From Candidatus Levyibacteriota bacterium (GTDB taxonomy: Bacteria > Patescibacteriota > Microgenomatia > Levybacterales > UBA12049): a DNA stretch of 64,000 bases. The notes beneath the pieces were generated by a model that was given only the letters and a program-made list of their open reading frames with translations, made no database searches and was not told the DNA's origin. Where the stretch lies: contig PLZJ01000002.1 in the NCBI GenBank assembly GCA_003152105.1, positions 533,682 to 597,681 on the forward strand, read 5' to 3'. Both the position numbers and the translations under genes were made by a program. Shown here piece after piece: positions 1 to 64,000 of the stretch; position 1 is the first letter of the stretch; each line of letters opens with the position of its first letter.

Positions 1-593
1 TTGTTATGGGTAAGCAATCTAAAGCACTGTGATTTGTATAATGATCAAATATCATTGGTTTCTTATTATAAAGTTGCAAGGATGGGGCACCTTCGGGATG
101 GGTTTGGGAGCCGGGAAAATCTAACGTTCCTAGTGCTAATAAAGCAGGATTGCTAAGATATAACGCAACTCCTTCAAATATAGTTACGCCTCGTTCATCA
201 TCCCAAAGCGTAAGTCGAACATTGTCTACAGATCTAGTAGCATTTACGGTACCATCATTCACCCAAGCAGTATATGGAGATCTTGGTGTTTGAAATTTAC
301 TTCTTGACCAATCTGAAATATTCCAAACATTATAATTACATTCAATTTGAGCGAGTTTTAAATATCTAGAAAGTGGTAATCTTGTCTCAACAATTAAGGG
401 AATGTCAAATCTACCTTGAAATGCATCACTTTGAGGATCGAAATCTGGTAATGATGCAATATATTCTTTTTCACTAAGCCCAAGGGAGGGTGCGTATAAA
501 CTGGCAAGCTTTCTCGCCTGCACATGCCAAAATGATGCTAAGTCAGCTTTGGATTCAGGATAAAAACCAGTTCTATTTTCATTTGAATTCATA
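1..593 (-). CDS. Hypothetical protein, C-terminal part cut off by the window edge (N-terminus MNSNENRTGFYPESKADLASFWHVQ...)
   Basis: Open frame >590 nt on the minus strand with no stops in an AT-rich background. ATG at 591-593. I recognise no family. Translated by hand, so some error is possible. Confidence 0.4.
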
Positions 594-649
594 AGTAGCA
601 AACAGATTATCAGTTAACTACTTATTTGTCAAAGTGGATTTAATCAATA

Positions 650-677
650 TTGACAAAAAGCAAGGGGAGTTTATACT
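650..677 (+). promoter_or_regulatory. Sigma70-like promoter: TTGACA, 16-nt spacer, TATACT. The ATG at 684 lies 6 nt after the -10 (leaderless).
   Basis: TTGACA at 650-655 and TATACT at 672-677 read directly. The ATG of ORF 684..917 sits at the expected transcription start. Confidence 0.5.
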
Positions 678-683
678 AAATGT

Positions 684-917
684 ATGAAGAAAGCTTGGTT
701 TGGAAGAAAAAAATTAGGATGGGGATGGGGTTTGCCGCAGAGATGGGAAGGCTGGGTACTTTTGACTCTCTATATCCTTACCATAATTGTTTTATCAATG
801 ACTATTTCTTCTCAATTCTTATTGCTGCTGCTAGTTGCACTTATAACACTCGTGTTTTTTGTCCTACTGTGGATAACTTCAGGTAAGCCGCAGAAAGGTA
901 CATGGTGGAATGATTAA
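684..917 (+). CDS. Small hydrophobic membrane protein (77 aa)
   Basis: ORF immediately downstream of a consensus promoter. Two predicted TM stretches. Overlapping alternative ORF 680..886 rejected. Confidence 0.4.
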   Translation: MKKAWFGRKKLGWGWGLPQRWEGWVLLTLYILTIIVLSMTISSQFLLLLLVALITLVFFVLLWITSGKPQKGTWWND

Positions 918-993
918 CAATCCTAAACGTGCCTGCTGACTCTTTCTTTTTTCTTACATAGTTCTCATCTAAATCTTAGGGACATCGTTTATA

Positions 994-1185
994 GTGGTAT
1001 GTATGAGCAGAAACACAAAACATATGTCTAGTACATTTTACGCGGGAGTTTCACCCATTTTGTTTTTACCGGTTTTGCTTGCTGCAAGTTTAATAACAGG
1101 AGTACAACTTCCCATAGTTTATGGCATACTATCAGTTACATTTTTTTACTTTATCGTAAACATGAAGAAGAGTATTAAACATTAA
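994..1185 (+). CDS. Small membrane protein (63 aa)
   Basis: Hydrophobic ORF in tandem with neighbouring small membrane ORFs. No known motif. Confidence 0.3.
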   Translation: MVCMSRNTKHMSSTFYAGVSPILFLPVLLAASLITGVQLPIVYGILSVTFFYFIVNMKKSIKH

Positions 1186-1186
1186 T

Positions 1187-1444
1187 ATGCATACGGCAAT
1201 TTGGTTGTTGCTTGGAGTGTGTATTGGGCTCTTAAACTACTCCACAACATTTATAAATGAAAAAGGAGGACTTAGTATTTCAATAGTTTTGGCAAGTATT
1301 GGAGCAGTTCTAGGAGGGGTGCTTGGTACGTTGCTTTTTGGACAAAACGGCAATATTACGTTTGCTTCCTTTTCTCTTTCTGTTATCGTTTCGCTTTGTT
1401 TACTAGTTCTTGGAAAATCGTATTTGATTCATACACATTCGTAA
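1187..1444 (+). CDS. GlsB/YeaQ/YmgE-family (transglycosylase-associated) small membrane protein
   Basis: 85 aa with Gly-zipper helices (IGAVLGGVLGTLLFG). Size and pattern are typical of the YeaQ/YmgE family. Confidence 0.5.
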   Translation: MHTAIWLLLGVCIGLLNYSTTFINEKGGLSISIVLASIGAVLGGVLGTLLFGQNGNITFASFSLSVIVSLCLLVLGKSYLIHTHS

Positions 1445-1641
1445 CTATGATGGACTTATATTACATATTTCGAAGTAAAAAGCCAATTAAAAATGACTTT
1501 AAGATGGCAAATTATAATATGCGAGAGCAATTTATTCGCATGTTTGCTATGCGAAACAAAAAAGGCAAAATAATTTTTATTACTCCACAGGTTGCTTAAT
1601 ATAAATTAGCACGTGCTAGCAATCTCTTTGAAAGCTTGTGC

Positions 1642-1671
1642 TTGACACCTCAAATTCCTACTTGTTACAAT
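1642..1671 (+). promoter_or_regulatory. Strong sigma70-like promoter (TTGACA, N17, TACAAT) heading a ~250-nt leader upstream of the receiver gene
   Basis: TTGACA at 1642-1647 and TTACAAT at 1665-1671. Downstream lie the RBS-like AAGGAAGGTGAGG and a 27-codon GTG-initiated ORF (1754-1837). Confidence 0.4.
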
Positions 1672-1933
1672 CGTCTGTGCCAATTACTGCCTTGCATAAA
1701 AGCCATTTTTTGCATATTCAAGTAATCGACAAGGAAGGTGAGGTGATTACTTAGTGTTAGAACAGTTTATAGAACGCTTGCTAGAACTCTTAACTGGAAG
1801 AAAGAAAGCATATGCAGTTGTAAGGAGTAGATAATAAAAGAGTCTGCTTGTTTTTTATTTTTTCCTCTGAATCTTCAAATAGTGTTAAAAAAGAGTACGA
1901 ATCATTGCTTCGTCTTATGGTATGATAAGTCAT

Positions 1934-2296
1934 ATGAATGGAAAACACGTGCTTGTTGTTGATGATGATGAATCAATACTTGAGGTAGTAAAAATAGTTT
2001 TAGAAGAAGAAGGATATGTTGTTACCGCTATTTCTGATTACGAAGAAATTGATCAGGAAATAGTTGCAAAATCACCAGATATTATTGTGCTTGATATTTA
2101 TATGCCAGGCCGAAATGGCGCAGAAATCACAAGACAATTAAAAACACATCAATATTCAGCTCATATTCCCATTATCATTGCCTCAGCAGGTACTGAATTA
2201 AAGTCTATTGCTGAACAAGTCGGTGCAGATGGGTATCTTGAGAAACCGTTTGAAATAGAAGAGCTTGTTGCCGTAATAAAAAACCATATTCAATAA
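1934..2296 (+). CDS. Stand-alone response-regulator receiver domain (CheY-like), no output domain
   Basis: VLVVDDDE acidic pocket, phospho-acceptor Asp in VLDIYMPGRNG, conserved Lys in YLEKPF. Alternative start at 1922. Confidence 0.85.
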   Translation: MNGKHVLVVDDDESILEVVKIVLEEEGYVVTAISDYEEIDQEIVAKSPDIIVLDIYMPGRNGAEITRQLKTHQYSAHIPIIIASAGTELKSIAEQVGADGYLEKPFEIEELVAVIKNHIQ

Positions 2297-2336
2297 TTTA
2301 TTTGCTCGCAGCAATGGAGTATATCAGAACCTATTT

Positions 2337-2846
2337 TTATATCTCTTTTTGATAAAATGCGGTATATCTGTTTTCTTCTTTCTCAATTCCCATTAAGTTA
2401 AAACCAAGTTGCTCATAGATTTTCATTAATTTTGTTTCCTTTGCGCTGGTATCTAGTCTTAATATTTTTATATTACTGCTTTTAGCATACTTTGCAGCAA
2501 ACTCTATCATTTGTTTAGGTAATTTTTGTCCTTTAAATGCCTTTGCGACACATAGCCAGTGTACATATAGTGCGATAACAACTTTTTCTTTATCAATATA
2601 TTTCCAGTCCTGATTACGTTGATTTTCTTGTAGTATCATTGCAGCTGCTGGAATGTTATTTACTAAAGCTACATAAAATTCATGAGGTTCTGCTTGTTTT
2701 AACATGAAATCCCTATTCATATTTTTAGATTGCCAATATTTAGATGGATTTTTACCAGATTCTTCTAACCATTTCCCTGCGTCAAAAAGAACAGCTACGG
2801 CCTGATCTACATCTTGGATAATATTTATATAATTATTGCTTACCAC
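2337..2846 (-). CDS. GNAT-family N-acetyltransferase
   Basis: 169 aa with a GNAT-like core (…VIALYVHWLCVAKAFKGQKL…). Confidence 0.65.
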   Translation of the reverse strand: MVSNNYINIIQDVDQAVAVLFDAGKWLEESGKNPSKYWQSKNMNRDFMLKQAEPHEFYVALVNNIPAAAMILQENQRNQDWKYIDKEKVVIALYVHWLCVAKAFKGQKLPKQMIEFAAKYAKSSNIKILRLDTSAKETKLMKIYEQLGFNLMGIEKEENRYTAFYQKEI

Positions 2847-2906
2847 AAGGAGATTATAGCATCTACTCCGCTCTGCTACTCACCATTGTTTTGGTATAAT
2901 CTTTTT

Positions 2907-3338
2907 ATGATTTCAGTAAGATTTGCAGCAAATGAGGATAGATTAGGTATAGATAAAATAACAAAGGAGTTTAGTGATCATGAATATTCACATAAACCTA
3001 AGTATTTTACTGATGCGATAGAAACTAACAATATACTTATTGCCCTACATGATAAAACTGTAGTGGGGTATTTATCATTTCATGTTATCTGGGGAAACAC
3101 TCCCTTTATTGAACTTCTTAGAGTAGTTGCATCCCATCAAAAACAAGGTATTGGGGCTTTGTTACTTTCTGAGTTTGAGAAGAATATGAGAAGCGAAGAT
3201 TATGATGAAATAGTTAGTTCAAGTGAAAAGATAAATGAAATCGGAAATTCTTTTCATAAAAAACAAGGATTCCATTCTATTGGAGAATTAGATATGGTTT
3301 ATGGAAAAGAGATATTTTACTTAAAAAGCCTATCTTAA
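2907..3338 (+). CDS. GNAT-family N-acetyltransferase
   Basis: Motif A (HQKQGIGALLLSEFE). The track start 2814 overlaps the divergent GNAT; the in-frame ATG at 2907 is the more plausible start. Confidence 0.6.
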   Translation: MISVRFAANEDRLGIDKITKEFSDHEYSHKPKYFTDAIETNNILIALHDKTVVGYLSFHVIWGNTPFIELLRVVASHQKQGIGALLLSEFEKNMRSEDYDEIVSSSEKINEIGNSFHKKQGFHSIGELDMVYGKEIFYLKSLS

Positions 3339-3422
3339 CGGAACTCGCAGGAATGAAAAATATAAGTACTTATTGCTCTCTATTTAGTTATTGAGATAGG
3401 AAATATTAGAAGCTAGTTTCAT

Positions 3423-3866
3423 TCAGAAGCTTTGTCCTTTTCCTGAAGTAATCAGACTTTTTAGGCTACCGTTAATATATGCTCCCCATGCGTTTGAACA
3501 TTTATTAAAACATTCAACTTGAGGATTTAATCCTTTATGAGTGAAGCGAACCTCTGTTTTGTCACCTTTTTTAGAAATATCAAAAATAATTTCTGTGCCA
3601 TTCCATTCTGATTTATCTTTCGTAAAACTAAGTCTAGCATCTAATATAAGCCAAACGACTTTTTTATTTGGAATAAATTCTGTAATCTTCTGTTTGGAAT
3701 AATGAACATCTCCATAGCGATATATAAATTCATCGCCAAGTTTATTTGTACTCCCTTCAATTCCTGGTTTTGCCATCCACCATCCTCGTACGTTATTAAT
3801 AGCAGAAAAGCACTCTTCGGGAGTTTGGTCTACCAAAAAAGAAGTAGTATAGCCTAGGTCGCTCAT
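3423..3866 (-). CDS. SRPBCC-superfamily protein (AHSA1/polyketide-cyclase-like)
   Basis: 147 aa. W-rich beta-grasp pattern typical of activator-of-Hsp90-ATPase-like SRPBCC proteins. Confidence 0.6.
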   Translation of the reverse strand: MSDLGYTTSFLVDQTPEECFSAINNVRGWWMAKPGIEGSTNKLGDEFIYRYGDVHYSKQKITEFIPNKKVVWLILDARLSFTKDKSEWNGTEIIFDISKKGDKTEVRFTHKGLNPQVECFNKCSNAWGAYINGSLKSLITSGKGQSF

Positions 3867-4000
3867 TGTTTAATGATAACATATCATAAATATTGAGTTC
3901 AGTTATTTTCTTCAAATAAATAGGAAAAAACATTTGTCTACGACAGTAGTCATGCCCACAAAACTTGCAATTTTAGTTTTCATTTGCTTACAATAGTACT

Positions 4001-4384
4001 ATGAGCGAGAAAACTCTCGAACAAACAGTGAAGCTTGGGGTTGCAGGAACAGTGGGATTCTTAGTGTCATATTTTATTTCTCATCCGTCTCATCCAAAAT
4101 CATTGCGTAATAAACTGCCTGAAAAAAGAATCAAAAACGTACAAATACTACCAAATATTAAAATTACACATAAGGAAAAAGAGTATTGGCTTCACCACTG
4201 GGCATCATATGCATCGCTGTATGCATGGCTCTTGCTTTCTAGAAAAGAAAGCCTGAAGAAGCGAAAAATGTTTCATGCATTTATGCTTGGAACAATAATG
4301 CAAGGGTTAACGTATAAGGATAGATTCAAATTTATTCATACACCAAAACAATCGACAAAGAAACAACTACTCACTGATAAATAA
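4001..4384 (+). CDS. Hypothetical protein (127 aa, basic C-terminus)
   Basis: ORF with no recognisable motif, immediately upstream of the pterin dehydratase gene. Confidence 0.4.
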   Translation: MSEKTLEQTVKLGVAGTVGFLVSYFISHPSHPKSLRNKLPEKRIKNVQILPNIKITHKEKEYWLHHWASYASLYAWLLLSRKESLKKRKMFHAFMLGTIMQGLTYKDRFKFIHTPKQSTKKQLLTDK

Positions 4385-4387
4385 GCA

Positions 4388-4726
4388 ATGCAACTGACAC
4401 AAAAACACTGTATTCCATGCGAAAATGGAGACCCTGCGATAACTGATGAGAATGAAGAACTTTTCCATAAGCAAGTTCCAGATTGGCTACTCCTTCGAGA
4501 TGGTACTCACCGTATAAGACGACAATTTAATCTAAAAACATTTACAAACGCCATAGCGTTTGTAAATAAAATTGCTGAAGTTGCAGAAAAAGAAGAGCAT
4601 CATCCAGATATCTACATTTTTTATAACAAAGTACAAATTGATTTATTTACCCATGCCGTTGGGGGATTATCTGAAAATGATTTTATATTGGCTGCTAAAA
4701 TAGATGAGATTGTCAGCAAACTGTAG
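4388..4726 (+). CDS. phhB: Pterin-4a-carbinolamine dehydratase (PCD/DCoH)
   Basis: 112 aa with the diagnostic EEHHPD motif and the FVNKIAEVAE helix. Confidence 0.8.
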   Translation: MQLTQKHCIPCENGDPAITDENEELFHKQVPDWLLLRDGTHRIRRQFNLKTFTNAIAFVNKIAEVAEKEEHHPDIYIFYNKVQIDLFTHAVGGLSENDFILAAKIDEIVSKL

Positions 4727-4808
4727 CCAATTCTAGTAGAGTTTGACTTTCGACTCGTATCCTGCTTTAATTGAAAAACTTAGTAAGACTGCCTCTCTAA
4801 TTATCCTC

Positions 4809-4843
4809 TTGACAATTAGCAGATGGTATGGTACTCTGCTAAT
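4809..4843 (+). promoter_or_regulatory. lon promoter (-35 TTGACA) overlapped by a CIRCE-like 9-N9-9 inverted repeat
   Basis: ATTAGCAGAT GGTATGGTA CTCTGCTAAT at 4815-4843, with arms complementary at 8/9. The TTAGCA…TGCTAA outer arms match the HrcA operator consensus TTAGCACTC-N9-GAGTGCTAA. Confidence 0.45.
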
Positions 4844-4852
4844 GTTTAACTT

Positions 4853-7240
4853 ATGACAGAACGTTTAATTCCAATAATTCCAATAAGAGATGGCATAATT
4901 TTCCCACACACTGATGCAGTATTAACATTTGGTAGACCAAAAAGCCTTTCCGCATTGGAAACATCATTTCAACACGAACGCATTGTTTGTTTTGTACTTC
5001 AGAAAAATTCAAAACTCAATGATCCAAGCCCTTCAGATCTCTATTCTATTGGGACATTATCACGAATAGAACGCATGATTAAAACTGAAGGAGAAATCAA
5101 TGCACATGTAAAAGGACTTGCTCGTGTTAAGATTTTATCTTTTGAAGAACATGAATCGTTTCTTTTGGCCAGAGTAGTTGAAATTCCAGAAGTAGTTGAT
5201 AACAACGAGGAAATTAAAGCACTTTCAAACCACTTAACTAATGAATTCAGACGTGCAATGAATCTTGGTAAACCTGCAGACTTTTTAGTATTTATGAATA
5301 TTATGTCAGAAACCTCTCCTGCAGAATTTTCAGATTTACTCGCATCAGTGCTTGATTTGAAAGTAAATGAAAGACAACAGCTTCTTGAAATCACCAACGT
5401 TAAAACAAGACTTGAAAAAATTACAGAACTTTTAGCAAAAGAAATTAAAGTGTTAGAACTTGAGCGAAGAATTGCAAATAAGACTCAGGAACGGTTTGAA
5501 AAAGGAGCAAGAGAAGCAATGCTTAGAGAACGTCTTCGAACAATAGAGGAAGAGTTGAATAAAGAAAATGGCGAAGAAACAAGTGAAACGCGTGAGTACT
5601 TTGTAAAAATCAAAGCCGCAAACATGCCAAAGGAAGTTGAGGAAAAAGCGAAGAAAGAAGTAAAACGACTTGGCCAAATGAATCAGTTTAATCCAGAGTC
5701 TGCGTATATTCGAAACTATTTAGATTGGTTAGTTTCTCTTCCATGGAGCACAAAAAGTAAAAGTAAAACAGATATCAAAGGAGCAGAAAAAATATTAAAC
5801 GATGACCATTATGGACTCGAAAAAGTAAAAGAACGAATTGTCGAATATTTAGCAGTGCATAAACTTGCGGGTTCTATAAAAGGACCAATACTTTGTTTTG
5901 TAGGACCACCTGGAGTAGGTAAAACGTCTCTTGGTAAATCAATAGCTCACTCACTTGGCAGAAAATTTGTAAGAGTTTCTCTTGGAGGAATAAGGGACGA
6001 AGCAGAAATAAGAGGACATAGACGAACATACGTTGGTGCACTTCCTGGACGAATTATTCAAGGAATAAAAGATGCAGGAACAAAAAATCCTGTCTTTATG
6101 CTGGATGAGATAGATAAAGTTGGCGCAGATTTTCGTGGAGATCCTTCATCTGCTCTTCTTGAAGCATTAGATCCAGAACAAAATAACTCATTTTCAGACC
6201 ACTATTTAGAAGTACCTTTTGATTTGTCAGATGTTTTATTTGTAGCAACAGCAAATATGCTCGATACTATACCACCTGCGCTTCGTGATCGACTTGAGAT
6301 TATTCATTTTGCAGGCTATACACATGAAGAAAAGTTCCATATTGCCAAAGCCCACTTGCTTAAAAAACAACAAGCAAACCATGGATTAAAAGATGAACAT
6401 ATTGTCATTACTGACGAGGCGCTTCGAGATGTTATCCATCACTACACAAGAGAAGCAGGAGTAAGAAATTTAGAACGACGTATTGCCACAATATTTAGAA
6501 AAGCAGCGAAAATGGTTGCTCAGGGTTCGAAAGCAAAAATTACTGTTACTCCAAAAAATCTTTCTAAATTCTTAGGTCCAGTTAAATTTTCATCAACCAT
6601 AATTGAGAAAAAAGATGAAGTTGGTATGTCAACAGGACTTGCTTGGACAGAAGCTGGGGGAGAAATTCTCTTTATCGAAGTAGCGCTAATGCCAGGAAAA
6701 GGTCAATTAACATTAACAGGACAACTGGGAGATGTTATGAAAGAATCATGTCAAGCAGCTTTGTCATACATTCGAGCAAGAGCAAGTAGTTTTGGGCTTG
6801 CAGATAGTTTTTTCCATAAATTAGATGTTCATGTTCATGTACCTGAAGGCGCAGTTCCAAAAGATGGTCCTTCAGCAGGCACGGCAATTACCACAGCACT
6901 TGTTTCAGCATTAACAAAAATACCCGTAAAGCGAACAGTTGGTATGACAGGAGAAGTAACACTTCGAGGAAGAGTATTAGAAATTGGCGGTGTTAAAGAA
7001 AAAGTAATTGCAGCACATCGAGCAGGACTTAAAACCGTAATCTTACCAAAAGATAATAAAAAAGATATAGAAGACGTGCCAAAAGAAGTCAAAAACGATC
7101 TTAAATTCTATTTTGTTTCACACATGGATGAAGTATTACAACTAGCGCTTGCAAAGCCAATTCCAAGTCCTAAAACAACAACGCAGGTGTCGTATTCACG
7201 GCCAGTTCTTCGAAGTCCCCATACACATCCAGTTGACTAA
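4853..7240 (+). CDS. lon: ATP-dependent Lon protease (LonA type)
   Basis: N-terminal LON domain, Walker A GPPGVGKTS, Walker B FMLDEID, catalytic Ser in PKDGPSAGTA, Lys in GGVKEKV. Has a ~30-aa Pro/Ser/Thr-rich C-terminal extension. Confidence 0.95.
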   Translation: MTERLIPIIPIRDGIIFPHTDAVLTFGRPKSLSALETSFQHERIVCFVLQKNSKLNDPSPSDLYSIGTLSRIERMIKTEGEINAHVKGLARVKILSFEEHESFLLARVVEIPEVVDNNEEIKALSNHLTNEFRRAMNLGKPADFLVFMNIMSETSPAEFSDLLASVLDLKVNERQQLLEITNVKTRLEKITELLAKEIKVLELERRIANKTQERFEKGAREAMLRERLRTIEEELNKENGEETSETREYFVKIKAANMPKEVEEKAKKEVKRLGQMNQFNPESAYIRNYLDWLVSLPWSTKSKSKTDIKGAEKILNDDHYGLEKVKERIVEYLAVHKLAGSIKGPILCFVGPPGVGKTSLGKSIAHSLGRKFVRVSLGGIRDEAEIRGHRRTYVGALPGRIIQGIKDAGTKNPVFMLDEIDKVGADFRGDPSSALLEALDPEQNNSFSDHYLEVPFDLSDVLFVATANMLDTIPPALRDRLEIIHFAGYTHEEKFHIAKAHLLKKQQANHGLKDEHIVITDEALRDVIHHYTREAGVRNLERRIATIFRKAAKMVAQGSKAKITVTPKNLSKFLGPVKFSSTIIEKKDEVGMSTGLAWTEAGGEILFIEVALMPGKGQLTLTGQLGDVMKESCQAALSYIRARASSFGLADSFFHKLDVHVHVPEGAVPKDGPSAGTAITTALVSALTKIPVKRTVGMTGEVTLRGRVLEIGGVKEKVIAAHRAGLKTVILPKDNKKDIEDVPKEVKNDLKFYFVSHMDEVLQLALAKPIPSPKTTTQVSYSRPVLRSPHTHPVD

Positions 7241-7266
7241 GAGAAAAAGTAGCATTTTGCCTGTAT

Positions 7267-7557
7267 TTGTGCTATAATGAGGTCAGATTGAAGCAATTAA
7301 CTACCAACAAATGTCAACAGTGTGGATCTCCCTTAATTCTTGTTAACCGTGTAACGGAGACATTGGAAGGGTCTAAATTTCCGCAAACAACTACTGTTTA
7401 TCGTTGTTCTAATAAAGAATGCCAAGAAGAAATTGATAAGCAAACGACAAAGAGATTAAAGCTTCTTAAAGAAAAAGAAGTTGCAGATCAACAAAAACTT
7501 GATGCAAAAACAGAAGAAAAAAGACTGCATGCTGCAATGACGCTTGAAAAACTATAA
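7267..7557 (+). CDS. Small zinc-ribbon protein with a Lys/Glu-rich coiled-coil tail
   Basis: CQQCGSP…CSNKEC gives C-x2-C…C-x4-C. No ATG in frame: the track start is TTG 7267, and an alternative TTG lies at 7288 just after TGcTATAAT (7271-7278). Confidence 0.45.
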   Translation: MCYNEVRLKQLTTNKCQQCGSPLILVNRVTETLEGSKFPQTTTVYRCSNKECQEEIDKQTTKRLKLLKEKEVADQQKLDAKTEEKRLHAAMTLEKL

Positions 7558-7607
7558 TTTCCTCCTTTTTTCTTTTAAAGTCTGTTAATATTTTGTATAC
7601 TACTGTT

Positions 7608-8147
7608 ATGTCTGAAGCAACGGGGAGCATCCCATTTAAAGAAAGAGTAACAAAACTTTTTACGAGTTTTGCGGGAAATAAACCAGAACATCGAAGAGAA
7701 CTTGGTCTATATGATAAAGATCAAGCGTTTCAAGGATATGCATATTTTGTAGATGCAAGTGCAAAATATCCAAAATCAGTGGCTTCTCAAGCAGCACATA
7801 TAGCACTTTCTTGTAAAAAAGCAGATTTAGATCCACAGCAAATTGGAGATTCACTTCGACAAGACAATAATTTACTAACAAGAATAGTTGATACAGCAAA
7901 TAGCGCACATACTAAAAAAGGCTTACCTCCTTTTGTGCAGTTAGATAGTGTTAAAAATATTGTTAGAACCGATTTTACGTATGCAAAAGAAGCAATGATA
8001 TTTTCTGAGCAAGAACTCGAAACAATGCGTGATGAGATTTATAGATATATAGATGACGCTAATCCAAACAGAAGTATAGAAAAATTAGAAGTATATATAA
8101 AAGGAAGAAAAAGAGAGCTTGGATTAAAACAGGGAATTAACATATAA
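7608..8147 (+). CDS. Hypothetical protein (180 aa)
   Basis: Leaderless ATG 7 nt after TGTATACT (7594-7601). The track start 7593 is a TTG inside the promoter. Confidence 0.5.
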   Translation: MSEATGSIPFKERVTKLFTSFAGNKPEHRRELGLYDKDQAFQGYAYFVDASAKYPKSVASQAAHIALSCKKADLDPQQIGDSLRQDNNLLTRIVDTANSAHTKKGLPPFVQLDSVKNIVRTDFTYAKEAMIFSEQELETMRDEIYRYIDDANPNRSIEKLEVYIKGRKRELGLKQGINI

Positions 8148-8187
8148 TTCTCAATTCGTTACTTTTTTGCTATACTACAAATTCACT

Positions 8188-8964
8188 ATGCAATCACATC
8201 AAAACGAGAAAGCTATTATTACCGTTTCTAACCTTCACAAAAAATTTGGCGATTTTGTTGCCGTAACAGATGTTTCATTTGAAGTTAAAAAAGGAGAGAT
8301 ATTTGGTATTTTAGGACCAAATGGAGCAGGAAAAACTACGACGCTTGAGATTATAGAAACACTCCAGAAACAAACAAGTGGAAACGTTATTGTTGATGGG
8401 ATAGATACACTAAAACATCCTTGGGATGTAAAGAGGACAATTGGTGTTCAATTGCAATCAGCCGGCTTTTATCCAGAACTAACGCTTGTTGATATTTTGC
8501 AATTATTTGCTGCTTTATATGATGTTGAAGTTTCTCCTATGAAATTACTTGAAGAAGTTGAACTCCAGGATAAAGCCAAAAGTTATGTAAATAAACTAAG
8601 TGGTGGGCAAAGACAACGTTTCTCAATAGCAACAACACTTGTTAATACCCCTAAAATTATTTTTTTAGATGAACCTACAACAGGACTTGATCCACAAGCA
8701 AGGATTCATTTATGGGATATGATCAAAAAAATTAACCAAAAAGGAGTAACAATAGTACTCACAACTCATTATTTAGAAGAAGCAGAAGAGCTTTGCGAAC
8801 GAGTCGCCATAATGGATAAGGGCAAGATTGTTGCACTTGATTCACCTGAGGCGTTAATTAAGAAATTATTAAAAACAGGATTTAAAAAACATATTGAAGT
8901 AAAACAAGCAGATTTAGAAGACGTATTTATCCAACTTACAGGGAGGCATTTACATGAAGCGTAA
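8188..8964 (+). CDS. ABC transporter ATP-binding protein (ABC-2 exporter type)
   Basis: Walker A GPNGAGKTT, signature LSGGQRQR, Walker B IIFLDEPTTGLD. Leaderless ATG 11 nt after TGcTATACT (8168-8176). Confidence 0.9.
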   Translation: MQSHQNEKAIITVSNLHKKFGDFVAVTDVSFEVKKGEIFGILGPNGAGKTTTLEIIETLQKQTSGNVIVDGIDTLKHPWDVKRTIGVQLQSAGFYPELTLVDILQLFAALYDVEVSPMKLLEEVELQDKAKSYVNKLSGGQRQRFSIATTLVNTPKIIFLDEPTTGLDPQARIHLWDMIKKINQKGVTIVLTTHYLEEAEELCERVAIMDKGKIVALDSPEALIKKLLKTGFKKHIEVKQADLEDVFIQLTGRHLHEA

Positions 8965-10048
8965 ACCAAATCAATTTCGTGCATTTTTAGCAATCACCTA
9001 TTACGCGTTTAAAGCGCAAACAAGAAATAAGTCAACGTTCTTTTTTGGATTTCTCTTTCCCCTAGTTTTTATTAGTATATTTGGACTGATTGGAAATGCA
9101 AATCCAAAAGTCACTATTGGTATTCCAAGCAGTTCTAATATGCAAAATCAAGTTATTCAAAACGTTAAGCAATCTCCTGCAATAACTACTGTTGTTAGTG
9201 ATAACCAAACGCTACTTTCTCAAATTAAGCAAGGAAAAATAGATGGACTGTTAAATGTTACCTCTAATCAAGGCGCTAACACTTCGTATGCCACAACACT
9301 TACTACAAGCGCTTCTAATCCACAAAATGCCGCAGTTGTGCAGCTTCTTGTAAAGGGAATTGTTGATCAATCAAATGTAGAAATTTCAGGCATTACTACA
9401 CCTCAGATTTCATTTACCATAACCAAAATTACCGGAAGACAGTCACGATATATTGATTTTGCACTTCCAGGAATGATTGGATTTTCACTACTTAGTACTG
9501 CTATTTTTGGAGTTGTATTTGGTTTAATTTTCTTAAAAAAACAACTGGTTATTAAACGAATGTTTGCAACGCCAATGCTTCCGCTTACTTTTTTATTCGG
9601 TCAGGGAATGAGTAGATTAATTATTGCCATATTTCAAACAATATTAATACTTGTTGTTGGGGTCTATGTCTTTCATTTCTATCTTCCTCATGGATTTGAG
9701 ACGTTTATGGATCTAATGATTTTATCTGTTTTTGGACTAGTTGCATTTTTGGGTTTTGGCTATTTTATGGCAGGTCTTGCAAATGACGAAAACTCTGCAA
9801 ATCCAATGATTAATTTAGTAACACTTCCGCAATTTTTGTTAAGTGGTACGTTTTTCCCAACTTCAAGTCTTCCTTCCTGGGTGCAACCTATTGCTACAAA
9901 TTTACCACTTTCTTACTTTAATGAGGCGGTTAGAAAAATTACTACAGAGGGTGGATCACTGCACGATACCATCCCCTATTTACTAGGACTTTCTGTATGG
10001 GGAATACTTATGTACGTACTTGCTGCAAAAACCTTTAAGTGGGAATAA
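8954..10048 (+). CDS. ABC-2 family transporter permease
   Basis: N-terminal TM helix, a ~120-aa extracytoplasmic loop, then 5 TM helices. AGGGAGG SD 8 nt upstream. Start overlaps the ATPase stop. Confidence 0.8.
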   Translation: MKRKPNQFRAFLAITYYAFKAQTRNKSTFFFGFLFPLVFISIFGLIGNANPKVTIGIPSSSNMQNQVIQNVKQSPAITTVVSDNQTLLSQIKQGKIDGLLNVTSNQGANTSYATTLTTSASNPQNAAVVQLLVKGIVDQSNVEISGITTPQISFTITKITGRQSRYIDFALPGMIGFSLLSTAIFGVVFGLIFLKKQLVIKRMFATPMLPLTFLFGQGMSRLIIAIFQTILILVVGVYVFHFYLPHGFETFMDLMILSVFGLVAFLGFGYFMAGLANDENSANPMINLVTLPQFLLSGTFFPTSSLPSWVQPIATNLPLSYFNEAVRKITTEGGSLHDTIPYLLGLSVWGILMYVLAAKTFKWE

Positions 10049-10122
10049 TAATTGCTTCATAAAACCTGCATATCACCTTTTGTTTATTTGACAAACTTTT
10101 GTAAACATGTTGTACTAAATCT

Positions 10123-11067
10123 ATGGGTGAAGGAAGTAAAGATTTTAGTGATAATCCAGTACTAAGAAAATATCAAGATGAGTTTGAAAGACAAACACGT
10201 GAAAGACGAAAAGCTGAAGCTGCAAAAAAACATCCAAAACGCCACCATATGCCAAGAGCAAGTGATGATATTACGGTAAGAGAAAATCAAGGAGATGGAC
10301 GTAACCAAAAACCTCCTATGACTGACCTTGATGCTGATATTAAAGCAGGACAAGAACTAATGCAATTTGCAAATAGCTCGTTTGTACATGGGCACTTGGT
10401 AGTACCAGACAGTAATCCAACAACCCGAGAAAGTGATGAAGAAACTGAAACGCCGCAGCAACAAAGAGCTAAAAAGCAAGAAGAAACTACAGCTCGTATA
10501 AAAGAAAAAGTTGGTGAAAGAGCATTATTACCAAATAGGGTAAGTCGGATGCTTGAGGACGAAATAACTCGCGAACAATTAGATATTTTAGCAAGTCAGG
10601 TACAAAATGAACCAGGAATTTTACGAGAATACGGAGTGACTAATCAAGGGATGGTTTTTGCTCTTAAAGAAGCGGAACAGGCAGAGCAGGTAGATACTCG
10701 TGACATAACAGTATTTGCGTATAACGCAGCACTTCCAAGCGATGAACTCGTAGGACAAAAAACACGATTTGCCATACCAAAACGTTTTATAACTCGAGAT
10801 AGTAATGCTGCCTACATACAATTTCCAGGCATAGTTGTTTTTGACGCATTTACCAAGCTTGCTCATATGAGTGATGATGAAATTAGAGAAAAATATCCAA
10901 AAGATAAAGATCTTGTAGAAGCGGTAAGGCTATATCAAAAAATCGGATCATTTAAAATTACTAAAGCAGACATGGGAAATAATGACCCATTATATAAAAC
11001 AGGATTAAATCTTCGAAGAAATGTATCGGGAAATGCTTCTTTACCAACTCTTGAAAAAGGTAAATAA
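10123..11067 (+). CDS. Hypothetical protein (314 aa) with a highly charged, low-complexity N-terminal half
   Basis: Promoter TTGACA-N17-TGTACT-N6-ATG at 10088-10125. No TM or signal peptide seen. Confidence 0.5.
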   Translation: MGEGSKDFSDNPVLRKYQDEFERQTRERRKAEAAKKHPKRHHMPRASDDITVRENQGDGRNQKPPMTDLDADIKAGQELMQFANSSFVHGHLVVPDSNPTTRESDEETETPQQQRAKKQEETTARIKEKVGERALLPNRVSRMLEDEITREQLDILASQVQNEPGILREYGVTNQGMVFALKEAEQAEQVDTRDITVFAYNAALPSDELVGQKTRFAIPKRFITRDSNAAYIQFPGIVVFDAFTKLAHMSDDEIREKYPKDKDLVEAVRLYQKIGSFKITKADMGNNDPLYKTGLNLRRNVSGNASLPTLEKGK

Positions 11068-11088
11068 CAAGAGCTTATAAACATACAT

Positions 11089-11688
11089 ATGGAACAAGAA
11101 CAGCAAAGTAGAGATATAAGCACAAACCAAATGTTACTTGCCCAAAAAAGTGAGTTTGCAAAGCAAGTACAAAAAGACAAAGCTATATTAGAATTCACAC
11201 AAAAAATACGAAATCAACTTTTGTCAGATAAACTACATGAGAAAGCGGTTAAAGGAGCTTTAGAAAATCCAGATGCAAGTCAAGGACTAGAACTTTTTGC
11301 CCGTTCGGTTTTTGAAACGCCAACAAAACTAGAAGCAACAGGAGTAAATGGAACCATGGTTGTTGCTATTAAACAAGGACCAGCACTTGCAGAAAATGAA
11401 GCGTTTGCATTTGATTTAGCAAAGCCAGAGGATGGGGTAGTTAAAACATTACTTTTGGCGCAACATACTGCAAAAACAGGAAAGGATAAAGGAGTTATGC
11501 TAGTTCCAGACGCGTCGCTTCGTGAAACGATGACCAGAGAAAATAATCGAAGCGATGAAGAAATATTAGCAGATAAAAATAGTGATTATCTCAAGTTTGT
11601 ACGCTTTGTAAATAAAACACAGGGACTAGTGATTTCGCTTCCTAAAAATGGTCGAGCAATGCAGGTTCGGGTTGGCGGCATGTTATAA
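11089..11688 (+). CDS. Hypothetical protein (199 aa)
   Basis: ORF 21 nt downstream of the previous gene. No recognisable motif. Confidence 0.5.
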   Translation: MEQEQQSRDISTNQMLLAQKSEFAKQVQKDKAILEFTQKIRNQLLSDKLHEKAVKGALENPDASQGLELFARSVFETPTKLEATGVNGTMVVAIKQGPALAENEAFAFDLAKPEDGVVKTLLLAQHTAKTGKDKGVMLVPDASLRETMTRENNRSDEEILADKNSDYLKFVRFVNKTQGLVISLPKNGRAMQVRVGGML

Positions 11689-11702
11689 GCATTACCTCAT
11701 AA

Positions 11703-13550
11703 CTACTGATATGCTTTTTGTAAAAATGAAGCGGTTTCTAACAGTAGTTTTTTCTTTTGTATTGCTGTCATAGTGGTTAGATCAATTAATCCATTTTTAT
11801 GTGATTGATAGACAGAAAGAAGTGCCTCGTCAGCAATTGCATGTTTGCCAAGTTTTTTAGCGAGTGTAATAAATGGTGAGTGGTAATACAAAAGTTCAGT
11901 TGGTTTTCCTTCTGCTATTTTTGTTGCCGCTTGTGGAGGTTGATTATTTCTTCCTTTTGCAACAAGCGACGCTATTTTACCTCTCCCAAGTGATAAAAGT
12001 GGTGTTGGTAAATGTGATAATTTAGGAATTAAAGATAGATTATTCCACGGAACTTTTGGTAAAGTTATACCGCTCTCGGAAAGGAGTGATAATCTTTCTT
12101 TCATTGCGTTTGTTTCAAAAGCAAACAACTCTTTGTCTTTAAATGTATCTTTTGGTGAAAGTCCAGTGAGTGCAGCAGAACTACCTAATACATTTGCTAA
12201 TGCTTTAGCATATGCAAGGGATGTTGAATCTTCGAATTCTTCAACATCAAAGCCGCTTCTTTCAAACAGTGCAACTGCTTTTTTAAATTCTCGATACTCT
12301 TCACTGGAAAATACCGTTTTCTCATCTCGAGAAATAGGAGAAAGTCCTATTCTTAATTTTGTTTTATCATATGCATTGCCCTCTTCTTGACTCGTAACAG
12401 GAGTAAACAAACTTGCTCGAACTAGCGTTATATTGCTATCTTTACATATTCTTACTGCTTGATCAGCAATTTCTAAACCATTTTGAGGCAAAATTAACGT
12501 AAGTGGAGCTTTGGCGTTTTGCACAATTTCTAAAAGTAGTTGTTCAGAAGGATTTGCGGTTGCTAAGACAATTGCGTCAGGTTTTTGCTCTAGTGTTTGA
12601 ACTATACTTGAGTGCACTGTTACGTTAGGTAAACTATCATTTGAAAGGTTATCAGCTTGTTCGGGTTTTACAACAGCCAAAAGCAATAGCCCAGGAATAT
12701 GTTCTCCGAATTCTTGTATATACATTTTTCCTGTTTGACCAAAAGCGCCAATTACCGCAACTTTTGAGAATGTATCTGGTTGCTTATATTCCTCTGGAAT
12801 TATGTCCACCATATCTTCTCGTATCTTTTTATCAATTGTTTTAAATGACGTTTGAGATAGAAGTTCTGAGGCATTATAAAAATTTCCCACTTGTAGTTTG
12901 CTTTTTTTCCCTAAGTTAAAAGTGCCTGCGGTTCGTTTGTTGTAACGCTTTGTCTTTTCAAGAGACATGGCAACTTCCAAAATGCCAAAATCAGTTACTC
13001 CTTCTCGTTTCATGGAAGCAATAAATGCACCCAACGGACGCTGCAAATCATCCATGACAAGAAATGGTTGGCGACTTGCATTAATAGCTATTGCAACTGT
13101 CTCTCCATTTTGGAGAGCTTCTTTACTTTTTCGCATAAGTGCTTCATAAGATTTTCTCCTCTCCTCATCAGTTGTTTTTTCAAATTTTTTCTTTTGCATT
13201 GAGGAGTCATTAATAATTGGTTGAAGTGTGCCACCAAAAAGTTCAGAAGCAGCACCAAGATGCGTATTATATTGATGTGCTGAAACAGGATTAAGATATC
13301 GTTTTTGAGAAAATCCATCATGCTGCGAAATAAGATCTTTGATGATTTGCGGGCCGTCTCGAAAACTAAAATGTGTAAAAATAATAACCACTCCTTTACC
13401 TTCATTTATGCATTCAGCTGCAAGATCTAATGAATGTCGAGGATCTTCAACTTCTCCAGGCCAAAGAAAAGGAAGTGAAGCAACTTTTGAAACTATTTTG
13501 CGCACTGCATGCTCTGATTTTGTAATGGTAGGAAATGGCGTTTCTTTCAT
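11703..13550 (-). CDS. Fusion protein: N-terminal HX4D (GPAT/PlsC-like) acyltransferase domain plus NAD(P)-binding GpsA/ketopantoate-reductase-like domain
   Basis: HFSFRD (HX4D with Ser at +2) in VVIIFTHFSFRDGPQ. Mid-protein Rossmann KVAVIGAFGQTGK, plus LPQNG and a helical C-terminal domain of the 6PGD/ApbA type. Confidence 0.5.
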   Translation of the reverse strand: MKETPFPTITKSEHAVRKIVSKVASLPFLWPGEVEDPRHSLDLAAECINEGKGVVIIFTHFSFRDGPQIIKDLISQHDGFSQKRYLNPVSAHQYNTHLGAASELFGGTLQPIINDSSMQKKKFEKTTDEERRKSYEALMRKSKEALQNGETVAIAINASRQPFLVMDDLQRPLGAFIASMKREGVTDFGILEVAMSLEKTKRYNKRTAGTFNLGKKSKLQVGNFYNASELLSQTSFKTIDKKIREDMVDIIPEEYKQPDTFSKVAVIGAFGQTGKMYIQEFGEHIPGLLLLAVVKPEQADNLSNDSLPNVTVHSSIVQTLEQKPDAIVLATANPSEQLLLEIVQNAKAPLTLILPQNGLEIADQAVRICKDSNITLVRASLFTPVTSQEEGNAYDKTKLRIGLSPISRDEKTVFSSEEYREFKKAVALFERSGFDVEEFEDSTSLAYAKALANVLGSSAALTGLSPKDTFKDKELFAFETNAMKERLSLLSESGITLPKVPWNNLSLIPKLSHLPTPLLSLGRGKIASLVAKGRNNQPPQAATKIAEGKPTELLYYHSPFITLAKKLGKHAIADEALLSVYQSHKNGLIDLTTMTAIQKKKLLLETASFLQKAYQ

Positions 13551-13664
13551 ATAACAATGGAAGGGATTATCTCACTTATATAGGATAAATTCAATATATA
13601 TTCAAAGTTTTAGTACAACTTTGATTGACGAGCAAATGATGGAAAAACTATACTTTACTATACT

Positions 13665-13859
13665 ATGCCAAAATTACTTTCAAAAAAGAAACAAAAATCG
13701 CCTTTTGCAATAACTTCTTTTTCACAGCTTCTTGATACTATTTATTCTCTTGATAAAACAATGAAGCTTGCAATTGTAATTCTAGTAATGCTACTTTTAA
13801 CAACGCCATTTATTATCAGTTCTGTGCAGACACTACTATTTTATGCGGCAACAAAGTAG
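13665..13859 (+). CDS. Small membrane protein (64 aa)
   Basis: Promoter TTGACG-N18-TATACT (13625-13654) just upstream. One TM helix. Confidence 0.3.
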   Translation: MPKLLSKKKQKSPFAITSFSQLLDTIYSLDKTMKLAIVILVMLLLTTPFIISSVQTLLFYAATK

Positions 13860-13883
13860 AAGAGGAATCTAAAAGCTGGATTA

Positions 13884-14432
13884 TTATACCTTATAAGTAA
13901 GTAATATATTCCCATTTTTAAATAATTTAGTATCTTGAAGTATAAACGATGTATGATTTTTTAAACCAGTAAATAAGCTGGTACCTTTGCCAATAGCAAT
14001 TGGATTTACCATAATTCGCAGTTCATCAAGAAGCTTATTTTCCAAAAGATATGTTGCAAGTATATTGCTACCAAAAACTCCCATATCTCCGCTGGAATTG
14101 TTTTTCATTTTTATAAGTTTCTCTTCAATATTATTGCTCAATACTTTTGTGTTTTCCCACGTAGGATTTTTTATTGTTTTAGAGACAACAATTTTAGAAG
14201 CGCTATTCATAAGCATTGCAGTTTTTGGATCGTCATTTTTCTGTGGATTTGGCCAGTAACTTGCCATTAGATCATAGGTACGGCCGCCAAATAAAAGGAG
14301 CGATGTGTTTTTAAGCTGCGTATTAGCAAACTCTTCAAATTCTTTGTCTACATGATGCCATGAAAGATCATGATTTGGTCCTTCAATATATCCATCTAGT
14401 GAAATCATCATAAAAAGGTATAGTCTACTCAT
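13884..14432 (-). CDS. Dihydrofolate-reductase-family protein (RibD C-terminal-domain-like)
   Basis: MMISLDGYIEGP…LLFGGRTYD…GSNILATYL pattern of the DHFR-like/RibD_C family. Confidence 0.7.
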   Translation of the reverse strand: MSRLYLFMMISLDGYIEGPNHDLSWHHVDKEFEEFANTQLKNTSLLLFGGRTYDLMASYWPNPQKNDDPKTAMLMNSASKIVVSKTIKNPTWENTKVLSNNIEEKLIKMKNNSSGDMGVFGSNILATYLLENKLLDELRIMVNPIAIGKGTSLFTGLKNHTSFILQDTKLFKNGNILLTYKV

Positions 14433-14549
14433 AGTAAAAAGTATAGCATATTTTCTAAAATAGTTGTATTAAGTGGATCTTGTTTTGTGTGTTATACTAA
14501 CGTAATCTAATTAAATACTTGCCAATGTGTTGATTGGAAAAACATAACA

Positions 14550-16046
14550 TTGTTTTTCGTGTTTTTTAAAAAAACACGCGATATGTTGTTACCAAAACAA
14601 TCACTTTTTACTAACTACTTATTTCTTCTTACATGTATATTATTTCTCGCAGCAGTTCTTCGATTTGTAAATTATGATGCTCGTTTTGGCTTGGCAAGTG
14701 ATCAAGCAAGAGATGCACTCATAATACAAGAAGCAGTGAAAGAGCATACTTTGCCCTTAATCGGAGCATTTTCAGCATCAGGACCTTTTGTATTTGGTCC
14801 TTATTTTTACTGGGCCTTTTATATTCCCGTTGCGCTATTTCCTCATTTTGTGTTAACACCATGGATTTTTCTTACCCTGTTATACATAGGTATAGTTGGC
14901 ATTATGTTTTCCATTGGAGAAAAAGTATATGACCGAAATTTTGGATTACTGCTTGCTTTTTTTACTGCAATTTCTCCTGTTGAACTTAGCTTATCATCAA
15001 ATTTGATTTATTCTGCATTAGTAGGATTTTTTGCAACATGTACGCTCTATTTTTTTGTTTCCTATATTAAAGCTCCCTCAAGACGATTTCTTTTTTTCTT
15101 TGCGCTTTTTTTAAGCTTATCTGTAAATACGCATTTTGAAGCAATGCCACTTTTGCTTATGATTCCCTTTGTTTTATATTTTGGTAAACGTACGTTGTCT
15201 CATATGAGCATGCTTTTTCTTGGATTACTGCTGCCTCTTACCCCACTTATTATTTTTAATTTTGAATATCATTTTTATGAGCTTAATAACATTATTCACT
15301 TTATACTTTTTCATCCGCAAACAACGCTTGTTACAAAGCGATGGCTAACAACACTTACCTCATCATGGCCAACAAGATGGGGAGACACCATTGGTGGAAC
15401 TAAGCTAATTGGTGGAATTGAAATAATACTATTATTACTTGTTGCCGGTTATAGTATCTATGCAAAAAAAATACAAAAGGAAATAGGAATTGTAATGGGA
15501 GTATTTATTTGTATGGTGGTTATGCTTCGGTATTTTAATGGGATAATTTTCGAAAGTTTTTTAGCATTTATCATTCCTTTTATACTTCTTCTTTTTGCAT
15601 GGGCTTGTTATGAAATTGTAAAACGAAACGTATATATTGGAATGTTTATACTATTTTGTATTGTTTGTGCAAATACCTTTGTTATCTACCAAACGATTAC
15701 AAAAGCCAGTAATCCAATGAGAACCACAACAATACACTGGGTAAATAAACTCGCGACCACCAAAGCAAAAACTTTTTCCGTTTATCAATATAAGAGCCAG
15801 CAGTCAGAACAAGCATTGTCACTTAGTTTGTATTTAAATTCAGAAGGAAAAGCAGCAATCAGTGGTGATAAAATTGCTCTTGCTTCATTTGGAGCACCTA
15901 TTAATGAGCAAGTGTTATTTACGGGACATGATAGAAGTCGAATGTATACGTTACAAGGTGTATCTGATGCATCACTTACCAAAGAAGGATTTAGTTCAAT
16001 TAGTGCAAAAAGCGTATATAATGCTACTGAAAACTGGTATAAATAA
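14550..16046 (+). CDS. Polytopic membrane protein, putative GT-C-fold glycosyltransferase (family A paralog)
   Basis: About 12 TM helices. First loop carries D-x2-RD-x-L-I…TLPLIG…SGPF-x-FGPY-x-YW, shared with 47962, 50273 and 51748. Alternative ATG at 14592. Confidence 0.5.
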   Translation: MFFVFFKKTRDMLLPKQSLFTNYLFLLTCILFLAAVLRFVNYDARFGLASDQARDALIIQEAVKEHTLPLIGAFSASGPFVFGPYFYWAFYIPVALFPHFVLTPWIFLTLLYIGIVGIMFSIGEKVYDRNFGLLLAFFTAISPVELSLSSNLIYSALVGFFATCTLYFFVSYIKAPSRRFLFFFALFLSLSVNTHFEAMPLLLMIPFVLYFGKRTLSHMSMLFLGLLLPLTPLIIFNFEYHFYELNNIIHFILFHPQTTLVTKRWLTTLTSSWPTRWGDTIGGTKLIGGIEIILLLLVAGYSIYAKKIQKEIGIVMGVFICMVVMLRYFNGIIFESFLAFIIPFILLLFAWACYEIVKRNVYIGMFILFCIVCANTFVIYQTITKASNPMRTTTIHWVNKLATTKAKTFSVYQYKSQQSEQALSLSLYLNSEGKAAISGDKIALASFGAPINEQVLFTGHDRSRMYTLQGVSDASLTKEGFSSISAKSVYNATENWYK

Positions 16047-16105
16047 ACTACATATGGACTTGACGTAATTGCTTTCCTCAAAACTCAACAGTATAATATG
16101 TCACG

Positions 16106-17482
16106 ATGATAAACGAGCAAGAAAGAGGATCTTATATCGAAGGAAAAAGCCAAAGACCTGACATTTTTGTTAGTGAGCGTGACGAGTGGTCATATTTAGG
16201 AAGAAATCATGCAGAGATACGTCGACTAAAAAATGGAGCTACTATTTTAGGGATGACACAACGAAGTGATGATGAAGCACAAGTTAGTGTGCGATACACC
16301 TATTCATCAGGAGCATATTTTGACCCAAAAGGAAAATCAGGATTACATCATCTACTTGAGCATTTAGTTTCAAAAAGACCATATGAGGTGGCCTCCAAGT
16401 TTGACGCTCAATACGGAGCTGCAACTAGTCCTCATATGACCCAGTATGGACTTAACGGAATATTAAATCCGCAAATCGAGGGATATGGTGTATTGCCGGC
16501 ATTACCTTTGTTGCACACGCAAGCGGCTCGTCCAATTGATACAATCGGGAATTTACAAAGTGCGATTGAAACAGAGATAGGTGTTATTCTTGGAGAAATT
16601 AAAGAATCAAAATCCAGACATGAAGATCAGCTATCAAGAGCATTATGTCGCGTTCTATTCGATCCAGAAAATCCCATAAATACCAATGTCCCTGGAACAT
16701 ACGAGGACTTGCTTTCAATAACCCCAGAAGATGTAGTCGAAATTTCGAACCGAGTTTTTTCTCCAGATAATCTCGTAATCACCGTATTTGGTAAGGGAAA
16801 AGAAGAAAATACTTCACTTGTTGTTGATCAAATTGAAGATTCGACTAAAGGATTACCTGAGTCAAAAGTACGACATCCATCAGTTGATAGAGCATTGTTT
16901 GATTTAATACACCCAGATTTTAAGCCAGGAAGTATATATACCTATGATACTGGTATGCAAACAGGCATGGTTACGGTTCTTTTTGTATGGAATATAGCAA
17001 GTCCTGAAAATTCGACAGAAAGTATGGCAAGTATTAGGCTCATGGAAAATGCACAGTTAAATTTACACAGTTTTTTTAGAGATGAGGGGCTCGGATATTC
17101 TTCTTCTGTAAATTCAGACTGTGCAGGTCAATATGTTACGCAGTCTCTTCGTCTAAATATTCCAGCAAGACAGGATATTGTCGATTTTTCAAAAGCGCTG
17201 GCTCCTCAGTTACAAACTTCTGTATTTGAGAAAATTAAAGATAGTGAAATTGAACATATGCTTGAAATATACAGAAAACGACAGCTCGCTACACCGATTA
17301 AAGCAGATACGCGTTTTAATTATTTAGTAAATGGAATATTACATTACGGCAAGATTATAGATGCTGACGAGATGAGTAGAAGATCTAGCGCAGTTACTCC
17401 TTCTCACTTAAAAGAATGGAGAGATACATTTCTTGCAACACCTCCTGCAGTTTTAGTTGTGGGAGATTTAAGTAGTGCGTAG
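16106..17482 (+). CDS. M16-family (pitrilysin/insulinase-like) zinc peptidase
   Basis: Inverted zinc motif HxxEH in GLHHLLEHLV. Confidence 0.7.
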   Translation: MINEQERGSYIEGKSQRPDIFVSERDEWSYLGRNHAEIRRLKNGATILGMTQRSDDEAQVSVRYTYSSGAYFDPKGKSGLHHLLEHLVSKRPYEVASKFDAQYGAATSPHMTQYGLNGILNPQIEGYGVLPALPLLHTQAARPIDTIGNLQSAIETEIGVILGEIKESKSRHEDQLSRALCRVLFDPENPINTNVPGTYEDLLSITPEDVVEISNRVFSPDNLVITVFGKGKEENTSLVVDQIEDSTKGLPESKVRHPSVDRALFDLIHPDFKPGSIYTYDTGMQTGMVTVLFVWNIASPENSTESMASIRLMENAQLNLHSFFRDEGLGYSSSVNSDCAGQYVTQSLRLNIPARQDIVDFSKALAPQLQTSVFEKIKDSEIEHMLEIYRKRQLATPIKADTRFNYLVNGILHYGKIIDADEMSRRSSAVTPSHLKEWRDTFLATPPAVLVVGDLSSA

Positions 17483-19468
17483 ATTTTGATATTTTTTCCT
17501 TGTAGTAAGTAAAAACATACTAAATACTAGAAATGGAAAAAGGGTAATTACGATATATTGCGCTTGCAAATTACTTGCTACAACAAAGAATTTATTTTCC
17601 ATAAAATAAAAGAAGTTTTTTGGATTTGTAATTAATTGTTTTTTGTCAACAAAATATACGCCCGCATTATTGTTATCTAGTGTTACGTATTCAGTTGAAG
17701 TGGGTACTTTGTCTTTAATAGTTACTGTATACGTTTTTCCCATTGCATTTTGAATGAGAGGAAATCCAAATGTATCAGGTAACTGATCAGAAGCATGATT
17801 TATTGTGTAATCTGAAGTTGTGTACCAAGTTGCTTCGTGTATTTCTTTCATTTGTAGTTCAACAACTTGTGGAATAAATTTTTTATTTGGAATAGAACTA
17901 TGAGAAAGATTGAAAATAAGAACTCCAAGGTTATTGTGTTTTGCTTGAAAGGTTAGTGATGTTTTTGGATTACTAAGAAGAGATACAGTTTTATTGTTAT
18001 TTGTTTGTGGTGACAATGGCTCTTTGAGTGTAAAAAAACTAACATCAGATTGATAAACAATAAAGGTTACAAGAAGAATTAACAATGTTATACTACCAAA
18101 TAGTATTGGCACATTCATTTTTGCTTTTAGACTGTTTTCTTCTACTATTTTTTTATCACGCTTTGTAAAATAAGGTTTTTCAAGAAAATAATACAATACA
18201 CATGATAGTAGTATTGTTACAACAAACGTAAATAGGATATATATAATGGTAGTCAATTGTGAATTTGGTTGTTTGGTTATGTTTATCATTTGTTCAAGAA
18301 TAAACATGTGGGAAAGATATATTGAGTAACTTATTGTCCCAATAAATACCAATACTTTTGAACGAAAAATTCTTGATAACATGCTAGACTCTGTAAGTGA
18401 ATTGCCCAGTAAATACGTAAACGGAATTGCAAACACAATTTGTATCCATACAGTCAAATTTGGAAAGAGTTGTATTAGTACATGTATTAAATAAATAGAT
18501 ACTAAAAAAAGTAGTACAGGAAAAAACCTCAGTATTCCAACAAATGGCTTATTCAAAGAATGTATTAGATTTGGATTATTTCGGTAAATATACCCAAGTG
18601 ACATTCCTGTGATGAAATAATAGAATAACTGAAATCGAAGCAAGTTTACATTAAGTATATGTAGTGATAGCAATTGGATGCTAGCAAAAAATGGAAGCAG
18701 ACAAAGGAGTAATACTATTTTACTTTTTCTACTTCTCGTACTCATATATGAGATTATCGGTACGCAAATGAATGGATAGAGTAAATAAAATAATATTTCA
18801 GCTGCAAGAGACCAATAAACTGGATCTAACATTTCAACATATTTTCCAATAGGCAATACTAACGTGGCATTTACCGACCAATTTAAAAAGGATTTTTGTA
18901 AGAAAGGAAGTTGATTATAATAGTAATCTGCACCATGTTGCATGACCCAAAAATAATATATTCCGACAATAATTTGAAATACTAAGAATAGATAAAATAG
19001 CACTTTTTTCTCTTTTACACTTAGTCGTTTGCATACATAAACCCAAAAATAGTGAATCAGAAGTGCCATACACAATAAGAGAAAAAGAGAAATATACCAT
19101 TTCGAAAGAGATAAAAATCTAACGATAAATAGGAATGAAGAAATTGTCAAAAAAAGTGGGAAAATTCTCGTATAGCGTTTTTGTATAAATGATAATTTGC
19201 TTATAGGTTCTGGATAAAGATATGCCATTAAAAATCCTGAAAGTATAAAAAGAAGAGATACGCCAATTACTCCACTGTCAAAGAAATAACTTCCAAGAAG
19301 TGTTGTCCTGTTAATAATAGCTGCGTTACTATGACTTAAGAAAACTAGTAAAATTGCTATTCCTCTTAACCCATCAAGAGCGTGAAGTCTGTTTGAATTG
19401 CTATTTTGTTCCACAATATAGATGAGTATAGCAAATATAGAATCATATGCATATTTAACAATTATCAA
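17468..19468 (-). CDS. Acyltransferase-3 family (OafA-like) membrane O-acyltransferase with a C-terminal non-SGNH extracytoplasmic domain and terminal TM anchor
   Basis: N-terminal LDGLRGIAILLVFLSHS (AT3 signature) and ~10 TM helices. A ~200-aa C-terminal domain lacks a GDS(L) motif and is followed by a final hydrophobic helix. Confidence 0.75.
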   Translation of the reverse strand: MIIVKYAYDSIFAILIYIVEQNSNSNRLHALDGLRGIAILLVFLSHSNAAIINRTTLLGSYFFDSGVIGVSLLFILSGFLMAYLYPEPISKLSFIQKRYTRIFPLFLTISSFLFIVRFLSLSKWYISLFLLLCMALLIHYFWVYVCKRLSVKEKKVLFYLFLVFQIIVGIYYFWVMQHGADYYYNQLPFLQKSFLNWSVNATLVLPIGKYVEMLDPVYWSLAAEILFYLLYPFICVPIISYMSTRSRKSKIVLLLCLLPFFASIQLLSLHILNVNLLRFQLFYYFITGMSLGYIYRNNPNLIHSLNKPFVGILRFFPVLLFLVSIYLIHVLIQLFPNLTVWIQIVFAIPFTYLLGNSLTESSMLSRIFRSKVLVFIGTISYSIYLSHMFILEQMINITKQPNSQLTTIIYILFTFVVTILLSCVLYYFLEKPYFTKRDKKIVEENSLKAKMNVPILFGSITLLILLVTFIVYQSDVSFFTLKEPLSPQTNNNKTVSLLSNPKTSLTFQAKHNNLGVLIFNLSHSSIPNKKFIPQVVELQMKEIHEATWYTTSDYTINHASDQLPDTFGFPLIQNAMGKTYTVTIKDKVPTSTEYVTLDNNNAGVYFVDKKQLITNPKNFFYFMENKFFVVASNLQAQYIVITLFPFLVFSMFLLTTRKKYQNLRTT

Positions 19469-19623
19469 CTTATTAGTGAAAAATATATTTTGTTTCTAAC
19501 TCAATATTTCTGTTTAGAATCTTTCTATGTAACTGGGTCAAGCAAAATCTTTGTAAGATAGTTAAAGATAAGATTAGAATTATTTTCACTTACTCTATTA
19601 AAATTTGATATAATTTCGACAAT

Positions 19624-20433
19624 ATGAGTTCTGAATTTGGTGAAGGAGTAAAACCTATTGAAATTGCTCAATTAAAACCTTCTCATATTAGTACTGATGA
19701 TTATGAACTACTTGGTTTAGATGAACTTATGTCTTTGGGTTATGGAATACCTAGAGAAGATGGTTTAAAAAGAGCTGAAGAAGAATATGGTGGTAGTGAC
19801 GAACGAAAGGATATCTTTTTTGCATTAGAACAAGGAAGAATTGTTAGTTCATTAGTGTTAATAAATTGGTCAGAAGGACAAACAAAAAGAGGAGCTCCAT
19901 TTTGGGGAAAATTACGAGAGCTAGATCACAAACTAGTTGATAAAGCGCAAGAATATTCATCATATGCGTGTGATGTAGGTGGAATAGTTACGCTTCCAGA
20001 ATATCGATCAAAAGGTATAATGAAAAAACTGATACAAAAGGCGCATCAAGAATTAAAACCTTCAATAATTGTGGGAAGAACTAAAACTGTAGAAGCCGTA
20101 AAAGCAAGAGCAAGTAATTGGGATGGAATGCAAACGTATTATGGTTTGGTAAATATTACTCCTGGATCAAATCCTACTGATAGCGGGTTATCTCAAGAGC
20201 TTGATGATGCCTATTATATTGCAAGACAACCAGAAGAAATAGTTGATAAAGAAGGAATAATATATGTATCATCAGATTTTTTACCACCAACCATTCCAGA
20301 TGTTTCGCAAGTTTCAGAGGCAATACAACTGGCTTTTAAGCCTGTAATAGAGCGACAAAAAGAATTAAATGAAATTGGTCGGCAGACAGCGTTACTTCCT
20401 TTAATCTCCATAGCAAAAGCTGCATTGCATTAA
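19624..20433 (+). CDS. Hypothetical protein, possible GNAT-fold acyltransferase
   Basis: CDVGGIVTLPEYRSKGIMKKLIQKA resembles the GNAT acyl-CoA binding motif. TGaTATAAT at 19606-19614 lies 9 nt upstream. Confidence 0.4.
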   Translation: MSSEFGEGVKPIEIAQLKPSHISTDDYELLGLDELMSLGYGIPREDGLKRAEEEYGGSDERKDIFFALEQGRIVSSLVLINWSEGQTKRGAPFWGKLRELDHKLVDKAQEYSSYACDVGGIVTLPEYRSKGIMKKLIQKAHQELKPSIIVGRTKTVEAVKARASNWDGMQTYYGLVNITPGSNPTDSGLSQELDDAYYIARQPEEIVDKEGIIYVSSDFLPPTIPDVSQVSEAIQLAFKPVIERQKELNEIGRQTALLPLISIAKAALH

Positions 20434-20513
20434 AGACAACAAATGATTGCAGATCTTTATTTGAATTCTTCTCATACCCACATTAAATTTGTATACTATA
20501 GTAGTATTACTTT

Positions 20514-21089
20514 ATGACAGGACGAACCCATGATTTAGGCGCATTTACTGCTTTAACATATATAATCGTTTCTCAGCCTTTAATGCATATTGGTTTAGCA
20601 ACAACCATTGTTGCATTTTCAGCAAACATGATTGGTGGATTAATGCCGGATATTGATCAACCTACGGCCGATTTGTGGCACAAATTACCTGCCGGAACAG
20701 TTTACAGTAGGCTATTTACGCCTTTACTAGGAGGACATAGGTTTATTTCACATTCCATTTTTGGTATTGTATTATTTGGGTTTGGATCAAAGTTTATACT
20801 CAACTCAGCGTCCCATGTGTTACTTGTGAATATGGATATTGTGTGGTGGAGTTTTATGATCGGATTTCTATCACATTTAATTTTGGACACATTCACAAAA
20901 GAAGGAGTTCCATGGTTATTTCCCATACCAATAAAATTTGGCATTCCGCCAATTAAGGCTCTGCGAATTAAAACAGGAGGAATGATTGAAAAGGCAGGAG
21001 TATTTCCGCTACTTCTTATAGCTAATTTTTATATGTTTTATGAATATCATCTCAAAATATTAGATTTTATACATCACTATATAAAATAG
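20514..21089 (+). CDS. Membrane-bound metal-dependent hydrolase (YdjM/DUF457-like)
   Basis: HDLGAF…MPDIDQP…SHLILD His/Asp pattern across 4-5 TM helices. Confidence 0.55.
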   Translation: MTGRTHDLGAFTALTYIIVSQPLMHIGLATTIVAFSANMIGGLMPDIDQPTADLWHKLPAGTVYSRLFTPLLGGHRFISHSIFGIVLFGFGSKFILNSASHVLLVNMDIVWWSFMIGFLSHLILDTFTKEGVPWLFPIPIKFGIPPIKALRIKTGGMIEKAGVFPLLLIANFYMFYEYHLKILDFIHHYIK

Positions 21090-21103
21090 CATTTTGAATT
21101 GTT

Positions 21104-21127
21104 ATGCAATGCTTTGCATGATAAAAT
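21104..21127 (+). promoter_or_regulatory. Palindrome ATGCAA-tgct-TTGCAT abutting the extended -10 TGaTAAAAT of the hydrolase gene
   Basis: Perfect 6-bp inverted repeat at 21104-21119, immediately 5' of TG(21119-20)-a-TAAAAT. ATG at 21137. Confidence 0.35.
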
Positions 21128-21136
21128 CTTTTTTAT

Positions 21137-21856
21137 ATGTTAAAAGCAGTTACCTTTAGTAGTCATGGTGAAGAAGTTCATGGCACATTAATCATCCCTC
21201 AGAAATTGAAAAACAAAAATCCTGGAGTTGTTTTAATTCATGGCTTTGGGAGTAATGAAAAAAACTATATTCCACTTGGTGAACGACTGGCAGAAATTGG
21301 CATAGTTGCTTTTACGATAAATTTGAGAGGACATAAGGGAAACAATAATGTAGAGGATTTCTTAAAGGTTAAAGATGGATTTGAAGATGGCTTAGCGTCT
21401 TTTGATTTTTTAACAAGTTTTGAATTTATTGATAAAGAGAGAATTGGCATATGCGGCGCGAGTTTTGGTGGAGGTATTTGTGCATATGTGAGCGGTCGGC
21501 GAAAAGTAAAAAGTATAGTCCTTCGAGCGCCTGCTACTTATTCAGATTACCTTCTAAATCTTACTCTCCCTGAGATTTTAAAAGAAGAAGGAGATAAATT
21601 TAATAATATGGAGAATATTTTCGATACGATTCCCATCAAGAGCTTAGAAGAATTCAAAGGATATCTTTTAATTATTACTTCAGAAAATGATGAGGTTATT
21701 CCAAAAAGAATGACTGATGCGTTTTTGCATGCAGCCAGAAATGCAGCACATAAAGATTTGACAAAAATAAAAGATGCAACTCACGGATTAGACAATGATA
21801 TTTGGAAAGAGAAATTTAGGCATTTAACAATTGACTGGTTTCAAAAAACCTTGTGA
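21137..21856 (+). CDS. Alpha/beta-hydrolase (dienelactone-hydrolase/BAAT-like)
   Basis: GVVLIHGFGS oxyanion region, nucleophile elbow GASFGGG, Asp/His downstream (ENDEV…THG). Confidence 0.75.
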   Translation: MLKAVTFSSHGEEVHGTLIIPQKLKNKNPGVVLIHGFGSNEKNYIPLGERLAEIGIVAFTINLRGHKGNNNVEDFLKVKDGFEDGLASFDFLTSFEFIDKERIGICGASFGGGICAYVSGRRKVKSIVLRAPATYSDYLLNLTLPEILKEEGDKFNNMENIFDTIPIKSLEEFKGYLLIITSENDEVIPKRMTDAFLHAARNAAHKDLTKIKDATHGLDNDIWKEKFRHLTIDWFQKTL

Positions 21857-21926
21857 CCCCAGAGGAAGTCGAATCCTCGTCTTCAGGATGAGAACCTGAT
21901 GTCCTAGGCCACTAGACGATGGGGCC
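21854..21926 (-). tRNA. tRNA-Glu (anticodon CUC)
   Basis: 73-nt cloverleaf folded by hand. Acceptor GGCCCCA/TGGGGTC, D-loop with GG, anticodon loop TT-CTC-AT, T-arm GAGGA-TTCGACT-TCCTC, discriminator A, no encoded CCA. Overlaps the stop codon of 21137..21856. Confidence 0.85.
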
Positions 21927-22010
21927 AATGCCTATATTTTATCCTATATCTATCTTAGAAACAATCTTTCTCATTACATCTTATAACAGGAGACAACTTA
22001 TCTGTATTTA

Positions 22011-22018
22011 TGTATAAT
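22011..22018 (+). promoter_or_regulatory. Extended -10 (TGTATAAT) 7 nt upstream of ATG 22026, a leaderless promoter opening the glycosylation supercluster
   Basis: Read directly from sequence. Confidence 0.45.
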
Positions 22019-22025
22019 CGTATCA

Positions 22026-22787
22026 ATGGATACTATTTACTTATCTGTTGTGATCCCTTCGTATGATGAGATGGCAAATTTACAAAAAGGAGTCTTGGAA
22101 AAAATTGACAGATTTCTAAGTAAAAAATCTTATTCATTTGAAGTAATAATAGTTGATGATGGATCAAAAGATGGAAGTATTGAATTTGTAGAAGATTTTA
22201 TTAAGGATCACTCTCAGTTTACTGTCATTAAAAATCCTCATTTTGGAAAAGCTGGAGCAGTCACTACAGGAATGTTAAAAGCAAAAGGAAAATATAGATT
22301 GTTTACTGATATGGATCAAGCTACACCGATCGAAGAGCTAGATACTGTTTTACCATTTTTAGAAAATGAACAATTTGATCTAGTAATTGGATCTCGAAAA
22401 AATCAGAGAAAAGGGGCGCCTTTAATAAGGTTATTTGTTTCAAGAAGTAATATAGTGCTAAGAAAATTAATTGTTGGTATTTTAGATATTTCTGATACGC
22501 AGTGTGGATTTAAAATATTTAAAGATAGTGTTGCTTCGGATATATTTGAAACATTTCGGAAAATAAAAAAAGGATTTATCGCAACAAATGGAGCTGCCGT
22601 AACTTCAGGATTTGATGTTGAGCTACTATATATAGCAGAAAAAAAAGGTTACAAAATTAAAGAAGTACCAGTAAAGTGGTTATATGTTGAGAGCCGACGA
22701 GTTAATCCAATAACTGATTCTGTAAAAGGATTAATTGATCTACTTTTGATTAGATTAAATATTCTAAAAGGAATATATACTACATGA
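22026..22787 (+). CDS. GT2 polyprenyl-phosphate sugar synthase (DPM1/GtrB/ArnC-like)
   Basis: LSVVIPSYDE, VIIVDDGSKDGS, DMDQ, DTQCGFK. Single-domain GT2 of the Dpm1 type. Confidence 0.85.
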   Translation: MDTIYLSVVIPSYDEMANLQKGVLEKIDRFLSKKSYSFEVIIVDDGSKDGSIEFVEDFIKDHSQFTVIKNPHFGKAGAVTTGMLKAKGKYRLFTDMDQATPIEELDTVLPFLENEQFDLVIGSRKNQRKGAPLIRLFVSRSNIVLRKLIVGILDISDTQCGFKIFKDSVASDIFETFRKIKKGFIATNGAAVTSGFDVELLYIAEKKGYKIKEVPVKWLYVESRRVNPITDSVKGLIDLLLIRLNILKGIYTT

Positions 22788-23980
22788 AACAATTTAAAGG
22801 TCTTTTTATTTTTACTATTTTTACTTCTCTACTTCTCTTTTTCTATTCATTCACTCAAGTGGATTTGAGTTTAACATTATCAAAATCTTCAGTTTATCAA
22901 AGTGTTGAGAAATGGTTTCAATACATTGGTTATTTTAATAGACCGTTGTCAACTGAGCTATTTATTGGTATTTTAGTACTTCTATTTATTTCTTATTTTT
23001 GGTTACTATATTTAACGCACAAAAAAGTTATTTCAAATAAGCAGTTTTGGTATTTGCTTCTTATAGTAGTATGTATATTAACTTTTTCATATAACGCTTT
23101 TTCTTACGATATTTTTAACAATATCTTTGACGCAAAAATTGTTACGTTTTATCACCAAAATCCATATCTACACAAAGCATTAGATTTTCCTAAAGATCCA
23201 ATGCGTTCGTTTATGCACTGGACGCAAAGAACATATCCGTATGGACCATTATTTTTACTTCTGAATATTGGATTGTCGTATCTAGGTATTAAAATATTTA
23301 TACTAACTTTCTTTATTTTTAAAATAGTAACAAGTTTATTTTTTCTCGGTTGTATATATTATTTACAAAAAATTCTTGGAGGTTGGAGAAAAGAAACATT
23401 ATTTCAAAGTGCTTTTTTCGCATTTAATCCTCTTGTCATTATTGAGTCTATAGTTTCATCACATAATGATGTAATTATGTTATTTTTTGCACTCTGTGGA
23501 TTATATTATTTAATGAAAAAAAAATATTTATTCGCAATACTACTCACACTTTGTTCACCGCTAATTAAGCAAGCTACTTTTTTACTTCCTATTATTATAA
23601 CCCTTTATATCTTGCTTAATAAAAAATTATCTCTCAATAGGTATTCGATATATGCAATATATGCAGTTGTTATGAGTATTATGCTATATGTTTACACCTA
23701 TATTGGATATCTGCTTCCAGGTTTTGCAATTCACGAAATTCAACCATGGTACTTATTGTGGGTTATTCCATTTATAGCGCTTCTTAAACCAAGATATTAT
23801 CTCTATACGCTCTTTATTGGTATCTCACTTGGCCTACTACTTAGATATGTTCCATTTTTATGGCTGGGAAATTGGGATGGTGTTGCTATTCCAGTTCGAA
23901 ATTATTCGTCTTTGCTAGCGCCTTTAGTAGTTCTTGGCTTTGGGTTTATATTTCGGAAATATAAAGTGATAAAGATATAG
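22784..23980 (+). CDS. Polytopic membrane protein, GT87/DUF2029-like putative mannosyltransferase
   Basis: About 10 TM helices. RTYPYGPLFLLL and SSHNDVIM resemble DUF2029 loop motifs. ATGA overlap with the upstream GT2. Confidence 0.4.
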   Translation: MKQFKGLFIFTIFTSLLLFFYSFTQVDLSLTLSKSSVYQSVEKWFQYIGYFNRPLSTELFIGILVLLFISYFWLLYLTHKKVISNKQFWYLLLIVVCILTFSYNAFSYDIFNNIFDAKIVTFYHQNPYLHKALDFPKDPMRSFMHWTQRTYPYGPLFLLLNIGLSYLGIKIFILTFFIFKIVTSLFFLGCIYYLQKILGGWRKETLFQSAFFAFNPLVIIESIVSSHNDVIMLFFALCGLYYLMKKKYLFAILLTLCSPLIKQATFLLPIIITLYILLNKKLSLNRYSIYAIYAVVMSIMLYVYTYIGYLLPGFAIHEIQPWYLLWVIPFIALLKPRYYLYTLFIGISLGLLLRYVPFLWLGNWDGVAIPVRNYSSLLAPLVVLGFGFIFRKYKVIKI

Positions 23981-24022
23981 TGACTATATGTGTTTGTGGG
24001 TAATTTATGTATAATAATACGT

Positions 24023-25576
24023 ATGAAATATCTTAAAAAATATAAAATAGAAATTTGTATTGGTGTATTTTTAACCATACTTTATTTTTTTCTTCGAACT
24101 GTTGCTCTTTCAAGACTTCCTATATTTACCGATGAGGCAATCTACATTCGATGGGCACAAATTGCATTAAGCGACGCAAATTGGCGATTTATTTCATTAA
24201 CAGACGGAAAAGGTCCATTTTTTATCTGGATGATGTTGCCGTTTTTAAAATTTATTCATGATCCTTTAATTGCAGGTCGAATGCTTTCTGTAATTTTTGG
24301 TTTTTTTACACTTATTGGATTATTTTTAACCAGTTTCGAATTATTTAGAAATAAATGGGTGTCATTTTTAACTGCGCTTTTATATGTATTTTTTCCTTAT
24401 GCAATCGTTTATGACCGAATGGCATTATATGATTGTATGGTGGCAACATTTTCTATATGGTCTCTTTACTTTTCAATACTTCTAGCAAGACGCATTAGAC
24501 TTGATATTACATTTACACTTGGAGCAATACTTGGTGCTGGCGTATTAACAAAAGCAAACGCAAGTTTTTCTGCAATACTACTACCGTTTACCTTGTTACT
24601 TTTTCCTTTTAAGGAAAAAAAATCTATACAGCAACTCATAAAATGGGTACTTTTTGCACTTTTTGCATATATCATTTCTCAAATACTTTATAGCGTTTTA
24701 CGGTTATCGCCTTTGTACGGCGTTATCAATATTAAAACATCGACTTTTGTCTATTCGTTTTCAGAACTCTTTCATATGGGTATAGGTATGATGTTTAGTA
24801 TTTTTTACGGGAACTTTTTAGTGCTAATCACATGGTGGTATCAGTATATGGGTATTTCATTTATTTTACTTTTAATCGTTGGACTGGCATTTGGAAATTA
24901 TTGGAAAGAAAAAGCACTGCTATGTATTTATTTTATTGTTCCCTACGTTGCACTTGCTATGTTTGGAAAAATAATATTCCCCCGATTTGTTTTCTTTGCA
25001 GCCATTAATCTTTTACCAATAGTCGCATTTGGTCTTTATTTTAGTATTAATGTTTTCTTAAGAAATCTTGTGAAAGACAAATCTTCTATAGCTAAAAAAT
25101 ATAGCATTATTGTGCTTATTATTTTTTGTTTTCTTCTTTCTAATGCATTTATTTGTTATCAATTTATTTTTAATCCTATTAGTGCACAAATCGCTAGTGG
25201 AGATAGAGGTCAGTATATAGAAAATTGGCCAGCTGGTTGGGGAGTTTCACAAAGTATTGCATATTTTTCCTCCCGTGCACAAAACGGTAAAATTTATATT
25301 GGTACTGAGGGAACGTTTGGTTTAATGCCTGAATCGTATGAAATGTACTTGGTGCACAATAAGAATGTTACGATAAAAGGCATATGGCCTATAGAAAATA
25401 CAATGCCAAAAGAACTTGTCGATTCAGCAGTAAAAGTTCCAACATATGTTGTTTTTTATCAACCTTGTCCCACTTGCTCAAATACAAATGAAGCGCCAAA
25501 ATCCTGGCAATTAATGCAAGTTTTTCAAACTAGTACATTAAATACTAGATTAACTATTTATCAAGTAATACCTTAG
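24023..25576 (+). CDS. ArnT/PMT-like (GT39/GT83-type) GT-C membrane glycosyltransferase
   Basis: First loop PIFTDEAIYIRWAQ (DE motif), then GRMLSVIFG. TGTATAAT at 24008-24015 lies 7 nt before the ATG. The track start 23990 is a GTG. Confidence 0.5.
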   Translation: MKYLKKYKIEICIGVFLTILYFFLRTVALSRLPIFTDEAIYIRWAQIALSDANWRFISLTDGKGPFFIWMMLPFLKFIHDPLIAGRMLSVIFGFFTLIGLFLTSFELFRNKWVSFLTALLYVFFPYAIVYDRMALYDCMVATFSIWSLYFSILLARRIRLDITFTLGAILGAGVLTKANASFSAILLPFTLLLFPFKEKKSIQQLIKWVLFALFAYIISQILYSVLRLSPLYGVINIKTSTFVYSFSELFHMGIGMMFSIFYGNFLVLITWWYQYMGISFILLLIVGLAFGNYWKEKALLCIYFIVPYVALAMFGKIIFPRFVFFAAINLLPIVAFGLYFSINVFLRNLVKDKSSIAKKYSIIVLIIFCFLLSNAFICYQFIFNPISAQIASGDRGQYIENWPAGWGVSQSIAYFSSRAQNGKIYIGTEGTFGLMPESYEMYLVHNKNVTIKGIWPIENTMPKELVDSAVKVPTYVVFYQPCPTCSNTNEAPKSWQLMQVFQTSTLNTRLTIYQVIP

Positions 25577-25587
25577 ACTTTGAGTGT

Positions 25588-27288
25588 ATGGTAAAGAACA
25601 CGTATTTATTCGATAGGTATCATTTATTATTCCTTATAGTTGTATTTCTTTTTGCATTTGTTCTAAGGTTTTATCAACTAGGATCACTTCCTCAAGGGTT
25701 AAGTCAAGACGAGTCAGCAATTGGATATAACGCGTATTCCATTCTCCAAACTTCAAAAGATGAGCATGGTATAACATTGCCATTATATTTTAAGTCATTT
25801 AATGACTTCAAAATGCCCTCTTATATTTATCTTACAGCAATATCTGAAAAAGTCTTTGGATTAAATGAATTTGCGGTTCGTTTTCCTTCTGCGTTATTTG
25901 GATTTCTAAGTGTTATTTTTCTATACCTTCTTGTTTATGAGATTTCAAAGAACAAAAATTTATCTTTACTAACTGCGTTATTTTTAGCGATAAACCCATG
26001 GCAATTATTTTTTTCAAGAACAGCTTATGAAGTAAATGTGGCACTTTCGTTTATCTTAATTGGACTATATCTTTTCATGTTAGGAGTAAGACGTAGAAAT
26101 CAATTACTATTATTTTTTATTGCAATTGTATTTTTTGTATTAGCAATGTACACATATAATGTGACGCGAATAATGTCTCCTCTTATACTTTTGATGTATG
26201 TTTATTTTTATAGAAATAAAATAATCCTACCAAATAGTAAAAAAGTATTTTTAGGTATTTGGTTTTTATTGTTAATCATTCCATTTTTCTTAACGTTTAA
26301 AAATGGATCTGGTTTTTCCAATCAAGAAAATGTTCTCGTTTTTGGGTCAGTCAATCAAGCACAGGCAATAGAATTTAAGAGTTACTTACTCGCCCTTCCA
26401 AAGCCTTTGACATTACTTTTTTTCAATAAAGACGTACTGCTATTTGTTGAATATCTAAAAAATATTATAAATTCATTATCAGTATCTCTTTATTTTGTAT
26501 CAAGCGGAAATGGTGGAAATGCAGGTGTTGGCAATGTTGGACTCTTTTATTTGTTTGATTTACCATTCCTGCTTTTTGGAATTTACCTAACGTGTAAAAG
26601 AAGAATTACCTATTTTTATCCTTTTATTGCATGGATACTTTTAGAAATTATAGTAGTTAGTATAAGTATTGAAGTGCCTCATGCAACTAGAAGTTATACT
26701 ATTTTACTTCCTTTTATACTCTTTTCTGCATTTGGTTGTTATAGCTTACTTGAGATTATTCAAAAATATAAGAAACCGTTTTTGAAAAATATCCTTCTAT
26801 TTCTTGTGATACTCGTTGTCGGTTACTCATTTTTATATTTTATCGTTTCATACACAACACAATTTCAATACAAATATACTTCTTGGTGGAGACCAGAAGA
26901 AAAACCACTTGCGTTATATCTTAAAAATGAACAAGGAAATTACAATTCAATAATAATAGACTCAAGTGCTCCGCTTATTTATACTTCACTACTTTTTTAT
27001 CAAGCATACCCACCTTCTGTTTTTCAAGGTTCTAGTGTCTACCAAAAAGATAGTCTTTTTACCAACATTTCCCGTTTTGGGAAATATAGCCTAGAAACTA
27101 TTGATTGGTCTAAAGATTTACAAATGTCAAACACATTGTTTGTGACCACTGATAAAAATAGCCCACCTGGACTAAGTCCTATTGCAACGTTTAGTTTGCC
27201 TACAAGGCCAGTTGTTTTATCTATTGATAATCAAATTGTTCAATATCCAACAACTGAAAAGATTTTTGAAGTATACAAATCAGAATAA
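25588..27288 (+). CDS. ArnT/PMT-like GT-C glycosyltransferase (family B paralog)
   Basis: QDESAIGYNAYS…DEHG…FAVRFPSALFG…AINPWQLFFSR, shared with 41092, 42847 and 44505. Confidence 0.6.
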   Translation: MVKNTYLFDRYHLLFLIVVFLFAFVLRFYQLGSLPQGLSQDESAIGYNAYSILQTSKDEHGITLPLYFKSFNDFKMPSYIYLTAISEKVFGLNEFAVRFPSALFGFLSVIFLYLLVYEISKNKNLSLLTALFLAINPWQLFFSRTAYEVNVALSFILIGLYLFMLGVRRRNQLLLFFIAIVFFVLAMYTYNVTRIMSPLILLMYVYFYRNKIILPNSKKVFLGIWFLLLIIPFFLTFKNGSGFSNQENVLVFGSVNQAQAIEFKSYLLALPKPLTLLFFNKDVLLFVEYLKNIINSLSVSLYFVSSGNGGNAGVGNVGLFYLFDLPFLLFGIYLTCKRRITYFYPFIAWILLEIIVVSISIEVPHATRSYTILLPFILFSAFGCYSLLEIIQKYKKPFLKNILLFLVILVVGYSFLYFIVSYTTQFQYKYTSWWRPEEKPLALYLKNEQGNYNSIIIDSSAPLIYTSLLFYQAYPPSVFQGSSVYQKDSLFTNISRFGKYSLETIDWSKDLQMSNTLFVTTDKNSPPGLSPIATFSLPTRPVVLSIDNQIVQYPTTEKIFEVYKSE

Positions 27289-27291
27289 CAT

Positions 27292-28953
27292 ATGAAAAAT
27301 TTTACTTTTATGCAAAACAATAAATTTTTATACGTAATACTTCTAATCTTATCTATTCCATTACTACTTCCATATATACATTTTGGCTTTTTCCCAAGTC
27401 ATGATGGAGAATGGGCAGTTGTCAGACTAACTGATATGTACAGAGAAATAAAAGATTTACAATTTCCCCCTCGTTATAGTGGTAATTTAGACTTTGGATA
27501 TGGCTATCCATTGTTTAATTTTGCATATCCTTTCCCATATTATCTAAGTTTCTTGTTTCATATCTTGAAATTTAATTTTGTAGATTCTATCAAGCTTTTA
27601 TTTGCAATAACTGTTCCTTTGTCGGGAGTATTTATGTACAAATGTGCACTTTATCTGTGGAAAAACAAATATGCTGCATTTTTTTCGGCACTTCTTTATA
27701 TATATCTTCCTTATAGATTAGTTGATTTATTTGTAAGAGGTTCTATAGGTGAATCTATTGCTTTTGCTTTATACCCAATGCTTTTTTACGCGATATTTGG
27801 ATATTTGCAATCAAAAAAACGTATATATGGCATATTTTTTTCAATACTTCTTGCCATTTTGGTAACGACACATAATATTATGGCCGTTTATTTTATTCCC
27901 TTTATAATAGGTTTTTATATTTATCTTTATTTTACTAATAAGAAAGAGCTTGTATCATTTACGCTTTATATTTTACTTGGGATATGTCTATCAACATTTT
28001 TTTGGTTACCTGCACTTTATGAAAAGCAATATATACAATTATCAGTAATACCGATAGCAGATCGAACTATTAATTTTGTTACGCCTTATCAATTGATTAT
28101 TCCAAAAATAGGTTACGGAGTTCCTAATTTGCCTGATGGTTTTTCCTATCAAATTGGTTTTGCACAGCTTTTATTATTTATTCTTATTATTGTATTTCTC
28201 CTTCGATCATTATTTTCAAAAAAACAAAAGCAAATAAAAAACTTTACATTTATTAGTATATTTAGCATCATTGCTGTTTTTTATACTTCACTTTTATTTT
28301 CTCCAAGTAATTTTTTCTGGGAACATGCCCCTCTATTTAAAGAAATAAACTACCCATGGACACTTTTGTTGCCAATTGGATTTTTGATTTGTTTACTGAC
28401 GGGGTATATTTATAGCTTCAGTAAATATACTGCATATACAATAGCGATCTTATCAATTGTTACTGTATTTTTTTATCTTCCGTATGCAAATCCAGTGTCT
28501 TATGTAAACAGAGGTGATTTTTATTACTTAACAAATGACGCTACCACTACTTCGTCTTCTGAATACACACCACTTTGGGTAAAAGAGAAGCCATTAAAAA
28601 GACCTGATATAAAAGTGTATTCATTAACAAAAAATACCACTTTCTCAAATATTGTATTTAACTCTAAAAAGATTTCATTTGATTCATACGCACAAGAGTC
28701 AAGTACTATTATAATTAATACAATATATTATCCCGGGTGGCATTTGATAATTGATGGAGTAGAAACACATATTGGAATAGTAAATCCGCAGGGAACAATG
28801 AGTATTATTATTCCAAGTGGAACTCATCATATTATGGGGATTTTTAAAGAAACACCACTTAGACTTTTTTCTGATATTATTTCTCTTGTTGCGGTTATAA
28901 TAACAGTTGTATGTTTGGCCTTTTTTCTATTAAGGAGTAAAAATGATAAGTAA
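27292..28953 (+). CDS. YfhO-like polytopic membrane protein (family C paralog)
   Basis: N-terminal PSHDGEWAVVRL…FPPRYS…GYGYPLFNFAYP. C-terminal extracytoplasmic domain with YYPGWH…DG motif. About 13 TM helices. Confidence 0.5.
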   Translation: MKNFTFMQNNKFLYVILLILSIPLLLPYIHFGFFPSHDGEWAVVRLTDMYREIKDLQFPPRYSGNLDFGYGYPLFNFAYPFPYYLSFLFHILKFNFVDSIKLLFAITVPLSGVFMYKCALYLWKNKYAAFFSALLYIYLPYRLVDLFVRGSIGESIAFALYPMLFYAIFGYLQSKKRIYGIFFSILLAILVTTHNIMAVYFIPFIIGFYIYLYFTNKKELVSFTLYILLGICLSTFFWLPALYEKQYIQLSVIPIADRTINFVTPYQLIIPKIGYGVPNLPDGFSYQIGFAQLLLFILIIVFLLRSLFSKKQKQIKNFTFISIFSIIAVFYTSLLFSPSNFFWEHAPLFKEINYPWTLLLPIGFLICLLTGYIYSFSKYTAYTIAILSIVTVFFYLPYANPVSYVNRGDFYYLTNDATTTSSSEYTPLWVKEKPLKRPDIKVYSLTKNTTFSNIVFNSKKISFDSYAQESSTIIINTIYYPGWHLIIDGVETHIGIVNPQGTMSIIIPSGTHHIMGIFKETPLRLFSDIISLVAVIITVVCLAFFLLRSKNDK

Positions 28954-30628
28954 GAAAATACCATTATATTTATTATTTGTACTGATTGTATCCGTAGGAG
29001 CAATACTTCCACTTTTTTCTCATTATTTCTTTCCAATGCATGATGATACACAAGTTGCTCGAGTATTTGAAATGAAAACTGCACTTGTTGACGGAATGTT
29101 TCCTGTTAGGTGGTCGAGTGAGTTAGGGTTTGGGTTTGGGTATCCATTATTTACCTTTTATGCACCTTTGGCATATTACATTGGTGGAGCAATTGCTCTT
29201 ATCGGATTTAACGCTTTGTTAGCTACAAAAATAATGATTGGCATAATAATGCTTATTGCAGGAATTTCAATGTATTTTTTTGCGAGGGAATATTTTAATA
29301 AACCAAGCGCTGTTGCTTCATCTATTTTATATGTATTTGCTCCGTATCACGCGTTAGATTTATATGTACGCGGAGACATTTCTGAACTATTGGCATATGG
29401 ACTGCTTCCTTTTCTTTTTTTCTGTTTTTCAAGACTTGCTTTATTTCAAAAAAACTTTGTCTATATTGCGGGAATTTCATACGCATTACTTATTATTTCC
29501 CATAATTTAACAGCATTTGAACTAACTCCGTTTTTAGCGATCTTCTGCTTCCTATTACTATTACAATCAAAGAAAAAACTAAAACTATTCAAACAGTTTT
29601 GTTACGCATTAATACTTGGACTTGTGCTTAGTGCTTTTTACTTCTTACCAGCAGTAGTTGAATCTTCGTATACAAATGTTTTGTCTGATGTAAGTAACGG
29701 TTCAAATTTTGTAAATCACTTTGTATGCATTAATCAGTTGTGGTATTCACCATGGGGATTTGGTGGTTCTGCACCAGGCTGTATTGATGGACTTTCATTT
29801 AGTTTAGGTAAACTATATATTTTCTTATCTGTATTATCATTATTTTTAATCGTGTATGCATATATGTTAAAAAAGAAAGTAAAACTATATCCGTACTTAT
29901 TTTTTCTATCAGGTTTTTTACTTTCGATTTTCTTGTTACTACAAATTTCGCAACCAGTTTGGGAACTTATAAAACCAATGGCGTTTATTCAATTTCCTTG
30001 GAGATTTTTAATATTTGCTTCATTTTTCATGTCCTTACTAGCAGGTTTTGCACTAGATGTTGTTCCTCATATTTGGAATCGTAAATCAATAAAATGGCAA
30101 ATTGGAGGCTTAGGAGTTTTGGTAATTGTTGTAAGTATTACTCAAATAAAATTATTCCAACCACATTATTATAAACAACTTTCCGTTTCAGAGTACACAA
30201 GTTTTAAAGAAGTAGCATATACTGCCTCTCTTTTATCTGATGAGTATATGCCAAAGAATTTTACAATACCAAAATCATATTCTGTTGTTCCAAAACAAGC
30301 AGTAACTTCTTTATCAAAAGGAATTACCATTGTATCTATACAAAAGAAAACACAAAAAATAACTGCACTTGTTAATGCAGAATCTGAGGGAAATGTTGTT
30401 TTTAACATAGCATATTTTCCAGGCTGGCATATGCAAGTGAATGGAAAAGATGTTACTTATACCCATTTGGATAATGGTCTTTCGGTTTTTGTGCCAAAAG
30501 GATTTCATGAAATCACTGCCGAATATAGAAATACTCTGATAGAAAATATCTCAGATATCATTTCACTCTTGGGTATACTTTATATTATTTCTGCTATAAT
30601 TCTAAAGAAGAGATCCTATGGCAAATAA
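28943..30628 (+). CDS. YfhO-like polytopic membrane protein (family C paralog)
   Basis: PMHDDTQVARVF…FPVRWSS…GFGYPLFTFYAP, C-terminal AYFPGWHMQVNG. AAGGAG SD 5 nt upstream. Confidence 0.5.
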   Translation: MISKKIPLYLLFVLIVSVGAILPLFSHYFFPMHDDTQVARVFEMKTALVDGMFPVRWSSELGFGFGYPLFTFYAPLAYYIGGAIALIGFNALLATKIMIGIIMLIAGISMYFFAREYFNKPSAVASSILYVFAPYHALDLYVRGDISELLAYGLLPFLFFCFSRLALFQKNFVYIAGISYALLIISHNLTAFELTPFLAIFCFLLLLQSKKKLKLFKQFCYALILGLVLSAFYFLPAVVESSYTNVLSDVSNGSNFVNHFVCINQLWYSPWGFGGSAPGCIDGLSFSLGKLYIFLSVLSLFLIVYAYMLKKKVKLYPYLFFLSGFLLSIFLLLQISQPVWELIKPMAFIQFPWRFLIFASFFMSLLAGFALDVVPHIWNRKSIKWQIGGLGVLVIVVSITQIKLFQPHYYKQLSVSEYTSFKEVAYTASLLSDEYMPKNFTIPKSYSVVPKQAVTSLSKGITIVSIQKKTQKITALVNAESEGNVVFNIAYFPGWHMQVNGKDVTYTHLDNGLSVFVPKGFHEITAEYRNTLIENISDIISLLGILYIISAIILKKRSYGK

Positions 30629-31331
30629 ATTAAATGAGCTTACGATTTTTTTTCCCTTTTGGAATGAAGAAAAAAATGTTGAAAAAGTTGTTAACACCGC
30701 ACTTTTAATTGCTCCAACTATTGCAAAAAAATTTGAAATCCTAGTTATTGACGATGGATCAACAGATAACACATTAGAAGTTGCAACGAAACTGGCTTCA
30801 AAACAACCGTTTGTTACCATACTCTCTCATGCTCAAAACAGAGGATACGGTGCTGCTTTAAAAGAAGGGTTTGCAAATGCTCAGTATGATTATATTGTTT
30901 TTACTGATGGAGATGACCAGTTTGATTTTTCTCAAGTTACGAAATTTGTTGAAAAAATACATACTGCTGATATTGTCATAGGATTTCGTAGTAGACGCCG
31001 TGATAACATTAGTCGTCACATATTAATGTATATGCTTCGCATATGGGATCAAGTATTATTTGGATTTCATTTTAAAGATATAGATTGTGGATTTAAAATG
31101 TTTAAAAAATCTGCAATTGAACAAATTTCACCACTTCGTTCAGAGGGTGCAATGATCACTACAGAAATTCTTGCAAAATCTAAAAAGAAGAAACAAATAA
31201 TAAAAGAAGTTGAGGTTGATCACTATCCTCGAAAATTTGGCATTCAAAGTGGTGGAGATGTGTATGTAATAGTACGAGCAGTGTTAGAGAGTTTTGTGCT
31301 ATGGTGGGATATACGAAATGGAAGATTTTAG
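30618..31331 (+). CDS. GT2 polyprenyl-phosphate sugar synthase (DPM1/GtrB-like)
   Basis: VIDDGSTDNT, FTDGDDQ, DCGFK. Confidence 0.85.
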   Translation: MANKLNELTIFFPFWNEEKNVEKVVNTALLIAPTIAKKFEILVIDDGSTDNTLEVATKLASKQPFVTILSHAQNRGYGAALKEGFANAQYDYIVFTDGDDQFDFSQVTKFVEKIHTADIVIGFRSRRRDNISRHILMYMLRIWDQVLFGFHFKDIDCGFKMFKKSAIEQISPLRSEGAMITTEILAKSKKKKQIIKEVEVDHYPRKFGIQSGGDVYVIVRAVLESFVLWWDIRNGRF

Positions 31332-32781
31332 TATTGAGTCAGTATCAAAGAAATCATTAACAGGTTTTTTAGCCTTAAGTTCTCGTACCTTCTTTGTTAA
31401 AATTCTAGGACTAATTACCAGTTTTGTTTTAACAATATTTTTAGATAGATCGAGTTATGGCGTTTATTTTATCGCGTCATCAATTGTCGTTTTTTTAGTG
31501 TATTTTCAAGATATTGGACTTGCAGCTTCACTTATTCAAAAAAAAGAAAAACCTACACTTGAGGAACTACGTACAACATTTACCATTCAGCAAATTTTAG
31601 TATTACTCATTATTATTCCGTCCCTTTATTTCTCAAAATATATAGCAAACTTTTATCATTTAAATACATCGGGATTGTATTTACTCGACGCATTGCTCAT
31701 ATCATTTTTTATCTCATCGCTAAAAACAATACCCACAGTACTACTTGAGCGAGATTTGCACTTCCATAAATTAGTATTACCAGATATTGTAGAAAATGTT
31801 TCATATAATTTATTGCTTGTTATCTTTGCAGTAATGGGATTTGGTATAACAAGTTTTACGATTGCAGTAGTTGTCAGAAGCATACTTGGGCTTTTTGTAA
31901 TTTATTATATACAACCATGGGAAATAGGTATATCTTTAAATTTCGAAGTATTTAAGAAATTGGCTTCATTTGGCCTACCGTTTCAAGCAAATAGTTTATT
32001 GGCACTTCTTAAAGATAACTTGGTTAGTTTATTTATTGGAAAACTACTACCATTTGATCAAGTAGGACTTGTTGGGTTTGCACAAAAAATTTCCTATCTT
32101 CCATCTAATCTAATAATGGATAATGTTATCCGTGTAACGTTTCCTTCTTATAGTAGACTGCAGCATGATAAAGCAGGTTTAAAAATTGTAATTGAAAAGT
32201 CGCTTTTTTTAATTGGACTACTCATTTTCCCTCTTGTTGTACTTCTTATTATATTTTCAGGAGACTTTATTAAATATGTTCCTATTGCCCACTATCAAAA
32301 ATGGGCACCGTCAGTTATGTCCATTACATTTTTCTCATTAAATATATTATTTGCATCAATAACAGTTCCATTAACCAATTTCTTAAATGCTATAGGAAAA
32401 GTAAAACTTACGCTCTATGCAATGGTACTTTTGACTATTTTTACCTGGGGTCTTACTCCCTTATTTATCTTTCTTTATGGCTTTAATGGTGTTGCTATTG
32501 CATCTTTTATTGTGGCAGCAAGTTTGATATTAATTCTCCCTTTTGTAAAAAGACAATTAGAATTTTCGTTTGTAAAACCTATTATAAAACCACTTGTTGG
32601 AGCACTTGGACTTTTGGCGCTAGCTTTAACAACGACCATATTTATTAACAGCTTCATGCTCCTTATGTTTGCTGTCTTTTTCTCTGGTTTTGTTTACCTG
32701 TTTATTATGTACATGCTTGCCAAAGATGATATGAAAAGCATTTATTCATTTAGTAGGAATGCAATATTTAAATCAAAATGA
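31318..32781 (+). CDS. Wzx-like oligosaccharide flippase (polysaccharide biosynthesis protein, MOP superfamily)
   Basis: About 12-14 TM helices with PST-family N-terminal pattern (SLTGFLALSSRTFFVKILGLIT…). The track start 31294 is a TTG; first in-frame ATG is 31318. Confidence 0.7.
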   Translation: MEDFSIESVSKKSLTGFLALSSRTFFVKILGLITSFVLTIFLDRSSYGVYFIASSIVVFLVYFQDIGLAASLIQKKEKPTLEELRTTFTIQQILVLLIIIPSLYFSKYIANFYHLNTSGLYLLDALLISFFISSLKTIPTVLLERDLHFHKLVLPDIVENVSYNLLLVIFAVMGFGITSFTIAVVVRSILGLFVIYYIQPWEIGISLNFEVFKKLASFGLPFQANSLLALLKDNLVSLFIGKLLPFDQVGLVGFAQKISYLPSNLIMDNVIRVTFPSYSRLQHDKAGLKIVIEKSLFLIGLLIFPLVVLLIIFSGDFIKYVPIAHYQKWAPSVMSITFFSLNILFASITVPLTNFLNAIGKVKLTLYAMVLLTIFTWGLTPLFIFLYGFNGVAIASFIVAASLILILPFVKRQLEFSFVKPIIKPLVGALGLLALALTTTIFINSFMLLMFAVFFSGFVYLFIMYMLAKDDMKSIYSFSRNAIFKSK

Positions 32782-33698
32782 AAAATGTATTTGTTAGTAT
32801 TATAAATTATAACGGTAATAAGAATACGAAAGAGTGTTTGCATTCGATTGAAAAACTTAATCTAAAAGATATACGTCTCACTGTTATAGTCATTGATAAT
32901 AATTCAAAAATTCCTTTTGAAATTCCCGATTCATATTCAAAAAGTATCGCAATAAAAGTAATACGAAGTAATAGTAATCTAGGATTTTCAGGGGGACATA
33001 ACTTAGCAATCAAATATGCACTCGAACAAAACGCAGATTATGTATTTGTCTTAAATAACGATACAACACTTGAAAAAGATTCGTTAACTTATCTTTTGTC
33101 TCCATTTGAAACTAGCAATAACATAGGCATTACTGTACCTAAAATATATTTTTCAAAAGGACATGAGTTCCATAAAGATAGATACAAGGAAAATGAGTTA
33201 GGATATGTAATATGGTATGCAGGCGGAGGCATTAATTGGCAAACTATTTTTGGGATGCATAGAGGAGTAGATGAGGTGGATAACGGACAATATGATACGC
33301 AGGAGAAAACAGAAACTGCAACTGGATGCGCAATGCTCATTAAAAAAGAAGTGTTTAACAAAATAGGAAATTTTAATGAAAAATACTTTCTATACTATGA
33401 AGATCAAGATTTTAGTCTCAGAGCTACTCAAGTAGGTTTTTCAATTGTATATGTTCCAAAAGCAATTGTCTGGCATTTAAATGCTTCCTCAACAGGTGGA
33501 TCTGGATCGGAGTTACAAGACTATTTTATTTCAAGAAATAGAATGTATTTTGGATTTGTGTATGGAAGTATCAAGATTAAATATGCTCTTTTTAAAGAAA
33601 GCATGAGACTTTTACTTTCTGGCAGGAAGTCTCAAAAAAATGGTATACGTGATTTTTATCTTGGAAGATTTAAAAAAGGCAGCTTTCTACTCGATTAG
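32778..33698 (+). CDS. GT2 family glycosyltransferase (soluble, rhamnosyl/galactosyl-transferase-like)
   Basis: VSIINYNG, VIDNNS, LNNDT…, YYEDQDFSLR. Confidence 0.8.
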   Translation: MKNVFVSIINYNGNKNTKECLHSIEKLNLKDIRLTVIVIDNNSKIPFEIPDSYSKSIAIKVIRSNSNLGFSGGHNLAIKYALEQNADYVFVLNNDTTLEKDSLTYLLSPFETSNNIGITVPKIYFSKGHEFHKDRYKENELGYVIWYAGGGINWQTIFGMHRGVDEVDNGQYDTQEKTETATGCAMLIKKEVFNKIGNFNEKYFLYYEDQDFSLRATQVGFSIVYVPKAIVWHLNASSTGGSGSELQDYFISRNRMYFGFVYGSIKIKYALFKESMRLLLSGRKSQKNGIRDFYLGRFKKGSFLLD

Positions 33699-33712
33699 AT
33701 TATTGTTTGTCT

Positions 33713-35275
33713 ATGAAAAACATATATAAATTAAAAACAAAAGTAAAAACTATTCTGTTTTTTGTTGTAATGCCACTTTTTTTTCTTTTTATGCTCTATG
33801 TATATTATCAAAAAGCTGTTGCCTTTAGTTTTATAGATGAATTCAATAACTTTATGGCAGGCTATTACATACTGCAAGGCAAATCGCTTTATTCACAAAT
33901 ATTTTTTCAACACCAGCCCTTAATGGCATATATGAGTGCTTTTATTCAGCTCGTGCTTCATCCTGATACCTTATATAAGTTAATTTTGTATCACCGAATA
34001 TTTATTATTTTTGTCTCTATACTTTTTGACATACTACTTATCTATCGTTTTTCCTATATTGGTGTAGCGTTTAGTATTTTCTTTGAGTTATCTAAATTTT
34101 ATTTATTTGGAAGTCTATTTTTAGGAGAATCTTTTATCGTTTATCCTATTGTTTATTTATTTGGGCTTGCTTGGGAAAAACTACAAAAAAAAGTACTTTC
34201 ACTGCAAGATATTTTGATAAGTGGATTTTTTACTTTTTTAGTTGTGTGTACTCGTGAACCTTTCATTCCTGTAACGCTTTGTTTGTATGGATACGTACTC
34301 ATTGGAAAGTTAACAAAAAGCAAAGCATACAGCATTTGTTTTTTTCTTTTTTTAACATCATTAACACTTTTGACTTTACCACTTAGACAATATATGTTCG
34401 ACATAATTACAGTCAATTACAATAGCGTAGCTCTATCTGAAACCGCTGCTAATGGTATTCGGGGTATTGGCATTTTTCAAATATTTATATATCCATTTCT
34501 GTTATTTTTTGGTGGATCATGGAACATATTGAGAGAAATTATTGTTTTGTGTGACGTAATGCTACTCGGGATGTTGATATATGCATTTTATATTGGGAAA
34601 CGATTAAGTGTTTTATTTATACTTTTTTTTCTTGGGTTAGCAGCAGTACGTATAGTAACTCCAGGAACTATTTATTTTTCTGCTTATCATATTTTACCTT
34701 GGTACGGCTTATTTATCATGTCTTTATTTTTATTACTCAGTTTGTTCTATACAAAAAAATATAAACGTATATTTATAGTACTAGGTCTTTATAGTTTTAT
34801 CATCTGTTTGTTTATGCTTTTTTCAACACAATCTTTTATCTTTGAAAAGAATAATAGAAGTAATGATTTTACGACAAATTATGAACGATACTTTGTATTT
34901 GGATCTGTTATCCATGCGCTTGCAAAGCCCACCGATACAGTATTTGTTGATTCATGGGATAGCTTAATCTATTGGCAAGCAAAACAGCCTGTTGCATATC
35001 CGTATATATTTTATTATGTCCCGATGAATAATTACCCAATCTTTACTAATGCAAGAGTCGTGATGTTTAAGAATAACCCGCCTGATTTTTATTATTTTTA
35101 CTGTGGAGAAACAAAGTACTATTCACCTGGTATACCAAATATATATAAAAATGAATATAAACAGCTGTATAATATAACTGGACCTTCTTGTTTATATGTG
35201 CTTACTAAAAAAATTCCACAGATATCGCAAAATCAGTGGAATAGTGCTAAACAATTAGGATTTTATTTACCATGA
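33713..35275 (+). CDS. Polytopic membrane protein, family D paralog (uncharacterised, putative GT-C-like)
   Basis: First loop DEFNN-x-MAGYYILQG…HQPLMAY…SAFIQ, shared with 46192 (DEFDN…GGSYILHG…HGPLAYF…SAFIQ). Confidence 0.45.
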   Translation: MKNIYKLKTKVKTILFFVVMPLFFLFMLYVYYQKAVAFSFIDEFNNFMAGYYILQGKSLYSQIFFQHQPLMAYMSAFIQLVLHPDTLYKLILYHRIFIIFVSILFDILLIYRFSYIGVAFSIFFELSKFYLFGSLFLGESFIVYPIVYLFGLAWEKLQKKVLSLQDILISGFFTFLVVCTREPFIPVTLCLYGYVLIGKLTKSKAYSICFFLFLTSLTLLTLPLRQYMFDIITVNYNSVALSETAANGIRGIGIFQIFIYPFLLFFGGSWNILREIIVLCDVMLLGMLIYAFYIGKRLSVLFILFFLGLAAVRIVTPGTIYFSAYHILPWYGLFIMSLFLLLSLFYTKKYKRIFIVLGLYSFIICLFMLFSTQSFIFEKNNRSNDFTTNYERYFVFGSVIHALAKPTDTVFVDSWDSLIYWQAKQPVAYPYIFYYVPMNNYPIFTNARVVMFKNNPPDFYYFYCGETKYYSPGIPNIYKNEYKQLYNITGPSCLYVLTKKIPQISQNQWNSAKQLGFYLP

Positions 35276-36021
35276 AGATAAGTGCTATTATACTTGCCAA
35301 AAATGAAGAACAAGTTATTGCAGATTGCATAGATAGTGTTTCCTTTTGTGATCAAATAATTGTTGTTAATAATAATTCTACTGATAGAACTCTCGAAATT
35401 GCAAAAAGAACCAAAGCTGAAGTTATTACGTGTGATGATACTGATTTTTCTATTCTTAGAAATAAGGGTTTAGAAAAAGCAAAAAATGAATGGGTATTAT
35501 ATGTAGATGCAGATGAACGAATAAGTAAGGAGCTTGCACATGAAATAGAGCAAAAGACAAAAGTTTATATTGATATCAATTATTATTTGCTTCCTCGAAA
35601 GAACTTTTATTTAGGGAATCATCCTTGGCCAAAAATCGAATACATGCCAAGGTTATTTAAAAAAGTTGCACTAAAAGGATGGATGGGAAAATTGCATGAA
35701 AGCCCACAAGTTTCTGGGAGACAAGATGTATGCGTGCATTTTTTGCTACATTTCACACATCGAAATCTTTCTGAAATGTTAGAAAAAACAATAATTTGGT
35801 CTGAAATAGAAGCGGCGCTGCGTTATAAGGCAAATCACCCTAGAGTTACTTGGTGGAGATTTCCAAGAGTTATGATACCTACTTTTTTTACCTATTATGT
35901 TTCACAAAAGGGATATAAAGCTGGGACTGTTGGATTAATTGAAAGTATATACCAAAGCTTTAGTATATTTATTACCTATGCGAGACTTTGGGAAATGCAG
36001 CAAAAACAACTAAAGAAATAA
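35272..36021 (+). CDS. GT2 family glycosyltransferase (KdtX/WaaE-like, family E paralog)
   Basis: ISAIILAKNEE, IIVVNNNSTDRT, YVDADER. C-terminal YYLLPRKNFYLGNHPWP is shared with 49515. Confidence 0.75.
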   Translation: MKISAIILAKNEEQVIADCIDSVSFCDQIIVVNNNSTDRTLEIAKRTKAEVITCDDTDFSILRNKGLEKAKNEWVLYVDADERISKELAHEIEQKTKVYIDINYYLLPRKNFYLGNHPWPKIEYMPRLFKKVALKGWMGKLHESPQVSGRQDVCVHFLLHFTHRNLSEMLEKTIIWSEIEAALRYKANHPRVTWWRFPRVMIPTFFTYYVSQKGYKAGTVGLIESIYQSFSIFITYARLWEMQQKQLKK

Positions 36022-36111
36022 TCTTCAATAGGTAATACCCAATATTTCCGTGATTACAATAGTCGAGCTGAAAATAGAGGTAAAAATTGATACAATTAAT
36101 AAGTATTGCTA

Positions 36112-37173
36112 ATGAAAAAAATCGGTATTTTTGATCCTTATCTCAATACTTTAGGAGGTGGAGAAAGATATATTCTAAGTATTGCTTCGTGTCTTGCACA
36201 GCAAAGTGATGTAAGTATTTTTTGGGATGATGATTCTATATTGTTGGATGCTGAGAAGAAATTTAATATTCCACTAGCAAAAGTTCAATTTACTGCAAAT
36301 ATATTCTCCAAACATACATCACTTTTTAAAAGGTTTTTACAAGAAAGATCATATGACGCAATTTTTTATATGAGTGACGGAAGTATACCTTTTTTACATA
36401 GTAAAAATAATATTCTAATTTTCCAATTTCCAGTAAATTGGGTAAAAGGAAATAATGCGAGAACAATTTTAAAACTCAGAAAAATTAATAGGAGCTTAGT
36501 TTATTCTGACTTTGTAAAACAATATATTGATAAAACATTTGGCATTACATCTTTGGTACTACCACCACCGATAACGAGCGAATTTAACAAAAATGTTAAA
36601 AAAGAAAATATTATCATGACAGTAGGAAGGTTTACGCAGGGGATGAATACAAAAAAACAAGAAGTGTTAATTGAGGCATTTAAACAATTTTACGATAAAG
36701 GAAATAAAAAATGGACATTTTATATCATCGGTTCATATTTAGATATAGACGCAGTATATGTCGATAGATTAATACAACAAGCAAAAGGATATCCAATTAA
36801 AATAGTAACTGATATGTCGTTTAAGCAGCTAAGTGAAATTTATCAAAAAGCTAAAATATATTGGCATGCAGCAGGATACGGCGAAGATTTAGAAATGTTT
36901 CCTCATAAAGCAGAACATTTTGGTATTACAACTGTAGAAGCAATGCAAAACGGAGTAGTGCCAGTTGTTATCAACGCAGGAGGACAAAAGGAAATTGTAG
37001 AAGATAAAAGAAATGGGTTAGTATGGAATACGCAAGAAGAGTTAATTTCCTATACAATACGACTTACAAAAAGTATTACTTTTTGGAAGCAACTTTCTAA
37101 ACACGCTATCCAAGATGCGAAAGAATATAATATGGATATATTTTGTAAAAAAGTAAACGCGTTACTTATATGA
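36112..37173 (+). CDS. GT4 family (GT-B fold) glycosyltransferase
   Basis: EHFGITTVEAMQNGVVPVV (E-x7-E). TGaTACAAT at 36087-36096 upstream. The track start is a TTG. Confidence 0.8.
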   Translation: MKKIGIFDPYLNTLGGGERYILSIASCLAQQSDVSIFWDDDSILLDAEKKFNIPLAKVQFTANIFSKHTSLFKRFLQERSYDAIFYMSDGSIPFLHSKNNILIFQFPVNWVKGNNARTILKLRKINRSLVYSDFVKQYIDKTFGITSLVLPPPITSEFNKNVKKENIIMTVGRFTQGMNTKKQEVLIEAFKQFYDKGNKKWTFYIIGSYLDIDAVYVDRLIQQAKGYPIKIVTDMSFKQLSEIYQKAKIYWHAAGYGEDLEMFPHKAEHFGITTVEAMQNGVVPVVINAGGQKEIVEDKRNGLVWNTQEELISYTIRLTKSITFWKQLSKHAIQDAKEYNMDIFCKKVNALLI

Positions 37174-39422
37174 AGAACTTTCTTTTTGCATTTATTTTTG
37201 TCATTATAAGCGCTACATCGTTTCGAGCATTTTTTCTTCACGGATATATGCCAATTCCTACTGATGCACTGATGGGTTTGTATCATCCTTTTCGAGATCT
37301 TTTTGCTTATACTAATCCAAATGGTATTGCTTTTAAAAATTTTCTCATTACCGATCCTTTTCGACAAGAATATCCCTGGAGATATCTTGCAATAACAGTT
37401 GAAAAATCATTCCAATTTCCGCTTTGGAATCCATATTCTTTTTCAGGTATGCCTCTTATGGCAAATTTGCAAACTGCTGCATTTTATCCTTTAAATATAT
37501 TTTTTTATATATTCCCATTTCCATTTTCTTGGAGTTTTCTTATTTTCACAGAGCCACTGCTTGCTGGAATATTTATTTTCTGGTATTTAAAAAATTTAAA
37601 ACTTTCAGTATATGCATGTTTACTGGGGGGAATTTCATTTTCCTTTTGCGGTTTTTCAGTAGCATGGCTTGAATGGGGCACTGTTTTACATACTGCATTA
37701 TGGTTTCCACTCATCTTACTTTCAATTGATAGGATAACTTCGCAAAAGAAAACTTCAATAAAATGGAACATAGTTTTGTTTTTGGCGTTAATTAGTTCGT
37801 TTTTTGCAGGCCATTTACAAATCTTTTTCTACATACTTTTAGCATCATTGGCATACTTTATATATAGAAGTATGCGGTACAAATTAAGTCAGAAACAATA
37901 TGTATATTTACTAGTATTTTCTTTACTTTCAATTCTTATTACTTCAATACAATGGATACCTTTGTTTCAACTGATTATGTATTCAGCCAGGCAGAGTGAT
38001 CAGTTAAATTGGCAACAGCCAGGATGGTTTATTCCTTGGCAACATCTTGTTCAGTTTGTCGTGCCTGATTTTTTTGGCAATCCCACTACACTCAATTATT
38101 TTGGGGTATGGAATTACGGAGAATTAATTGGTTATATCGGTGTTCTACCTCTACTCTTAGTAGGTTATGCAGTGTATGCAAGAAAAGAAAAGACTGTACC
38201 ATTTATGTTTCTTTTGTTATTTATCAGTTTATTATTTTCTTTACCAAACTTTGTGAGTATCTTGCCCTTTGTATTTCACGTTCCCTTTTTATCTACATCT
38301 CAACCAACAAGGCTTATGATACTTATCGATTTTTCCCTATGTGTACTTTCAGCATTTGGTTTGCAAGAACTAGTTACTAGTCAAAAAAAGCATTACGCAC
38401 CTCTATATTTTTTTGGAGTAGTATTTATATTAGTATGGGCTATGATTTTGTTTGGTTTAGGAAAACTAAACGTTTCATCTTCTGACATTCTGGTTGCAAA
38501 ACATAATACTTATTTTCCAACGTTACTTTTGTTTGCATCAATACTGCTTATCTATTTGTTTATTTCAAAGAATTTTAATAAAAGTGATAATTACAAAAGA
38601 GCACTAATTATTGCAATGTTAGCACTGACCCTGTTTGACTTACTTCGTTTTTCAGATAAATTTAATCCTTTTACCCCAAATAGATATTTATTTCCACAAA
38701 CATCTGCAATTTCATATTTACAAAATCAACCCGGACAATTTAGAATTATGGAAAATGATGCAAGAATTTTTCCTCCAAATATATCAATCATGTATAAACT
38801 ACAAAGTGTAGATGGTTATGATCCGTTATATTTATTGCAATACGGAGAACTTATTATTGCGTCTGAACGAGGAAAACCAAATATTGCGCCACCATTTGGA
38901 TTTAATAGGATAATTACGCCAACAAATTATTCTTCTAAAATAATGGATTTACTTGGAGTTAAATATGTGATGAGTTTATCAGATATATCTTCTCCAAAAT
39001 TAACTAAGGTTTTTCAAGAAGGACAAACGAGAATATACCAAAACAAGCTAGCATTTCCTCGCATGTTTTTTGTTAACTCAATAATAATGTCTACTAATAA
39101 GCAAGATGAAATAAACTTAGTATTTAATACAAACTTGCACGTACAAGCAATAGTTGAAACAAGTAACAATTCTTTGGACTCATCGTTTACAGTAGACAAT
39201 TCTTCAACGATAAGTTCTATCATATATAGTGAAAACGAAGTTTCAGCAGTTGTTAATAATAATCATGATGGATTTTTAGTATTTACCGATAGTTATTATC
39301 CTTCATGGCATGTTCGTATTGATGGACAAGAAGTACCTATATATAAAACTGATTATGCACTTCGAGGTATATTTATACCAAAAGGGATGCATAATATAGT
39401 TTTTTACGATACACTATTTTAA
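37170..39422 (+). CDS. YfhO-family polytopic membrane glycosyltransferase-like protein (750 aa, family C)
   Basis: N-terminal loop FPLWNPYSFSGMPL, about 14 TM helices, large C-terminal domain ending SYYPSWHVRIDGQEV. Length and architecture match the YfhO family. Confidence 0.6.
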   Translation: MKNFLFAFIFVIISATSFRAFFLHGYMPIPTDALMGLYHPFRDLFAYTNPNGIAFKNFLITDPFRQEYPWRYLAITVEKSFQFPLWNPYSFSGMPLMANLQTAAFYPLNIFFYIFPFPFSWSFLIFTEPLLAGIFIFWYLKNLKLSVYACLLGGISFSFCGFSVAWLEWGTVLHTALWFPLILLSIDRITSQKKTSIKWNIVLFLALISSFFAGHLQIFFYILLASLAYFIYRSMRYKLSQKQYVYLLVFSLLSILITSIQWIPLFQLIMYSARQSDQLNWQQPGWFIPWQHLVQFVVPDFFGNPTTLNYFGVWNYGELIGYIGVLPLLLVGYAVYARKEKTVPFMFLLLFISLLFSLPNFVSILPFVFHVPFLSTSQPTRLMILIDFSLCVLSAFGLQELVTSQKKHYAPLYFFGVVFILVWAMILFGLGKLNVSSSDILVAKHNTYFPTLLLFASILLIYLFISKNFNKSDNYKRALIIAMLALTLFDLLRFSDKFNPFTPNRYLFPQTSAISYLQNQPGQFRIMENDARIFPPNISIMYKLQSVDGYDPLYLLQYGELIIASERGKPNIAPPFGFNRIITPTNYSSKIMDLLGVKYVMSLSDISSPKLTKVFQEGQTRIYQNKLAFPRMFFVNSIIMSTNKQDEINLVFNTNLHVQAIVETSNNSLDSSFTVDNSSTISSIIYSENEVSAVVNNNHDGFLVFTDSYYPSWHVRIDGQEVPIYKTDYALRGIFIPKGMHNIVFYDTLF

Positions 39423-39423
39423 T

Positions 39424-40377
39424 ATGAAAATTAGTATCATTATTCCAAACTATAATGGAGGTCATTTGCTTGCGGTAAATTTACCAAAATTAGTAAGTGC
39501 GGTAAATGCGTATAAAGATGCGGACTTTGAAATAATTATTTCAGATGATGTTTCAACAGATAACTCCGAAGATGTAATCACACGTTTTAAAAAAAATAAC
39601 GAAGAAAACGATATAGCTATTAAAACTAATTTTAATAGAAACATAAAAGATTCGGGATTTTCTAAAAATGTAAATCGAGGAGTTGCAATTTCAACCGGCG
39701 ACATAATACTACTATTAAATTCTGATGTTATTCCAGAAAAAGATTTTCTGCTTTCACTTATTCCACATTTTCAAAAAGTAAAAGTTTTTGCTGTTGCATG
39801 TATGGAAGAAAGTATTGAAGATAAAGAAAAAGATCTAAGAGGAAGAGGTATTGGAAAATGGGAAAAAGGATTTCTTGTGCATAGTGGTGGTGATGTTAAT
39901 GGAGACAAAACGCTTTGGGCAAGTGGAGGAAGTAGTGCGTTTAGAAAAAGTATTTGGCAAGAACTTGGAGGTTTAGATATTCTTTATAATCCGTTTTATT
40001 GGGAAGATATAGATCTTTCATATAGAGCTTGGAAGAGCGGATATGAAGTAGATTTTGAAAAAGATAGCATAGTCAAACATGAGCACGATAAAGGTGCTAT
40101 TCGAAATTCATATAGTAAACAAGAAATTACTTCAATTGCATATCGCAATCAATTTATATTTGTCTGGAAAAATATTACTGATAAGAAATTGCTATTTTCT
40201 CATATCTATTGGCTGCCATATCATTTTGCAATGGCAATAAAATCTAAGAACACCGCACTTTTAAGCGGATTTTTTAATGCTTTTGTTTTACTTCCAAAAA
40301 TTATACAATCTCGACTAAAGACAAAACAAAAGTTTATTCTTAGTGACAAAAAGTTATTAGATCAGTTCCACGTATGA
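39424..40377 (+). CDS. GT2 family glycosyltransferase
   Basis: ISIIIPNYNGG, IISDDVSTDNS, LLNSDV. Confidence 0.8.
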   Translation: MKISIIIPNYNGGHLLAVNLPKLVSAVNAYKDADFEIIISDDVSTDNSEDVITRFKKNNEENDIAIKTNFNRNIKDSGFSKNVNRGVAISTGDIILLLNSDVIPEKDFLLSLIPHFQKVKVFAVACMEESIEDKEKDLRGRGIGKWEKGFLVHSGGDVNGDKTLWASGGSSAFRKSIWQELGGLDILYNPFYWEDIDLSYRAWKSGYEVDFEKDSIVKHEHDKGAIRNSYSKQEITSIAYRNQFIFVWKNITDKKLLFSHIYWLPYHFAMAIKSKNTALLSGFFNAFVLLPKIIQSRLKTKQKFILSDKKLLDQFHV

Positions 40378-41090
40378 AATTATCAATAATAATTCCTGTA
40401 TTTAATGAATCAAAAACAATAAAAGAAGTTGTTAATGATGTTGTTAAGCTTACCATTCCACATGTTGACAAGGAAATAATTATTATTGATGATTGTTCGA
40501 TTGATAATACCGTTTTGGAAGTGAATAAATTGGTAAGTAAAAATAAATCAATACATTTTTATAAGCATGACAGTAATCAGGGGAAAGGAGCCGCAGTTAG
40601 AACAGGTATTTCTCACGCAACTGGGGATTACATTATTATTCAGGATGCGGATTTAGAATATAACCCAGAACAAATTAAAAAATTAGTTGAACCAATTTAT
40701 AACAAAGATGCGATAGTCGTTTTTGGCACAAGATTAAATCGTTTACCAAATCTTACAAAAGATGAAAACCGTCCATTATTTTTGTTCCATTACTTTGGTA
40801 ATCGATTTTTATCACTTATTACGAGCTTACTTTATGGACAGTGGATAACTGATATGGAAACTTGTTACAAACTTTTTCCAAGATCAGCACTTTCAAATAC
40901 GAGACTCAATGCAAAGGGATTTGCATTTGAACCGGAAATTACAGCAAAATTACTTAAGAATGGATATAAAATAATGGAAATTCCTATAACTACGACTCCA
41001 AGAGGATACGATGAAGGAAAAAAATTAAATGCTGCAAAAGAAGGCCCTTTGGCTCTTTGGACGTTACTAAAATACAGATTCGTTAACTAA
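40374..41090 (+). CDS. GT2 polyprenyl-phosphate sugar synthase (DPM1/GtrB-like)
   Basis: LSIIIPVFNE, IIIDDCSIDNT, IQDADLEY, ETCYKLF. Confidence 0.85.
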   Translation: MKLSIIIPVFNESKTIKEVVNDVVKLTIPHVDKEIIIIDDCSIDNTVLEVNKLVSKNKSIHFYKHDSNQGKGAAVRTGISHATGDYIIIQDADLEYNPEQIKKLVEPIYNKDAIVVFGTRLNRLPNLTKDENRPLFLFHYFGNRFLSLITSLLYGQWITDMETCYKLFPRSALSNTRLNAKGFAFEPEITAKLLKNGYKIMEIPITTTPRGYDEGKKLNAAKEGPLALWTLLKYRFVN

Positions 41091-41091
41091 T

Positions 41092-42789
41092 ATGAAAAAT
41101 AAGATTGTTCTTATTTTATTATTTTTGATTGTTTCTTTTGCCGCATTTCTCAGATTTTATTCTATATCTAATGTGCCTGTATCACTATATTGGGATGAAG
41201 CTGCAATTGGATATAATGCATACTCAATTTCGCAGACTGGAAAAGATGAATATGGCACTTTTATGCCTATTTTGTTTAGATCCTTTGACGATTATAAAAC
41301 ATCGGGTAATATATATTTAACATCTCTTTCTGTGTTGTTGTTTGGTTTAAGTGAATTTGCTGTACGATTTCCTTCTGCACTATTTGGAACTCTGACAGTT
41401 CTTATTTTTTACTTCCTTATTGTTGAGTTATTTTCTTATGCGCCACAAGTAATTACAATAGGAAAAAGAGAAATCCCAATTAATAGTCGAGTTTTATCGT
41501 TAATTTCCACCTTTATGTTAGCCATTTCCCCATGGCATATACAATTTTCTCGCAGTGGATTTGAAGCAAACATAGCGTTATTTTTTCAAGTACTTGGCAT
41601 ATATGCATTATTACTTAGTTTACGAAAGGATAGGTTTAATTTTTTTATTTCTATACCTCTTATTGCATTTTCTTTTTATATTTACAGAAGTATATGGCTT
41701 ACGATGCCACTTTTTCTACTTTCCTTTATTAGTATTTTTAAATATGACCTACTTAGAAAAATTTACCTTAATAAAATAATAATTGGGTTAGTATTATTTA
41801 TGGTACTTCTTATCCCACTTTTTTATACCGTATTTTCTGGAGGAGGCTTAACTAGAGGAAATCAAGTAAGTATTTTTTCAAACGTAACCAATTTTGACTC
41901 ATATGCACATAGCATATCGCAATCATCTTCAAATGTAGTATCTAAAAAACTATTTTCAAATACCTACTCTATTAAGATTATGGAATTTGCACTAAATTAT
42001 TATTCCAATTTTTCTCCCGATTTTCTCTTTTTTAATGGTGATGGTAATCCTAGACAAGGACCAAGAGATATGGGGTTATTATATGTTTGGGAAATTCCGT
42101 TTTTCTTACTTGGTATTTTAGGAACATTTTTTCTCCCAAGAAAAATTAAATATTTTATTATTACATGGATTTTAATTGCACCAATTCCGGCTGCACTTTC
42201 TATACCAAATCCACATGCTCTGCGTAGTTTGTTTGCTATTCCAATGCTTACTTTTTTTACCGGCTTTGGAATTTATATTGTATCCCGGTGGATAAAAAAA
42301 AGAAGCTTTCAAGCTTCATTTGCTGTTTTATTGACAGAGTTTATTATCTATTTTTTTGTGCGGTATCTTTCTTTGTATTATGTTATAGGACCGCAAACTA
42401 CAAGTAGCGCTTGGGCAGACGGATATAAGCAGTTAGTTTCCTATACAACGACACATAAAGCTAACTATAATAAAATAATAATATCAGGACATTATTGGCA
42501 ACCATATATTTATTTTCTTTTTTATACAAAATATAATCCAGTACTATACCAAAAATACGGAACCAAAAGAGGGTTTGATAAATATTTATTTGGTGGAACG
42601 AGTTGGGATCAAAATGAATATAGTCAAGAACTTGGAAATATAAATCTTAGAAAATTTGCTCATGCAGATAAAGTACTAGTCGCATTGTCTCCGCAAGAAT
42701 ATGCTACACAAGCAAATAACATACAAAAGTTAACTGAAATTAGAGATCATGATAATAATCTAGTGTTTATTGTTGGAAACTTAAAATAA
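41092..42789 (+). CDS. ArnT/PMT-like GT-C glycosyltransferase (family B, tandem copy 1)
   Basis: LYWDEAAIGYNAYS…DEYG…FAVRFPSALFG…AISPWHIQFSR. Confidence 0.6.
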   Translation: MKNKIVLILLFLIVSFAAFLRFYSISNVPVSLYWDEAAIGYNAYSISQTGKDEYGTFMPILFRSFDDYKTSGNIYLTSLSVLLFGLSEFAVRFPSALFGTLTVLIFYFLIVELFSYAPQVITIGKREIPINSRVLSLISTFMLAISPWHIQFSRSGFEANIALFFQVLGIYALLLSLRKDRFNFFISIPLIAFSFYIYRSIWLTMPLFLLSFISIFKYDLLRKIYLNKIIIGLVLFMVLLIPLFYTVFSGGGLTRGNQVSIFSNVTNFDSYAHSISQSSSNVVSKKLFSNTYSIKIMEFALNYYSNFSPDFLFFNGDGNPRQGPRDMGLLYVWEIPFFLLGILGTFFLPRKIKYFIITWILIAPIPAALSIPNPHALRSLFAIPMLTFFTGFGIYIVSRWIKKRSFQASFAVLLTEFIIYFFVRYLSLYYVIGPQTTSSAWADGYKQLVSYTTTHKANYNKIIISGHYWQPYIYFLFYTKYNPVLYQKYGTKRGFDKYLFGGTSWDQNEYSQELGNINLRKFAHADKVLVALSPQEYATQANNIQKLTEIRDHDNNLVFIVGNLK

Positions 42790-42846
42790 TTTTTGCGCTT
42801 TAAGACTAGATTACTTGAGTTTTTTATTATAAAGTATAGAGGTTAT

Positions 42847-44508
42847 ATGAATTCTTTTAGTAAAATAATATCAAAGTGGTATGTAATGCTTTTTGCAATC
42901 GTACTTATCGCTGCCTTTCTTAGGTTTTATCAATTAGGTATAAATCCTCCAGCTCTTACATGGGATGAGGCTGCTTGGGGATATAACGCATACGCACTCG
43001 GAGCTGATGCGAGAGACGAATTTGGAAGGTTTATGCCGCATGATTATCTTGAGTCTTTTGGTGATTTTAAACCTCCAATGTATGCATACCTTACAATTGT
43101 TCCTGTTAAGCTAATTGGCTTAAATGAATTTGCAACTCGTTTTCCGTCTGCGTTTTTTGGACTTCTGACTGTTATTATGAGTTATTTTCTCGTCAAGCAA
43201 ATTTTTTATAAATCTGCACATAAGAATAAATATGCACTGCTTACTGCGTTCTTACTTGCGATATCCCCGTGGCATATAATGCTTTCAAGAGCTGCATTTG
43301 AAGCTAATGTCGCCACTTTTTTTACTGTATGCGGAGTGTGGCTGTATCTAAAGGCAATGCATGAAAATATGTGGTACTTGTCTGTCTCTGCAATTTTTTT
43401 TGTCGCATCAGTATATACATTCAATACCCCTCGTTTAGCTGCCCCAATACTTATCGTACTTCTTTCGCTACTTTTTATTAAAAAGCTACTTAAAAATAAA
43501 AAGCAGGCAATAGTTGCCTGTATTATAGGAATAGCGCTTTTACTCCCAACATTTTCTTTTTTGCTTTCTCCTCAAGCAGCTCTTAGATATGATGAAGTTA
43601 ATATCTTCTCAGATCTAAATGTTATAAAAGTTATCAATCAAGAAGTTGCAAATGATCATAATTCAAAATTGTCAAAAATAATTCATAACAGAAGAATTGT
43701 TTTTAGTGTAGATTTTCTCCAACATTATTTTGATGAATTTAATTTTAACTTTTTGTTTATAAATGGTGATCCAAATCCTAAATTTTCAAGTCAGGATGTT
43801 GGCGAGATGTATTTTGCTTATATACCGTTTTTTCTTCTTGGTATACTGCTACTTATTCGAAGAAAGGAAAGTAATTGGTGGCTTGTATTTCTTTGGCTGC
43901 TTGTTGGTCTTATTCCAGCATCAACTTCTCAACAAACGCCACATGCGTTACGAATAGAATTTGTAATTCCTATGTTTGAGATTATTGTTGCATACGGAAT
44001 TATCCAATGTTATCTCTATTTATCTGGTATTTCAAAAAAAAATAAACTTCCACTTTTTTTTACTTCATGTATATTTTTATTTGTGTTAGCGTTAAATGTC
44101 ACTAAATTTATTCACGGATATTATACTTTTTATCCAAAAGATTTTTCGCAGGAATGGCAATATGGTTATAAGCAATCAATTGCATATGTTGCAAGCGTCC
44201 AAGGAAATTATGACCAAATAAATATAACAGATTCATTAGGAAGGCCCTATATTTATTACTTATTCTATCTTAAAACTCCTCCATCTGAATTTAGGAAAAC
44301 TGCATATATTTCTAGAGATACATTTGGATTTGTCCATGTTCTAAGTTTTGATAAATATTATTTTGGTAGTAATCTATCTAGTATTGCAAGCAAAAATCAA
44401 TCTAATCTATATATTGATATTCCAATGAATGTACCTAAAAATGCGCATGTTTTAAAAACATTTTATAATCTAGACAAAACACCTGCACTTGTTGCGTATA
44501 TAATATGA
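42847..44508 (+). CDS. ArnT/PMT-like GT-C glycosyltransferase (family B, tandem copy 2)
   Basis: LTWDEAAWGYNAYA…DEFG…FATRFPSAFFG…AISPWHIMLSR. AGAGG SD 6 nt before ATG 42847. The track start 42793 is a TTG. Confidence 0.6.
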   Translation: MNSFSKIISKWYVMLFAIVLIAAFLRFYQLGINPPALTWDEAAWGYNAYALGADARDEFGRFMPHDYLESFGDFKPPMYAYLTIVPVKLIGLNEFATRFPSAFFGLLTVIMSYFLVKQIFYKSAHKNKYALLTAFLLAISPWHIMLSRAAFEANVATFFTVCGVWLYLKAMHENMWYLSVSAIFFVASVYTFNTPRLAAPILIVLLSLLFIKKLLKNKKQAIVACIIGIALLLPTFSFLLSPQAALRYDEVNIFSDLNVIKVINQEVANDHNSKLSKIIHNRRIVFSVDFLQHYFDEFNFNFLFINGDPNPKFSSQDVGEMYFAYIPFFLLGILLLIRRKESNWWLVFLWLLVGLIPASTSQQTPHALRIEFVIPMFEIIVAYGIIQCYLYLSGISKKNKLPLFFTSCIFLFVLALNVTKFIHGYYTFYPKDFSQEWQYGYKQSIAYVASVQGNYDQINITDSLGRPYIYYLFYLKTPPSEFRKTAYISRDTFGFVHVLSFDKYYFGSNLSSIASKNQSNLYIDIPMNVPKNAHVLKTFYNLDKTPALVAYII

Positions 44509-46145
44509 AGATTAAACACACATTATTATTTTTATTGTTAATTTTGCTTTTAGCTGCGGGTTTGCGTTTATATAATTTATCAGGAGTACCTTCGTCGGTT
44601 GATTGGGATGAAGCAGCACACGGTTATAATGCGTATTCAATAATGTTAACGGGTCGAGATGAATATAGTGCTCCATTTCCTGTTGTACTAAAATCTTTCG
44701 GAGACTACAAACCAGCTTTATATACATACTTAACTATGCCAGCAATTGCCTTTTTTGATTTAAATGCGTTTTCAGTTAGACTACCATCTGCATTAATTGG
44801 AATACTTGCAGTATTTTTAACTTTCCTTTTTGTTATGGAACTATTCAAGAATGAAAAACTCGCTTTACTTTCTTCCTTATTTCTTGCAATATCCCCGTGG
44901 CACATACAGTTTACACACGTCGCATTTGAGGCTAGTGTTGGTATGGCATTTGTACTTGCAATGGCTTTGTTTTTTCTCAAGGGACTTCGTAGTCCCATAC
45001 TTCTTAGTGTTTCTGCGTTTTTTGCTGGCATAACAATTTATGCATATCAAAGTGAAAAAGTGTTTGTTCCTTTACTTCTTTTATTACTCATTGTTATTTA
45101 TAGGAAAGAACTATTTAAAGTTGCAAAAAGATATTTACTGCTAGCATGTATCGTTGGAATAATTGTTGCAACTCCTATGGCTATATATTTGTTTGCAAAT
45201 AGTTCTTCTCTTGCAAGATTACAACAGGTAAGTGCATTTTCTAGTTCAAATCCAATTAGACAAGAAAACTTAGAAAAGAGTTCTAAAAGATTACTTGTGG
45301 ATCAACAAAATAGCGATTTTGTAGGAAAACTGGTTGATAATAGACGCTATGATTATCTCTCTACTGTAGTTGGTAATTACTTTTCTCATCTGAGTCTTAA
45401 TTGGCTTTTTATTGAAGGAGATAGTGTGCTACGCCATCAGCCACCAAACATGGGGCATCTATACTTATGGGATTTACCATTTCTGTTTATTGGTTTCTAC
45501 ATCCTTATTTTTGGTAAGTATGAACGTAAAACAAAATATTTACTAATTGGTTGGTTACTTTTGACCCCAATACCTGCCTCTATTACTACCGAAGTACCAC
45601 ATGCAGTTCGAACAATTCATTTTCTACCAATTCTGCAAATACTGATTGCAATTGGATTTAGTTATTTCTTAGTTATTATACATAAGACAAAAGGACTTCA
45701 TAAAAACGTTCCTTATGTACTGCTTGGAATATCACTTTTTGTTCTCCTTTTTAACTTTATATACTTTTTAGATCAGTATTTCGTACAACAAAATTACTAT
45801 CATTCAGAGGATTGGCAATATGGCAGCCAAGAGGCTGTTTCTTATGTAAATCAAAATTCGAATAAATATAAAAACATTATAGTTGATTCAAAAGTAACCT
45901 ATATTTTTTTCCTCTTTTATGGGAAATATTCACCAGCTTTTTATCAATCAATTCCTAATAATGATAACCATGATTTTAGTAACGTCAAGTTTGTGAATTC
46001 ACTTGAATGGAATGGTCAAGAAGTAAAAGATCATGATTTATATGTTGGATTAAGTGGCGATGTATTTCCACTTAATACACATGTGATAAAAACTATTAAT
46101 TATCTTGATGGATCTCCAGCAATTTATTTTTACGAACCGAAATAA
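44505..46145 (+). CDS. ArnT/PMT-like GT-C glycosyltransferase (family B, tandem copy 3)
   Basis: VDWDEAAHGYNAYS…DEYS…FSVRLPSALIG…AISPWHIQFTH. ATGA overlap with copy 2. Confidence 0.6.
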   Translation: MKIKHTLLFLLLILLLAAGLRLYNLSGVPSSVDWDEAAHGYNAYSIMLTGRDEYSAPFPVVLKSFGDYKPALYTYLTMPAIAFFDLNAFSVRLPSALIGILAVFLTFLFVMELFKNEKLALLSSLFLAISPWHIQFTHVAFEASVGMAFVLAMALFFLKGLRSPILLSVSAFFAGITIYAYQSEKVFVPLLLLLLIVIYRKELFKVAKRYLLLACIVGIIVATPMAIYLFANSSSLARLQQVSAFSSSNPIRQENLEKSSKRLLVDQQNSDFVGKLVDNRRYDYLSTVVGNYFSHLSLNWLFIEGDSVLRHQPPNMGHLYLWDLPFLFIGFYILIFGKYERKTKYLLIGWLLLTPIPASITTEVPHAVRTIHFLPILQILIAIGFSYFLVIIHKTKGLHKNVPYVLLGISLFVLLFNFIYFLDQYFVQQNYYHSEDWQYGSQEAVSYVNQNSNKYKNIIVDSKVTYIFFLFYGKYSPAFYQSIPNNDNHDFSNVKFVNSLEWNGQEVKDHDLYVGLSGDVFPLNTHVIKTINYLDGSPAIYFYEPK

Positions 46146-46146
46146 T

Positions 46147-46164
46147 TGCCTTCTTGAGAAGGCA
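46147..46164 (+). terminator. Possible hairpin (tGCCTTC-ttga-GAAGGCa) immediately after the stop of 44505..46145
   Basis: 7-bp stem seen in sequence. The downstream tract is AT-rich but not a clean U-run. TATACT at 46176-46181 and ATG 46192 follow. Confidence 0.25.
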
Positions 46165-46191
46165 TGAAGAATTTATTATACTGTTTATTAT

Positions 46192-47955
46192 ATGCATGGG
46201 CTATTCCATAAGAGCTATAACAGCGTTAAGCATGGAACTTGGAAATGGGTGCTTTTCTTCATTTTCGTTTATAGCTTATTTTTTGTAAATTCTTTCCACG
46301 AAAAGTATACAGATGAATTTGATAACGTCCTTGGAGGATCATATATTCTTCATGGAAGACTTCCCTATAATGGATTTTTTAGTCATCATGGCCCATTAGC
46401 ATATTTTGTTTCTGCATTTATACAAATATTTAGCGGACATTCATTTGTTCATTTTAGAGTTGCGTACGGATTATTCTTATTCCTTATGACAATGGGTGTG
46501 TATTTCTATTTTAGATGTAGATTCAGTGAATATACAGCACGAATATATCTTGCCTTTATGGTACTTTTAGGAATTTCTGCATCCTATTATTGGGGACACA
46601 TGCTTATTGCTGATAGTCTTGCAGGATTTTTCTTATCATATGTTTTTTCATTTTTTCTGTTTCAAAATCTCTTAAGTATTAAAATAACCACTCGGGATAT
46701 TATATTTATCTCACTTTTTACTTCTCTTGCGTTACTTACTGCATTAACCTACATATATCTCTGTTTATTTATTTATCTTTATGTACTTGTTCTTATTTTT
46801 TCTACGCACAAAGGATTAGGTAAATCAAATATCGTTTTTAAAACAATGCTAATATGTGGGACTCCATATATACTATTTTTACTATACTTATTGTTTACTG
46901 GAAGCTTTTCCAACTATTTATATCAATCGGTAATATTTAATCAAAAATATTATATCTATTTTCAAGGAGTATCTGGCGCGCCCAAAAATCCAATTCGACA
47001 AATAATAATTATTGCTTATAATTTTTACCAAAACTTTTTTACTTTACTAGTGCAAGCGAAAGAATTAAATTTTTCATCTCCTTTTAATATTACACTAGCG
47101 ATAACAAATGTAACACTTCTTATTTATTTATTTTTACAAAAAAGATATAAATTATTACTTTTTATACTTTTATTTATTACATATGCAAATGCAAGATCTA
47201 ATCCCTTAGATTCAAGAGAAACTGATTATCAATCTGCTGTATATATTACTGCAACCCTTTTTTCAATGTGTTACGTGCTTTACTTGTTAACGAAATCACT
47301 AAGTAGCCATTTAGATGAGGTAAGAAAGTCAGTTTATCTATTGCTATTTTTGTTAACTGGTACTTACTGTTTTTTTACAACAGGTTTTTTACTATCTAAA
47401 TTTGCGTCAAAAGCTTACACTAAATATATGGGAATGGCTCCTTTGATATACGATACATCCTCAATTGCTCCTCTTATTAATACGTTGGCTTCAAAAGATG
47501 ATTATGCTTGGATAGGTCCTTTAAATTTTGATGACCTATATTATATGCAAGCTAAATTACCATCTAAATATCACATACTTATTCCAGGAATGGGTAAATC
47601 AGCTGTTATACAACAAGATATGCTCAGTGAATTTTCAAAAAATAAGCCAAAAGTTATGTATTTTGATAAAAATTTCTTTATATTAGGTAGTAGCCCAAAC
47701 CAATTTGCTCAATTTTTTATTAGTTTTGTTTCAGCAAATTATATAACGCTTGGAACATATAACAGCAATGAAGTTAAATATACGCAAATAAATTCATCTA
47801 CTAATGTAGATATTATAAACAATCTTTATATTAATAAAGATACTGTCCCAGAAGTTATTAATTTACTTGAGAAAAATAATTATATTAAAGAAGAGCAAGT
47901 TCAAAAACCTCAATTAGTAACTGTGGCTAGAAGGCCTCTTACGACTCATTACTAA
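46192..47955 (+). CDS. Polytopic membrane protein, family D paralog
   Basis: DEFDNVLGGSYILHG…HHGPLAYFVSAFIQ. About 12 TM helices plus a C-terminal soluble domain. Confidence 0.45.
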   Translation: MHGLFHKSYNSVKHGTWKWVLFFIFVYSLFFVNSFHEKYTDEFDNVLGGSYILHGRLPYNGFFSHHGPLAYFVSAFIQIFSGHSFVHFRVAYGLFLFLMTMGVYFYFRCRFSEYTARIYLAFMVLLGISASYYWGHMLIADSLAGFFLSYVFSFFLFQNLLSIKITTRDIIFISLFTSLALLTALTYIYLCLFIYLYVLVLIFSTHKGLGKSNIVFKTMLICGTPYILFLLYLLFTGSFSNYLYQSVIFNQKYYIYFQGVSGAPKNPIRQIIIIAYNFYQNFFTLLVQAKELNFSSPFNITLAITNVTLLIYLFLQKRYKLLLFILLFITYANARSNPLDSRETDYQSAVYITATLFSMCYVLYLLTKSLSSHLDEVRKSVYLLLFLLTGTYCFFTTGFLLSKFASKAYTKYMGMAPLIYDTSSIAPLINTLASKDDYAWIGPLNFDDLYYMQAKLPSKYHILIPGMGKSAVIQQDMLSEFSKNKPKVMYFDKNFFILGSSPNQFAQFFISFVSANYITLGTYNSNEVKYTQINSSTNVDIINNLYINKDTVPEVINLLEKNNYIKEEQVQKPQLVTVARRPLTTHY

Positions 47956-47961
47956 TTTATA

Positions 47962-49458
47962 ATGACTATTTTATCTCATATGCCATACAAAAGGCATTTA
48001 TCAAAAATTCATTTCTTACCGCTACATACCATTTTTCTTATTTGTATAATCATTGCCTCGTTTTACTTTCGATTTTATAATACGCCAAATCGTTATGGGT
48101 TTGATCCAGATCCTGTAAGAGATGCTTTAACAATTTATCAAGGAGCAACTCATTTTCAATTTCCTCTAACTGGAGCAATGTCAGGTATTGCACCATTTAC
48201 TTTTGGACCTTGGTATTATTATCAACTTATTCTTTTTCAAATACTTTTCCCACTTAACTATGCCCCTTGGATATTTATAGGACTTTCTTCAGTGCTTGCT
48301 GTATTTGTAATGTATAAGATTGGAAGTAGCCTTGAAAATAAATGGTTTGGACTAATGCTTGCTTTATTTATGGCACTTAGTCCTTCAGAAACAGGACAAA
48401 CGCAGGGACTTAGTAATCCTGATTTAGTACCTTTATATACTACGCTTATCATATGGATTTTTATAATGCTTATGAAAAAGAATACAGCAAGTTGGTGGCT
48501 TCTGATTTGGGGAGTTGTATTTGGCATTGGTATAAATATTCATTATCAGATTATTTTATTATTACCACTTTTTCTTTTTTATCTCTATTTCAACTCATCT
48601 CACATACTCAAAAAGAGCATACATTTCTTCCTAGGACTTGGCATTACATTTATACCCCTTTTGCTGTTTAATTTATTTACAAATTGGCATACAGTACGTG
48701 GTGTTTTATATTATGTCACGATAGGAAGAGCTACAACGTATATTCCAAATAGCTGGAAAATTTATTTATTCTCATTTTGGTTACCGTATCTATCATATAT
48801 ATTTGGATTAACAAATTTAAATCAAATTATCTTATTTTTTCTTTCAATTATGGGATTAGTTTACGCCTCATTTATTAAAAAACTACATCGAATATATCTT
48901 ATTTTTATACTTACTTTTATATTGGATTTTTTTATCTTAAGATATTTTCTAGCAAATCGTGATTATTATTACTACTTATTTCTTCACCCAATTATTTTTA
49001 TTTTAGTTGGTTTCGCTCTTTGGCAACTTAGAACTTTTAGATTTGGTAAAGTTGCAATTTTGTTTATATTATTTTTTATTATTATTGGAATGATTCCGCA
49101 AGATCAACAAAGATTAGTGTCTCGGGTTGATAATATTGGAATGAGCAATCAAGCAGAGTTTTTAATGAATAAATTTCCAAATCGACCAATTAGCATTTAT
49201 GCATGCTCGAATAATAGAGTAGTAAATCTAGCAGAAGGTATAGTATTTTTTCTTAAAAATAATCATAGATTAGGTATGGGTGAGGGAACAAAAATAGCTA
49301 TTATTAATAACGACTGCAAGACAACTCTTTCAGGATTTGCTAAATATGAAGAATATTCAGAAGTTGAACTTACTAATGATTTAGCTTTGGTAAATCAAAA
49401 GAAACTTATGCTCATAACCCCAAAAGAAATATACAATGCAAATGTATCGTGGTGGTAA
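47962..49458 (+). CDS. Polytopic membrane protein, family A paralog (putative GT-C)
   Basis: FDPDPVRDALTIYQG…PLTGAMSGIAPFTFGPWYYYQ. Confidence 0.5.
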   Translation: MTILSHMPYKRHLSKIHFLPLHTIFLICIIIASFYFRFYNTPNRYGFDPDPVRDALTIYQGATHFQFPLTGAMSGIAPFTFGPWYYYQLILFQILFPLNYAPWIFIGLSSVLAVFVMYKIGSSLENKWFGLMLALFMALSPSETGQTQGLSNPDLVPLYTTLIIWIFIMLMKKNTASWWLLIWGVVFGIGINIHYQIILLLPLFLFYLYFNSSHILKKSIHFFLGLGITFIPLLLFNLFTNWHTVRGVLYYVTIGRATTYIPNSWKIYLFSFWLPYLSYIFGLTNLNQIILFFLSIMGLVYASFIKKLHRIYLIFILTFILDFFILRYFLANRDYYYYLFLHPIIFILVGFALWQLRTFRFGKVAILFILFFIIIGMIPQDQQRLVSRVDNIGMSNQAEFLMNKFPNRPISIYACSNNRVVNLAEGIVFFLKNNHRLGMGEGTKIAIINNDCKTTLSGFAKYEEYSEVELTNDLALVNQKKLMLITPKEIYNANVSWW

Positions 49459-49514
49459 TTAGATACCAAACCAATGTATTGCTCAGTATGCAAGAATAAG
49501 CTAAAATTTATCGT

Positions 49515-50276
49515 ATGAAACATACTATTTCATTTGTAACTTCAACTTATAATGAAGAAAATAACTTAGCAGCCTGTTTAGAATCTGTAAAAGATATAGT
49601 TGACGAAATTATTGTAGTTGATGGTTCTTCAACTGATAACACAGTAAAAATCGCTAAGGAATACGGTGCAAAAGTTGTTATAACTACAAATCCTCCCATA
49701 TTTTTAATAAACAGACAAAAGGCAATTGATCTTGCAACAAAAGATTGGCTTCTAAATTTAGATGCAGATGAAAGATTAACTCCAGATCTCGCAAGTGAAA
49801 TTAAAAACGAATTAGATAAAAAAAATGATGAGATTAATGGGTATTATATGCCTCGAAAAAATTGGTATTTAGGTCGATATTTAATGAAAGGGGGAGTTTA
49901 TCCTGATTATCAATTACGATTATATAAAAGGGGTAAAGTTCATTTCGCATTAAAAGATGTACATGAACAGGCAATCGTAGAAGGGGAAACCGGATATTTA
50001 CATAAAGCGATAAATCATATTTCAGACCCTGTATTTAAAAGATATTTACTTCGATTCAATAGATATACTGATCGAATGGCTGATGAATTTAAAGATGCTC
50101 ATCTTGGAAAAAATCCTTTAATTTTTTTACAGCATGTACTAATAAAGCCTATATATACGTTTTTTATGACATATATTAGACATAAAGGTTTTATGGATGG
50201 TTGGCAAGGATTTGTTTTTCATTTTTATTCTTCTTTGAGATATTCAATAGCTTATATAAAATATCTACGTTCATGA
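49515..50276 (+). CDS. GT2 family glycosyltransferase (family E paralog of 35272)
   Basis: ISFVTSTYNEE, IIVVDGSSTDNT, NLDADERL, YYMPRKNWYLGRY. Confidence 0.75.
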   Translation: MKHTISFVTSTYNEENNLAACLESVKDIVDEIIVVDGSSTDNTVKIAKEYGAKVVITTNPPIFLINRQKAIDLATKDWLLNLDADERLTPDLASEIKNELDKKNDEINGYYMPRKNWYLGRYLMKGGVYPDYQLRLYKRGKVHFALKDVHEQAIVEGETGYLHKAINHISDPVFKRYLLRFNRYTDRMADEFKDAHLGKNPLIFLQHVLIKPIYTFFMTYIRHKGFMDGWQGFVFHFYSSLRYSIAYIKYLRS

Positions 50277-51751
50277 AAAAAAAATTTATTGGTATTTTGC
50301 TTGTTATTAGTTTTTTAATTCCATTTTTGTTTGATGTACGTACCGTAATTACTGGCGACATTCCGTTTTGGTTTGATCCTGCACAATCATTTTTGCTTGC
50401 GCTTTCAAATATTTCAAAGTTAACCCTTATTGGACATCCAAGTGGGGGAATTCATGGGTTATTTTATGGACCATATGATATTTGGTTAATGAGTTTAGTG
50501 CTTATGATATCTAAAGACCCAAGACTCGTTGCATTCTTGCTCTATACATTGCCATATTTTACAGTATTTCCATTTATAATATATAAATTTTCTAAGTTAT
50601 TTGGTAAATATACAACAGTACTACTTTGGCTCTTATTTGCACTAAATTTTGGTAATTATGCAAAACAGATTTGGAATCCACATCCAGCGCCAATTTTTAT
50701 ATTAGCCGTTATATATCTGCTAACAACAGTCGACTTTACATTTAAAAATAAATTTTCCATCCATCGTTTATTGCTTGCAGGAATTTTAGGAGGTTGCGTT
50801 GTAAATCTACATTTATCATTTGGCATTGCTTTTCTACTGGGTTTATATGTTTACCTATTTGTATTAGTATGCACAAAAAAGACTTCATTGCTACATTTTG
50901 GGAAAAGCTTAGTGGTACTTACTATTGGAATACTAATAACATTTATTCCTTATTTCCTTTTTGAAATTAGGCATGGATTTATTCAAACACATGCAGTTAT
51001 CGCTTCAGTATTTGGCAATGCTTCGCAAACCGGAATAGCAGGGTTGACCAAAGATCAAATCATTTATTCTTTCTTAAATAGAATGGGTTTACTACTTGGT
51101 GTGTCATTTACTTTTTCCATACTAATTCAAATTATTCTTGTAGGGCTGCTTGTCTATTACATTATTTCGAAAAAGAAGAAATTACCACTTATTGAACAAA
51201 AATTACTTTTTATTTTAGGATCAATCACTTTATCAGCAGTTGTAATCTTTATGACAGATAAAAATCCTGTTTGGGATTATTATTTTGTCGGTACTGAAAT
51301 AATTTCATTATTATTTCTTGGATATGTTACAAGTAAGTTTACCTACGTAAAATATGTACTATCTGCGTGGATTGTACTACTTATTGTCTTTCAATTTTTT
51401 CAATTTATTACTTATATTCCAGAAAATTCTTCACTAAAAACTGAAGAAACTGCTGTATTAATTGTTAAAAATTCAATAAAAACAAATAACTATTATGTAT
51501 TTGCATATAATCCAGCAATTTACACATTCGATTATGATTATCTATTTTTATGGTTAGCAAATAAAGCTACCTCGCACAATAAAAGTGAAATTACCGAAAA
51601 TATCCCTGTATATATAATATTTCCAAAAGAAAGCGTACAAAAGATGCAAGGCTACGAGTATTATCTTACACCGCAAAAAACTTATAAAACAACAGGAATG
51701 TGGAAAGTATCTGATGGCAGCACAATTATTAGACGCGAAAAAACTATATGA
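50273..51751 (+). CDS. Polytopic membrane protein, divergent family A paralog
   Basis: DPAQSFLLALSNISKLTLIGHPSGGIHGLFYGPYDIW aligns with the family A first loop. ATGA overlap with 49515. A9 tract at codons 2-4. Confidence 0.45.
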   Translation: MKKKFIGILLVISFLIPFLFDVRTVITGDIPFWFDPAQSFLLALSNISKLTLIGHPSGGIHGLFYGPYDIWLMSLVLMISKDPRLVAFLLYTLPYFTVFPFIIYKFSKLFGKYTTVLLWLLFALNFGNYAKQIWNPHPAPIFILAVIYLLTTVDFTFKNKFSIHRLLLAGILGGCVVNLHLSFGIAFLLGLYVYLFVLVCTKKTSLLHFGKSLVVLTIGILITFIPYFLFEIRHGFIQTHAVIASVFGNASQTGIAGLTKDQIIYSFLNRMGLLLGVSFTFSILIQIILVGLLVYYIISKKKKLPLIEQKLLFILGSITLSAVVIFMTDKNPVWDYYFVGTEIISLLFLGYVTSKFTYVKYVLSAWIVLLIVFQFFQFITYIPENSSLKTEETAVLIVKNSIKTNNYYVFAYNPAIYTFDYDYLFLWLANKATSHNKSEITENIPVYIIFPKESVQKMQGYEYYLTPQKTYKTTGMWKVSDGSTIIRREKTI

Positions 51752-53334
51752 AGAAAAATACCTTCATTAGTTATCCCGCTGTTGTTACTTTTTTTAAAAA
51801 ATTGCATCACCGTTATTCATATTATTTTTTGGCAATAATGATAATTGCCATTTTTTTACGAGTATATAAGCTTTATAGTAGAGTCCGTTTAGACAGTGAT
51901 TCAAGTCGAGATGTGTTAATAATTGTTGAGTCGATTCATAGATCGATACTTCCGTTAATTGGTCCATTTAGTTCTGCGGGAGCATTTGTTACTGGTCCTC
52001 TTTATTATTGGTTGCTAATTCCAAGTGGTTACTTTTTTCATGTATATTTTTTCGCGCCCTGGTTATTTTTAGCATTTTGTTCTATTTGTACAGTGATTGT
52101 GTTAATGAAAATAGCTTACTTACTAGGAGGGAATAAAAATGCAGTAATAACCGGAATATTAGCATGTTCTTCTCCTATTTTAATATATTTTTCATTAGCT
52201 TTAACAAATCCAACATTTATTTTATTATTTTCTTCTCTTATACTTCTTTCATTTATACTTCTTATGCAAGAGAAAAAGATAATGTACGCAATACTGCTCG
52301 GATTACTGCTTGGTATAGCCCTGAATATGCATTATCAAGCTTTAAATTTACTTATTTTCCTACCCGCCATTTTTTTTATAAAAGATTCATTTAAAAACAA
52401 AGTAGTCGATCTTATAAGTAGTATAGTTGGATTTTTTATAACGCTTATACCAATTTTGATATGGGATTCGAATCAGAGTTTTGCTAACACCCGAAATGTT
52501 CTAGATTACTTTTTGATTGGAGAATATAGAATATATGTACCTAATAGTTGGAAAATATTTTTGTTTACAGATATGCCTAATATTTGGAGTCAAGTTTTTA
52601 CTACAATACCGCTTTTAGGATTAATAAGTATGATTGTTGTATTACTTTTTGCAATAATGATATTTAGAAAATTCAAGAAAAATTATAACCTTTCACTTAT
52701 ACTTGTAATTTTTTTCATGTTGCTTTTTGTAAATAGATATTATCATGGTCTTCGATCTGTGGCATATCTATTTTATCTAATTCCCTTTCTTATTATTTTT
52801 CTATCGCTTGGAATAAACTATTTTTTCTTTTCACATTTCAAACAAAATAGAATACTCCCTATTTTAGGATATTTAGTTTTGATTTCTATATTTTTACTTA
52901 ATATCAATGGAATTAAAAGTCAGTATAGTAATACCAATTCAGATTATGCCTTAACAAGGGCTGCTATAGACACAGTAACACAGAGATATCCTGGAAAATC
53001 TTTTACTGTATATGATTATAAAGATAGTAATTTGGCATCTACGTTATCATTTAGCTTAGTACTATCAAGAGAAAATAAAGAATCAAACAGCGGTATTCCA
53101 ATTGGCATTTGTTCTTCAAATTGTCCAACTGGGTCAGCGTATAAAGTAAAAACAAATGTAAATAAATTTTCAATATATAATTTACAAAAATCGCAAGTTA
53201 CTGGTAAGCTTGGAAACAATATCTGGCATGACATAAATCAAACAAATGTTTATGATCAGTTAATTGGATGGTCCAATAAACACGAGCTTACTTCTTCTTT
53301 TGATCTCAGAAAATATATATTATCAAAAATATAA
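51748..53334 (+). CDS. Polytopic membrane protein, family A paralog (putative GT-C)
   Basis: LDSDSSRDVLIIVES…LPLIGPFSSAGAFVTGPLYYW. Confidence 0.5.
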   Translation: MKKNTFISYPAVVTFFKKLHHRYSYYFLAIMIIAIFLRVYKLYSRVRLDSDSSRDVLIIVESIHRSILPLIGPFSSAGAFVTGPLYYWLLIPSGYFFHVYFFAPWLFLAFCSICTVIVLMKIAYLLGGNKNAVITGILACSSPILIYFSLALTNPTFILLFSSLILLSFILLMQEKKIMYAILLGLLLGIALNMHYQALNLLIFLPAIFFIKDSFKNKVVDLISSIVGFFITLIPILIWDSNQSFANTRNVLDYFLIGEYRIYVPNSWKIFLFTDMPNIWSQVFTTIPLLGLISMIVVLLFAIMIFRKFKKNYNLSLILVIFFMLLFVNRYYHGLRSVAYLFYLIPFLIIFLSLGINYFFFSHFKQNRILPILGYLVLISIFLLNINGIKSQYSNTNSDYALTRAAIDTVTQRYPGKSFTVYDYKDSNLASTLSFSLVLSRENKESNSGIPIGICSSNCPTGSAYKVKTNVNKFSIYNLQKSQVTGKLGNNIWHDINQTNVYDQLIGWSNKHELTSSFDLRKYILSKI

Positions 53335-53384
53335 CAAATTATCTCTATTATGAAATTACGTATCCAATTTGATACAATTGAAAT

Positions 53385-54353
53385 ATGAAAATATTAGTAA
53401 CAGGTGGTGCTGGATATATTGGAAGTGTAACGGTTAAGAGTTTACAAAAAGCTGGCCATGAAGTTACCGTATTTGATAATTTAGTTTACGGACATAAAGA
53501 AGCAGTTTCTGCAAATTTAATTGTTGGTGATTTAACTGACAAAAAATTCCTCAATGAAAGTTTGGAAAATATACAATTCGACGGGGTTATTCATTTCGCA
53601 GCATATGCACTGGCTGGTGAATCAATGAAAGACCCCAATAAGTATTTCTACAATAATTTAATTGGTGGTTTGAATTTGTTAGAATTTATGAAAGACCGGA
53701 AAATAAATACTATTATCTTCTCCTCTACGTGTGCCATTTATGGAACTCCAGACACATTGCCAGTAAATGAACTTGAAAGTAAAAAGCCAGATAGTGTATA
53801 CGGCGATTCAAAATTAATGTTTGAAAACATATTGAAGTGGTATGATGCTATTTATCAAATCAAGCACATAAATCTTCGATATTTTAATGCAGCAGGAGCA
53901 ACTATTGATGGTTCTTTAGGTGAGGAGCATGATCCAGAAACACATATAATTCCGATTGCTATTAAAACGGCTCTTGGGAATTTTCCTTCCTTTGAGCTAT
54001 ATGGAAATGATTATGAAACAAAAGATGGGTCATGTATAAGAGACTATATTCATGTTGAGGATTTAGCACAGGCTCATATATTAGCATTAGAATATGCAAT
54101 CAAGACAAAAAAAAGTGATTCTTTTAATTTAGGAAGTGGGATAGGTTATTCAAATCTTGAAGTTCTAGATGAGGTTAAAAAAGTTAGCAATGTAAATTTT
54201 AAAATTGAGATTAAAGATAGGCGCGCAGGTGATCCACCAAAAATTTTCGCAGATAATAAAAAAGCAATAGACGTACTTGGGTTTTCTCCTAAGTTTTCTG
54301 ATCTTGAAACTATTGTTAAAACTGCCTGGAATTGGCATTCCAGTAAAAAATGA
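53385..54353 (+). CDS. galE: UDP-glucose 4-epimerase
   Basis: MKILVTGGAGYIGS, catalytic YGDSK, NAAG, DGSCIRDYIHV. TGaTACAAT at 53370-53378 lies 6 nt before the ATG. Confidence 0.9.
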   Translation: MKILVTGGAGYIGSVTVKSLQKAGHEVTVFDNLVYGHKEAVSANLIVGDLTDKKFLNESLENIQFDGVIHFAAYALAGESMKDPNKYFYNNLIGGLNLLEFMKDRKINTIIFSSTCAIYGTPDTLPVNELESKKPDSVYGDSKLMFENILKWYDAIYQIKHINLRYFNAAGATIDGSLGEEHDPETHIIPIAIKTALGNFPSFELYGNDYETKDGSCIRDYIHVEDLAQAHILALEYAIKTKKSDSFNLGSGIGYSNLEVLDEVKKVSNVNFKIEIKDRRAGDPPKIFADNKKAIDVLGFSPKFSDLETIVKTAWNWHSSKK

Positions 54354-55396
54354 AAATTGCTATTGATAGTTCTCCACTTTTTAACCCCCAACATAAAGTT
54401 AGAGGTTCAGGATTTTATTTGCATTACTTAAAAAGTTCATTAGAGACATATTTTCCAGAAAATGAATATCTTTTTTTTAAACAAGGGGAGCATATTCCAA
54501 AGAACTTCGATGTAATTCATTATCCATTTTTTGATCCATTTTTTCATACGTTAACTCCATTCTCTTCGCATAAAAGAGTTGTGACAGTACACGATCTAAC
54601 TCCTTTTGTCTTACCAACTAAATTTCCAATCGGTCTTAAAGGAAAAATCAATTGGCAACTGCAGAAATTTTCATTAAAAAGAGTAAATGGTGTAATTACT
54701 GATTCGCAATCTTCAAAACAAGATATAGCAAGGTTTACTGGTGTACATAAAGATGCTATACACTGTGTGTATTTAGCAGCTGCCAATGATTTTATTCGTT
54801 TGCCAGCAGGTAAATGGAGAGATGAGATAAAGCAAAAATATAAGTTACCAAACTCATTTGTACTATATGTTGGAGACGCAACAAATAATAAAAATTTAGT
54901 TAGACTAGTTCAAGCAATTAAAAAAGTAAAGTTACCTCTTGTTATGATTGGAAAAGTATTAGCTCAAGAATTTAGTGAAAATAATGGTTGGTTATCGGAT
55001 CAGAAAAACGTAATTCTACTTACAAAAGATGACCCAGCATTTATTAGACTCGGATTTGTTCCAACAGAAGATTTAGTTAAAATTTATAATATTGCTACAG
55101 TTTTTGCAATGCCTTCTCTATATGAAGGATTCGGACTTCCAATACTTGAGGCAATGCAATCAGGTGCTCCTGTTGTAACCACAAAATGTGGATCGTTAAA
55201 AGAAATTGCAGGAGATGCTGCAGTTTTTGCTGACCCGTATTCTACAGAAGACATAGCAAACGCGATTGTCAGATTGTTTGATAACAATACAATGCAAGAG
55301 TCATATAGGAAAAAGGGTTTAGCGCAAGCCAGTAAATTTACCTGGAAAAATACTGCAGAACAAACAATAGCTATATATAAAAAAGCCTTGCAATAG
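54350..55396 (+). CDS. GT4 family (GT-B) glycosyltransferase
   Basis: EGFGLPILEAMQSGAPVV (E-x7-E). Confidence 0.85.
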   Translation: MKIAIDSSPLFNPQHKVRGSGFYLHYLKSSLETYFPENEYLFFKQGEHIPKNFDVIHYPFFDPFFHTLTPFSSHKRVVTVHDLTPFVLPTKFPIGLKGKINWQLQKFSLKRVNGVITDSQSSKQDIARFTGVHKDAIHCVYLAAANDFIRLPAGKWRDEIKQKYKLPNSFVLYVGDATNNKNLVRLVQAIKKVKLPLVMIGKVLAQEFSENNGWLSDQKNVILLTKDDPAFIRLGFVPTEDLVKIYNIATVFAMPSLYEGFGLPILEAMQSGAPVVTTKCGSLKEIAGDAAVFADPYSTEDIANAIVRLFDNNTMQESYRKKGLAQASKFTWKNTAEQTIAIYKKALQ

Positions 55397-55418
55397 TTTT
55401 TGCGATTTCCATTTACCT

Positions 55419-56690
55419 ATGATTAAAAAAATTAAAATACTCTTATCTCATCCTTTAATTTCCGGTTCAACAATACTTCTTGCTGGTAATTTTATAGCAA
55501 ATATATTGAATTGGATATTTAATTTACTCATTGGAGGGAGGCATTTACTATCTGTTGCAGATTATGGAGTATATTCGACATTAGTATCGTTAACAATACT
55601 GGTTGGAATTTTTCAAAGTTCATTTACAAATATTATAGCTCGGTATACTGCCAAAGTGAGTGTGAATAAGGATCAAAAAACGTTAAATTCTATTCTATTT
55701 TCAGGAGGAAAAACAATTCTGTTATTTGCAATTTGTCTTTTGATTGTTCTTCTCCTTTGCTTACCTTTTCTTGCTTCATACTTACATATAGTAGATATAC
55801 GGTTACTACTTATTCTCTATGTTTATATATTTATTGTCATTTTATCTTCCCTACCTCTTGGAATATTGCAAGGGCAACTGCGCTTCTTAAATATATCACT
55901 ATACACAATTGCAACGAGCCTGCTAAAGCTTATTTTAGGAATCATCTTTATAGTACTTGGTTATCAAATATATGGTGTGATTATTGCAGTATTTCTATCT
56001 GGATTACTGCCTATTTTATACATTTCATCATCACTGCTGACTCAGTTTAAAAAAACGGCAAATAGTGGAAAGCAACATCCAGATTTTATGGCAGAATTTA
56101 GAGGTAAATCGCTAGAATTTTTACTGGCTACACTTGGAATAACTGCAATAACTTCACTTGATATAATTCTTGTCAGGCATTTTATGACGCCAGATTTAGC
56201 AGGTAAATATGCTGCGCTTTCAGTTATGGGAAAGGCAATATTGTATCTTACTTCTCCTATGTATTTTGCTTTTTTCCCACTTATAGTACAAAAAAAAGAA
56301 AAGAAAGAATCATTAAAAACTACGGTTTTAATTGCTTCCTTGTTTATCGGATTGGTTTCTGGTTTTTTGACATTGCTTTATTTTATATTTCCAAACTTTA
56401 TTCTTCACATATTTTTTCCAGCAAAGGAATATGCCGTACTTTCTCCTTATCTTGGGTTATTTGCGTTATTTATGATGATATTTTCTTTTGTAATGCTTTT
56501 ATATAATTATCTTTTATCTATTGGTCAGACAAAAATATATAGAATAACGCTTTTTGCAGCTGCATTATTTATACTTCTTATATATATGTATCACCAAAAT
56601 TTATATGAAGTAATCTATATACTACTTGCAATTTCTCTTTTACTTTTAGGTTCATTTTTACTATACTTAACACTTGATGAGCAAAACTAA
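55419..56690 (+). CDS. Wzx-like flippase / polysaccharide biosynthesis membrane protein
   Basis: About 12 TM helices, LAGKYAAL motif, PST-like N-terminus. Confidence 0.6.
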   Translation: MIKKIKILLSHPLISGSTILLAGNFIANILNWIFNLLIGGRHLLSVADYGVYSTLVSLTILVGIFQSSFTNIIARYTAKVSVNKDQKTLNSILFSGGKTILLFAICLLIVLLLCLPFLASYLHIVDIRLLLILYVYIFIVILSSLPLGILQGQLRFLNISLYTIATSLLKLILGIIFIVLGYQIYGVIIAVFLSGLLPILYISSSLLTQFKKTANSGKQHPDFMAEFRGKSLEFLLATLGITAITSLDIILVRHFMTPDLAGKYAALSVMGKAILYLTSPMYFAFFPLIVQKKEKKESLKTTVLIASLFIGLVSGFLTLLYFIFPNFILHIFFPAKEYAVLSPYLGLFALFMMIFSFVMLLYNYLLSIGQTKIYRITLFAAALFILLIYMYHQNLYEVIYILLAISLLLLGSFLLYLTLDEQN

Positions 56691-57420
56691 GCTTCTATCT
56701 GTTATTGTGCCTGCATATAAACAAGGTAAAACCATAGAAGAAGATATTCGTTCATTGGTAACAACTCTTAAAACACTTCCCTATAATTTTGAATTAATAA
56801 TTGTTGTTGATGGGTTTATTGATAATACCTACAAAGTTGCTAAAAAAATGCACATCAAGGGACTCTTTGTAATTGGGTATGAGCAGAACCATGGTAAAGG
56901 GTATGCGATTCAATATGGAGTTTCAAAAGCTAAAGGAGATATAATTGGATTTATTGATGCAGGTATGGATATTAATCCAACGGAGATTGCTATTGCGCTC
57001 GATATCATGGAATGGAATAAGGCAGATATTGTCATCGGAAGCAAACTACATCCTGACTCAAAAGTAAAATATCCTTTGTGGAGACATATAACTTCATGGG
57101 GATATCGGTCATTACTATTTCTTTTATTTCATTTAAGCGTAAGAGATACGCAAGTTGGCTTAAAATTTTTTAGAAAAAAAGTAGCCAAAAAAGTTTTTCC
57201 TAAAATTTTAGTGAAAAAATTTGCTTTTGATGTTGAAGTTCTTGCAGTTGCAATATCTTATGGTTACAATAACATATATGAATCTCCAATCATCCTTAAT
57301 TTTAATGGTAAAGGGTCTATATCGTCGAGAAATTTTTGGAAAATAATTGGTTCAATGATGTGGGATACCGGTGCAGTATTTTATCGATTAAAGATACTTA
57401 GATATTATTCACGAAAATAA
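56674..57420 (+). CDS. GT2 polyprenyl-phosphate sugar synthase (DPM1/GtrB-like)
   Basis: LSVIVPAYKQ, LIIVVDGFIDNT, FIDAGMDINP, DTQVGLKFF. Confidence 0.8.
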   Translation: MMSKTKLLSVIVPAYKQGKTIEEDIRSLVTTLKTLPYNFELIIVVDGFIDNTYKVAKKMHIKGLFVIGYEQNHGKGYAIQYGVSKAKGDIIGFIDAGMDINPTEIAIALDIMEWNKADIVIGSKLHPDSKVKYPLWRHITSWGYRSLLFLLFHLSVRDTQVGLKFFRKKVAKKVFPKILVKKFAFDVEVLAVAISYGYNNIYESPIILNFNGKGSISSRNFWKIIGSMMWDTGAVFYRLKILRYYSRK

Positions 57421-57422
57421 AT

Positions 57423-58718
57423 ATGATTGACATAACGAAATTAAATAAATTTAAAGATAAAAATGTAGTTGTTTTTGGAGATATAATGCTTGATAAATAT
57501 ACTGATGGATTAGTTAATAGGATTTCTCCAGAAGCACCAGTTCCAGTACTCAAAAAATCAAAAGATACGTATACACTAGGTGGCGCTGCAAATGTAGCAA
57601 ATAATTTGATAGGACTTGGAGCGAGTGTCTTTTTAAGTGGAATAATTGGTACTGATGAAAACGGAAAAACTCTTCTCAATTTATTAAAGGAAAAAAAGAT
57701 AGATGCAACGCTTATTTATAAAGATAAAAATGTAGTCACTATTACTAAAAATAGAATACTTGGAAACAATCAACAACTAATTCGAATTGATGAAGAAAAT
57801 GACATAGCAGAAATTCCAAAGATTAAGGTTGCTGAGTTAAAAAACATAAAAAAAATTATTGCAAAATCTGACGTTGTTGTTCTCTCAGATTATGGTAAAG
57901 GGTATTTTAATAAAAAACTTGCAGCGCAGATAATTCAATTAGCAAAAAAACTAGATAAACTTATCTTAGTTGATTGTAAACCTGTAAACAAATCGTATTT
58001 TATAGGAGTAGATGTGATAAAACCAAACTTGAAAGAAGCAAAAGAAATGACGAGCGAGTCTTCGATTTCCGATATCGGCTCAAAACTTGTTAAATATTTT
58101 AAATCCAATATTGTGCTCACATCAGGAGGAGACGGCATATACTTATATGATAAAAAAGGGAAATCCACACATTTTTCTTCTCAAAAAGTGGAAGTGTTTG
58201 ATGTTAGTGGAGCAGGAGATACAGTGCTTGCTATGTTAGCTTTAACACTTGCTTCAAGCTTTACCTTACAAGATGCATCTTATCTTGCCAATTATGCAGC
58301 TGGTATTGTTGTGCAAAAACAAAGAACTGCTGCAATTTCATATGATGATTTGCTTAGTGTTTTACAAGAAGATAGTCATTTAGATAAAGTTGCTATTGTT
58401 CCAAAATTATGGGGATATGAGAAATGGATTGAGAATAATGAGATGTACTGCTCAAAACTACTGTATTTAAAAAAAGGATATCAATGCAGTTTGCATTACC
58501 ATAAAATAAAAGATGAAATGTTTATTGTCACCAGTGGTCATGTAAGACTTGAAGTAGATGACAAAGTTGTTTATTTACGAACAGGAAATTTTCAACGTAT
58601 TAAGGCTTTAACAAAACACAGATTTTTGGGCTTAGAAGAGTCAACTATAATTGAAGTAAGTACGCAACATTTTGAAGATGATTCTTATAGAATTGAAGAG
58701 AGTAAAAAAGTTTCATGA
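57423..58718 (+). CDS. D-glycero-beta-D-manno-heptose-7-phosphate kinase (HldE domain I/HldA-like, ribokinase fold) fused to a C-terminal metal-binding cupin domain
   Basis: Kinase: VVVFGDIMLDKY…VPVLK, LGGAANVANNL, FDVSGAGDTV. Cupin from about 58389: G-x5-HYH-x4-E-x6-G (GYQCSLHYHKIKDEMFIVTSG) and a second His in LTKHRFLG. Confidence 0.8.
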   Translation: MIDITKLNKFKDKNVVVFGDIMLDKYTDGLVNRISPEAPVPVLKKSKDTYTLGGAANVANNLIGLGASVFLSGIIGTDENGKTLLNLLKEKKIDATLIYKDKNVVTITKNRILGNNQQLIRIDEENDIAEIPKIKVAELKNIKKIIAKSDVVVLSDYGKGYFNKKLAAQIIQLAKKLDKLILVDCKPVNKSYFIGVDVIKPNLKEAKEMTSESSISDIGSKLVKYFKSNIVLTSGGDGIYLYDKKGKSTHFSSQKVEVFDVSGAGDTVLAMLALTLASSFTLQDASYLANYAAGIVVQKQRTAAISYDDLLSVLQEDSHLDKVAIVPKLWGYEKWIENNEMYCSKLLYLKKGYQCSLHYHKIKDEMFIVTSGHVRLEVDDKVVYLRTGNFQRIKALTKHRFLGLEESTIIEVSTQHFEDDSYRIEESKKVS

Positions 58719-59716
58719 ATAATCTTATAGCAACTGAGAAAGACCTTCTTTCAACAATCAAGACAATAAGAAAAAATAATCAAACAATAGTGACATATAA
58801 TGGTAGTTTTGATTTGTTGCATATAGGACACATACGTTCTATTCATGAAGCAAAACAACAAGGGGATATTCTCATAGTGCTACTTAATTCTGATAACTCA
58901 GTTAAAAAATATAAAGGATCGAGCAGACCTATTATTGGTGAAAATGATCGAGCAGAAATGTTGCTTTCTTTAAAAGATGTTGATTATGTATATATTTTTG
59001 ATGCAATAAATCCTAAATCAATATTAGAACTTATAAAACCTACTGTACATTGTAATGGATCTGATTGGGGTAAGGATTGTGTAGAAAAAGATGTGGTAGA
59101 AAAAAATGGAGGTAGCGTACATGTACTTTCATGGAACGAAGGAAGCTCAACCTCGAATCTTATAGCGAAAATTATAAGTGCAAACAAAATTCCACCTAAG
59201 AAAGCTGTATTTATCGATAGAGATGGCACTATAAATGATAATAAAAATGGATATGTGCATACAAAAGAAGAATTTTCACTGCTTCCTGGTGTTGAAACAG
59301 CACTTAAAGCTTTAGGTGCATCTGATTTTTTAATAATTATCATAACAAATCAGTCAGGTATAAGTCGTGGTATGTATACCGAAGAAGAGTATGTTTTATT
59401 TGAAAAATGGTTTATGAGTGAAATGGAAAGAAGAAAAATTCGTATTGATAAAATTTATCATTGCCCACATGGATCTTTTGATAATTGTTCTTGTCGGAAA
59501 CCAGGGAGTGGAATGTTGTTTCAAGCAGTTACTGATTTTGATATTAGTTTAAATGACAGTTGGATGATTGGTGATAGTGAAGTAGATATTATTTTAGGAA
59601 GAGAAGTTAATACAAAAACAATTAAACTTGGCACACCTATGAGCAAGAGCACTAATCTAGAACCTAATTATTATGCCAACAGTCTAACTGACGCGATTGC
59701 TCTCATTTTGAAATAA
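58715..59716 (+). CDS. D-glycero-beta-D-manno-heptose-1-phosphate adenylyltransferase (HldE domain II/HldC-like) fused to D,D-heptose-1,7-bisphosphate phosphatase (GmhB)
   Basis: Nucleotidyltransferase: NGSFDLLHIGHI (HxGH). HAD phosphatase from about 59200: FIDRDGTIN, CSCRKPGSGM, GDSEVD. Confidence 0.8.
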   Translation: MNNLIATEKDLLSTIKTIRKNNQTIVTYNGSFDLLHIGHIRSIHEAKQQGDILIVLLNSDNSVKKYKGSSRPIIGENDRAEMLLSLKDVDYVYIFDAINPKSILELIKPTVHCNGSDWGKDCVEKDVVEKNGGSVHVLSWNEGSSTSNLIAKIISANKIPPKKAVFIDRDGTINDNKNGYVHTKEEFSLLPGVETALKALGASDFLIIIITNQSGISRGMYTEEEYVLFEKWFMSEMERRKIRIDKIYHCPHGSFDNCSCRKPGSGMLFQAVTDFDISLNDSWMIGDSEVDIILGREVNTKTIKLGTPMSKSTNLEPNYYANSLTDAIALILK

Positions 59717-59723
59717 TATACTG

Positions 59724-60704
59724 ATGTCAAATATAAAAGATTATTCTAGTCCAATAATTATTACAGGAGGAGCGGGATTTATAGGTTCTAATTTAGTCAA
59801 ATCCTTAAATGATAAAGGTATTTTTGATATTTATATAGTAGATGATTTGAATTCCCACTTTAAGAAATCTTATCTTGAAAAACTAATATATATAAAATAT
59901 TTTGATAAGAAAGATTTTCGAAAATTACTCCAAAATAAACAACTTCCAAAAGCTGAGTCAATTATTCATTTAGGAGCATGTTCTGATACGACTGAATATA
60001 ATATGCAATATTTATTAGACAATAATGTTGCATATAGTAAAGACATATTTAAATATTGTTTAGATTCAGGAATAAAGTTTATCTATGCATCTTCTGCGGC
60101 AGTCTACGGTGATGGTGTAAATGGATATAACGAAAATGTGACAAAGCTATGGCCTTTAAATCCTTATGCAAAATCTAAATACTTGTTTGATGAATGGGTT
60201 ATAAAAAAATCACATAAACCCTCAACGTGCGTAGGTCTTCGATTTTTTAATGTTTACGGACCCAATGAGTTTCACAAAGGGAAAATGGCTTCAATGGTTT
60301 TTCAAGCATTTAATCAAGTGAATGATAATGGGGCGATTCGATTATTTAAATCTTACAATAAAAAATATGCTGATGGAGCGCAACAGCGAGATTTTATATA
60401 TGTTTGCGATGTTGTAGATGTTATAGAATTTTTTCTAAAACAAAAAAATAGCACTGGTATTTTTAATGTTGGTTCAGGAAAAGCCAGATCTTTTAATGAT
60501 TTAGCAAAAGCATTATTTAAATCTATGCAAAAAGATGAAAACATACAATATATTGCAATGCCAAAGTCGCTGATCGCAAAATATCAATATTTTACACAAG
60601 CTGACTTAGATCATTTACGAAGTGCAGGATATAAAGGCAGTTTTACTACTATAGAAGAAGGAATTAGAAAATACGTACAAGAGTATTTACAAAAAACTCC
60701 CTAA
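59724..60704 (+). CDS. hldD: ADP-L-glycero-D-manno-heptose 6-epimerase
   Basis: IIITGGAGFIGSNLVKSLNDKG, HLGACSDTTE, YASSAAVYGDG, catalytic NPYAKSKY. The sequence follows the HldD/RfaD pattern along its whole length. Confidence 0.9.
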   Translation: MSNIKDYSSPIIITGGAGFIGSNLVKSLNDKGIFDIYIVDDLNSHFKKSYLEKLIYIKYFDKKDFRKLLQNKQLPKAESIIHLGACSDTTEYNMQYLLDNNVAYSKDIFKYCLDSGIKFIYASSAAVYGDGVNGYNENVTKLWPLNPYAKSKYLFDEWVIKKSHKPSTCVGLRFFNVYGPNEFHKGKMASMVFQAFNQVNDNGAIRLFKSYNKKYADGAQQRDFIYVCDVVDVIEFFLKQKNSTGIFNVGSGKARSFNDLAKALFKSMQKDENIQYIAMPKSLIAKYQYFTQADLDHLRSAGYKGSFTTIEEGIRKYVQEYLQKTP

Positions 60705-60706
60705 CT

Positions 60707-61768
60707 ATGAAAATAGCAGTGCTTTGTTTGCCTGGAATTGGTGATGCCTTGATGGCTACTCCAATGATTTCTCTGCTCCGAAAAAATTACCCTAGCGCTC
60801 GAATAGATATTATTTGTATGTTTGATGGGGTGTCTTACATTTTTGAAACGAACAAAGATATTTCACATACCTTTAAACTCTCTTTGTACAAAGAGAACAA
60901 AATAAAAGGATTAATTCAGATATATAAACTTAGAAAACAAAAGTATGATATTTCAATTATGGCTTTTCCAGCATTTAGACGGGAATATAATTTAGTTCAT
61001 TATATTGTAGGCGCAAAGAAACGTATTGCTCATTCATTTACCCACGGATACTTTTCCGAATTTACTTTTTTAAATAACACAACAATTCCGTTTGACGGAA
61101 AAGAGCATAATGTAATAAATAATTTAAATCTTTTAAATAGCTTACAAATAAAATGGAATGATACAATAAAGCGAAATACTATATCGTATTTGTTGCACTT
61201 ACAGCATAAAGATGTTCTATTTGGCACTCATTACATTGCATCTAAAGGCCTGGCAAATAAAAAGCTTTTAGCAATACACCCTGGATCCATAAATTCTAAA
61301 GCAGGTTTATTAAAACGTTGGCCAATTAAAAATTACATAAATTTGATTAATACATTAGCAGATCGAAATTGTCACATATTACTTTTTGGAGGTCCTTTTG
61401 AAAAAGAAATAATTACTGAAATTACAAAATCCGTTAAAAAAAGTAGCTATCTTACGGTTGTGGATAATGTTACGTTTGGTCAAAGTCTTGGTATATTACA
61501 AAAAGCAAGATTGCTCATATCAAATGATAATGGTTTTGCTCATCTTGCAAACGCATTACAGATTAATGAACTTACGTTATTTGGACCAACTAATCCAATT
61601 TGGTGTAGTCCATATAATAAAAATTATGCTCATGTTATTAGGGAAGCATCATTTACTCCTTGGTTTCGTCCAGACATGAAAGTTACTACTCTTCCACGTT
61701 TTGCACCAAGTGGCATGGAATTAATAACTGTGGCAAGCGTATTGAATGTGTTAAAAAAGTTGTTATAA
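60707..61768 (+). CDS. GT9 family ADP-heptose-dependent heptosyltransferase (WaaC/WaaF/WaaQ-like)
   Basis: MKIAVLCLPGIGDALMATPMISLLRK N-terminus. C-terminal HPGS…KRWP and DNGFAHLA motifs typical of GT9. Confidence 0.8.
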   Translation: MKIAVLCLPGIGDALMATPMISLLRKNYPSARIDIICMFDGVSYIFETNKDISHTFKLSLYKENKIKGLIQIYKLRKQKYDISIMAFPAFRREYNLVHYIVGAKKRIAHSFTHGYFSEFTFLNNTTIPFDGKEHNVINNLNLLNSLQIKWNDTIKRNTISYLLHLQHKDVLFGTHYIASKGLANKKLLAIHPGSINSKAGLLKRWPIKNYINLINTLADRNCHILLFGGPFEKEIITEITKSVKKSSYLTVVDNVTFGQSLGILQKARLLISNDNGFAHLANALQINELTLFGPTNPIWCSPYNKNYAHVIREASFTPWFRPDMKVTTLPRFAPSGMELITVASVLNVLKKLL

Positions 61769-61809
61769 TTAGGTATCAAAATTATAGTTGAGTTTAGAAT
61801 TTTTCAATC

Positions 61810-62664
61810 ATGACCAAAAATCCATTAGTTTCAATCATAATTCCTACATATAATAGACAAATGTATGTTCCGGCTTGTTTAGAATCAATTAAAAATCAAA
61901 CATACAAAAATATACAAACAATAATTGTTGATCAAGATAGCAGTGATGATACTCCAAAAATTGCGAAAAAATATGGTGCTCTTGTTATAAAAAGATCCAG
62001 ACCTAAGTTTTATTCACCCCCCAGTAAATCTAGAAATATGGGATTTAAAGAATCCAAAGGTGAAATTATAGTACATTTAGACAGCGATATGGAATTATCA
62101 CCAAAGCTTATAGAAGAAGCAGTAAATCTTTTAACCACTGGTAATTATGGAGCACTAGTAGTTCATGAAATTGATAAAACAAAAGGCTTTTGGAGTAAAT
62201 GTAAATCTTTGGAAAGGAGATGTTATTGGGGAAACTTGAATATCGAAGCGGCAAGAATTGTTACAAGAAAAGTTTTTAAAGAGGTTGGTGGCTATGATGA
62301 AGGTCTTAATTCAGGAGATGATTTAAATGTTTCAAAAAGATACATCAAAAAAGCACATGTTGGATTTTGTAAAAACATACTTTATCATAATATCGGAGAT
62401 TTAGACTTTATGAAGTTAATGTTAAAAAAATTTAATTACGGTAAAACTTCACCAAAATATTTTCGAAAAACAAAATCAAGTCCGGTTGGATATTTTATTG
62501 AGGAATATAAATGCTTTGCAAAAAACTATTTATTATTACTTCGTAATCCTATTGTAGGAATAGGGATGTTATTTATGAAGACTTCTGAAATATTATTTGG
62601 ATTCTTAGGTTATACAGTTGATAGATATAAAATTAATCTTAACTGGAATATATATGAAAAATAA
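61810..62664 (+). CDS. GT2 family glycosyltransferase
   Basis: VSIIIPTYNR, IIVDQDSSDDT, HLDSDMEL. Confidence 0.8.
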   Translation: MTKNPLVSIIIPTYNRQMYVPACLESIKNQTYKNIQTIIVDQDSSDDTPKIAKKYGALVIKRSRPKFYSPPSKSRNMGFKESKGEIIVHLDSDMELSPKLIEEAVNLLTTGNYGALVVHEIDKTKGFWSKCKSLERRCYWGNLNIEAARIVTRKVFKEVGGYDEGLNSGDDLNVSKRYIKKAHVGFCKNILYHNIGDLDFMKLMLKKFNYGKTSPKYFRKTKSSPVGYFIEEYKCFAKNYLLLLRNPIVGIGMLFMKTSEILFGFLGYTVDRYKINLNWNIYEK

Positions 62665-63853
62665 ACATTCGAGAATGTATATTTTTGCATATAATGTTGA
62701 ACCGAATGGAATATCGGGAGGAGAAACAATTTTAATCGAAACATTTAAACGTATTGCTTCACGATTTACTTATGTTGATATTTATTGTTGGGGACCTTCA
62801 CATGATTTGTACACAACTTATGGTTTAGTTGGGGTAAATTATATTATTTCTCCTATTCTGGTTATAAAAAATTTTTACGCTTCATTTATTTTACGAACTT
62901 TTTTTGGAATATATAAAGGCATAACGCTTCATATTAATAAAGATGAGGTAAATTATTTATATTTTTCTTCTGATTTTTTGCCGGATGCATTAGCGGTAAT
63001 ACTATTAAAACTTAGATATCCTAAATCTATATTTATAGGAAATTTTTTTCTTGCAGCGCCTAATCCATTTAAAGGTTTTAACGAAAACGGAAGAATAAGA
63101 TTCCCTAGTCTTAATGGTATTTTTTTTTGGATTACACAAAAGCCAGTTTATTTTTTCACAAAATATTATGCAGATTTAATTTTAATTACGAGTTTGCCCG
63201 ATATTATTCGTTTTCCTAAACAGAGTAAGAAAGATGCGTATTATATTGTTAAAGGTGGTGTTAATTTAGAAAGTATACGTAAATTTGAGAAAAAAAATAA
63301 AAATATCAAAAAAGAAAATGACGCGATATTTATTGGTAGATTTCATCCACAAAAAGGCGTATCGCAACTTATTGATATCTGGAAATTAGTTGTAAGAAAA
63401 AAACCCGATGCTCGATTAGTAATGATTGGAGACGGTCCACTTTTTAAAACAATTAAAAATAAAATCAAAATATTACAGTTAACTAAAAACATTATTCTTA
63501 CTGGTTATATATTTGATGCCACAAAAAGATATATGTTGTACATGCAAAGTAAAATAATTCTTCATCCGGCGGTGTATGATAGCGGAGGAATGGCAATTAC
63601 AGAAGCTATGGCGCTTGGTCTTCCAGGCATTTCATTTGATTTAGAGGCATTAAAAACATATTATCCCACTGGAGTACTAAAAGTAACACTTAATGATTTT
63701 GCAGGATTTGCTGATAAAATTATTGCACTTTTAGATAATCAAACTCTATATCGTAAGACGCAAATCAACGCAATTTCACTCATAGAGTCTGAATGGGATT
63801 GGAATAAACGTGCAACAGAACTTGCAGATAAGATATTTTCAATTAAAAAGTAA
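62654..63853 (+). CDS. GT4 family (GT-B) glycosyltransferase
   Basis: GRFHPQKG…GGMAITEAMALGLPGISFDLE (E-x7-E). First in-frame ATG is 62654; the track start 62618 overlaps the upstream gene. Confidence 0.75.
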   Translation: MKNKHSRMYIFAYNVEPNGISGGETILIETFKRIASRFTYVDIYCWGPSHDLYTTYGLVGVNYIISPILVIKNFYASFILRTFFGIYKGITLHINKDEVNYLYFSSDFLPDALAVILLKLRYPKSIFIGNFFLAAPNPFKGFNENGRIRFPSLNGIFFWITQKPVYFFTKYYADLILITSLPDIIRFPKQSKKDAYYIVKGGVNLESIRKFEKKNKNIKKENDAIFIGRFHPQKGVSQLIDIWKLVVRKKPDARLVMIGDGPLFKTIKNKIKILQLTKNIILTGYIFDATKRYMLYMQSKIILHPAVYDSGGMAITEAMALGLPGISFDLEALKTYYPTGVLKVTLNDFAGFADKIIALLDNQTLYRKTQINAISLIESEWDWNKRATELADKIFSIKK

Positions 63854-63856
63854 TTA

Positions 63857-64000
63857 TGTTTACGATTTTACATAAAATTAAACATGTTTGTAATTATCTA
63901 CTGAAAAAAATAGGACTTTATGATGTTTTTCATAAAACCATTATTAAACTTTTTAGTAAAAGAGAAATACTTTCAAGGAAATATTTATACGGAAAAGGGA
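63857..64000 (+). CDS. Hypothetical protein, N-terminal 48 codons only (cut off by window end)
   Basis: ATG 3 nt after the previous stop. Open to the window end. Continues the + strand operon. Confidence 0.3.

What the first reader, a model, noticed from the sequence alone, without database searches (positions are those of the whole stretch)
11703..13550. Rosetta-stone fusion of an HX4D lysophospholipid/glycerol-phosphate acyltransferase-like domain with a GpsA/ketopantoate-reductase-fold NAD(P) oxidoreductase
The N-terminus carries HFSFRD, an HX4D motif with Ser at +2 as in AGPAT/GPAT motif I. Residues ~260-460 carry a glycine-rich Rossmann motif (VIGAFGQTGK), an LPQNG motif, and a helical C-terminal domain characteristic of the 6PGD-like family that includes glycerol-3-phosphate dehydrogenase GpsA and ketopantoate reductase. 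If the dehydrogenase is GpsA-like, the protein would couple DHAP reduction to acylation of glycerol-3-P, the first two steps of phospholipid synthesis, in one polypeptide. I have not seen this arrangement described. It would be attractive in a reduced genome.
Basis: partly seen in the sequence, partly recalled or inferred. Interest (0 to 1): 0.55.

Follow-up and report, generated by a model that had tools for sequence, protein, structure and literature searches.

The report
Acyltransferase fused to ketopantoate-reductase-like reductase
This gene encodes one protein that joins a divergent lipid acyltransferase to an NAD(P)H reductase of the ketopantoate-reductase family (not GpsA); the two modules are paired repeatedly across uncultured bacteria next to fatty-acid and acyl-carrier genes, so it probably carries out a coupled "reduce and acylate" step of membrane-lipid synthesis that has not been described.

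Summary
ORF 11703-13550 (-) encodes a 615-aa two-domain protein carrying the motifs HFSFRD, GAFGQTG and LPQNG. The N-half (1-258) gets no Pfam hit on its own. Its family profile is homologous to canonical PF01553 acyltransferases (hhalign 97.7%, E 2.6e-12). Its AlphaFold model (pLDDT 96) matches only glycerol-3-phosphate acyltransferases in the PDB. His60 is invariant and Asp65, His92 and Arg160 are nearly so, which points to an active enzyme. The C-half is a ketopantoate-reductase (ApbA/PanE) family reductase, not GpsA. KPRs fill Foldseek ranks 1-38 (TMt 0.76-0.79) and GpsA first appears at rank 39 (TMt 0.61). Pfam ApbA hits 39 of 53 family members and the GpsA models hit none. The KPR catalytic Asn/Lys/Glu are kept (N357, K449, E552), but the Ser that binds the pantoate carboxylate aligns to Pro. 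The two modules occur fused in this order, fused in the reverse order, as adjacent separate genes, and alone. Their neighbours include FabH-like genes, ACP, a phosphopantetheinyl transferase, acetyl-CoA carboxylase, lipase-like hydrolases, a HAD phosphatase, a MIP channel and a PcrB/GGGPS-like gene. The best reading is a bifunctional reductase-acyltransferase of acyl-lipid synthesis, most likely DHAP to lysophosphatidate. The substrate is inferred, not shown. I found no description in the literature.

The parts
11703..13550 (-). Whole ORF, 615 aa plus stop: bifunctional acyltransferase-reductase
12777..13550 (-). N-terminal domain (residues 1-258): divergent GPAT/PlsC-superfamily acyltransferase ('A2-type')
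   Evidence: AlphaFold pLDDT 96.1. Foldseek top 4 hits are all GPATs: 8e4y, 1k30, 8ia1, 1iuq, E 3e-6 to 1e-4. hhalign to canonical PF01553 domains gives 97.65%, E 2.6e-12. PF01553 hits 13/64 family members.
13356..13373 (-). Motif I HX4D (H60-F-S-F-R-D65), the predicted catalytic dyad
   Evidence: H60 in 64/64, D65 in 61/64. Aligns to NHxSHxDH of the canonical domains.
13275..13277 (-). His92 of the family motif PxAxHQ, conserved in 63/64; candidate acceptor/phosphate-pocket residue (inferred)
   Evidence: the role is inference only
13071..13088 (-). Degenerate motif III (A155-I-N-A-S-R160), equivalent to canonical (F/Y)PEGTR. Arg is kept, Glu becomes Asn, Gly becomes Ala.
   Evidence: hhalign column mapping. 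R160 in 61/64; position 157 is Q or N in 62/64.
11706..12776 (-). C-terminal domain (residues 259-615): ketopantoate-reductase (ApbA/PanE) family NAD(P)H reductase
   Evidence: Foldseek ranks 1-38 are KPR family, E 7e-13, TMt 0.76-0.79; GpsA is rank 39, TMt 0.61. Profile vs PDB: T. kodakarensis KPR E 4e-20. Pfam ApbA 39/53, ApbA_C 35/53, GpsA models 0/53.
12729..12749 (-). Rossmann dinucleotide motif G268-A-F-G271-Q-T-G274
   Evidence: G268 51/51, G271 51/52, G274 52/52
12666..12668 (-). Lys295 after strand beta2, basic (R/K/H) in 43/48. It is the candidate 2'-phosphate contact, which suggests NADPH (inferred by analogy with Arg31 of E. coli KPR).
   Evidence: inference
12477..12485 (-). Q356-N357-G358, equivalent to the KPR 'QNG' motif with catalytic Asn98 (E. 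coli numbering)
   Evidence: aligned to sIQNGL of 5hws; Q 52/53, N 51/53
12192..12206 (-). K449-A-L-A-N453, equivalent to KPR Lys176/Asn180 (general acid)
   Evidence: aligned to KWAKAIVN of 5hws; K 53/53, N 51/53
12114..12116 (-). Glu479, invariant and specific to this family; role unknown
   Evidence: 53/53
11934..11951 (-). R534-N-N536-Q-P-P539. This replaces the KPR 'N241-x-S-S244' substrate motif. The Asn is kept (39/53) and the carboxylate-binding Ser aligns to Pro.
   Evidence: alignment to ReNYNS-TLQD of 5hws; conservation
11883..11897 (-). E552-L-L-Y-Y556, equivalent to KPR Glu256 'TExDY'
   Evidence: aligned to TEVDY of 5hws; E 44/53, Y556 50/53
13566..13594 (-). Promoter-like site (TTGAAT, 17 nt spacer, TG-GATAAT) ending 16 nt before the ATG. 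Possible own promoter; consensus match only.
   Evidence: the number of such sites in the region is not above the shuffle expectation

Best explanation
The gene encodes a soluble bifunctional enzyme of acyl-lipid (most likely glycerolipid) synthesis. The C-terminal KPR-family domain uses NAD(P)H, probably NADPH, to reduce a ketone through the conserved Asn357/Lys449/Glu552 machinery. The N-terminal GPAT-fold domain uses its His60/Asp65 dyad to transfer an acyl group from a thioester donor onto a hydroxyl of the same metabolite. Acyl-ACP is the favoured donor, given the ACP and phosphopantetheinyl-transferase neighbours in relatives. The most likely net reaction is DHAP + NAD(P)H + acyl-ACP/CoA -> 1-acyl-glycerol-phosphate (lysophosphatidate). 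Two orders are possible: reduction first (a non-homologous functional analogue of GpsA feeding a GPAT), or acylation first (DHAP acyltransferase followed by acyl-DHAP reductase). Shown: the domain identities, the conservation of catalytic residues, the recurrent fusion, fission and permutation of the two modules, and the lipid-related neighbourhoods. Inferred: the substrate, the donor, the order of steps and the stereochemistry.
For: Domain identities come (acyltransferase; KPR family). Catalytic residues are conserved in both halves. Functional coupling shows in five ways. There are four N-C fusions (P0001, P0002, P0004, P0005) and about 25 reductase-then-canonical-PF01553 fusions. P0051 is a reductase followed by an A2-type domain. 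P0066 is another acyltransferase followed by the reductase. L013 has separate adjacent reductase and acyltransferase genes where the syntenic L012 has a fusion. Lipid context appears in several loci. FabH-like genes lie nearby in L002, L013 and L005. ACPS, HAD and ACP lie beside the fusion in L017 and L019. An acetyl-CoA carboxylase fusion, BCCP-like gene, biotin ligase and a 4-bp-overlapping SDR lie beside a stand-alone A2-type gene in L005. A lipase-like hydrolase overlaps one in L008. Three hints point to glycerol or glycerol-phosphate: a MIP channel next to the L002 cluster, a PcrB/GGGPS-family gene 28 bp upstream of the 41%-identical P0004, and the HAD phosphatase. L002 carries two acyltransferase types plus one reductase, as expected for two sequential acylations. 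The only significant structural matches of the N-domain are G3P acyltransferases. The KPR carboxylate-binding Ser is lost while Arg378, Arg400 and Arg534 are conserved, which fits an anionic substrate that is not pantoate.
Against: No known glycerol-phosphate dehydrogenase or acyl-DHAP reductase belongs to the KPR family, whose characterised members all reduce 2-keto acids. Fold similarity to GpsA is clearly weaker than to KPR. Acyltransferase motifs II and IV are not recognisable, and motif III is degenerate in the window protein (NASR in place of EGTR). Each glycerol-related neighbour (MIP, PcrB-like) was seen only once and did not recur in the other loci. In the window itself the gene sits among unrelated genes and a glycan island, with no lipid gene in 64 kb. 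Presence or absence of gpsA/plsX/Y/C in the genome could not be checked.
Confidence: 0.45

Rival explanations
1. The reductase works on the acyl donor rather than the acceptor. A FabH-like condensing enzyme makes a 3-ketoacyl-ACP, the KPR-like domain reduces it to 3-hydroxyacyl-ACP in the manner of FabG or 3-hydroxyacyl-CoA dehydrogenase, and the acyltransferase domain transfers the hydroxyacyl chain to an acceptor lipid or glycan.
For: FabH-like genes lie adjacent or near in three loci. ACP and ACPS are adjacent in L017 and L019. In L005 the stand-alone acyltransferase is translationally coupled to an SDR of the FabG/FabI type, which suggests that a ketoacyl reductase can replace the KPR-like partner. 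3-Hydroxyacyl-CoA dehydrogenases share the 6PGD-like fold (established knowledge), and one member gave a weak 3HCDH_RFF hit.
Against: No FabH, ACP or ACPS gene lies within 64 kb of the window gene. The KPR-type active site (QNG, KxxxN, TExxY) is retained rather than that of 3HCDH. The MIP, PcrB-like and HAD neighbours are not explained. fab and pls genes commonly cluster anyway, so proximity to FabH or an SDR does not identify the reductase substrate.
Confidence: 0.17
2. The reductase is a true 2-keto-acid reductase, like KPR or D-mandelate dehydrogenase. It makes a D-2-hydroxy acid (for example glycerate from hydroxypyruvate, or a branched 2-hydroxy acid), and the acyltransferase domain O-acylates that product. 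The result would be an unusual acyl-hydroxyacid head group or anchor for the envelope glycoconjugates encoded nearby.
For: All close structural and sequence relatives reduce 2-keto acids. The catalytic triad and the Asn241 equivalent (N536) are retained. In the window and in L001 the gene lies beside large glycosylation clusters.
Against: The carboxylate-binding Ser244 position is Pro or Ser (P538/P539) in the family. The acyltransferase domain resembles G3P acyltransferases. The glycosylation context is absent from most other loci.
Confidence: 0.13
3. The reductase is an ordinary ketopantoate reductase for pantothenate/CoA synthesis, fused by accident or for regulation (for example CoA sensing) to a lysophospholipid acyltransferase, with no shared metabolite.
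For: The best sequence matches are PanE models. T. kodakarensis KPR, the best PDB hit, is deposited in complex with CoA (5ayv).
Against: NCBIfam scores of about 31 bits are far below the PanE equivalog cut-offs of 141-371. The substrate Ser is lost. Independent fusions in both orders plus gene adjacency argue for a shared pathway. No pan genes were seen in any neighbourhood.
Confidence: 0.05
4. One of the two domains is catalytically dead and serves only as a scaffold, regulatory or membrane-targeting module.
For: Motif III is degenerate and motifs II and IV are missing in the N-domain. There is no Pfam hit on the window's N-half.
Against: The predicted catalytic residues of both domains are invariant or nearly so across 64 and 53 diverse homologues. 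Both halves also exist as stand-alone proteins.
Confidence: 0.05

Closest known systems
Soluble plastid glycerol-3-phosphate acyltransferase (squash ATS1, PDB 1k30/1iuq) and human GPAT1 (8e4y)
   Same: These are the best and only significant structural matches of the N-domain. They share the HX4D dyad and a motif III Arg in an 'APxGGR'-like context. The family consensus APQGGR resembles the plant APSGGRDR, which I recall from memory and did not test. The acyl donor is a thioester.
   Different: Only 12-15% identity and TM 0.5-0.6. The window lacks the N-terminal helical domain of the plant enzyme. Motif III Glu is replaced by Gln or Asn. Motifs II and IV are not recognisable. The domain is fused to a reductase.
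PlsC/LPAAT-type acyltransferases (Pfam PF01553; T. maritima PlsC 5kym)
   Same: Homologous: hhalign 97.7% to PF01553-positive domains fused to the same reductase family. Motif I is shared.
   Different: The window domain itself falls below Pfam detection. 5kym reaches only E 0.78 with the family profile. No two-helix membrane anchor is evident.
Ketopantoate reductase PanE/ApbA and D-mandelate dehydrogenase (KPR family; 8ix9, 5hws, 1ks9, 5x20)
   Same: Same fold (TMt 0.76-0.79), GxGxxG, QNG (Asn98), KxxxN (Lys176/Asn180) and TExxY (Glu256).
   Different: 14-18% identity. About 50 extra residues in the helical domain. Ser244 of the SSMLQD motif is replaced by Pro. There is a family-specific invariant Glu479 and conserved Arg378, Arg400 and Arg534. 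It is fused or adjacent to acyltransferases and far below the PanE equivalog cut-offs.
GpsA, NAD(P)H-dependent glycerol-3-phosphate dehydrogenase (3k96)
   Same: Same 6PGD-like two-domain superfold.
   Different: A weaker structural match (rank 39, TMt 0.61). No sequence match to GpsA in the PDB at E<=0.01. No Pfam NAD_Gly3P_dh hit in 53 members. QNG sits where GpsA carries its own Lys-Gly motif (from memory, not tested).
Eukaryotic DHAP pathway (GNPAT/DHAPAT plus acyl-DHAP reductase Ayr1/DHRS7B) and myxobacterial ElbD (reductase plus AGPAT-like domains in ether-lipid synthesis)
   Same: These are precedents for pairing a PF01553-type acyltransferase with an NADPH reductase on a glycerol-backbone precursor (established knowledge).
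   Different: Those reductases belong to the SDR or fatty-acyl-reductase families, not KPR. They are not fused in this way. No homology to them was tested here beyond the SDR neighbour in L005.

Membership tests
GPAT/AGPAT (PlsC-like, PF01553) acyltransferase superfamily | Motif I HX4D with catalytic His and Asp | tested here: met
   H60-x4-D65; H in 64/64, D in 61/64 homologues. Aligned to NHxSHxDH.
GPAT/AGPAT (PlsC-like, PF01553) acyltransferase superfamily | Motif III (F/Y)-P-E-G-T-R | tested here: inconclusive
   The aligned segment is I-N-A-S-R160 in the window and A-P-Q-G-G-R in the family. Arg is kept (61/64), Glu is replaced by Gln or Asn, and Gly is Ala in the window.
GPAT/AGPAT (PlsC-like, PF01553) acyltransferase superfamily | Motifs II (GxxFIxR) and IV (xxPxxI) | tested here: not met
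   No Arg-containing motif II and no Pro in the motif IV position. The family has PxAxHQ and VGxGIxG instead.
GPAT/AGPAT (PlsC-like, PF01553) acyltransferase superfamily | Significant match to the family model or fold | tested here: met
   There is no Pfam hit for the window domain itself. However, 13/64 family members hit PF01553, hhalign to PF01553-positive domains gives 97.65%, E 2.6e-12, and the four Foldseek hits at E<=1e-3 are all GPATs.
GPAT/AGPAT (PlsC-like, PF01553) acyltransferase superfamily | Acyl transfer to G3P or LPA (activity) | not testable with these tools
   Needs an enzyme assay or complementation.
Ketopantoate reductase (ApbA/PanE) family | Two-domain fold: N-terminal Rossmann plus C-terminal helical 6PGD-like domain | tested here: met
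   Foldseek E 7e-13, TMt 0.76-0.79 to many KPR structures.
Ketopantoate reductase (ApbA/PanE) family | Catalytic Asn98, Lys176 and Glu256 (E. coli numbering) | tested here: met
   N357 (51/53), K449 (53/53), E552 (44/53), aligned to 5hws.
Ketopantoate reductase (ApbA/PanE) family | Pantoate-binding Ser244 (SSMLQD motif); orthology to PanE | tested here: not met
   The Ser aligns to Pro538/539. NCBIfam PanE equivalogs score ~31 bits against cut-offs of 141-371.
GpsA (NAD(P)H glycerol-3-phosphate dehydrogenase) | Match to the NAD_Gly3P_dh_N/C models or closest fold match | tested here: not met
   0/53 members hit the GpsA Pfam models. GpsA is absent from the PDB profile hits at E<=0.01. It ranks 39th with TMt 0.61 in Foldseek.
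GpsA (NAD(P)H glycerol-3-phosphate dehydrogenase) | DHAP reduction activity | not testable with these tools
   Needs an assay or gpsA complementation.
Rosetta-stone (functionally linked) domain pair | The same two families found fused in some genomes and as separate, preferably adjacent, genes in others | tested here: met
   N-C fusions, C-N fusions, split adjacent genes in L013 against a fusion in the syntenic L012, and stand-alone forms.

The most novel reading that the evidence does not exclude
The KPR-like module is a previously unrecognised class of glycerol-phosphate dehydrogenase that replaces GpsA in some uncultured bacteria. In lineages where it sits next to a PcrB/GGGPS-type prenyltransferase (L010), it might even supply sn-glycerol-1-phosphate. 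That would make it the 'as yet unknown' bacterial source of G1P noted for bacteria that carry GGGPS but no G1P dehydrogenase (Coleman et al. 2019, PMC6431249), with the fused acyltransferase making mixed or unusual-chirality acyl-glycerol-phosphate lipids.
Probability: 0.07. Interest if true: 0.85.

Novelty: new variant of a known kind. Interest (0 to 1): 0.55.

Why it matters
The first committed steps of bacterial phospholipid synthesis are thought to be covered by GpsA plus PlsB or PlsX/PlsY, then PlsC. Here, a KPR-family reductase is locked to a GPAT-fold acyltransferase in several independent gene arrangements, beside ACP, FabH and ACC genes. That would be either a non-orthologous replacement of GpsA or a bacterial DHAP-type pathway carried in a single polypeptide. 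Either would change how lipid-synthesis capacity is scored in genomes of uncultured, small-genome bacteria, where the canonical genes are often reported missing. It would also widen the known chemistry of the ketopantoate reductase family and define a large unannotated acyltransferase subfamily, about 80 stand-alone representatives that Pfam mostly misses. The prediction can be tested directly by complementation and simple spectrophotometric assays.

Tried and rejected
1. Direct Pfam, NCBIfam and PDB sequence searches of the single protein gave only weak reductase hits and nothing for the N-half. Family profiles and structure prediction were needed.

2. The search for homologous proteins with the N-domain profile returned nothing, so that search was wasted.

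3. Mixed alignment A3 was discarded because MAFFT stacked the N-only proteins onto the reductase domain.

4. The N-domain profile hit CheY in the PDB sequence search at E 1e-4. I rejected this as a spurious alpha/beta similarity, because the high-confidence model matches GPATs and no receiver domain appears in the 50 listed hits.

5. The GpsA reading of the reductase was rejected at family level.

6. The Thermomicrobium roseum 1,2-diol-lipid lead from a literature hit proved incidental.

7. The PcrB-like neighbour was tested for recurrence and found only in L010.

8. ACP, ACPS, HAD, GH125, FabH-like and MIP homologues were sought in the window and none was found.

9. The genome-contig scan found only one relative, a frameshifted permuted fusion in a Chloroflexia MAG, and not the source genome. 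The sample accession is absent from the literature library.

11. Model coordinates are not exposed, so I could not measure distances between the active sites or superpose the phosphate pocket.

12. Literature searches for this domain combination found nothing relevant.
Full report
**1. The observation**

Window 11703-13550 (minus strand) is a single ATG-initiated ORF of 615 aa. The identical protein is called on a 1.14-1.15 Mb metagenome scaffold, WOOD18-1_SAMN07125042 scaffold_5, and no source gives it a name. A promoter-like site ends 16 nt before the ATG, but the number of such sites in the region is no higher than in shuffled sequence. The 3' end converges on an unrelated ORF. The gene therefore looks monocistronic, although nothing here shows that directly.

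**2. Single-sequence searches say little**

Pfam gives no acyltransferase hit. It gives only weak hits on the C-half: GFO_IDH_MocA on the Rossmann segment and ApbA_C. NCBIfam gives 2-dehydropantoate 2-reductase models at about 31 bits, against cut-offs of 141-371. No PDB sequence matches. The indexed protein search found only the protein itself, one 43%-identical relative with the same architecture (P0002), and P0003. P0003 carries the same reductase at its N-terminus and a bona fide PF01553 acyltransferase at its C-terminus, with NHASHAD and YPEGKRSRTG motifs.

**3. The family picture**

An exhaustive HMMER search of 1.84 billion representatives gave 309 relatives. Local domain mapping sorts them into four groups:
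- **N-C fusions like the window:** P0001, P0002, P0004, P0005.
- **Reductase followed by a roughly 250-aa extension:** about 25 proteins. The extension carries canonical motif I (NHxSHxDH) and motif III (YPEGTRSR).
- **Stand-alone reductases:** about 40, of 330-400 aa.
- **Stand-alone proteins homologous to the window's N-half:** about 80, of 250-280 aa.

P0051 is a reductase followed by a domain of the window's N-type, and so bridges the two fusion orders. P0066 has yet another acyltransferase in front of the reductase.

In metagenome loci L012 and L013, the family sits between rplA and rplJ in the ribosomal-protein cluster. It is one 623-aa gene in L012 and two adjacent genes (381 + 262 aa) in L013. 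This is the classic Rosetta-stone signature and the strongest evidence that the two modules work on one pathway.

**4. The N-terminal domain**

An alignment of 64 N-type sequences (A2) shows the following conservation:

| Position (window) | Conservation |
|---|---|
| His60 | 64/64 |
| Asp65 | 61/64, Glu in the rest |
| His92 | 63/64 |
| Arg160 | 61/64 |
| Position 157 (Gln or Asn) | 62/64 |

The family consensus is NHFSxRD ... PxAxHQ ... PIVT ... GGIVxxAPQxxR ... VGxGIxG.

- **Sequence evidence.** PF01553 is hit by 13 of the 64 members.
- **Profile-profile evidence.** Comparison with the canonical acyltransferase domains of the permuted fusions (A6) gives 97.65% probability, E 2.6e-12, over 229 columns. 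It aligns motif I with motif I, and I-N-A-S-R160 with P-E-G-T-R.
- **Structural evidence.** AlphaFold with this alignment gives pLDDT 96.1. Foldseek against the PDB returns four hits at E<=1e-3 and all are glycerol-3-phosphate acyltransferases: human GPAT1 8e4y, squash 1k30/1iuq and Myrmecia 8ia1. Everything below them is noise.
- **A rejected hit.** The marginal CheY match in the profile-to-PDB sequence search is not borne out by the fold and is rejected.

The N-half is therefore a divergent member of the GPAT/AGPAT superfamily. Its catalytic dyad is intact, motif III is degenerate, and motifs II and IV are not recognisable. This subfamily is largely invisible to Pfam.

**5. The C-terminal domain**

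The full-length model has pLDDT 89.6 and pTM 0.84.
- **Fold.** Foldseek ranks 1-38 are ketopantoate reductases, KPR-family D-mandelate dehydrogenases, or other non-GpsA oxidoreductases (E down to 7e-13; TMt 0.76-0.79 for the top KPR hits). GpsA (3k96) first appears at rank 39 with TMt 0.61.
- **Sequence.** A family profile finds T. kodakarensis KPR at E 4e-20 and no GpsA at E<=0.01.
- **Pfam on 53 family members.** ApbA hits 39, ApbA_C hits 35, and the GpsA models hit none.

The alignment to KPR maps these residues:

| KPR feature (E. coli numbering) | Window residues | Conservation in family |
|---|---|---|
| GxGxxG | G268, G271, G274 | 51/51, 51/52, 52/52 |
| QNG (Asn98) | Q356-N357-G358 | N357 51/53 |
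| Lys176 / Asn180 | K449 / N453 | 53/53 and 51/53 |
| TExxY (Glu256) | E552 | 44/53 |

A basic residue follows strand beta2 (Lys295; R, K or H in 43/48). By analogy with Arg31 of E. coli KPR this suggests NADPH, which is an inference.

The KPR substrate motif N241-x-S-S244 aligns to R534-N-N536-Q-P-P539. The Asn is kept but the carboxylate-binding Ser is replaced by Pro. Arg378, Arg400, Arg534 and an invariant Glu479 are specific to this clade. The domain is therefore a KPR-family reductase with working catalytic machinery and an altered substrate pocket. It is not GpsA, and it is probably not a pantothenate-pathway PanE.

**6. Genomic context**

In the window itself the neighbours are uninformative:
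- Two family-less Lys/Glu-rich ORFs.
- A RibD_C reductase.
- A membrane glycosyltransferase-like protein.
- An M16 peptidase-like protein.
- An Acyl_transf_3 protein.
- Lon and an ABC transporter.
- A ~40 kb glycan-biosynthesis island.

L001, the locus of P0002, is partly syntenic with the window: it also carries Lon, an Acyl_transf_3 gene and PMT/GT2 genes.

Other members of the family give a consistent lipid theme:

| Locus | Arrangement |
|---|---|
| L002 | Stand-alone N-type acyltransferase, FabH-like gene, reductase-acyltransferase fusion 20 bp downstream, MIP channel |
| L013 | FabH-like gene two genes downstream of the split pair |
| L005 | Stand-alone N-type gene overlapping a FabG/FabI-type SDR by 4 bp, beside an acetyl-CoA carboxylase fusion, a BCCP-like gene, a biotin ligase and a partial FabH-like gene |
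| L008 | Stand-alone N-type gene overlapped by a lipase/LCAT-like alpha/beta-hydrolase gene |
| L017, L019 | Conserved GH125, fusion, 4'-phosphopantetheinyl transferase, HAD phosphatase, ACP |
| L010 | Divergent PcrB/GGGPS-family gene 28 bp upstream of P0004 (Pfam 27.8 bits, cut-off 23.9; PDB GGGPS E 1e-4) |
| L015 | Alpha/beta-hydrolase next to a stand-alone reductase |

The PcrB-like, MIP and HAD neighbours each point to glycerol or glycerol phosphate. The PcrB-like and MIP neighbours are single observations.

**7. Mechanism**

What is shown is two catalytically competent-looking modules under joint selection, placed in fatty-acid, ACP and lipid neighbourhoods. What is inferred is the shared metabolite.

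I favour DHAP/glycerol phosphate, at 0.45. Either the reductase makes glycerol phosphate for the GPAT-fold domain, or the GPAT-fold domain acylates DHAP and the reductase finishes acyl-DHAP. Both give DHAP + NAD(P)H + acyl-ACP/CoA -> lysophosphatidate.

Five observations point this way:
- The N-domain's only structural relatives are G3P acyltransferases.
- The glycerol-related neighbours (MIP, PcrB-like, HAD).
- L002 has two acyltransferase types plus one reductase, as two sequential acylations would need.
- The gene stands alone in the window, which suits a self-contained two-step enzyme.
- The KPR carboxylate site is lost while conserved arginines are gained.

The main objection is that no KPR-family enzyme is known to act on DHAP or acyl-DHAP.

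The rivals are:
- A donor-side 3-ketoacyl reductase working with FabH and ACP (0.17).
- A 2-keto-acid reductase whose hydroxy-acid product is O-acylated (0.13).
- A true PanE fused for unrelated reasons (0.05).
- One dead domain (0.05).

**8. Comparison and novelty**

The parts belong to known superfamilies (PF01553-like; ApbA/PanE). The combination does not appear in the searchable literature I could reach, nor do its recurrent permuted, fused and split forms or the large unannotated N-type acyltransferase clade.

I class the finding as a new variant of a known kind. It is of moderate interest and has a cheap, decisive experimental test.

**9. Limits**

- The organism is unidentified. I suspect a small-genome uncultured bacterium from the low G+C content and the ~1.14 Mb scaffold, but that is a suspicion only.
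- Only 64 kb of the genome is visible, so whether gpsA/plsX/Y/C are present is unknown.

Noticed in passing
window 22026-63853 (+ strand): A ~40 kb co-directional glycan-biosynthesis island. Pfam family hits among the 31 ORFs scanned, where one ORF can match several related models: Glycos_transf_2 in 8, PMT_2 in 5, Glycos_transf_1 in 3, YfhO in 2, flippase (Polysacc_synt) in 2, epimerase/dehydratase in 2. There is also a PfkB kinase and a cytidylyltransferase-like protein (HldE-like heptose activation?) and a GT9 heptosyltransferase. This is unusually dense for what may be a small genome.
   Followed up: partly
window 14550-16046, 47962-49458, 51748-53334: Three paralogous ~500-aa polytopic membrane proteins with no Pfam hit for the first. 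They are related to each other at E 1e-38 to 1e-40, and are probably PMT/ArnT-like glycosyltransferases.
   Followed up: partly
window 10123-11067 and 11089-11688 (+): Two adjacent Lys/Glu-rich ORFs (314 and 199 aa) with no family in Pfam. They converge on the 3' end of the studied gene and are called as genes on the source scaffold.
   Followed up: no
L017 5715-11901 and L019 4272-9454: A conserved neighbourhood around the permuted reductase-acyltransferase fusion: GH125 alpha-mannosidase-like, the fusion, a 4'-phosphopantetheinyl transferase, a HAD phosphatase and an acyl carrier protein. GH125 also follows the N-C fusion in L010.
   Followed up: partly
L010 1198-2058: A divergent PcrB/GGGPS-family (polyprenyl-glyceryl-phosphate synthase) gene 28 bp upstream of the closest same-architecture homologue, P0004. 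It hints at glycerol-1-phosphate chemistry in that organism. It was not found in the other loci.
   Followed up: partly
L012 3828-5699 vs L013 3629-5567: The family is inserted between rplA and rplJ of the conserved nusG-rplK-rplA-rplJ-rplL cluster. It is one fused gene in L012 and two genes in the syntenic L013 from the same metagenome, a recent fusion or fission caught in the act.
   Followed up: partly
L003 5866-7851 (Chloroflexia MAG CAWCWN010000003.1): The only GTDB-representative hit is a permuted fusion broken by frameshifts and stops. It is either a long-read assembly error or a pseudogene.
   Followed up: no
alignment A2 (N-domain family) vs PDB sequences: The profile hits CheY receiver domains at E ~1e-4 over about 105 residues, better than any acyltransferase by sequence, yet the fold search shows no receiver-domain similarity. 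It is probably a chance alpha/beta sequence-pattern match.
   Followed up: partly
window 13884-14432 (-) and L002 1-115: A RibD_C/DHFR-like reductase lies directly upstream of the studied gene in the window, and one also occurs ~10 kb from the fusion in L002. This is probably coincidence.
   Followed up: no

Follow-up and report, generated by a model that had tools for sequence, protein, structure and literature searches.

A dense same-strand array of surface-sugar genes, rich in GT-C-type membrane proteins, in an uncultured Candidatus Levybacteria genome

Gene content and extent

The window analysed is a 64,000-nucleotide stretch from the genome (~1.15 Mb) of an uncultured Candidatus Levybacteria bacterium (CPR/Patescibacteria, Microgenomates), in which a single same-strand block of surface-sugar genes makes up ~5% of the genome. 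In the ORF listing of the window, 33 consecutive plus-strand ORFs run from 22026 to 63853 (Table 1). As first described, short overlaps are frequent: 15 of the 32 junctions overlap, 9 of them by 4 bp, and the largest gap is 84 bp. Only four minus-strand ORFs of ≥100 aa (105 to 119 aa) occur in this interval, all nested within plus-strand genes. The preliminary description had everything on the plus strand from the tRNA-Glu onward; this holds for the 33 ORFs, whereas the tRNA-Glu itself is on the minus strand. GC content is 29 to 31% in the cluster versus 33 to 37% upstream, and low GC is typical for surface-polysaccharide loci. The genes may be co-transcribed; counts of consensus promoters and terminators in the cluster did not exceed those in shuffled sequence. 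The 33 genes comprise four DPM1/GtrB/ArnC-like GT2, five other GT2, three GT4, and one GT9 transferase, two MOP flippases, GalE, ADP-heptose genes, and 14 polytopic proteins placed in GT-C.

Table 1. Features of the array and its flanks, in window coordinates
Gene	Feature	Position	Strand	Match
	GT-C paralog, g20/g22/g23 family, 498 aa, ~13 TM	14550..16046	+	
	Acyl_transf_3 membrane O-acyltransferase, 665 aa, ~17 hydrophobic segments	17468..19468	-	PF01757 82.5 bits
	tRNA-Glu(CTC)	21853..21926	-	
g01	Soluble GT2, polyprenyl-phosphate sugar synthase-like, 253 aa	22026..22787	+	PF00535 85 bits
g02	GT-C, ALG3/PIG-M/PimE (GT87-like) class, 398 aa	22784..23980	+	
g03	GT-C, PMT_2 family, 528 aa	23990..25576	+	PF13231 39 bits (cut-off 26.1)
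g04	GT-C, PMT/ArnT-like, 566 aa	25588..27288	+	PF13231 45.6 bits; PF02366 31.9 bits
g05	GT-C, YfhO/PTPS_related-like, 553 aa	27292..28953	+	BLASTP 4e-54 to g06
g06	GT-C, YfhO family, 561 aa	28943..30628	+	PF09586 58.1 bits (cut-off 28.5); PF10131 38.5 bits
g07	Soluble GT2, polyprenyl-phosphate sugar synthase-like, 237 aa	30618..31331	+	PF00535 108 bits
g08	MOP-family (Wzx-type) flippase, 487 aa as called	31318..32781 (ORF 31294)	+	PF13440 162 bits
g09	GT2, 306 aa	32778..33698	+	PF00535; PF13641
g10	GT-C candidate, Pfam-less family A, 520 aa as called, ~13 TM	33713..35275 (ORF 33707)	+	
g11	GT2, 249 aa, paralog of g21 and g32	35272..36021	+	PF00535 64 bits; BLASTP 9e-29 to g21
g12	GT4, 353 aa as called	36112..37173 (ORF 36106)	+	PF00534 76 bits
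g13	GT-C, YfhO family, large C-terminal region, 750 aa	37170..39422	+	PF09586 109 bits
g14	GT2, 317 aa	39424..40377	+	PF00535 76 bits
g15	Soluble GT2, polyprenyl-phosphate sugar synthase-like, 238 aa	40374..41090	+	PF00535 132 bits
g16	GT-C, PMT/ArnT-like, 565 aa	41092..42789	+	BLASTP 2e-84 to g17
g17	GT-C, PMT/ArnT-like, 553 aa as called	42847..44508 (ORF 42793)	+	PF02366 56 bits; PF13231 41.6 bits
g18	GT-C, PMT/ArnT-like, 546 aa	44505..46145	+	PF13231 34.7 bits
g19	GT-C candidate, family A, 587 aa	46192..47955	+	BLASTP 5e-12 to g10
g20	GT-C, PMT_2, 498 aa	47962..49458	+	PF13231 43.3 bits
g21	GT2, 253 aa	49515..50276	+	PF00535 83 bits
g22	GT-C, 516 aa, true start may be later	50201..51751	+	hhalign
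g23	GT-C, PMT_2, 528 aa	51748..53334	+	PF13231 32.3 bits
g24	UDP-glucose 4-epimerase GalE	53385..54353	+	TIGR01179 405.9 bits (cut-off 262.3)
g25	GT4, 348 aa	54350..55396	+	PF00534 97 bits
g26	MOP-family flippase, 423 aa, ~10 TM	55419..56690	+	PF01943 52.4 bits (cut-off 28.2)
g27	Soluble GT2, polyprenyl-phosphate sugar synthase-like, 247 aa as called	56677..57420 (ORF 56674)	+	PF00535 81 bits
g28	Heptose-7-phosphate kinase (HldA-type) with C-terminal cupin/PMI-like domain	57423..58718	+	TIGR02198 314.6 bits
g29	Heptose-1-phosphate adenylyltransferase (HldC)/heptose-1,7-bisphosphate phosphatase (GmhB) fusion	58715..59716	+	
g30	ADP-glyceromanno-heptose 6-epimerase	59724..60704	+	TIGR02197 401 bits (cut-off 274.6)
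g31	GT9 heptosyltransferase-family protein	60707..61768	+	PF01075 94.8 bits (cut-off 22)
g32	GT2, 284 aa	61810..62664	+	PF00535 96.6 bits
g33	GT4, 399 aa as called	62654..63853 (ORF 62618)	+	PF00534 98 bits
	Methyltransferase, 5' end (gene 253 aa; source-contig loci L002 and L085)	63856..64000	+	

The array is larger than first described, continuing past both of the limits originally set (22026 and 64000). Upstream, the protein at 14550 was linked to g23 by BLASTP (3e-37) and to alignment A4 by hhalign (99.85%), and it has the SDxxRD...LPLIG motif of the g20/g22/g23 family in loop 1; it has no Pfam match. The acyltransferase at 17468 is possibly linked to the array, though it lies outside the operon-like part. 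Downstream, all genes to window-equivalent position 80839 (at least 80.8 kb) are on the plus strand, in the order methyltransferase, epimerase, GT2, methyltransferase, 1166-aa AftD-like GT-C (homologs bear PF11847), 422-aa YfhO-like protein, FkbM methyltransferase, GT2, GT4, hexapeptide acyltransferase, GT2, and 1022-aa Wzy_C protein. The last lies ~15 kb past the window, and its homologs, which bear PF04932, are named "O-antigen ligase family", in keeping with the earlier suggestion that a polymerase or ligase gene might lie beyond 64000. The priming phosphotransferase reported missing from the window did not appear farther out either: no initiating phosphoglycosyltransferase of the WecA/WbaP type was found between the start of the window and window-equivalent 80.8 kb, so that a lipid-PP-linked arm would be without its first enzyme here.

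Cytoplasmic transferases and sugar supply

The two Wzx-like flippases, the further GT2 and GT4 enzymes, GalE, and the ADP-heptose module were all recovered as first listed; the module has four genes, including a GT9 transferase. NCBIfam matches of g08 are to MOP and O-glycosylation flippases, and g09 matches a rhamnosyltransferase subfamily under the cut-off. In the heptose module, g28 scores under the TIGR02198 cut-off of 345 and carries PF07883 and PF01050 at residues 326 to 425, g29 matches TIGR02199 (151.7 bits, residues 15 to 153) and NF006506 (157.7 bits, residues 162 to 325), and g30 exceeds its equivalog cut-off. The kinase, adenylyltransferase, phosphatase, and 6-epimerase domains are adjacent and accompanied by a GT9 gene, as in the ADP-L-glycero-beta-D-manno-heptose pathway of the LPS inner core. 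Unlike in that pathway, no SIS-type GmhA isomerase is present here, a cupin/PMI-like domain being fused to the kinase instead; the fusions (kinase with cupin, adenylyltransferase with phosphatase) differ from E. coli HldE, and g31 falls under the cut-off of every LPS heptosyltransferase model. CPR bacteria are considered to lack LPS.

The four small GT2 proteins g01, g07, g15, and g27 are mutual paralogs (BLASTP) with no predicted TM segments; the membrane helices found in GtrB, ArnC, and archaeal DPMS are absent. Two of the four were searched against solved structures, with polyprenyl-phosphate sugar synthases as the top matches of both: g15 (residues 1 to 216) aligned to the P. furiosus Dol-P-Man synthase DPMS (5mlz, E 2.4e-16), and the top PDB matches of g01 were DPMS 5mlz, GtrB 5ekp, and ArnC. 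The NCBIfam matches of g07 (PgfS, AglJ, ArnC, and Dol-P-hexose transferase, all sub-threshold) and g27 (PpgS and ArnC, under cut-off) resemble those of this pair, and none of the four reaches an NCBIfam equivalog cut-off. These results agree with the initial assignment as single-domain DPM1/GtrB-type synthases. No GtrA/GtcA-type small flippase for polyprenyl-P-sugars is present in the locus.

GT-C membrane proteins

About 16 polytopic proteins of GT-C type had been proposed; 16 were found, of which two are the flippases and the other 14 were all placed in the GT-C superfamily, none among transporters. Eight of the 14 exceed the Pfam gathering score for PMT/PMT_2 or YfhO, and the rest are tied in by paralogy or by profile-profile links at 97 to 99.9%. 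BLASTP groups g04, g16, g17, and g18 (g04 is 31 to 34% identical to the others; g16 scores 25.7 bits for PMT_2, slightly below cut-off) with g03 as a distant member, g05 with g06 (g13 sharing the C-terminus), g10 with g19, and g20 with g23. The Pfam match of g05 is itself under cut-off, and the g05/g06 family is linked to the g13 family at 99.8% (hhalign). By the same method, g22 is linked to the g20/g23 family (99.9%) and to the PMT-like family (99.1%).

Family A (g10 and g19) consists of GT-C candidates through profile-profile comparison only: its alignment (A7) matched the PMT-like family by hhalign at 97.0% (E 1.1e-10, 389 columns, DE motifs aligned), the link being 97% with deep alignments versus 55% with a shallow one. 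A reading of the large membrane proteins as transporters, or as non-enzymatic in another way, within an ordinary locus for capsule or EPS is very improbable. For g02, g10, g19, and g22 (four of the 14), Pfam does give no match up to an E of 5, and the family A profile finds only chance-level PDB matches, including an MFS transporter (E 0.17); the hhalign links to GT-C families and the ALG3/PimE-class placement largely refute this reading.

In 14 of 16 GT-C candidates, an acidic motif comes after TM1 and an N-terminus rich in K/R, for instance FTDEA after TM1 in g03, WDEAA in g16, and DEFDN after TM1 in g19; no clear motif was found in the downstream proteins h38 and h39. Because of this preceding N-terminus and TM1, the positive-inside rule would place the motifs outside the cell, as proposed before, by a heuristic, hand-made hydropathy and positive-inside check.

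The Pfam matches to PMT/PMT_2 and related families could also indicate direct protein O-glycosylation, in which PMT- and YfhO-like GT-C enzymes would each move single sugars from polyprenyl-P-sugar directly to Ser/Thr residues of secreted proteins such as S-layer proteins, pilins, or adhesins, in the manner of actinobacterial and eukaryotic PMTs, with paralogs reflecting different protein substrates or sugars and not steps of one polymer. The Wzy_C family also has the protein O-oligosaccharyltransferases PglL and PilO among its members, and finding no priming transferase in ~80 kb is consistent with an acceptor lacking a lipid-PP linkage. We nevertheless regard this as rather unlikely: among solved structures, the PMT-like profile (A1, g17) best matches the lipid-modifying ArnT (5ezm, E 2e-4) and not a PMT, no MIR domain was detected with Pfam, the characterised relatives of the AftD-, ALG3/PimE-, and YfhO-like enzymes act on glycans or polymers, and the ~10 cytoplasmic GT2/GT4/GT9 enzymes with two MOP flippases imply an oligosaccharide intermediate.

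Related loci

Relatives of g17 were found in GTDB genomes (n = 577), and the best 80 loci among them, mostly Levybacteria, were compared. A fixed gene frame with variable GT-C cassettes was seen again in these loci, with the kept order g09-g11-g12-g13-g14-g15-[variable GT-C]-g17-g18-[variable]-g21-g24-g25-g26-g27. Genes g17 and g18 are neighbours in 74 related loci, g21 keeps its position, and g15 is the most conserved of the four synthases (orthologs 45 to 67% identical in most related loci). In the 45 loci of ≥20 kb, the median count of GT-C ORFs is 8 per 21.6 kb, and one strand carries 98% of the homologs.

Such variation is what add-on decorations would produce, and the synthases are spread out, each near a GT-C gene (g01-g02, g06-g07, and g15-g16, with g27 after the flippase g26). 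The locus might thus hold independent Gtr or CsbB-YfhO modules of synthase plus GT-C, each modifying a different wall polymer, beside an unrelated Wzx-dependent locus and with no assembly line; multi-component transmembrane glycosylation systems of Gram-positive bacteria are a precedent (PMC5836110, PMC8035078). This arrangement appears doubtful to us, since 14 to 17 GT-C genes for four synthases are far from 1:1, a GtrA/GtcA-type flippase is absent, and order and tight same-strand packing are kept across Levybacteria, Roizmanbacteria, and Gottesmanbacteria.

Proposed pathway and comparison with known systems

The island is probably the main cell-surface glycan locus of its host, with a hybrid pathway of Wzx flipping and GT-C extension. 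GalE would supply UDP-Gal and the fused four-gene module ADP-L-glycero-D-manno-heptose, with an epimerase, an acyltransferase, and methyltransferases encoded farther downstream, and the soluble GT2, GT4, and GT9 enzymes would build a lipid-carried oligosaccharide on the cytoplasmic side of the membrane. One or both MOP flippases may then export it. In parallel, the four divergent soluble DPM1/PpgS-like GT2 proteins would charge polyprenyl phosphate with single sugars, and at least 15 to 17 GT-C enzymes of four to five families would use these lipid-linked sugars as donors outside the cell, extending or branching the glycan or decorating the final acceptor. The Wzy_C-family protein is a candidate ligase, polymerase, or O-oligosaccharyltransferase. 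The extracytoplasmic logic put forward in the preliminary description is supported by the GT-C placement and the donor-synthase structure matches.

In mycobacterial and corynebacterial LM/LAM/arabinogalactan assembly (Ppm1/PpgS-type synthases with PimE, MptA/B/C, EmbA/B/C, and AftA-D), polyprenyl phosphate is likewise charged by soluble or peripheral GT2 enzymes, and a large set of GT-C enzymes from several families makes a branched glycan outside the membrane. PimE/ALG3-, AftD-, and ArnT/PMT-class GT-C proteins and small GT2 proteins matching the PpgS model are found here, and no cluster protein reaches the equivalog threshold of the mycobacterial enzymes. In Corynebacteriales, the GT-C genes are scattered over a genome of ~4 Mb, whereas here at least 15 to 17 lie in one same-strand block of a ~1.15-Mb CPR genome, together with YfhO-like and Pfam-less families, MOP flippases, the ADP-heptose/GT9 module, and Wzy_C.

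Wzx/Wzy O-antigen, capsule, and S-layer-glycan loci share with this one MOP flippases, GT2/GT4 and nucleotide-sugar genes, low GC, species-variable content, and a nearby Wzy_C-family protein. Unlike in those loci, GT-C enzymes dominate, the ~80 kb holds no initiating phosphoglycosyltransferase, and the Wzy_C protein has 1022 aa and lies outside the window. The three-component systems GtrA/GtrB/GtrX, CsbB-GtcA-YfhO (lipoteichoic acid), and ArnC-ArnE/F-ArnT follow the same logic, a cytoplasmic GT2 making a C55-P-sugar that is flipped and transferred outside by a GT-C enzyme (PMC5836110, PMC8035078). YfhO (PF09586), PMT_2 members, and GtrB/ArnC-like GT2 are common to both, whereas the locus has no GtrA/GtcA/ArnEF-type flippase, its synthases have no C-terminal membrane helices, ~4 synthases serve ~16 GT-C proteins, not 1:1, and a full cytoplasmic oligosaccharide set lies alongside.

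No description of so many surface-sugar enzymes packed together in these organisms was found in the literature, of which coverage was incomplete. The enzymes themselves are of known kinds. By analogy with O-antigen loci, a frame that is kept while its GT-C cassettes are swapped between species suggests that these bacteria may make species-specific surface glycans.

Organization and extent of the block

The ORF listing of the window gave 33 consecutive plus-strand ORFs (g01 to g33) from 22026 to 63853. The gaps are 84 bp at most, 15 of the 32 junctions are overlapping, and 4-bp ATGA-type overlaps occur nine times. Only four minus-strand ORFs of at least 100 aa were found in 22026-63853, all short and nested within plus-strand genes. 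By this listing and these junction counts, the preliminary description of an all-plus-strand, tightly packed run from 22026 is correct. The tRNA-Glu(CTC) from which it counted the run exists and sits on the minus strand (Table), and a 169-bp gap lies 5' of g01. The GC content is 29-31% in the block (22000-64000) versus 33-37% in the upstream housekeeping region (1-22000); a GC content below that of the surroundings is often seen in surface-polysaccharide loci. Promoter and terminator scans gave counts equal to those in shuffled sequence and so were uninformative on operon structure; the block would probably be co-transcribed.

The same-strand block was recovered, and its limits are wider than the 22026-64000 first proposed. 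Upstream, an additional GT-C member of the g20/g22/g23 family starts at 14550 (BLASTP 3e-37 to g23; hhalign 99.85% to the family), and the plus-strand run continues to at least 80,839 in window-equivalent coordinates, i.e., extended past 64,000. The array is at least 58.8 kb long from 22026, or ~5.1% of the contig, and ~5.8% when counted from 14550. The acyltransferase encoded just upstream of the cluster could O-acylate the same glycan or peptidoglycan. Farther upstream is an overlapping plus-strand gene pair, the second gene of which encodes an ABC-2/DrrB-like permease.

Table. Features of the array, its flanks, and related loci. Positions are in the window unless a locus is named.
Feature	Position	Strand	Assignment
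Upstream gene pair	8167-10048	+	First gene 8167-8964; second gene 8954-10048
GT-C paralog	14550-16046	+	g20/g22/g23 family; 498 aa, ~13 TM, no Pfam match; 6 kb upstream of 22026
Acyltransferase	17468-19468	-	Acyl_transf_3 (OatA-like) membrane O-acyltransferase, 665 aa
Hydrolase ORF	21137-21856	+	Alpha/beta-hydrolase
tRNA-Glu(CTC)	21853-21926	-	Its end shares 4 bp with the stop region of the hydrolase ORF
g01, g07, g09, g11, g14, g15, g21, g27, g32		+	GT2 (Pfam/NCBIfam)
g12, g25, g33		+	GT4 (Pfam/NCBIfam)
g08		+	MOP/Wzx-type flippase, PF13440, 162 bits
g26		+	MOP/Wzx-type flippase, PF01943, 52 bits
g10	33707-35275	+	Family A, Pfam-less membrane protein
g19	46192-47955	+	Family A, Pfam-less membrane protein
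g24		+	GalE, TIGR01179, 406 bits (cut-off 262)
g28	57423-58718	+	HldA-type heptose-7-P kinase with C-terminal cupin/type-II PMI-like domain
g29	58715-59716	+	HldC adenylyltransferase fused to GmhB phosphatase
g30		+	ADP-glyceromanno-heptose 6-epimerase, 401 bits (above cut-off 274.6)
g31		+	GT9 protein
Downstream gene 1 (past g33)		+	Methyltransferase
Downstream gene 2		+	Epimerase
Downstream gene 3		+	GT2
Downstream gene 4		+	Methyltransferase
Downstream gene 5		+	1166-aa protein; homologs bear PF11847 (AftD-type GT-C)
Downstream gene 6		+	422-aa polytopic protein, 95% to YfhO-like family
Downstream gene 7		+	Weak GT9-like protein
Downstream gene 8		+	FkbM methyltransferase
Downstream gene 9		+	GT2
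Downstream genes 10-11		+	Split GT4, then further GT4
After the GT4 genes		+	Hexapeptide acyltransferase, then GT2
Wzy_C candidate	L085 (source contig) 21967-23501 = window-equivalent ~79305-80839	+	1022 aa; last gene of the stretch read
Fusion protein	L026 (related genome) 2732-4870	+	713 aa
RHS/Tc-toxin-like protein	L023 (related genome) 480-6005	-	1842 aa

Large membrane proteins

The hydropathy scan returned 16 polytopic proteins in the block; two of these are the flippases, which leaves 14 GT-C candidates (g02-g06, g10, g13, g16-g20, g22, and g23). For the unannotated membrane proteins, transporter identity, put forward as the alternative that could overturn a GT-C reading, was weighed and discarded: based on Pfam, BLASTP, and profile-profile links, it fails for 14 of 14, with residual doubt on family A (g10 and g19) only.

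The Pfam PMT_2/PMT cut-offs were passed by g03, g04, g17, g18, g20, and g23. With 25.7 bits, g16 missed the PMT_2 cut-off of 26.1 by 0.4 bits; over 512 residues, it shares 34% identity with g17. The profile of the PMT-like family (g04, g16, g17, and g18), across which D58/E59 are invariant, matches ArnT 5ezm (E = 2e-4). Using alignments of orthologs from related genomes, g22 was linked to the g20/g23 family (hhalign 99.9%) and to the PMT-like family (99.1%); the g20/g22/g23 family profile gave only chance-level matches against solved structures. YfhO (PF09586, cut-off 28.5) was passed by g13 (109.4 bits) and g06 (58.1 bits), and g05 joins this family via BLASTP (4e-54 to g06). No Pfam match was obtained for g02, g10, g19, or g22 even at E up to 5. 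Candidates of the ArnT/PMT-like class have 7-15 hydropathy peaks, and g19 has 6.

The g02 protein has a GT-C fold and most resembles ALG3, PIG-M, and PimE, and its profile matches GPI mannosyltransferase I (E = 7.8e-6). In hmmscan, g02 itself did not match GT87 (PF09594) even at E up to 5, and its homologs all bear PF26314, with precomputed PF09594 on some only. Therefore, g02 is GT87-like in fold and not a demonstrated GT87 member.

Family A was tentatively connected to the PMT-like family by hhalign of deep alignments (97.0%, E = 1.1e-10, 389 columns, DE motifs aligned); shallower inputs gave 94% in one comparison and only 55% against the four-sequence PMT-like alignment. The single invariant Asp of the family is D44 of g10, within a DE-type motif. 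A sample of 48 members yielded no Pfam domain, the family profile had only chance-level matches to PDB sequences, and the AF2 model built from a two-sequence alignment was unusable (pLDDT 37.8). The family comprises 808 cluster representatives (50% identity) at E <= 1e-3 among 1.84 billion.

All 14 candidates and the 14550 paralog share a short K/R-rich N-terminus (1-7 K/R and 0-1 D/E among the candidates), followed by TM1 and a loop with an acidic motif (WDEAA, DEFxN, HDGE/HDD, SDxxRD, FDP, or QVD). Since the K/R-rich N-terminus and TM1 precede it, the acidic loop is predicted to face the outside of the cell by the positive-inside rule, a heuristic applied here to hydropathy profiles. For the ArnT/PMT-like class, the family itself and the four neighboring donor-synthase-like GT2 genes suggest that the donor would be a polyprenyl-phosphate-linked sugar.

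Putative donor synthases, flippases, and the missing primer

The four small GT2 proteins (g01, g07, g15, and g27) are 237-253 aa long and mutually 26-31% identical. Hydropathy analysis detected no hydrophobic segments in them, and the C-terminal helices of GtrB, ArnC, and archaeal DPMS are absent, as would fit the soluble DPM1/PpgS subtype. The best solved-structure matches of g15 and g01, the two proteins covered by the structure comparison, are P. furiosus DPMS 5mlz (E = 2.4e-16 and 4.6e-11, respectively), ArnC, and GtrB; g07 and g27 are their paralogs with similar NCBIfam matches. None of the four reached the equivalog cut-offs for PpgS, ArnC, AglJ, or Dol-P-hexose transferase, with scores far below (g15 versus AglJ, 112 bits, cut-off 325). 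From the family and structure matches, the lack of TM segments, and the cut-offs missed, these proteins look like soluble polyprenyl-phosphate sugar synthases of no named orthologous group.

Scans of the 33 genes and of genes downstream gave no GtrA/GtcA-family flippase (PF04138), and gaps of <= 84 bp leave no space for an unannotated one in the block. The block differs in this from the three-component Gtr and CsbB-GtcA-YfhO systems, in which a small GtrA/GtcA flippase goes with a synthase and a GT-C enzyme. A MOP flippase is common to the block and the Wzx/Wzy-dependent pathway, whereas no WecA/MraY- or WbaP/PglC-like initiating phosphoglycosyltransferase was found in the cluster, in the scanned upstream genes, or downstream to 80.8 kb. 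The window also contains no Wzy polymerase or WaaL/PglL-type ligase. The preliminary description had noted these absences and suggested that the genes might lie beyond 64000; a Wzy_C-family candidate does lie there, and the primer was still not found to 80.8 kb. The first 511 aa of this 1022-aa candidate score 24.4 bits for Wzy_C, under the cut-off of 31.7; its homologs bear PF04932, are named 'O-antigen ligase family protein', and are widespread in Patescibacteria (1782 at E <= 1e-10).

Heptose module

The kinase, adenylyltransferase, phosphatase, and 6-epimerase activities of the ADP-L-glycero-beta-D-manno-heptose pathway are all encoded by g28-g30. Three of the scores are below but near the cut-offs (kinase 314.6, cut-off 345; adenylyltransferase 151.7, cut-off 181.5; phosphatase 157.7, cut-off 178). 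The E. coli HldE combines kinase and adenylyltransferase, whereas g29 combines adenylyltransferase and phosphatase. No SIS-domain protein, and hence no SIS-type sedoheptulose-7-phosphate isomerase GmhA, was found in the cluster. The isomerase may be the cupin domain of g28; sedoheptulose-7-phosphate isomerization is chemically analogous to F6P-to-M6P isomerization. The heptose pathway is present in an organism regarded as lacking LPS.

Conservation in relatives

One genome per GTDB species was scanned with the PMT-like alignment, and 577 relatives were found, the best 80 of the 577 at 47-61% identity. Many of the best 80 are labelled Candidatus Levybacteria/Levyibacteriota or 'Patescibacteria group', and Roizmanbacteria and Gottesmanbacteria are also represented. 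Dozens of MAG clusters (loci L020, L026, L028, L032, and others) are labelled 'uncultured Gammaproteobacteria' yet are Levybacteria-like, with 50-58% identity and the same synteny; the label on these records is very likely a placeholder or mislabel.

The proposed synteny comparison recovered a conserved same-strand frame among the best 80 loci, which, with their ORFs mapped onto g01-g33, reads g09-g11-g12-g13-g14-g15-[variable GT-C]-g17-g18-[variable GT-C]-g21-[g20/g22/g23]-g24-g25-g26-g27. In other genomes, the variable slots hold GT-C-type families absent from the window, including GT87-like, DUF2079, canonical PMT_2, and several Pfam-less polytopic families. The 45 loci that are 20 kb or longer have a median of 8 GT-C ORFs per 21.6 kb, with one strand for 98% of homologs.

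Two proteins from related genomes were also recorded. The 713-aa protein of L026 joins an N-terminal GT-C-like polytopic region to a penicillin-binding-protein dimerization domain, which hints at a link between glycosyltransferase and cell wall. At L023, an RHS/Tc-toxin-like protein (SpvB, TcdB_mid, FG-GAP, RHS repeats, and CARDB) adjoins the glycosylation cluster.

Proposed mechanism and comparison with known systems

Drawn from the observed gene content, families, paralogy, and synteny, the donors, topology, and order of steps in one assembly line would be as follows. At the inner face, a lipid-borne oligosaccharide would be built and flipped with the help of the nucleotide-sugar genes, ~10 soluble GT2/GT4/GT9 enzymes, and two MOP flippases. 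For the outer face, polyprenyl-P-sugars would come from the four soluble DPM1/PpgS-like synthases, and the GT-C battery would spend them there to extend, branch, or decorate a glycan or acceptor. The downstream Wzy_C protein would be the candidate polymerase, ligase, or O-oligosaccharyltransferase for the final transfer. There are two main alternatives. Secreted proteins may be the direct substrates of the GT-C enzymes, in the manner of PMT-type O-glycosylation, or the block may consist of decoration modules that work independently and not as one assembly line. ArnT-type lipid A modification was rejected, as the scale, family diversity, and lineage do not appear to fit.

Mycobacterial LM/LAM/arabinogalactan assembly follows the same logic as the proposed assembly line. 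The multi-component transmembrane glycosylation systems known from Gram-positive bacteria (PMC5836110, PMC8035078) also work in this way. All components are in known superfamilies, so the locus does not represent a novel type of system. It departs from described systems in carrying at least 15-17 GT-C genes, which fall into four to five families (one Pfam-less), in a single co-directional block of a ~1.15-Mb genome; in the conservation, across a CPR lineage, of a frame whose cassettes can be swapped; in its complete-looking ADP-heptose/GT9 module without GmhA; and in the absence of a primer and a GtrA-type flippase from the stretch. No description of the cluster was found in the literature, the coverage of which was incomplete, and a prior mention elsewhere is possible. 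Earlier CPR papers remarked only on multiple 'dolichol-phosphate mannosyltransferase' copies, and glycans go unmentioned both in a recent perspective on CPR/Patescibacteria and in a large genomic survey of the group.

Implications

CPR/Patescibacteria have tiny genomes, and the studied ones live attached to host cells; to our knowledge, almost nothing is known of their surface composition. A joint reading, which we offer as speculative and rather doubtful in its entirety, is that in Levybacteria, and probably in other Microgenomates, a complex surface glycoconjugate that is branched, methylated, and contains heptose is assembled for the most part outside the cell, using the densest contiguous GT-C array known to us (at least 15-17 in ~60-66 kb, or 5-6% of the genome). 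The lineage-specific exchange of GT-C cassettes, Pfam-less families included, would then amount to a glycan 'serotype' code, possibly governing ultrasmall episymbiont-host attachment or phage escape; as a side claim of the same reading, the g28 cupin would replace GmhA.

That a conserved block takes up ~5% of the genome suggests that these cells invest heavily in surface glycans. With the locus, the catalogue gains a candidate GT-C family that is Pfam-less and has ~800 cluster representatives. The locus also offers concrete targets for study in four candidate lipid-sugar synthases, a defined GT-C set, and a heptose pathway in an organism regarded as lacking LPS.

Follow-up and report, generated by a model that had tools for sequence, protein, structure and literature searches.

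Three probable membrane glycosyltransferases of the YfhO/PF10131 superfamily in a conserved gene cluster of Microgenomates

Genes at the Locus

The window, which is the whole stretch of 64,000 nucleotides analysed here, comes from a Candidatus Levyibacteriota bacterium (assembly GCA_003152105.1, contig PLZJ01000002.1). All three reading frames that a preliminary description had placed at 27292, 28943 and 37170 were found there:

27292..28953, + strand: protein A, 553 aa, probable PF10131-type (YfhO-related) GT-C glycosyltransferase with ~12 TM helices
28943..30628, + strand: protein B, 561 aa, paralog of A
37170..39422, + strand: protein C, 750 aa, probable GT-C enzyme of the canonical Patescibacteria YfhO family

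The start codon region of B overlaps the stop of A by 11 nt. In BLASTP comparisons, A and B are paralogous over their full length (30% identity, E 2e-55), and the similarity of C to this pair is confined to the last ~55 residues, where the C-terminal domains of B and C match at E 6e-11 and those of A and C at E 3e-5 over 37 residues only. At the profile level the A/B family was aligned with the C family by hhalign (probability 96.9%, E 1.3e-10), and residues 13-283 of A were paired with residues 10-321 of C. This profile comparison shows the N-terminal membrane core and first loop of C to be a diverged, insertion-bearing version of the A/B module.

The C-Terminal Domain

A motif [YF][YF]P[GS]WH near the C-terminus occurs in all three proteins (Y479-YPGWH in A, Y491-FPGWH in B and Y709-YPSWH in C); none of the window's 49 remaining ORFs with 120 aa or more contains it. 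The domains that carry it lie as follows:

28609..28851, + strand: β-sandwich of A, residues ~440-520, with YYPGWH at 479-484 and DSSP strands within 442-518
30293..30529, + strand: β-domain of B (YFPGWH), Pfam YfhO model positions 745-824 of 835
39126..39407, + strand: β-domain of C (YYPSWH), Pfam YfhO model positions 728-822 of 835

The earlier proposal of a conserved C-terminal soluble domain common to the trio is borne out by the motif and by the significant similarity over ~55 aa. Isolated fragments of B and C match the C-terminal end of the Pfam YfhO HMM (2.9e-7 and 7.1e-15, respectively), and the corresponding fragment of A had no direct match in Pfam. The YYPGW domain is already covered by the Pfam YfhO model, at positions 728-824 of 835. 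It could be argued that such a motif arose by chance or from low-complexity composition in an AT-rich genome (~30% GC), especially since A and C share so short a BLASTP match, and that the three proteins form no meaningful group. This explanation, to which we give virtually no credence, is refuted by the BLASTP match between B and C, the profile-level relationship of the N-terminal cores and the matches of B and C to the same C-terminal segment of the YfhO HMM, and the restriction of the motif to three ORFs of the window speaks against it as well.

In the AF2 model of A, analysed with DSSP, the domain forms an eight-stranded β-sandwich between TM11 and the final TM12, and a model of the domain alone gave the same strands (pLDDT 85-94). 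The preliminary description had suggested a carbohydrate-binding β-sandwich. The β-sandwich was recovered; the carbohydrate-binding part was set aside as unproven, because the domain-only model had no PDB match at E<=1e-3. The nearest matches, none of which reached that threshold, were accessory β-sandwich domains of GH29, GH30, GH146, GH39 and GH44 hydrolases and a phage tail protein. Emb and AftD likewise carry extracytoplasmic β-sandwiches, which are carbohydrate-binding modules (PMC3044687, PMC8035078). The β-domain has no significant match to known modules of this kind.

Superfamily Membership

Against Pfam, C scored 109.4 bits on YfhO (PF09586, gathering score 28.5 bits), and B exceeded the gathering scores of both YfhO (58.1 bits) and PTPS_related (PF10131, 38.5 bits against 26.4). 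A had no match to YfhO and, at 16.5 bits, stayed below the gathering score of PF10131; among its 37 aligned relatives, 29 match PF10131 at E<=1e-3 (best 4e-12) and only six match YfhO at that level. The assignment of the trio to YfhO- or GT-C-like proteins is upheld by Pfam and Foldseek. Proteins of ~550 aa compare well with the 621-position model of PF10131 and agree with it in the TM core. However, the Pfam match spans model positions 1-314 only and begins past the HD…R loop (model position 1 corresponds to residue 70 of B), so that this loop is not the link to PF10131 it had been taken for.

The two ~555-aa members were earlier thought to be an undescribed shortened subtype. This idea fails, since 12,245 representative clusters were recovered at E<=1e-3, nearly all of ~550-580 aa, and most homologs of A already carry a precomputed PF10131 tag; ~555 aa is the usual length in what is a very large family. 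For C, 2354 homologs of ~750 aa were found, with the PF09586 tag on all among the matches listed. Some homologs of A are named '6-pyruvoyl-tetrahydropterin synthase-related protein' by NCBI. A true 6-pyruvoyl-tetrahydropterin synthase (PTPS) was rejected, because no Pfam family besides PF10131, YfhO and PMT_2 was matched at E<=0.01, which leaves no similarity to soluble PTPS enzymes, and because the predicted fold is that of a 12-TM GT-C protein; for the same reasons the name 'PTPS_related' is a misnomer. NCBIfam gave no match for A or C, and its MmpA match to B (15 bits) was judged meaningless. Searches of B and C against PDB sequences with phmmer gave no meaningful match.

PF10131 was listed as a family of unknown function in a 2021 survey and placed in the Pfam GT-C clan CL0111 (PMC7801869). 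Overall, the trio adds ordinary representatives to YfhO/PF10131, an extensive and already catalogued superfamily of membrane sugar-transferases. To our knowledge, activity has yet to be demonstrated for any protein of the PF10131 branch. A possible link of PF10131 to Haloferax AglS, a Dol-P-Man mannosyltransferase, was considered and dropped.

Fold and Topology

With the AF2 model of A (pLDDT 90, pTM 0.91), Foldseek ranks 1-25 against the PDB were all STT3/PglB/AglB, ArnT, Emb, Aft or Pmt4 structures (probability at least 0.99, E 1.6e-5 to 1e-2). According to this model, A is predicted to have a polytopic GT-C_A fold superimposable on solved GT-C enzymes (STT3/PglB/AglB, ArnT, EmbA/B/C, AftA/B/D and Pmt4), which are its best structural matches, although TM-scores of 0.38-0.45 and sequence identities of 11-14% mean that none of them is close. 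There are ~12 TM helices in A and B, and the loop between the last two measures 123-130 aa; C carries a 254-aa C-terminal extracytoplasmic region without a terminal TM helix; the consensus of its family stops right after the β-domain. The topology prediction gives cytoplasmic loops rich in K/R and lacking D/E, and it places the invariant polar residues all on the outer side.

The A/B family was also aligned with the PMT_2 paralogs of the window (hhalign 82.9%, E 9e-6). This alignment covers TM2-TM7 only and leaves the first extracytoplasmic loop (EL1) uncovered, so D38 of A cannot be placed on the 'DE' motif of PMT. In EL2, the conserved segment P-[YW]-x6-7-R-x4-E aligns with the same paralogs.

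Polytopic proteins next to a Wzx-like flippase stand where a Wzy-type polymerase would be expected, and no Wzy polymerase was identified in the cluster. In addition, a further role of YfhO in flipping its substrate is considered possible by Rismondo et al. (PMC5836110). One could then take A and B for flippases, ligases or polymerases (SEDS-, WaaL- or Wzy-like), or for catalytically dead scaffolds of neighbouring GT-C enzymes. We consider this highly improbable: the top Foldseek matches are solely GT-C enzymes, with no WaaL, Wzy or SEDS structure among the best 50, and B belongs in Pfam both to YfhO and to PF10131, a family of the GT-C clan (PMC7801869). Catalytically dead scaffolds are further argued against by the full set of outward-facing charged residues, which is kept at 98-100% in A and B.

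The First Extracytoplasmic Loop

The conserved EL1 segments of the three proteins are the following:

27379..27576, + strand: EL1 of A, residues 30-95, with H37-D38, R45, D55, FPPR61Y and G71YPLF, a segment with invariant columns
29015..29146, + strand: EL1 of B, residues 25-68, with H33-D34, R40, FPVR56W and G66YPLF 98-100% conserved among 129 diverse representatives
37239..37523, + strand: EL1 of C, residues 24-118, invariant C-family columns PIPTD32, R42-D43, D62, YPWR71Y and G93-MPLM

A pattern scan of the window ORFs found P-S/M-H-D ... R ... FPxR[YW] ... G[YF]GYPLF in A and B only. The counterpart in C reads PIPTD32 ... YPWR71Y ... SFSGMPLM, has two insertions and lacks a His before the Asp; its EL1 segments were aligned to the A/B loop by hhalign. 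By this alignment the C loop is homologous to the A/B loop but clearly different. The literal HD…R/FPxR/GYGYPLF loop is thus present in two proteins and not in three, because C carries a diverged version: the claim of a loop shared by the trio stands for A and B, and for C it extends only to an alignment at the profile level. The spacing had been described as HD-x3-H/R and is actually HD-x6-R in A and HD-x5-R in B. On the whole, the earlier observation was confirmed in part and its interpretation gained partial support.

Since regex motif counts proved too strict, conservation figures were taken from alignments. In the A family (n=37 sequences), D38, R45, D55, R61 and GYPLF are invariant. In the B family, represented by 129 sequences with a mutual identity of at most 50%, H33 is kept in 99%, D34 in 98%, R40 in 98% and R56 in 100%. 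The C family shows no variation at D32. The HD…R residues singled out earlier for conservation mapping are therefore indeed conserved, and the conservation of EL1 residues is well beyond chance. The helix map and the positive-inside rule both place the loop outside the membrane, in agreement with its first description. The acidic residue expected of GT-C enzymes in EL1 just past TM1 is conserved as D38 (A), D34 (B) and D32 (C), and an Asp lies 8-12 residues past TM1 in every GT-C-like paralog of the window. As in the solved GT-C_A enzymes, it stands at the start of an amphipathic EL1 helix. The residue set conserved here, HD, PxR, RGx3E and H-N, differs from theirs.

Gene Neighborhood

The pair A-B and gene C are accompanied by the following genes:

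30618..31331, + strand: 237 aa, a small soluble GT2 overlapping the stop of B; its PDB relatives make it a candidate polyprenyl-phosphate sugar synthase
31294..32781, + strand: Wzx-like flippase (Polysacc_synt_3, PF13440, 162 bits), a conserved neighbour by synteny
40374..41090, + strand: 238 aa, another small soluble GT2, encoded downstream of C; its PDB relative makes it a candidate for the same activity

The best solved relatives of the small GT2s are ArnC, DPMS and GtrB, and the match spans the whole catalytic domain. For the GT2 at 30618 they are ArnC (3e-16) and PfDPMS (6.5e-13) over residues 5-215, and for that at 40374 the P. furiosus Dol-P-Man synthase (2.4e-16) over residues 1-216. 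Unlike ArnC, GtrB and PfDPMS, the small GT2s have no TM helices. Their earlier description as DPM1-like holds, given these relatives, and the linkage to such a GT2 is kept across genomes. In a synteny sample of 80 genomes, B immediately follows A at 68 of 68 Microgenomates loci, the two genes often overlapping. Among the three genes that come after A, both GT2 and Wzx are present at 59 of 62 loci, and GT2 and an MptB-like gene lie upstream in 51 of 58. The core order GT2 – MptB-like – PMT_2 – A – B – GT2 – Wzx – GT2s – GT1 – YfhO is kept across Levy-, Roizman-, Gottesman- and Curtissbacteria. The cluster holds roughly 15 GT-C-like membrane enzymes and only four small GT2s, which makes donor-enzyme pairings uncertain. 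A GtrA-type flippase was not found among the Pfam-scanned ORFs of the cluster, whose intergenic gaps are very small.

The GT-C_A fold is common to PMT and STT3, many PMT/PMT_2 paralogs occur in the cluster, and the small GT2s score, below cut-off, on the PgfS and AglJ models of protein glycosylation systems. A and B may thus be protein O-glycosyltransferases (PMT/PgfM-like) that act on Ser/Thr-rich surface proteins, pilins or the S-layer and not on a glycopolymer. We regard this as unlikely, since no acceptor protein gene is linked, characterised YfhO enzymes use teichoic acids (PMC8035078), and a conserved Wzx-like flippase, several GT1/GT2 and a GT-C enzyme of the MptA/B family lie nearby, a neighbourhood that fits polymer or lipoglycan assembly.

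Possible Function and Significance

A, B and C are very probably paralogous GT-C integral-membrane glycosyltransferases of the YfhO/PF10131 superfamily within a Microgenomates cell-envelope glycan cluster. Among the nearest known systems is the CsbB-GtcA-YfhO system of teichoic-acid GlcNAc-ylation, of which YfhO of B. subtilis and S. aureus and Lmo1079 of L. monocytogenes are the GT-C part; there the sugar passes from C55-P-sugar to teichoic acid on the outer face. C and B exceed the Pfam threshold of YfhO, many TM helices precede an extracytoplasmic domain close to the C-terminus (PMC5836110), the β-domain of B and C maps to the end of the YfhO model, and the genes of the trio are linked to GT2s resembling polyprenyl-phosphate sugar synthases. 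In contrast, the extracytoplasmic stretch that separates the last two TM helices comprises ~125 residues in A and B and 389 in YfhO of B. subtilis. C ends without the final helix, no TM helices are present in the partner GT2s and no GtrA-family flippase lies nearby. We know of no documented teichoic acids in Patescibacteria.

If the system works like CsbB/GtcA/YfhO and further three-component systems, a small GT2 in the cytoplasm (30618, 40374 or paralogs) would transfer a sugar from a nucleotide sugar to polyprenyl phosphate. The lipid-linked sugar would then be flipped across the membrane, and the GT-C enzyme would move the sugar to an envelope acceptor on the outer face. For the flipping step, the cluster offers no GtrA-type gene, and a Wzx-like gene adjoins. 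Catalysis would centre on an Asp at the start of EL1 (H37-D38 in A, H33-D34 in B, T31-D32 in C), presumably assisted by conserved outward-facing Arg, Glu and His residues, in A R45, R61, R149-G-x3-E154, H194 and E244. Outside the membrane, the YYPGW β-sandwich most plausibly helps hold the acceptor polymer. The analysis itself establishes the family, fold, predicted topology, conserved residues and synteny, and from these and the analogy the donor, the acceptor, the catalytic part of single residues and the task of the β-domain are inferred. As an obligately linked gene pair, A and B may work in turn on one product or form a heteromer. A more far-reaching proposal is that A-B is an obligate heteromeric GT-C (cf. 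Pmt1-Pmt2 and EmbA-EmbB) which, together with the MptB-like, PMT_2 and Wzx-like proteins and C, builds a lipoglycan or wall polymer that occurs throughout the Microgenomates lineage and has so far gone undescribed. This is decidedly unlikely as it stands; if true, ultra-small bacteria would have an extracytoplasmic assembly line like that of actinobacterial LAM.

Literature searches on YfhO in Patescibacteria found no linking paper, and those on CPR GT-C enzymes and Microgenomates mannosyltransferases found nothing relevant. The trio itself adds little, because all its members fall in catalogued families. Since the PF10131 branch has no assigned activity, the HD, R, RGx3E and H set provides concrete targets for mutagenesis. 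The value of the locus lies in its context: ~40 kb of a ~1.1-Mb genome is given to envelope glycosylation, and conservation of this gene cluster is strong within the Microgenomates, a group of ultra-small bacteria. As members of the YfhO/PF10131 superfamily, A, B and C are likely to decorate the cell surface, and the core gene order conserved across four Microgenomates groups points to a conserved surface glycopolymer that these bacteria share.

Homology within the trio

The window encodes three YfhO/PF10131-type membrane proteins, and the ORF listing and translation confirmed all three genes at the previously proposed starts:

A: 27292-28953, + strand, 553 aa
B: 28943-30628, + strand, 561 aa
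C: 37170-39422, + strand, 750 aa

The stop of A overlaps the start of B by 11 nt, and the two proteins align over their full length (30% identity, E 2e-55). By BLASTP, C resembles B (E 6e-11) and A (E 3e-5) in its C-terminal ~55 residues only. As claimed in the preliminary description, the C-terminal motif [YF][YF]P[GS]W is common to the trio, and the other 49 of 52 ORFs (>=120 aa) lack it. The common N-terminal loop that was also proposed holds at the profile level, whereas its literal pattern, P-x-H-D … R … FPxR[YW] … G[YF]GYPLF, occurs in A and B only, where C has PIPTD32 … YPWR71Y … SFSGMPLM. Comparison of A/B-family and C-family profiles matched A 13-283 to C 10-321 (prob 96.9%, E 1.3e-10) and paired these loop segments, C having two insertions. 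Therefore, the trio shares a homologous membrane core, first loop and conserved C-terminal domain, while the 'HD' signature, judged by sequence pattern, is restricted to A and B.

Family assignment

Pfam YfhO was matched by C (109 bits) and B (58 bits), the latter also matching PTPS_related (PF10131, 38.5 bits); A matched PF10131 alone and, with 16.5 bits, did not reach the gathering score. Homologs of A (911 matches, 545-560 aa, ~50% identity) belong to Patescibacteria and mostly carry a precomputed PF10131 tag; at E<=1e-3, PF10131 was matched by 29 and YfhO by 6 of 37 aligned members. With B as query, an exhaustive search retrieved 12,245 representative clusters (E<=1e-3), of which 2,616 reach E<=1e-30, and nearly all relatives among the 150 matches listed are 550-580 aa long. 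A length of ~555 aa is therefore standard and very common in the PF10131-type branch, not the mark of the undescribed shortened subtype once suggested. Homologs of C number 2,354 (~750 aa); the 120 matches listed are all PF09586, several being named 'YfhO family protein'. A, B and C are new members of known families (YfhO/PF10131, GT-C). PF10131 belongs to the GT-C clan, with its function listed as unknown (PMC7801869). Its match on B starts at residue 70, downstream of the HD…R loop, so this loop is not the tie to the 'PTPS-related' model, contrary to its reading as a 6-pyruvoyl-tetrahydropterin-synthase-related signature. No likeness to real pterin synthase was found in A, B or C. Overall, the observation in the preliminary description was confirmed in part, and its interpretation is supported in part.

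Fold, topology and conserved residues

The AlphaFold2 model of A (37-sequence alignment; pLDDT 90, pTM 0.91) comprises ~12 TM helices. The first extracytoplasmic loop (EL1, residues 30-95) contains an amphipathic helix (37-54); TM11 is followed by a short conserved helical linker (408-425), eight β-strands (442-518) and a final TM helix (522-552). In a Foldseek search against PDB, ranks 1-25 were exclusively GT-C enzymes (STT3/PglB/AglB, ArnT, EmbA/B, AftA/B/D, Pmt4), with E from 1.6e-5 upward, prob at least 0.99 and TM-scores of 0.38-0.45, and phmmer with B and C against PDB sequences gave no meaningful match. The modelled GT-C fold class of A is clear, without a close PDB structure. Short loops assigned to the cytoplasm from the model helices are K/R-rich and lack D/E, and the conserved loop is predicted outside. 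All invariant polar residues of A lie in outer loops or outer helix ends (D38, R45, D55, R61, R149, E154, H194, E244, E424 and the YPGW motif). Among 129 diverse B-family representatives, the corresponding set (H33, D34, R40, R56, R143-G144, E148, H187, E240 and E434) is 96-100% conserved.

An Asp lies 8-12 residues past TM1 in all ~15 GT-C-like paralogs of the window, including the classic WDE of PMT_2 copies, which suggests, from sequence position rather than superposition, that the A/B 'HD' sits at the canonical GT-C EL1 acidic position. Unmentioned in the preliminary description, the A-family segment Y-x-T-N-D-A-T-T-T-S-S-x-E-[YL]-x-P-L-W-V (A 408-430, window 28513-28581) is nearly invariant on the outer face directly past TM11, with conservation equal to the EL1 motifs. 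It may belong to the active site or the acceptor site, and B has a related S-x2-S-x-E-Y-x-P.

The C-terminal domain

A domain-only model (A residues 400-524) reproduced the eight strands (pLDDT 85-94). Its best PDB matches were weak (best E 1.8e-3): besides a phage tail protein, they were β-sandwich accessory domains from GH29 fucosidases and from GH146, GH30/GH5, GH39 and GH44 enzymes. The domain is therefore predicted to be a β-sandwich; carbohydrate binding, raised as a possibility in the preliminary description, is unproven. In the 835-position Pfam YfhO model, the fragment of B matches 745-824 and that of C 728-822, so the domain is the known YfhO C-terminus and nothing new. A and B appear to retain the YfhO architecture with a ~125-aa loop, whereas C has a 254-aa region. 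C-type YfhO of Patescibacteria, like the C-family consensus, stops directly past the β-domain (…FYDTLF-stop) and therefore lacks the terminal TM helix present in A, B and B. subtilis YfhO.

The glycan cluster

The low-GC window is part of a ~1.14-Mb metagenomic scaffold, and its 22 to 64 kb form a single + strand glycan cluster of GT2s, GT1s, two Wzx-like flippases, an MptB-like GT-C, many PMT_2 paralogs, epimerases, heptose-pathway-like genes and a GT9. A tRNA-Glu (anticodon CTC; 21853-21926, - strand) marks its exact upstream edge, before the first GT2 (22026). Some 15 polytopic GT-C-like genes occupy 14550-53334, <40 kb of the ~1.1-Mb genome: 14550, 22784 (MptB-like), 23990, 25588, A, B, 33707, C, 41092, 42793, 44505, 46192, 47962, 50201 and 51748. 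Those at 14550, 33707, 46192 and 50201 have no Pfam match at all. Four paralogous GT2s of ~240 aa are present:

22026-22787
30618-31331
40374-41090
56674-57420

All four resemble ArnC, DPMS and GtrB in the catalytic domain but lack the TM helices of those enzymes. In agreement with the flanking DPM1-like synthases described earlier, 30618 and 40374, neither with any TM helix, have ArnC, P. furiosus Dol-P-Man synthase and GtrB as best solved relatives over the whole catalytic domain. No GtrA-family gene was found within the window.

A possible activated-heptose pathway adjoins the cluster (57423-61768), unexpected in a bacterium without outer membrane or LPS:

PfkB-type sugar kinase fused to a cupin/mannose-6-P isomerase-like domain
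cytidylyltransferase-like domain fused to HAD phosphatase
NAD-dependent epimerase and GT9 heptosyltransferase

Synteny across Microgenomates

Gene order is identical on three other homolog-bearing contigs. Among GTDB species representatives, 541 genomes contain an A relative; the best 80 are Microgenomates (Levy-, Roizman-, Gottesman- and Curtissbacteria), and window proteins were mapped onto their loci.

Gene neighbourhood of A in the best 80 of 541 genomes
B directly downstream of A: 68/68 loci
GT2 and Wzx in the next three genes: 59/62 loci
GT2 and MptB-like upstream: 51/58 loci
C-type YfhO <=10 kb downstream: 33/52 loci

Some Microgenomates (L041, L045, L050, L073) have a further block in inverse orientation, PMT_2(-) C(-) A(-), directly upstream of the usual A-B pair, a partial copy of the cluster from a local inverted duplication. 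L009, L013, L016 and ~40 more loci carry the Microgenomates-type cluster (44-50% identity to A) in MAG records titled 'uncultured Gammaproteobacteria bacterium', which are evidently mislabelled.

Proposed function

Characterised YfhO proteins act in three-component systems, in which the GT2 CsbB produces C55-P-GlcNAc, GtcA (GtrA-family) is the predicted flippase and YfhO, acting outside the cell, moves the sugar onto LTA or WTA (PMC5836110, PMC8035078). A, B and C would perform the step equivalent to that of YfhO, with an envelope polymer or lipoglycan of Microgenomates as acceptor. Such a transfer step is most likely, given homology, fold, topology and the conserved linkage to DPMS/ArnC-like GT2s; the donor sugar, acceptor, flippase and β-domain role are all putative. 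Only the obligate A-B pair and the conservation of the cluster in Microgenomates may be worth follow-up. Neither A nor B looks like a dead subunit because both retain all putative catalytic residues, and their invariant linkage suggests that they act in sequence or as a heteromer.
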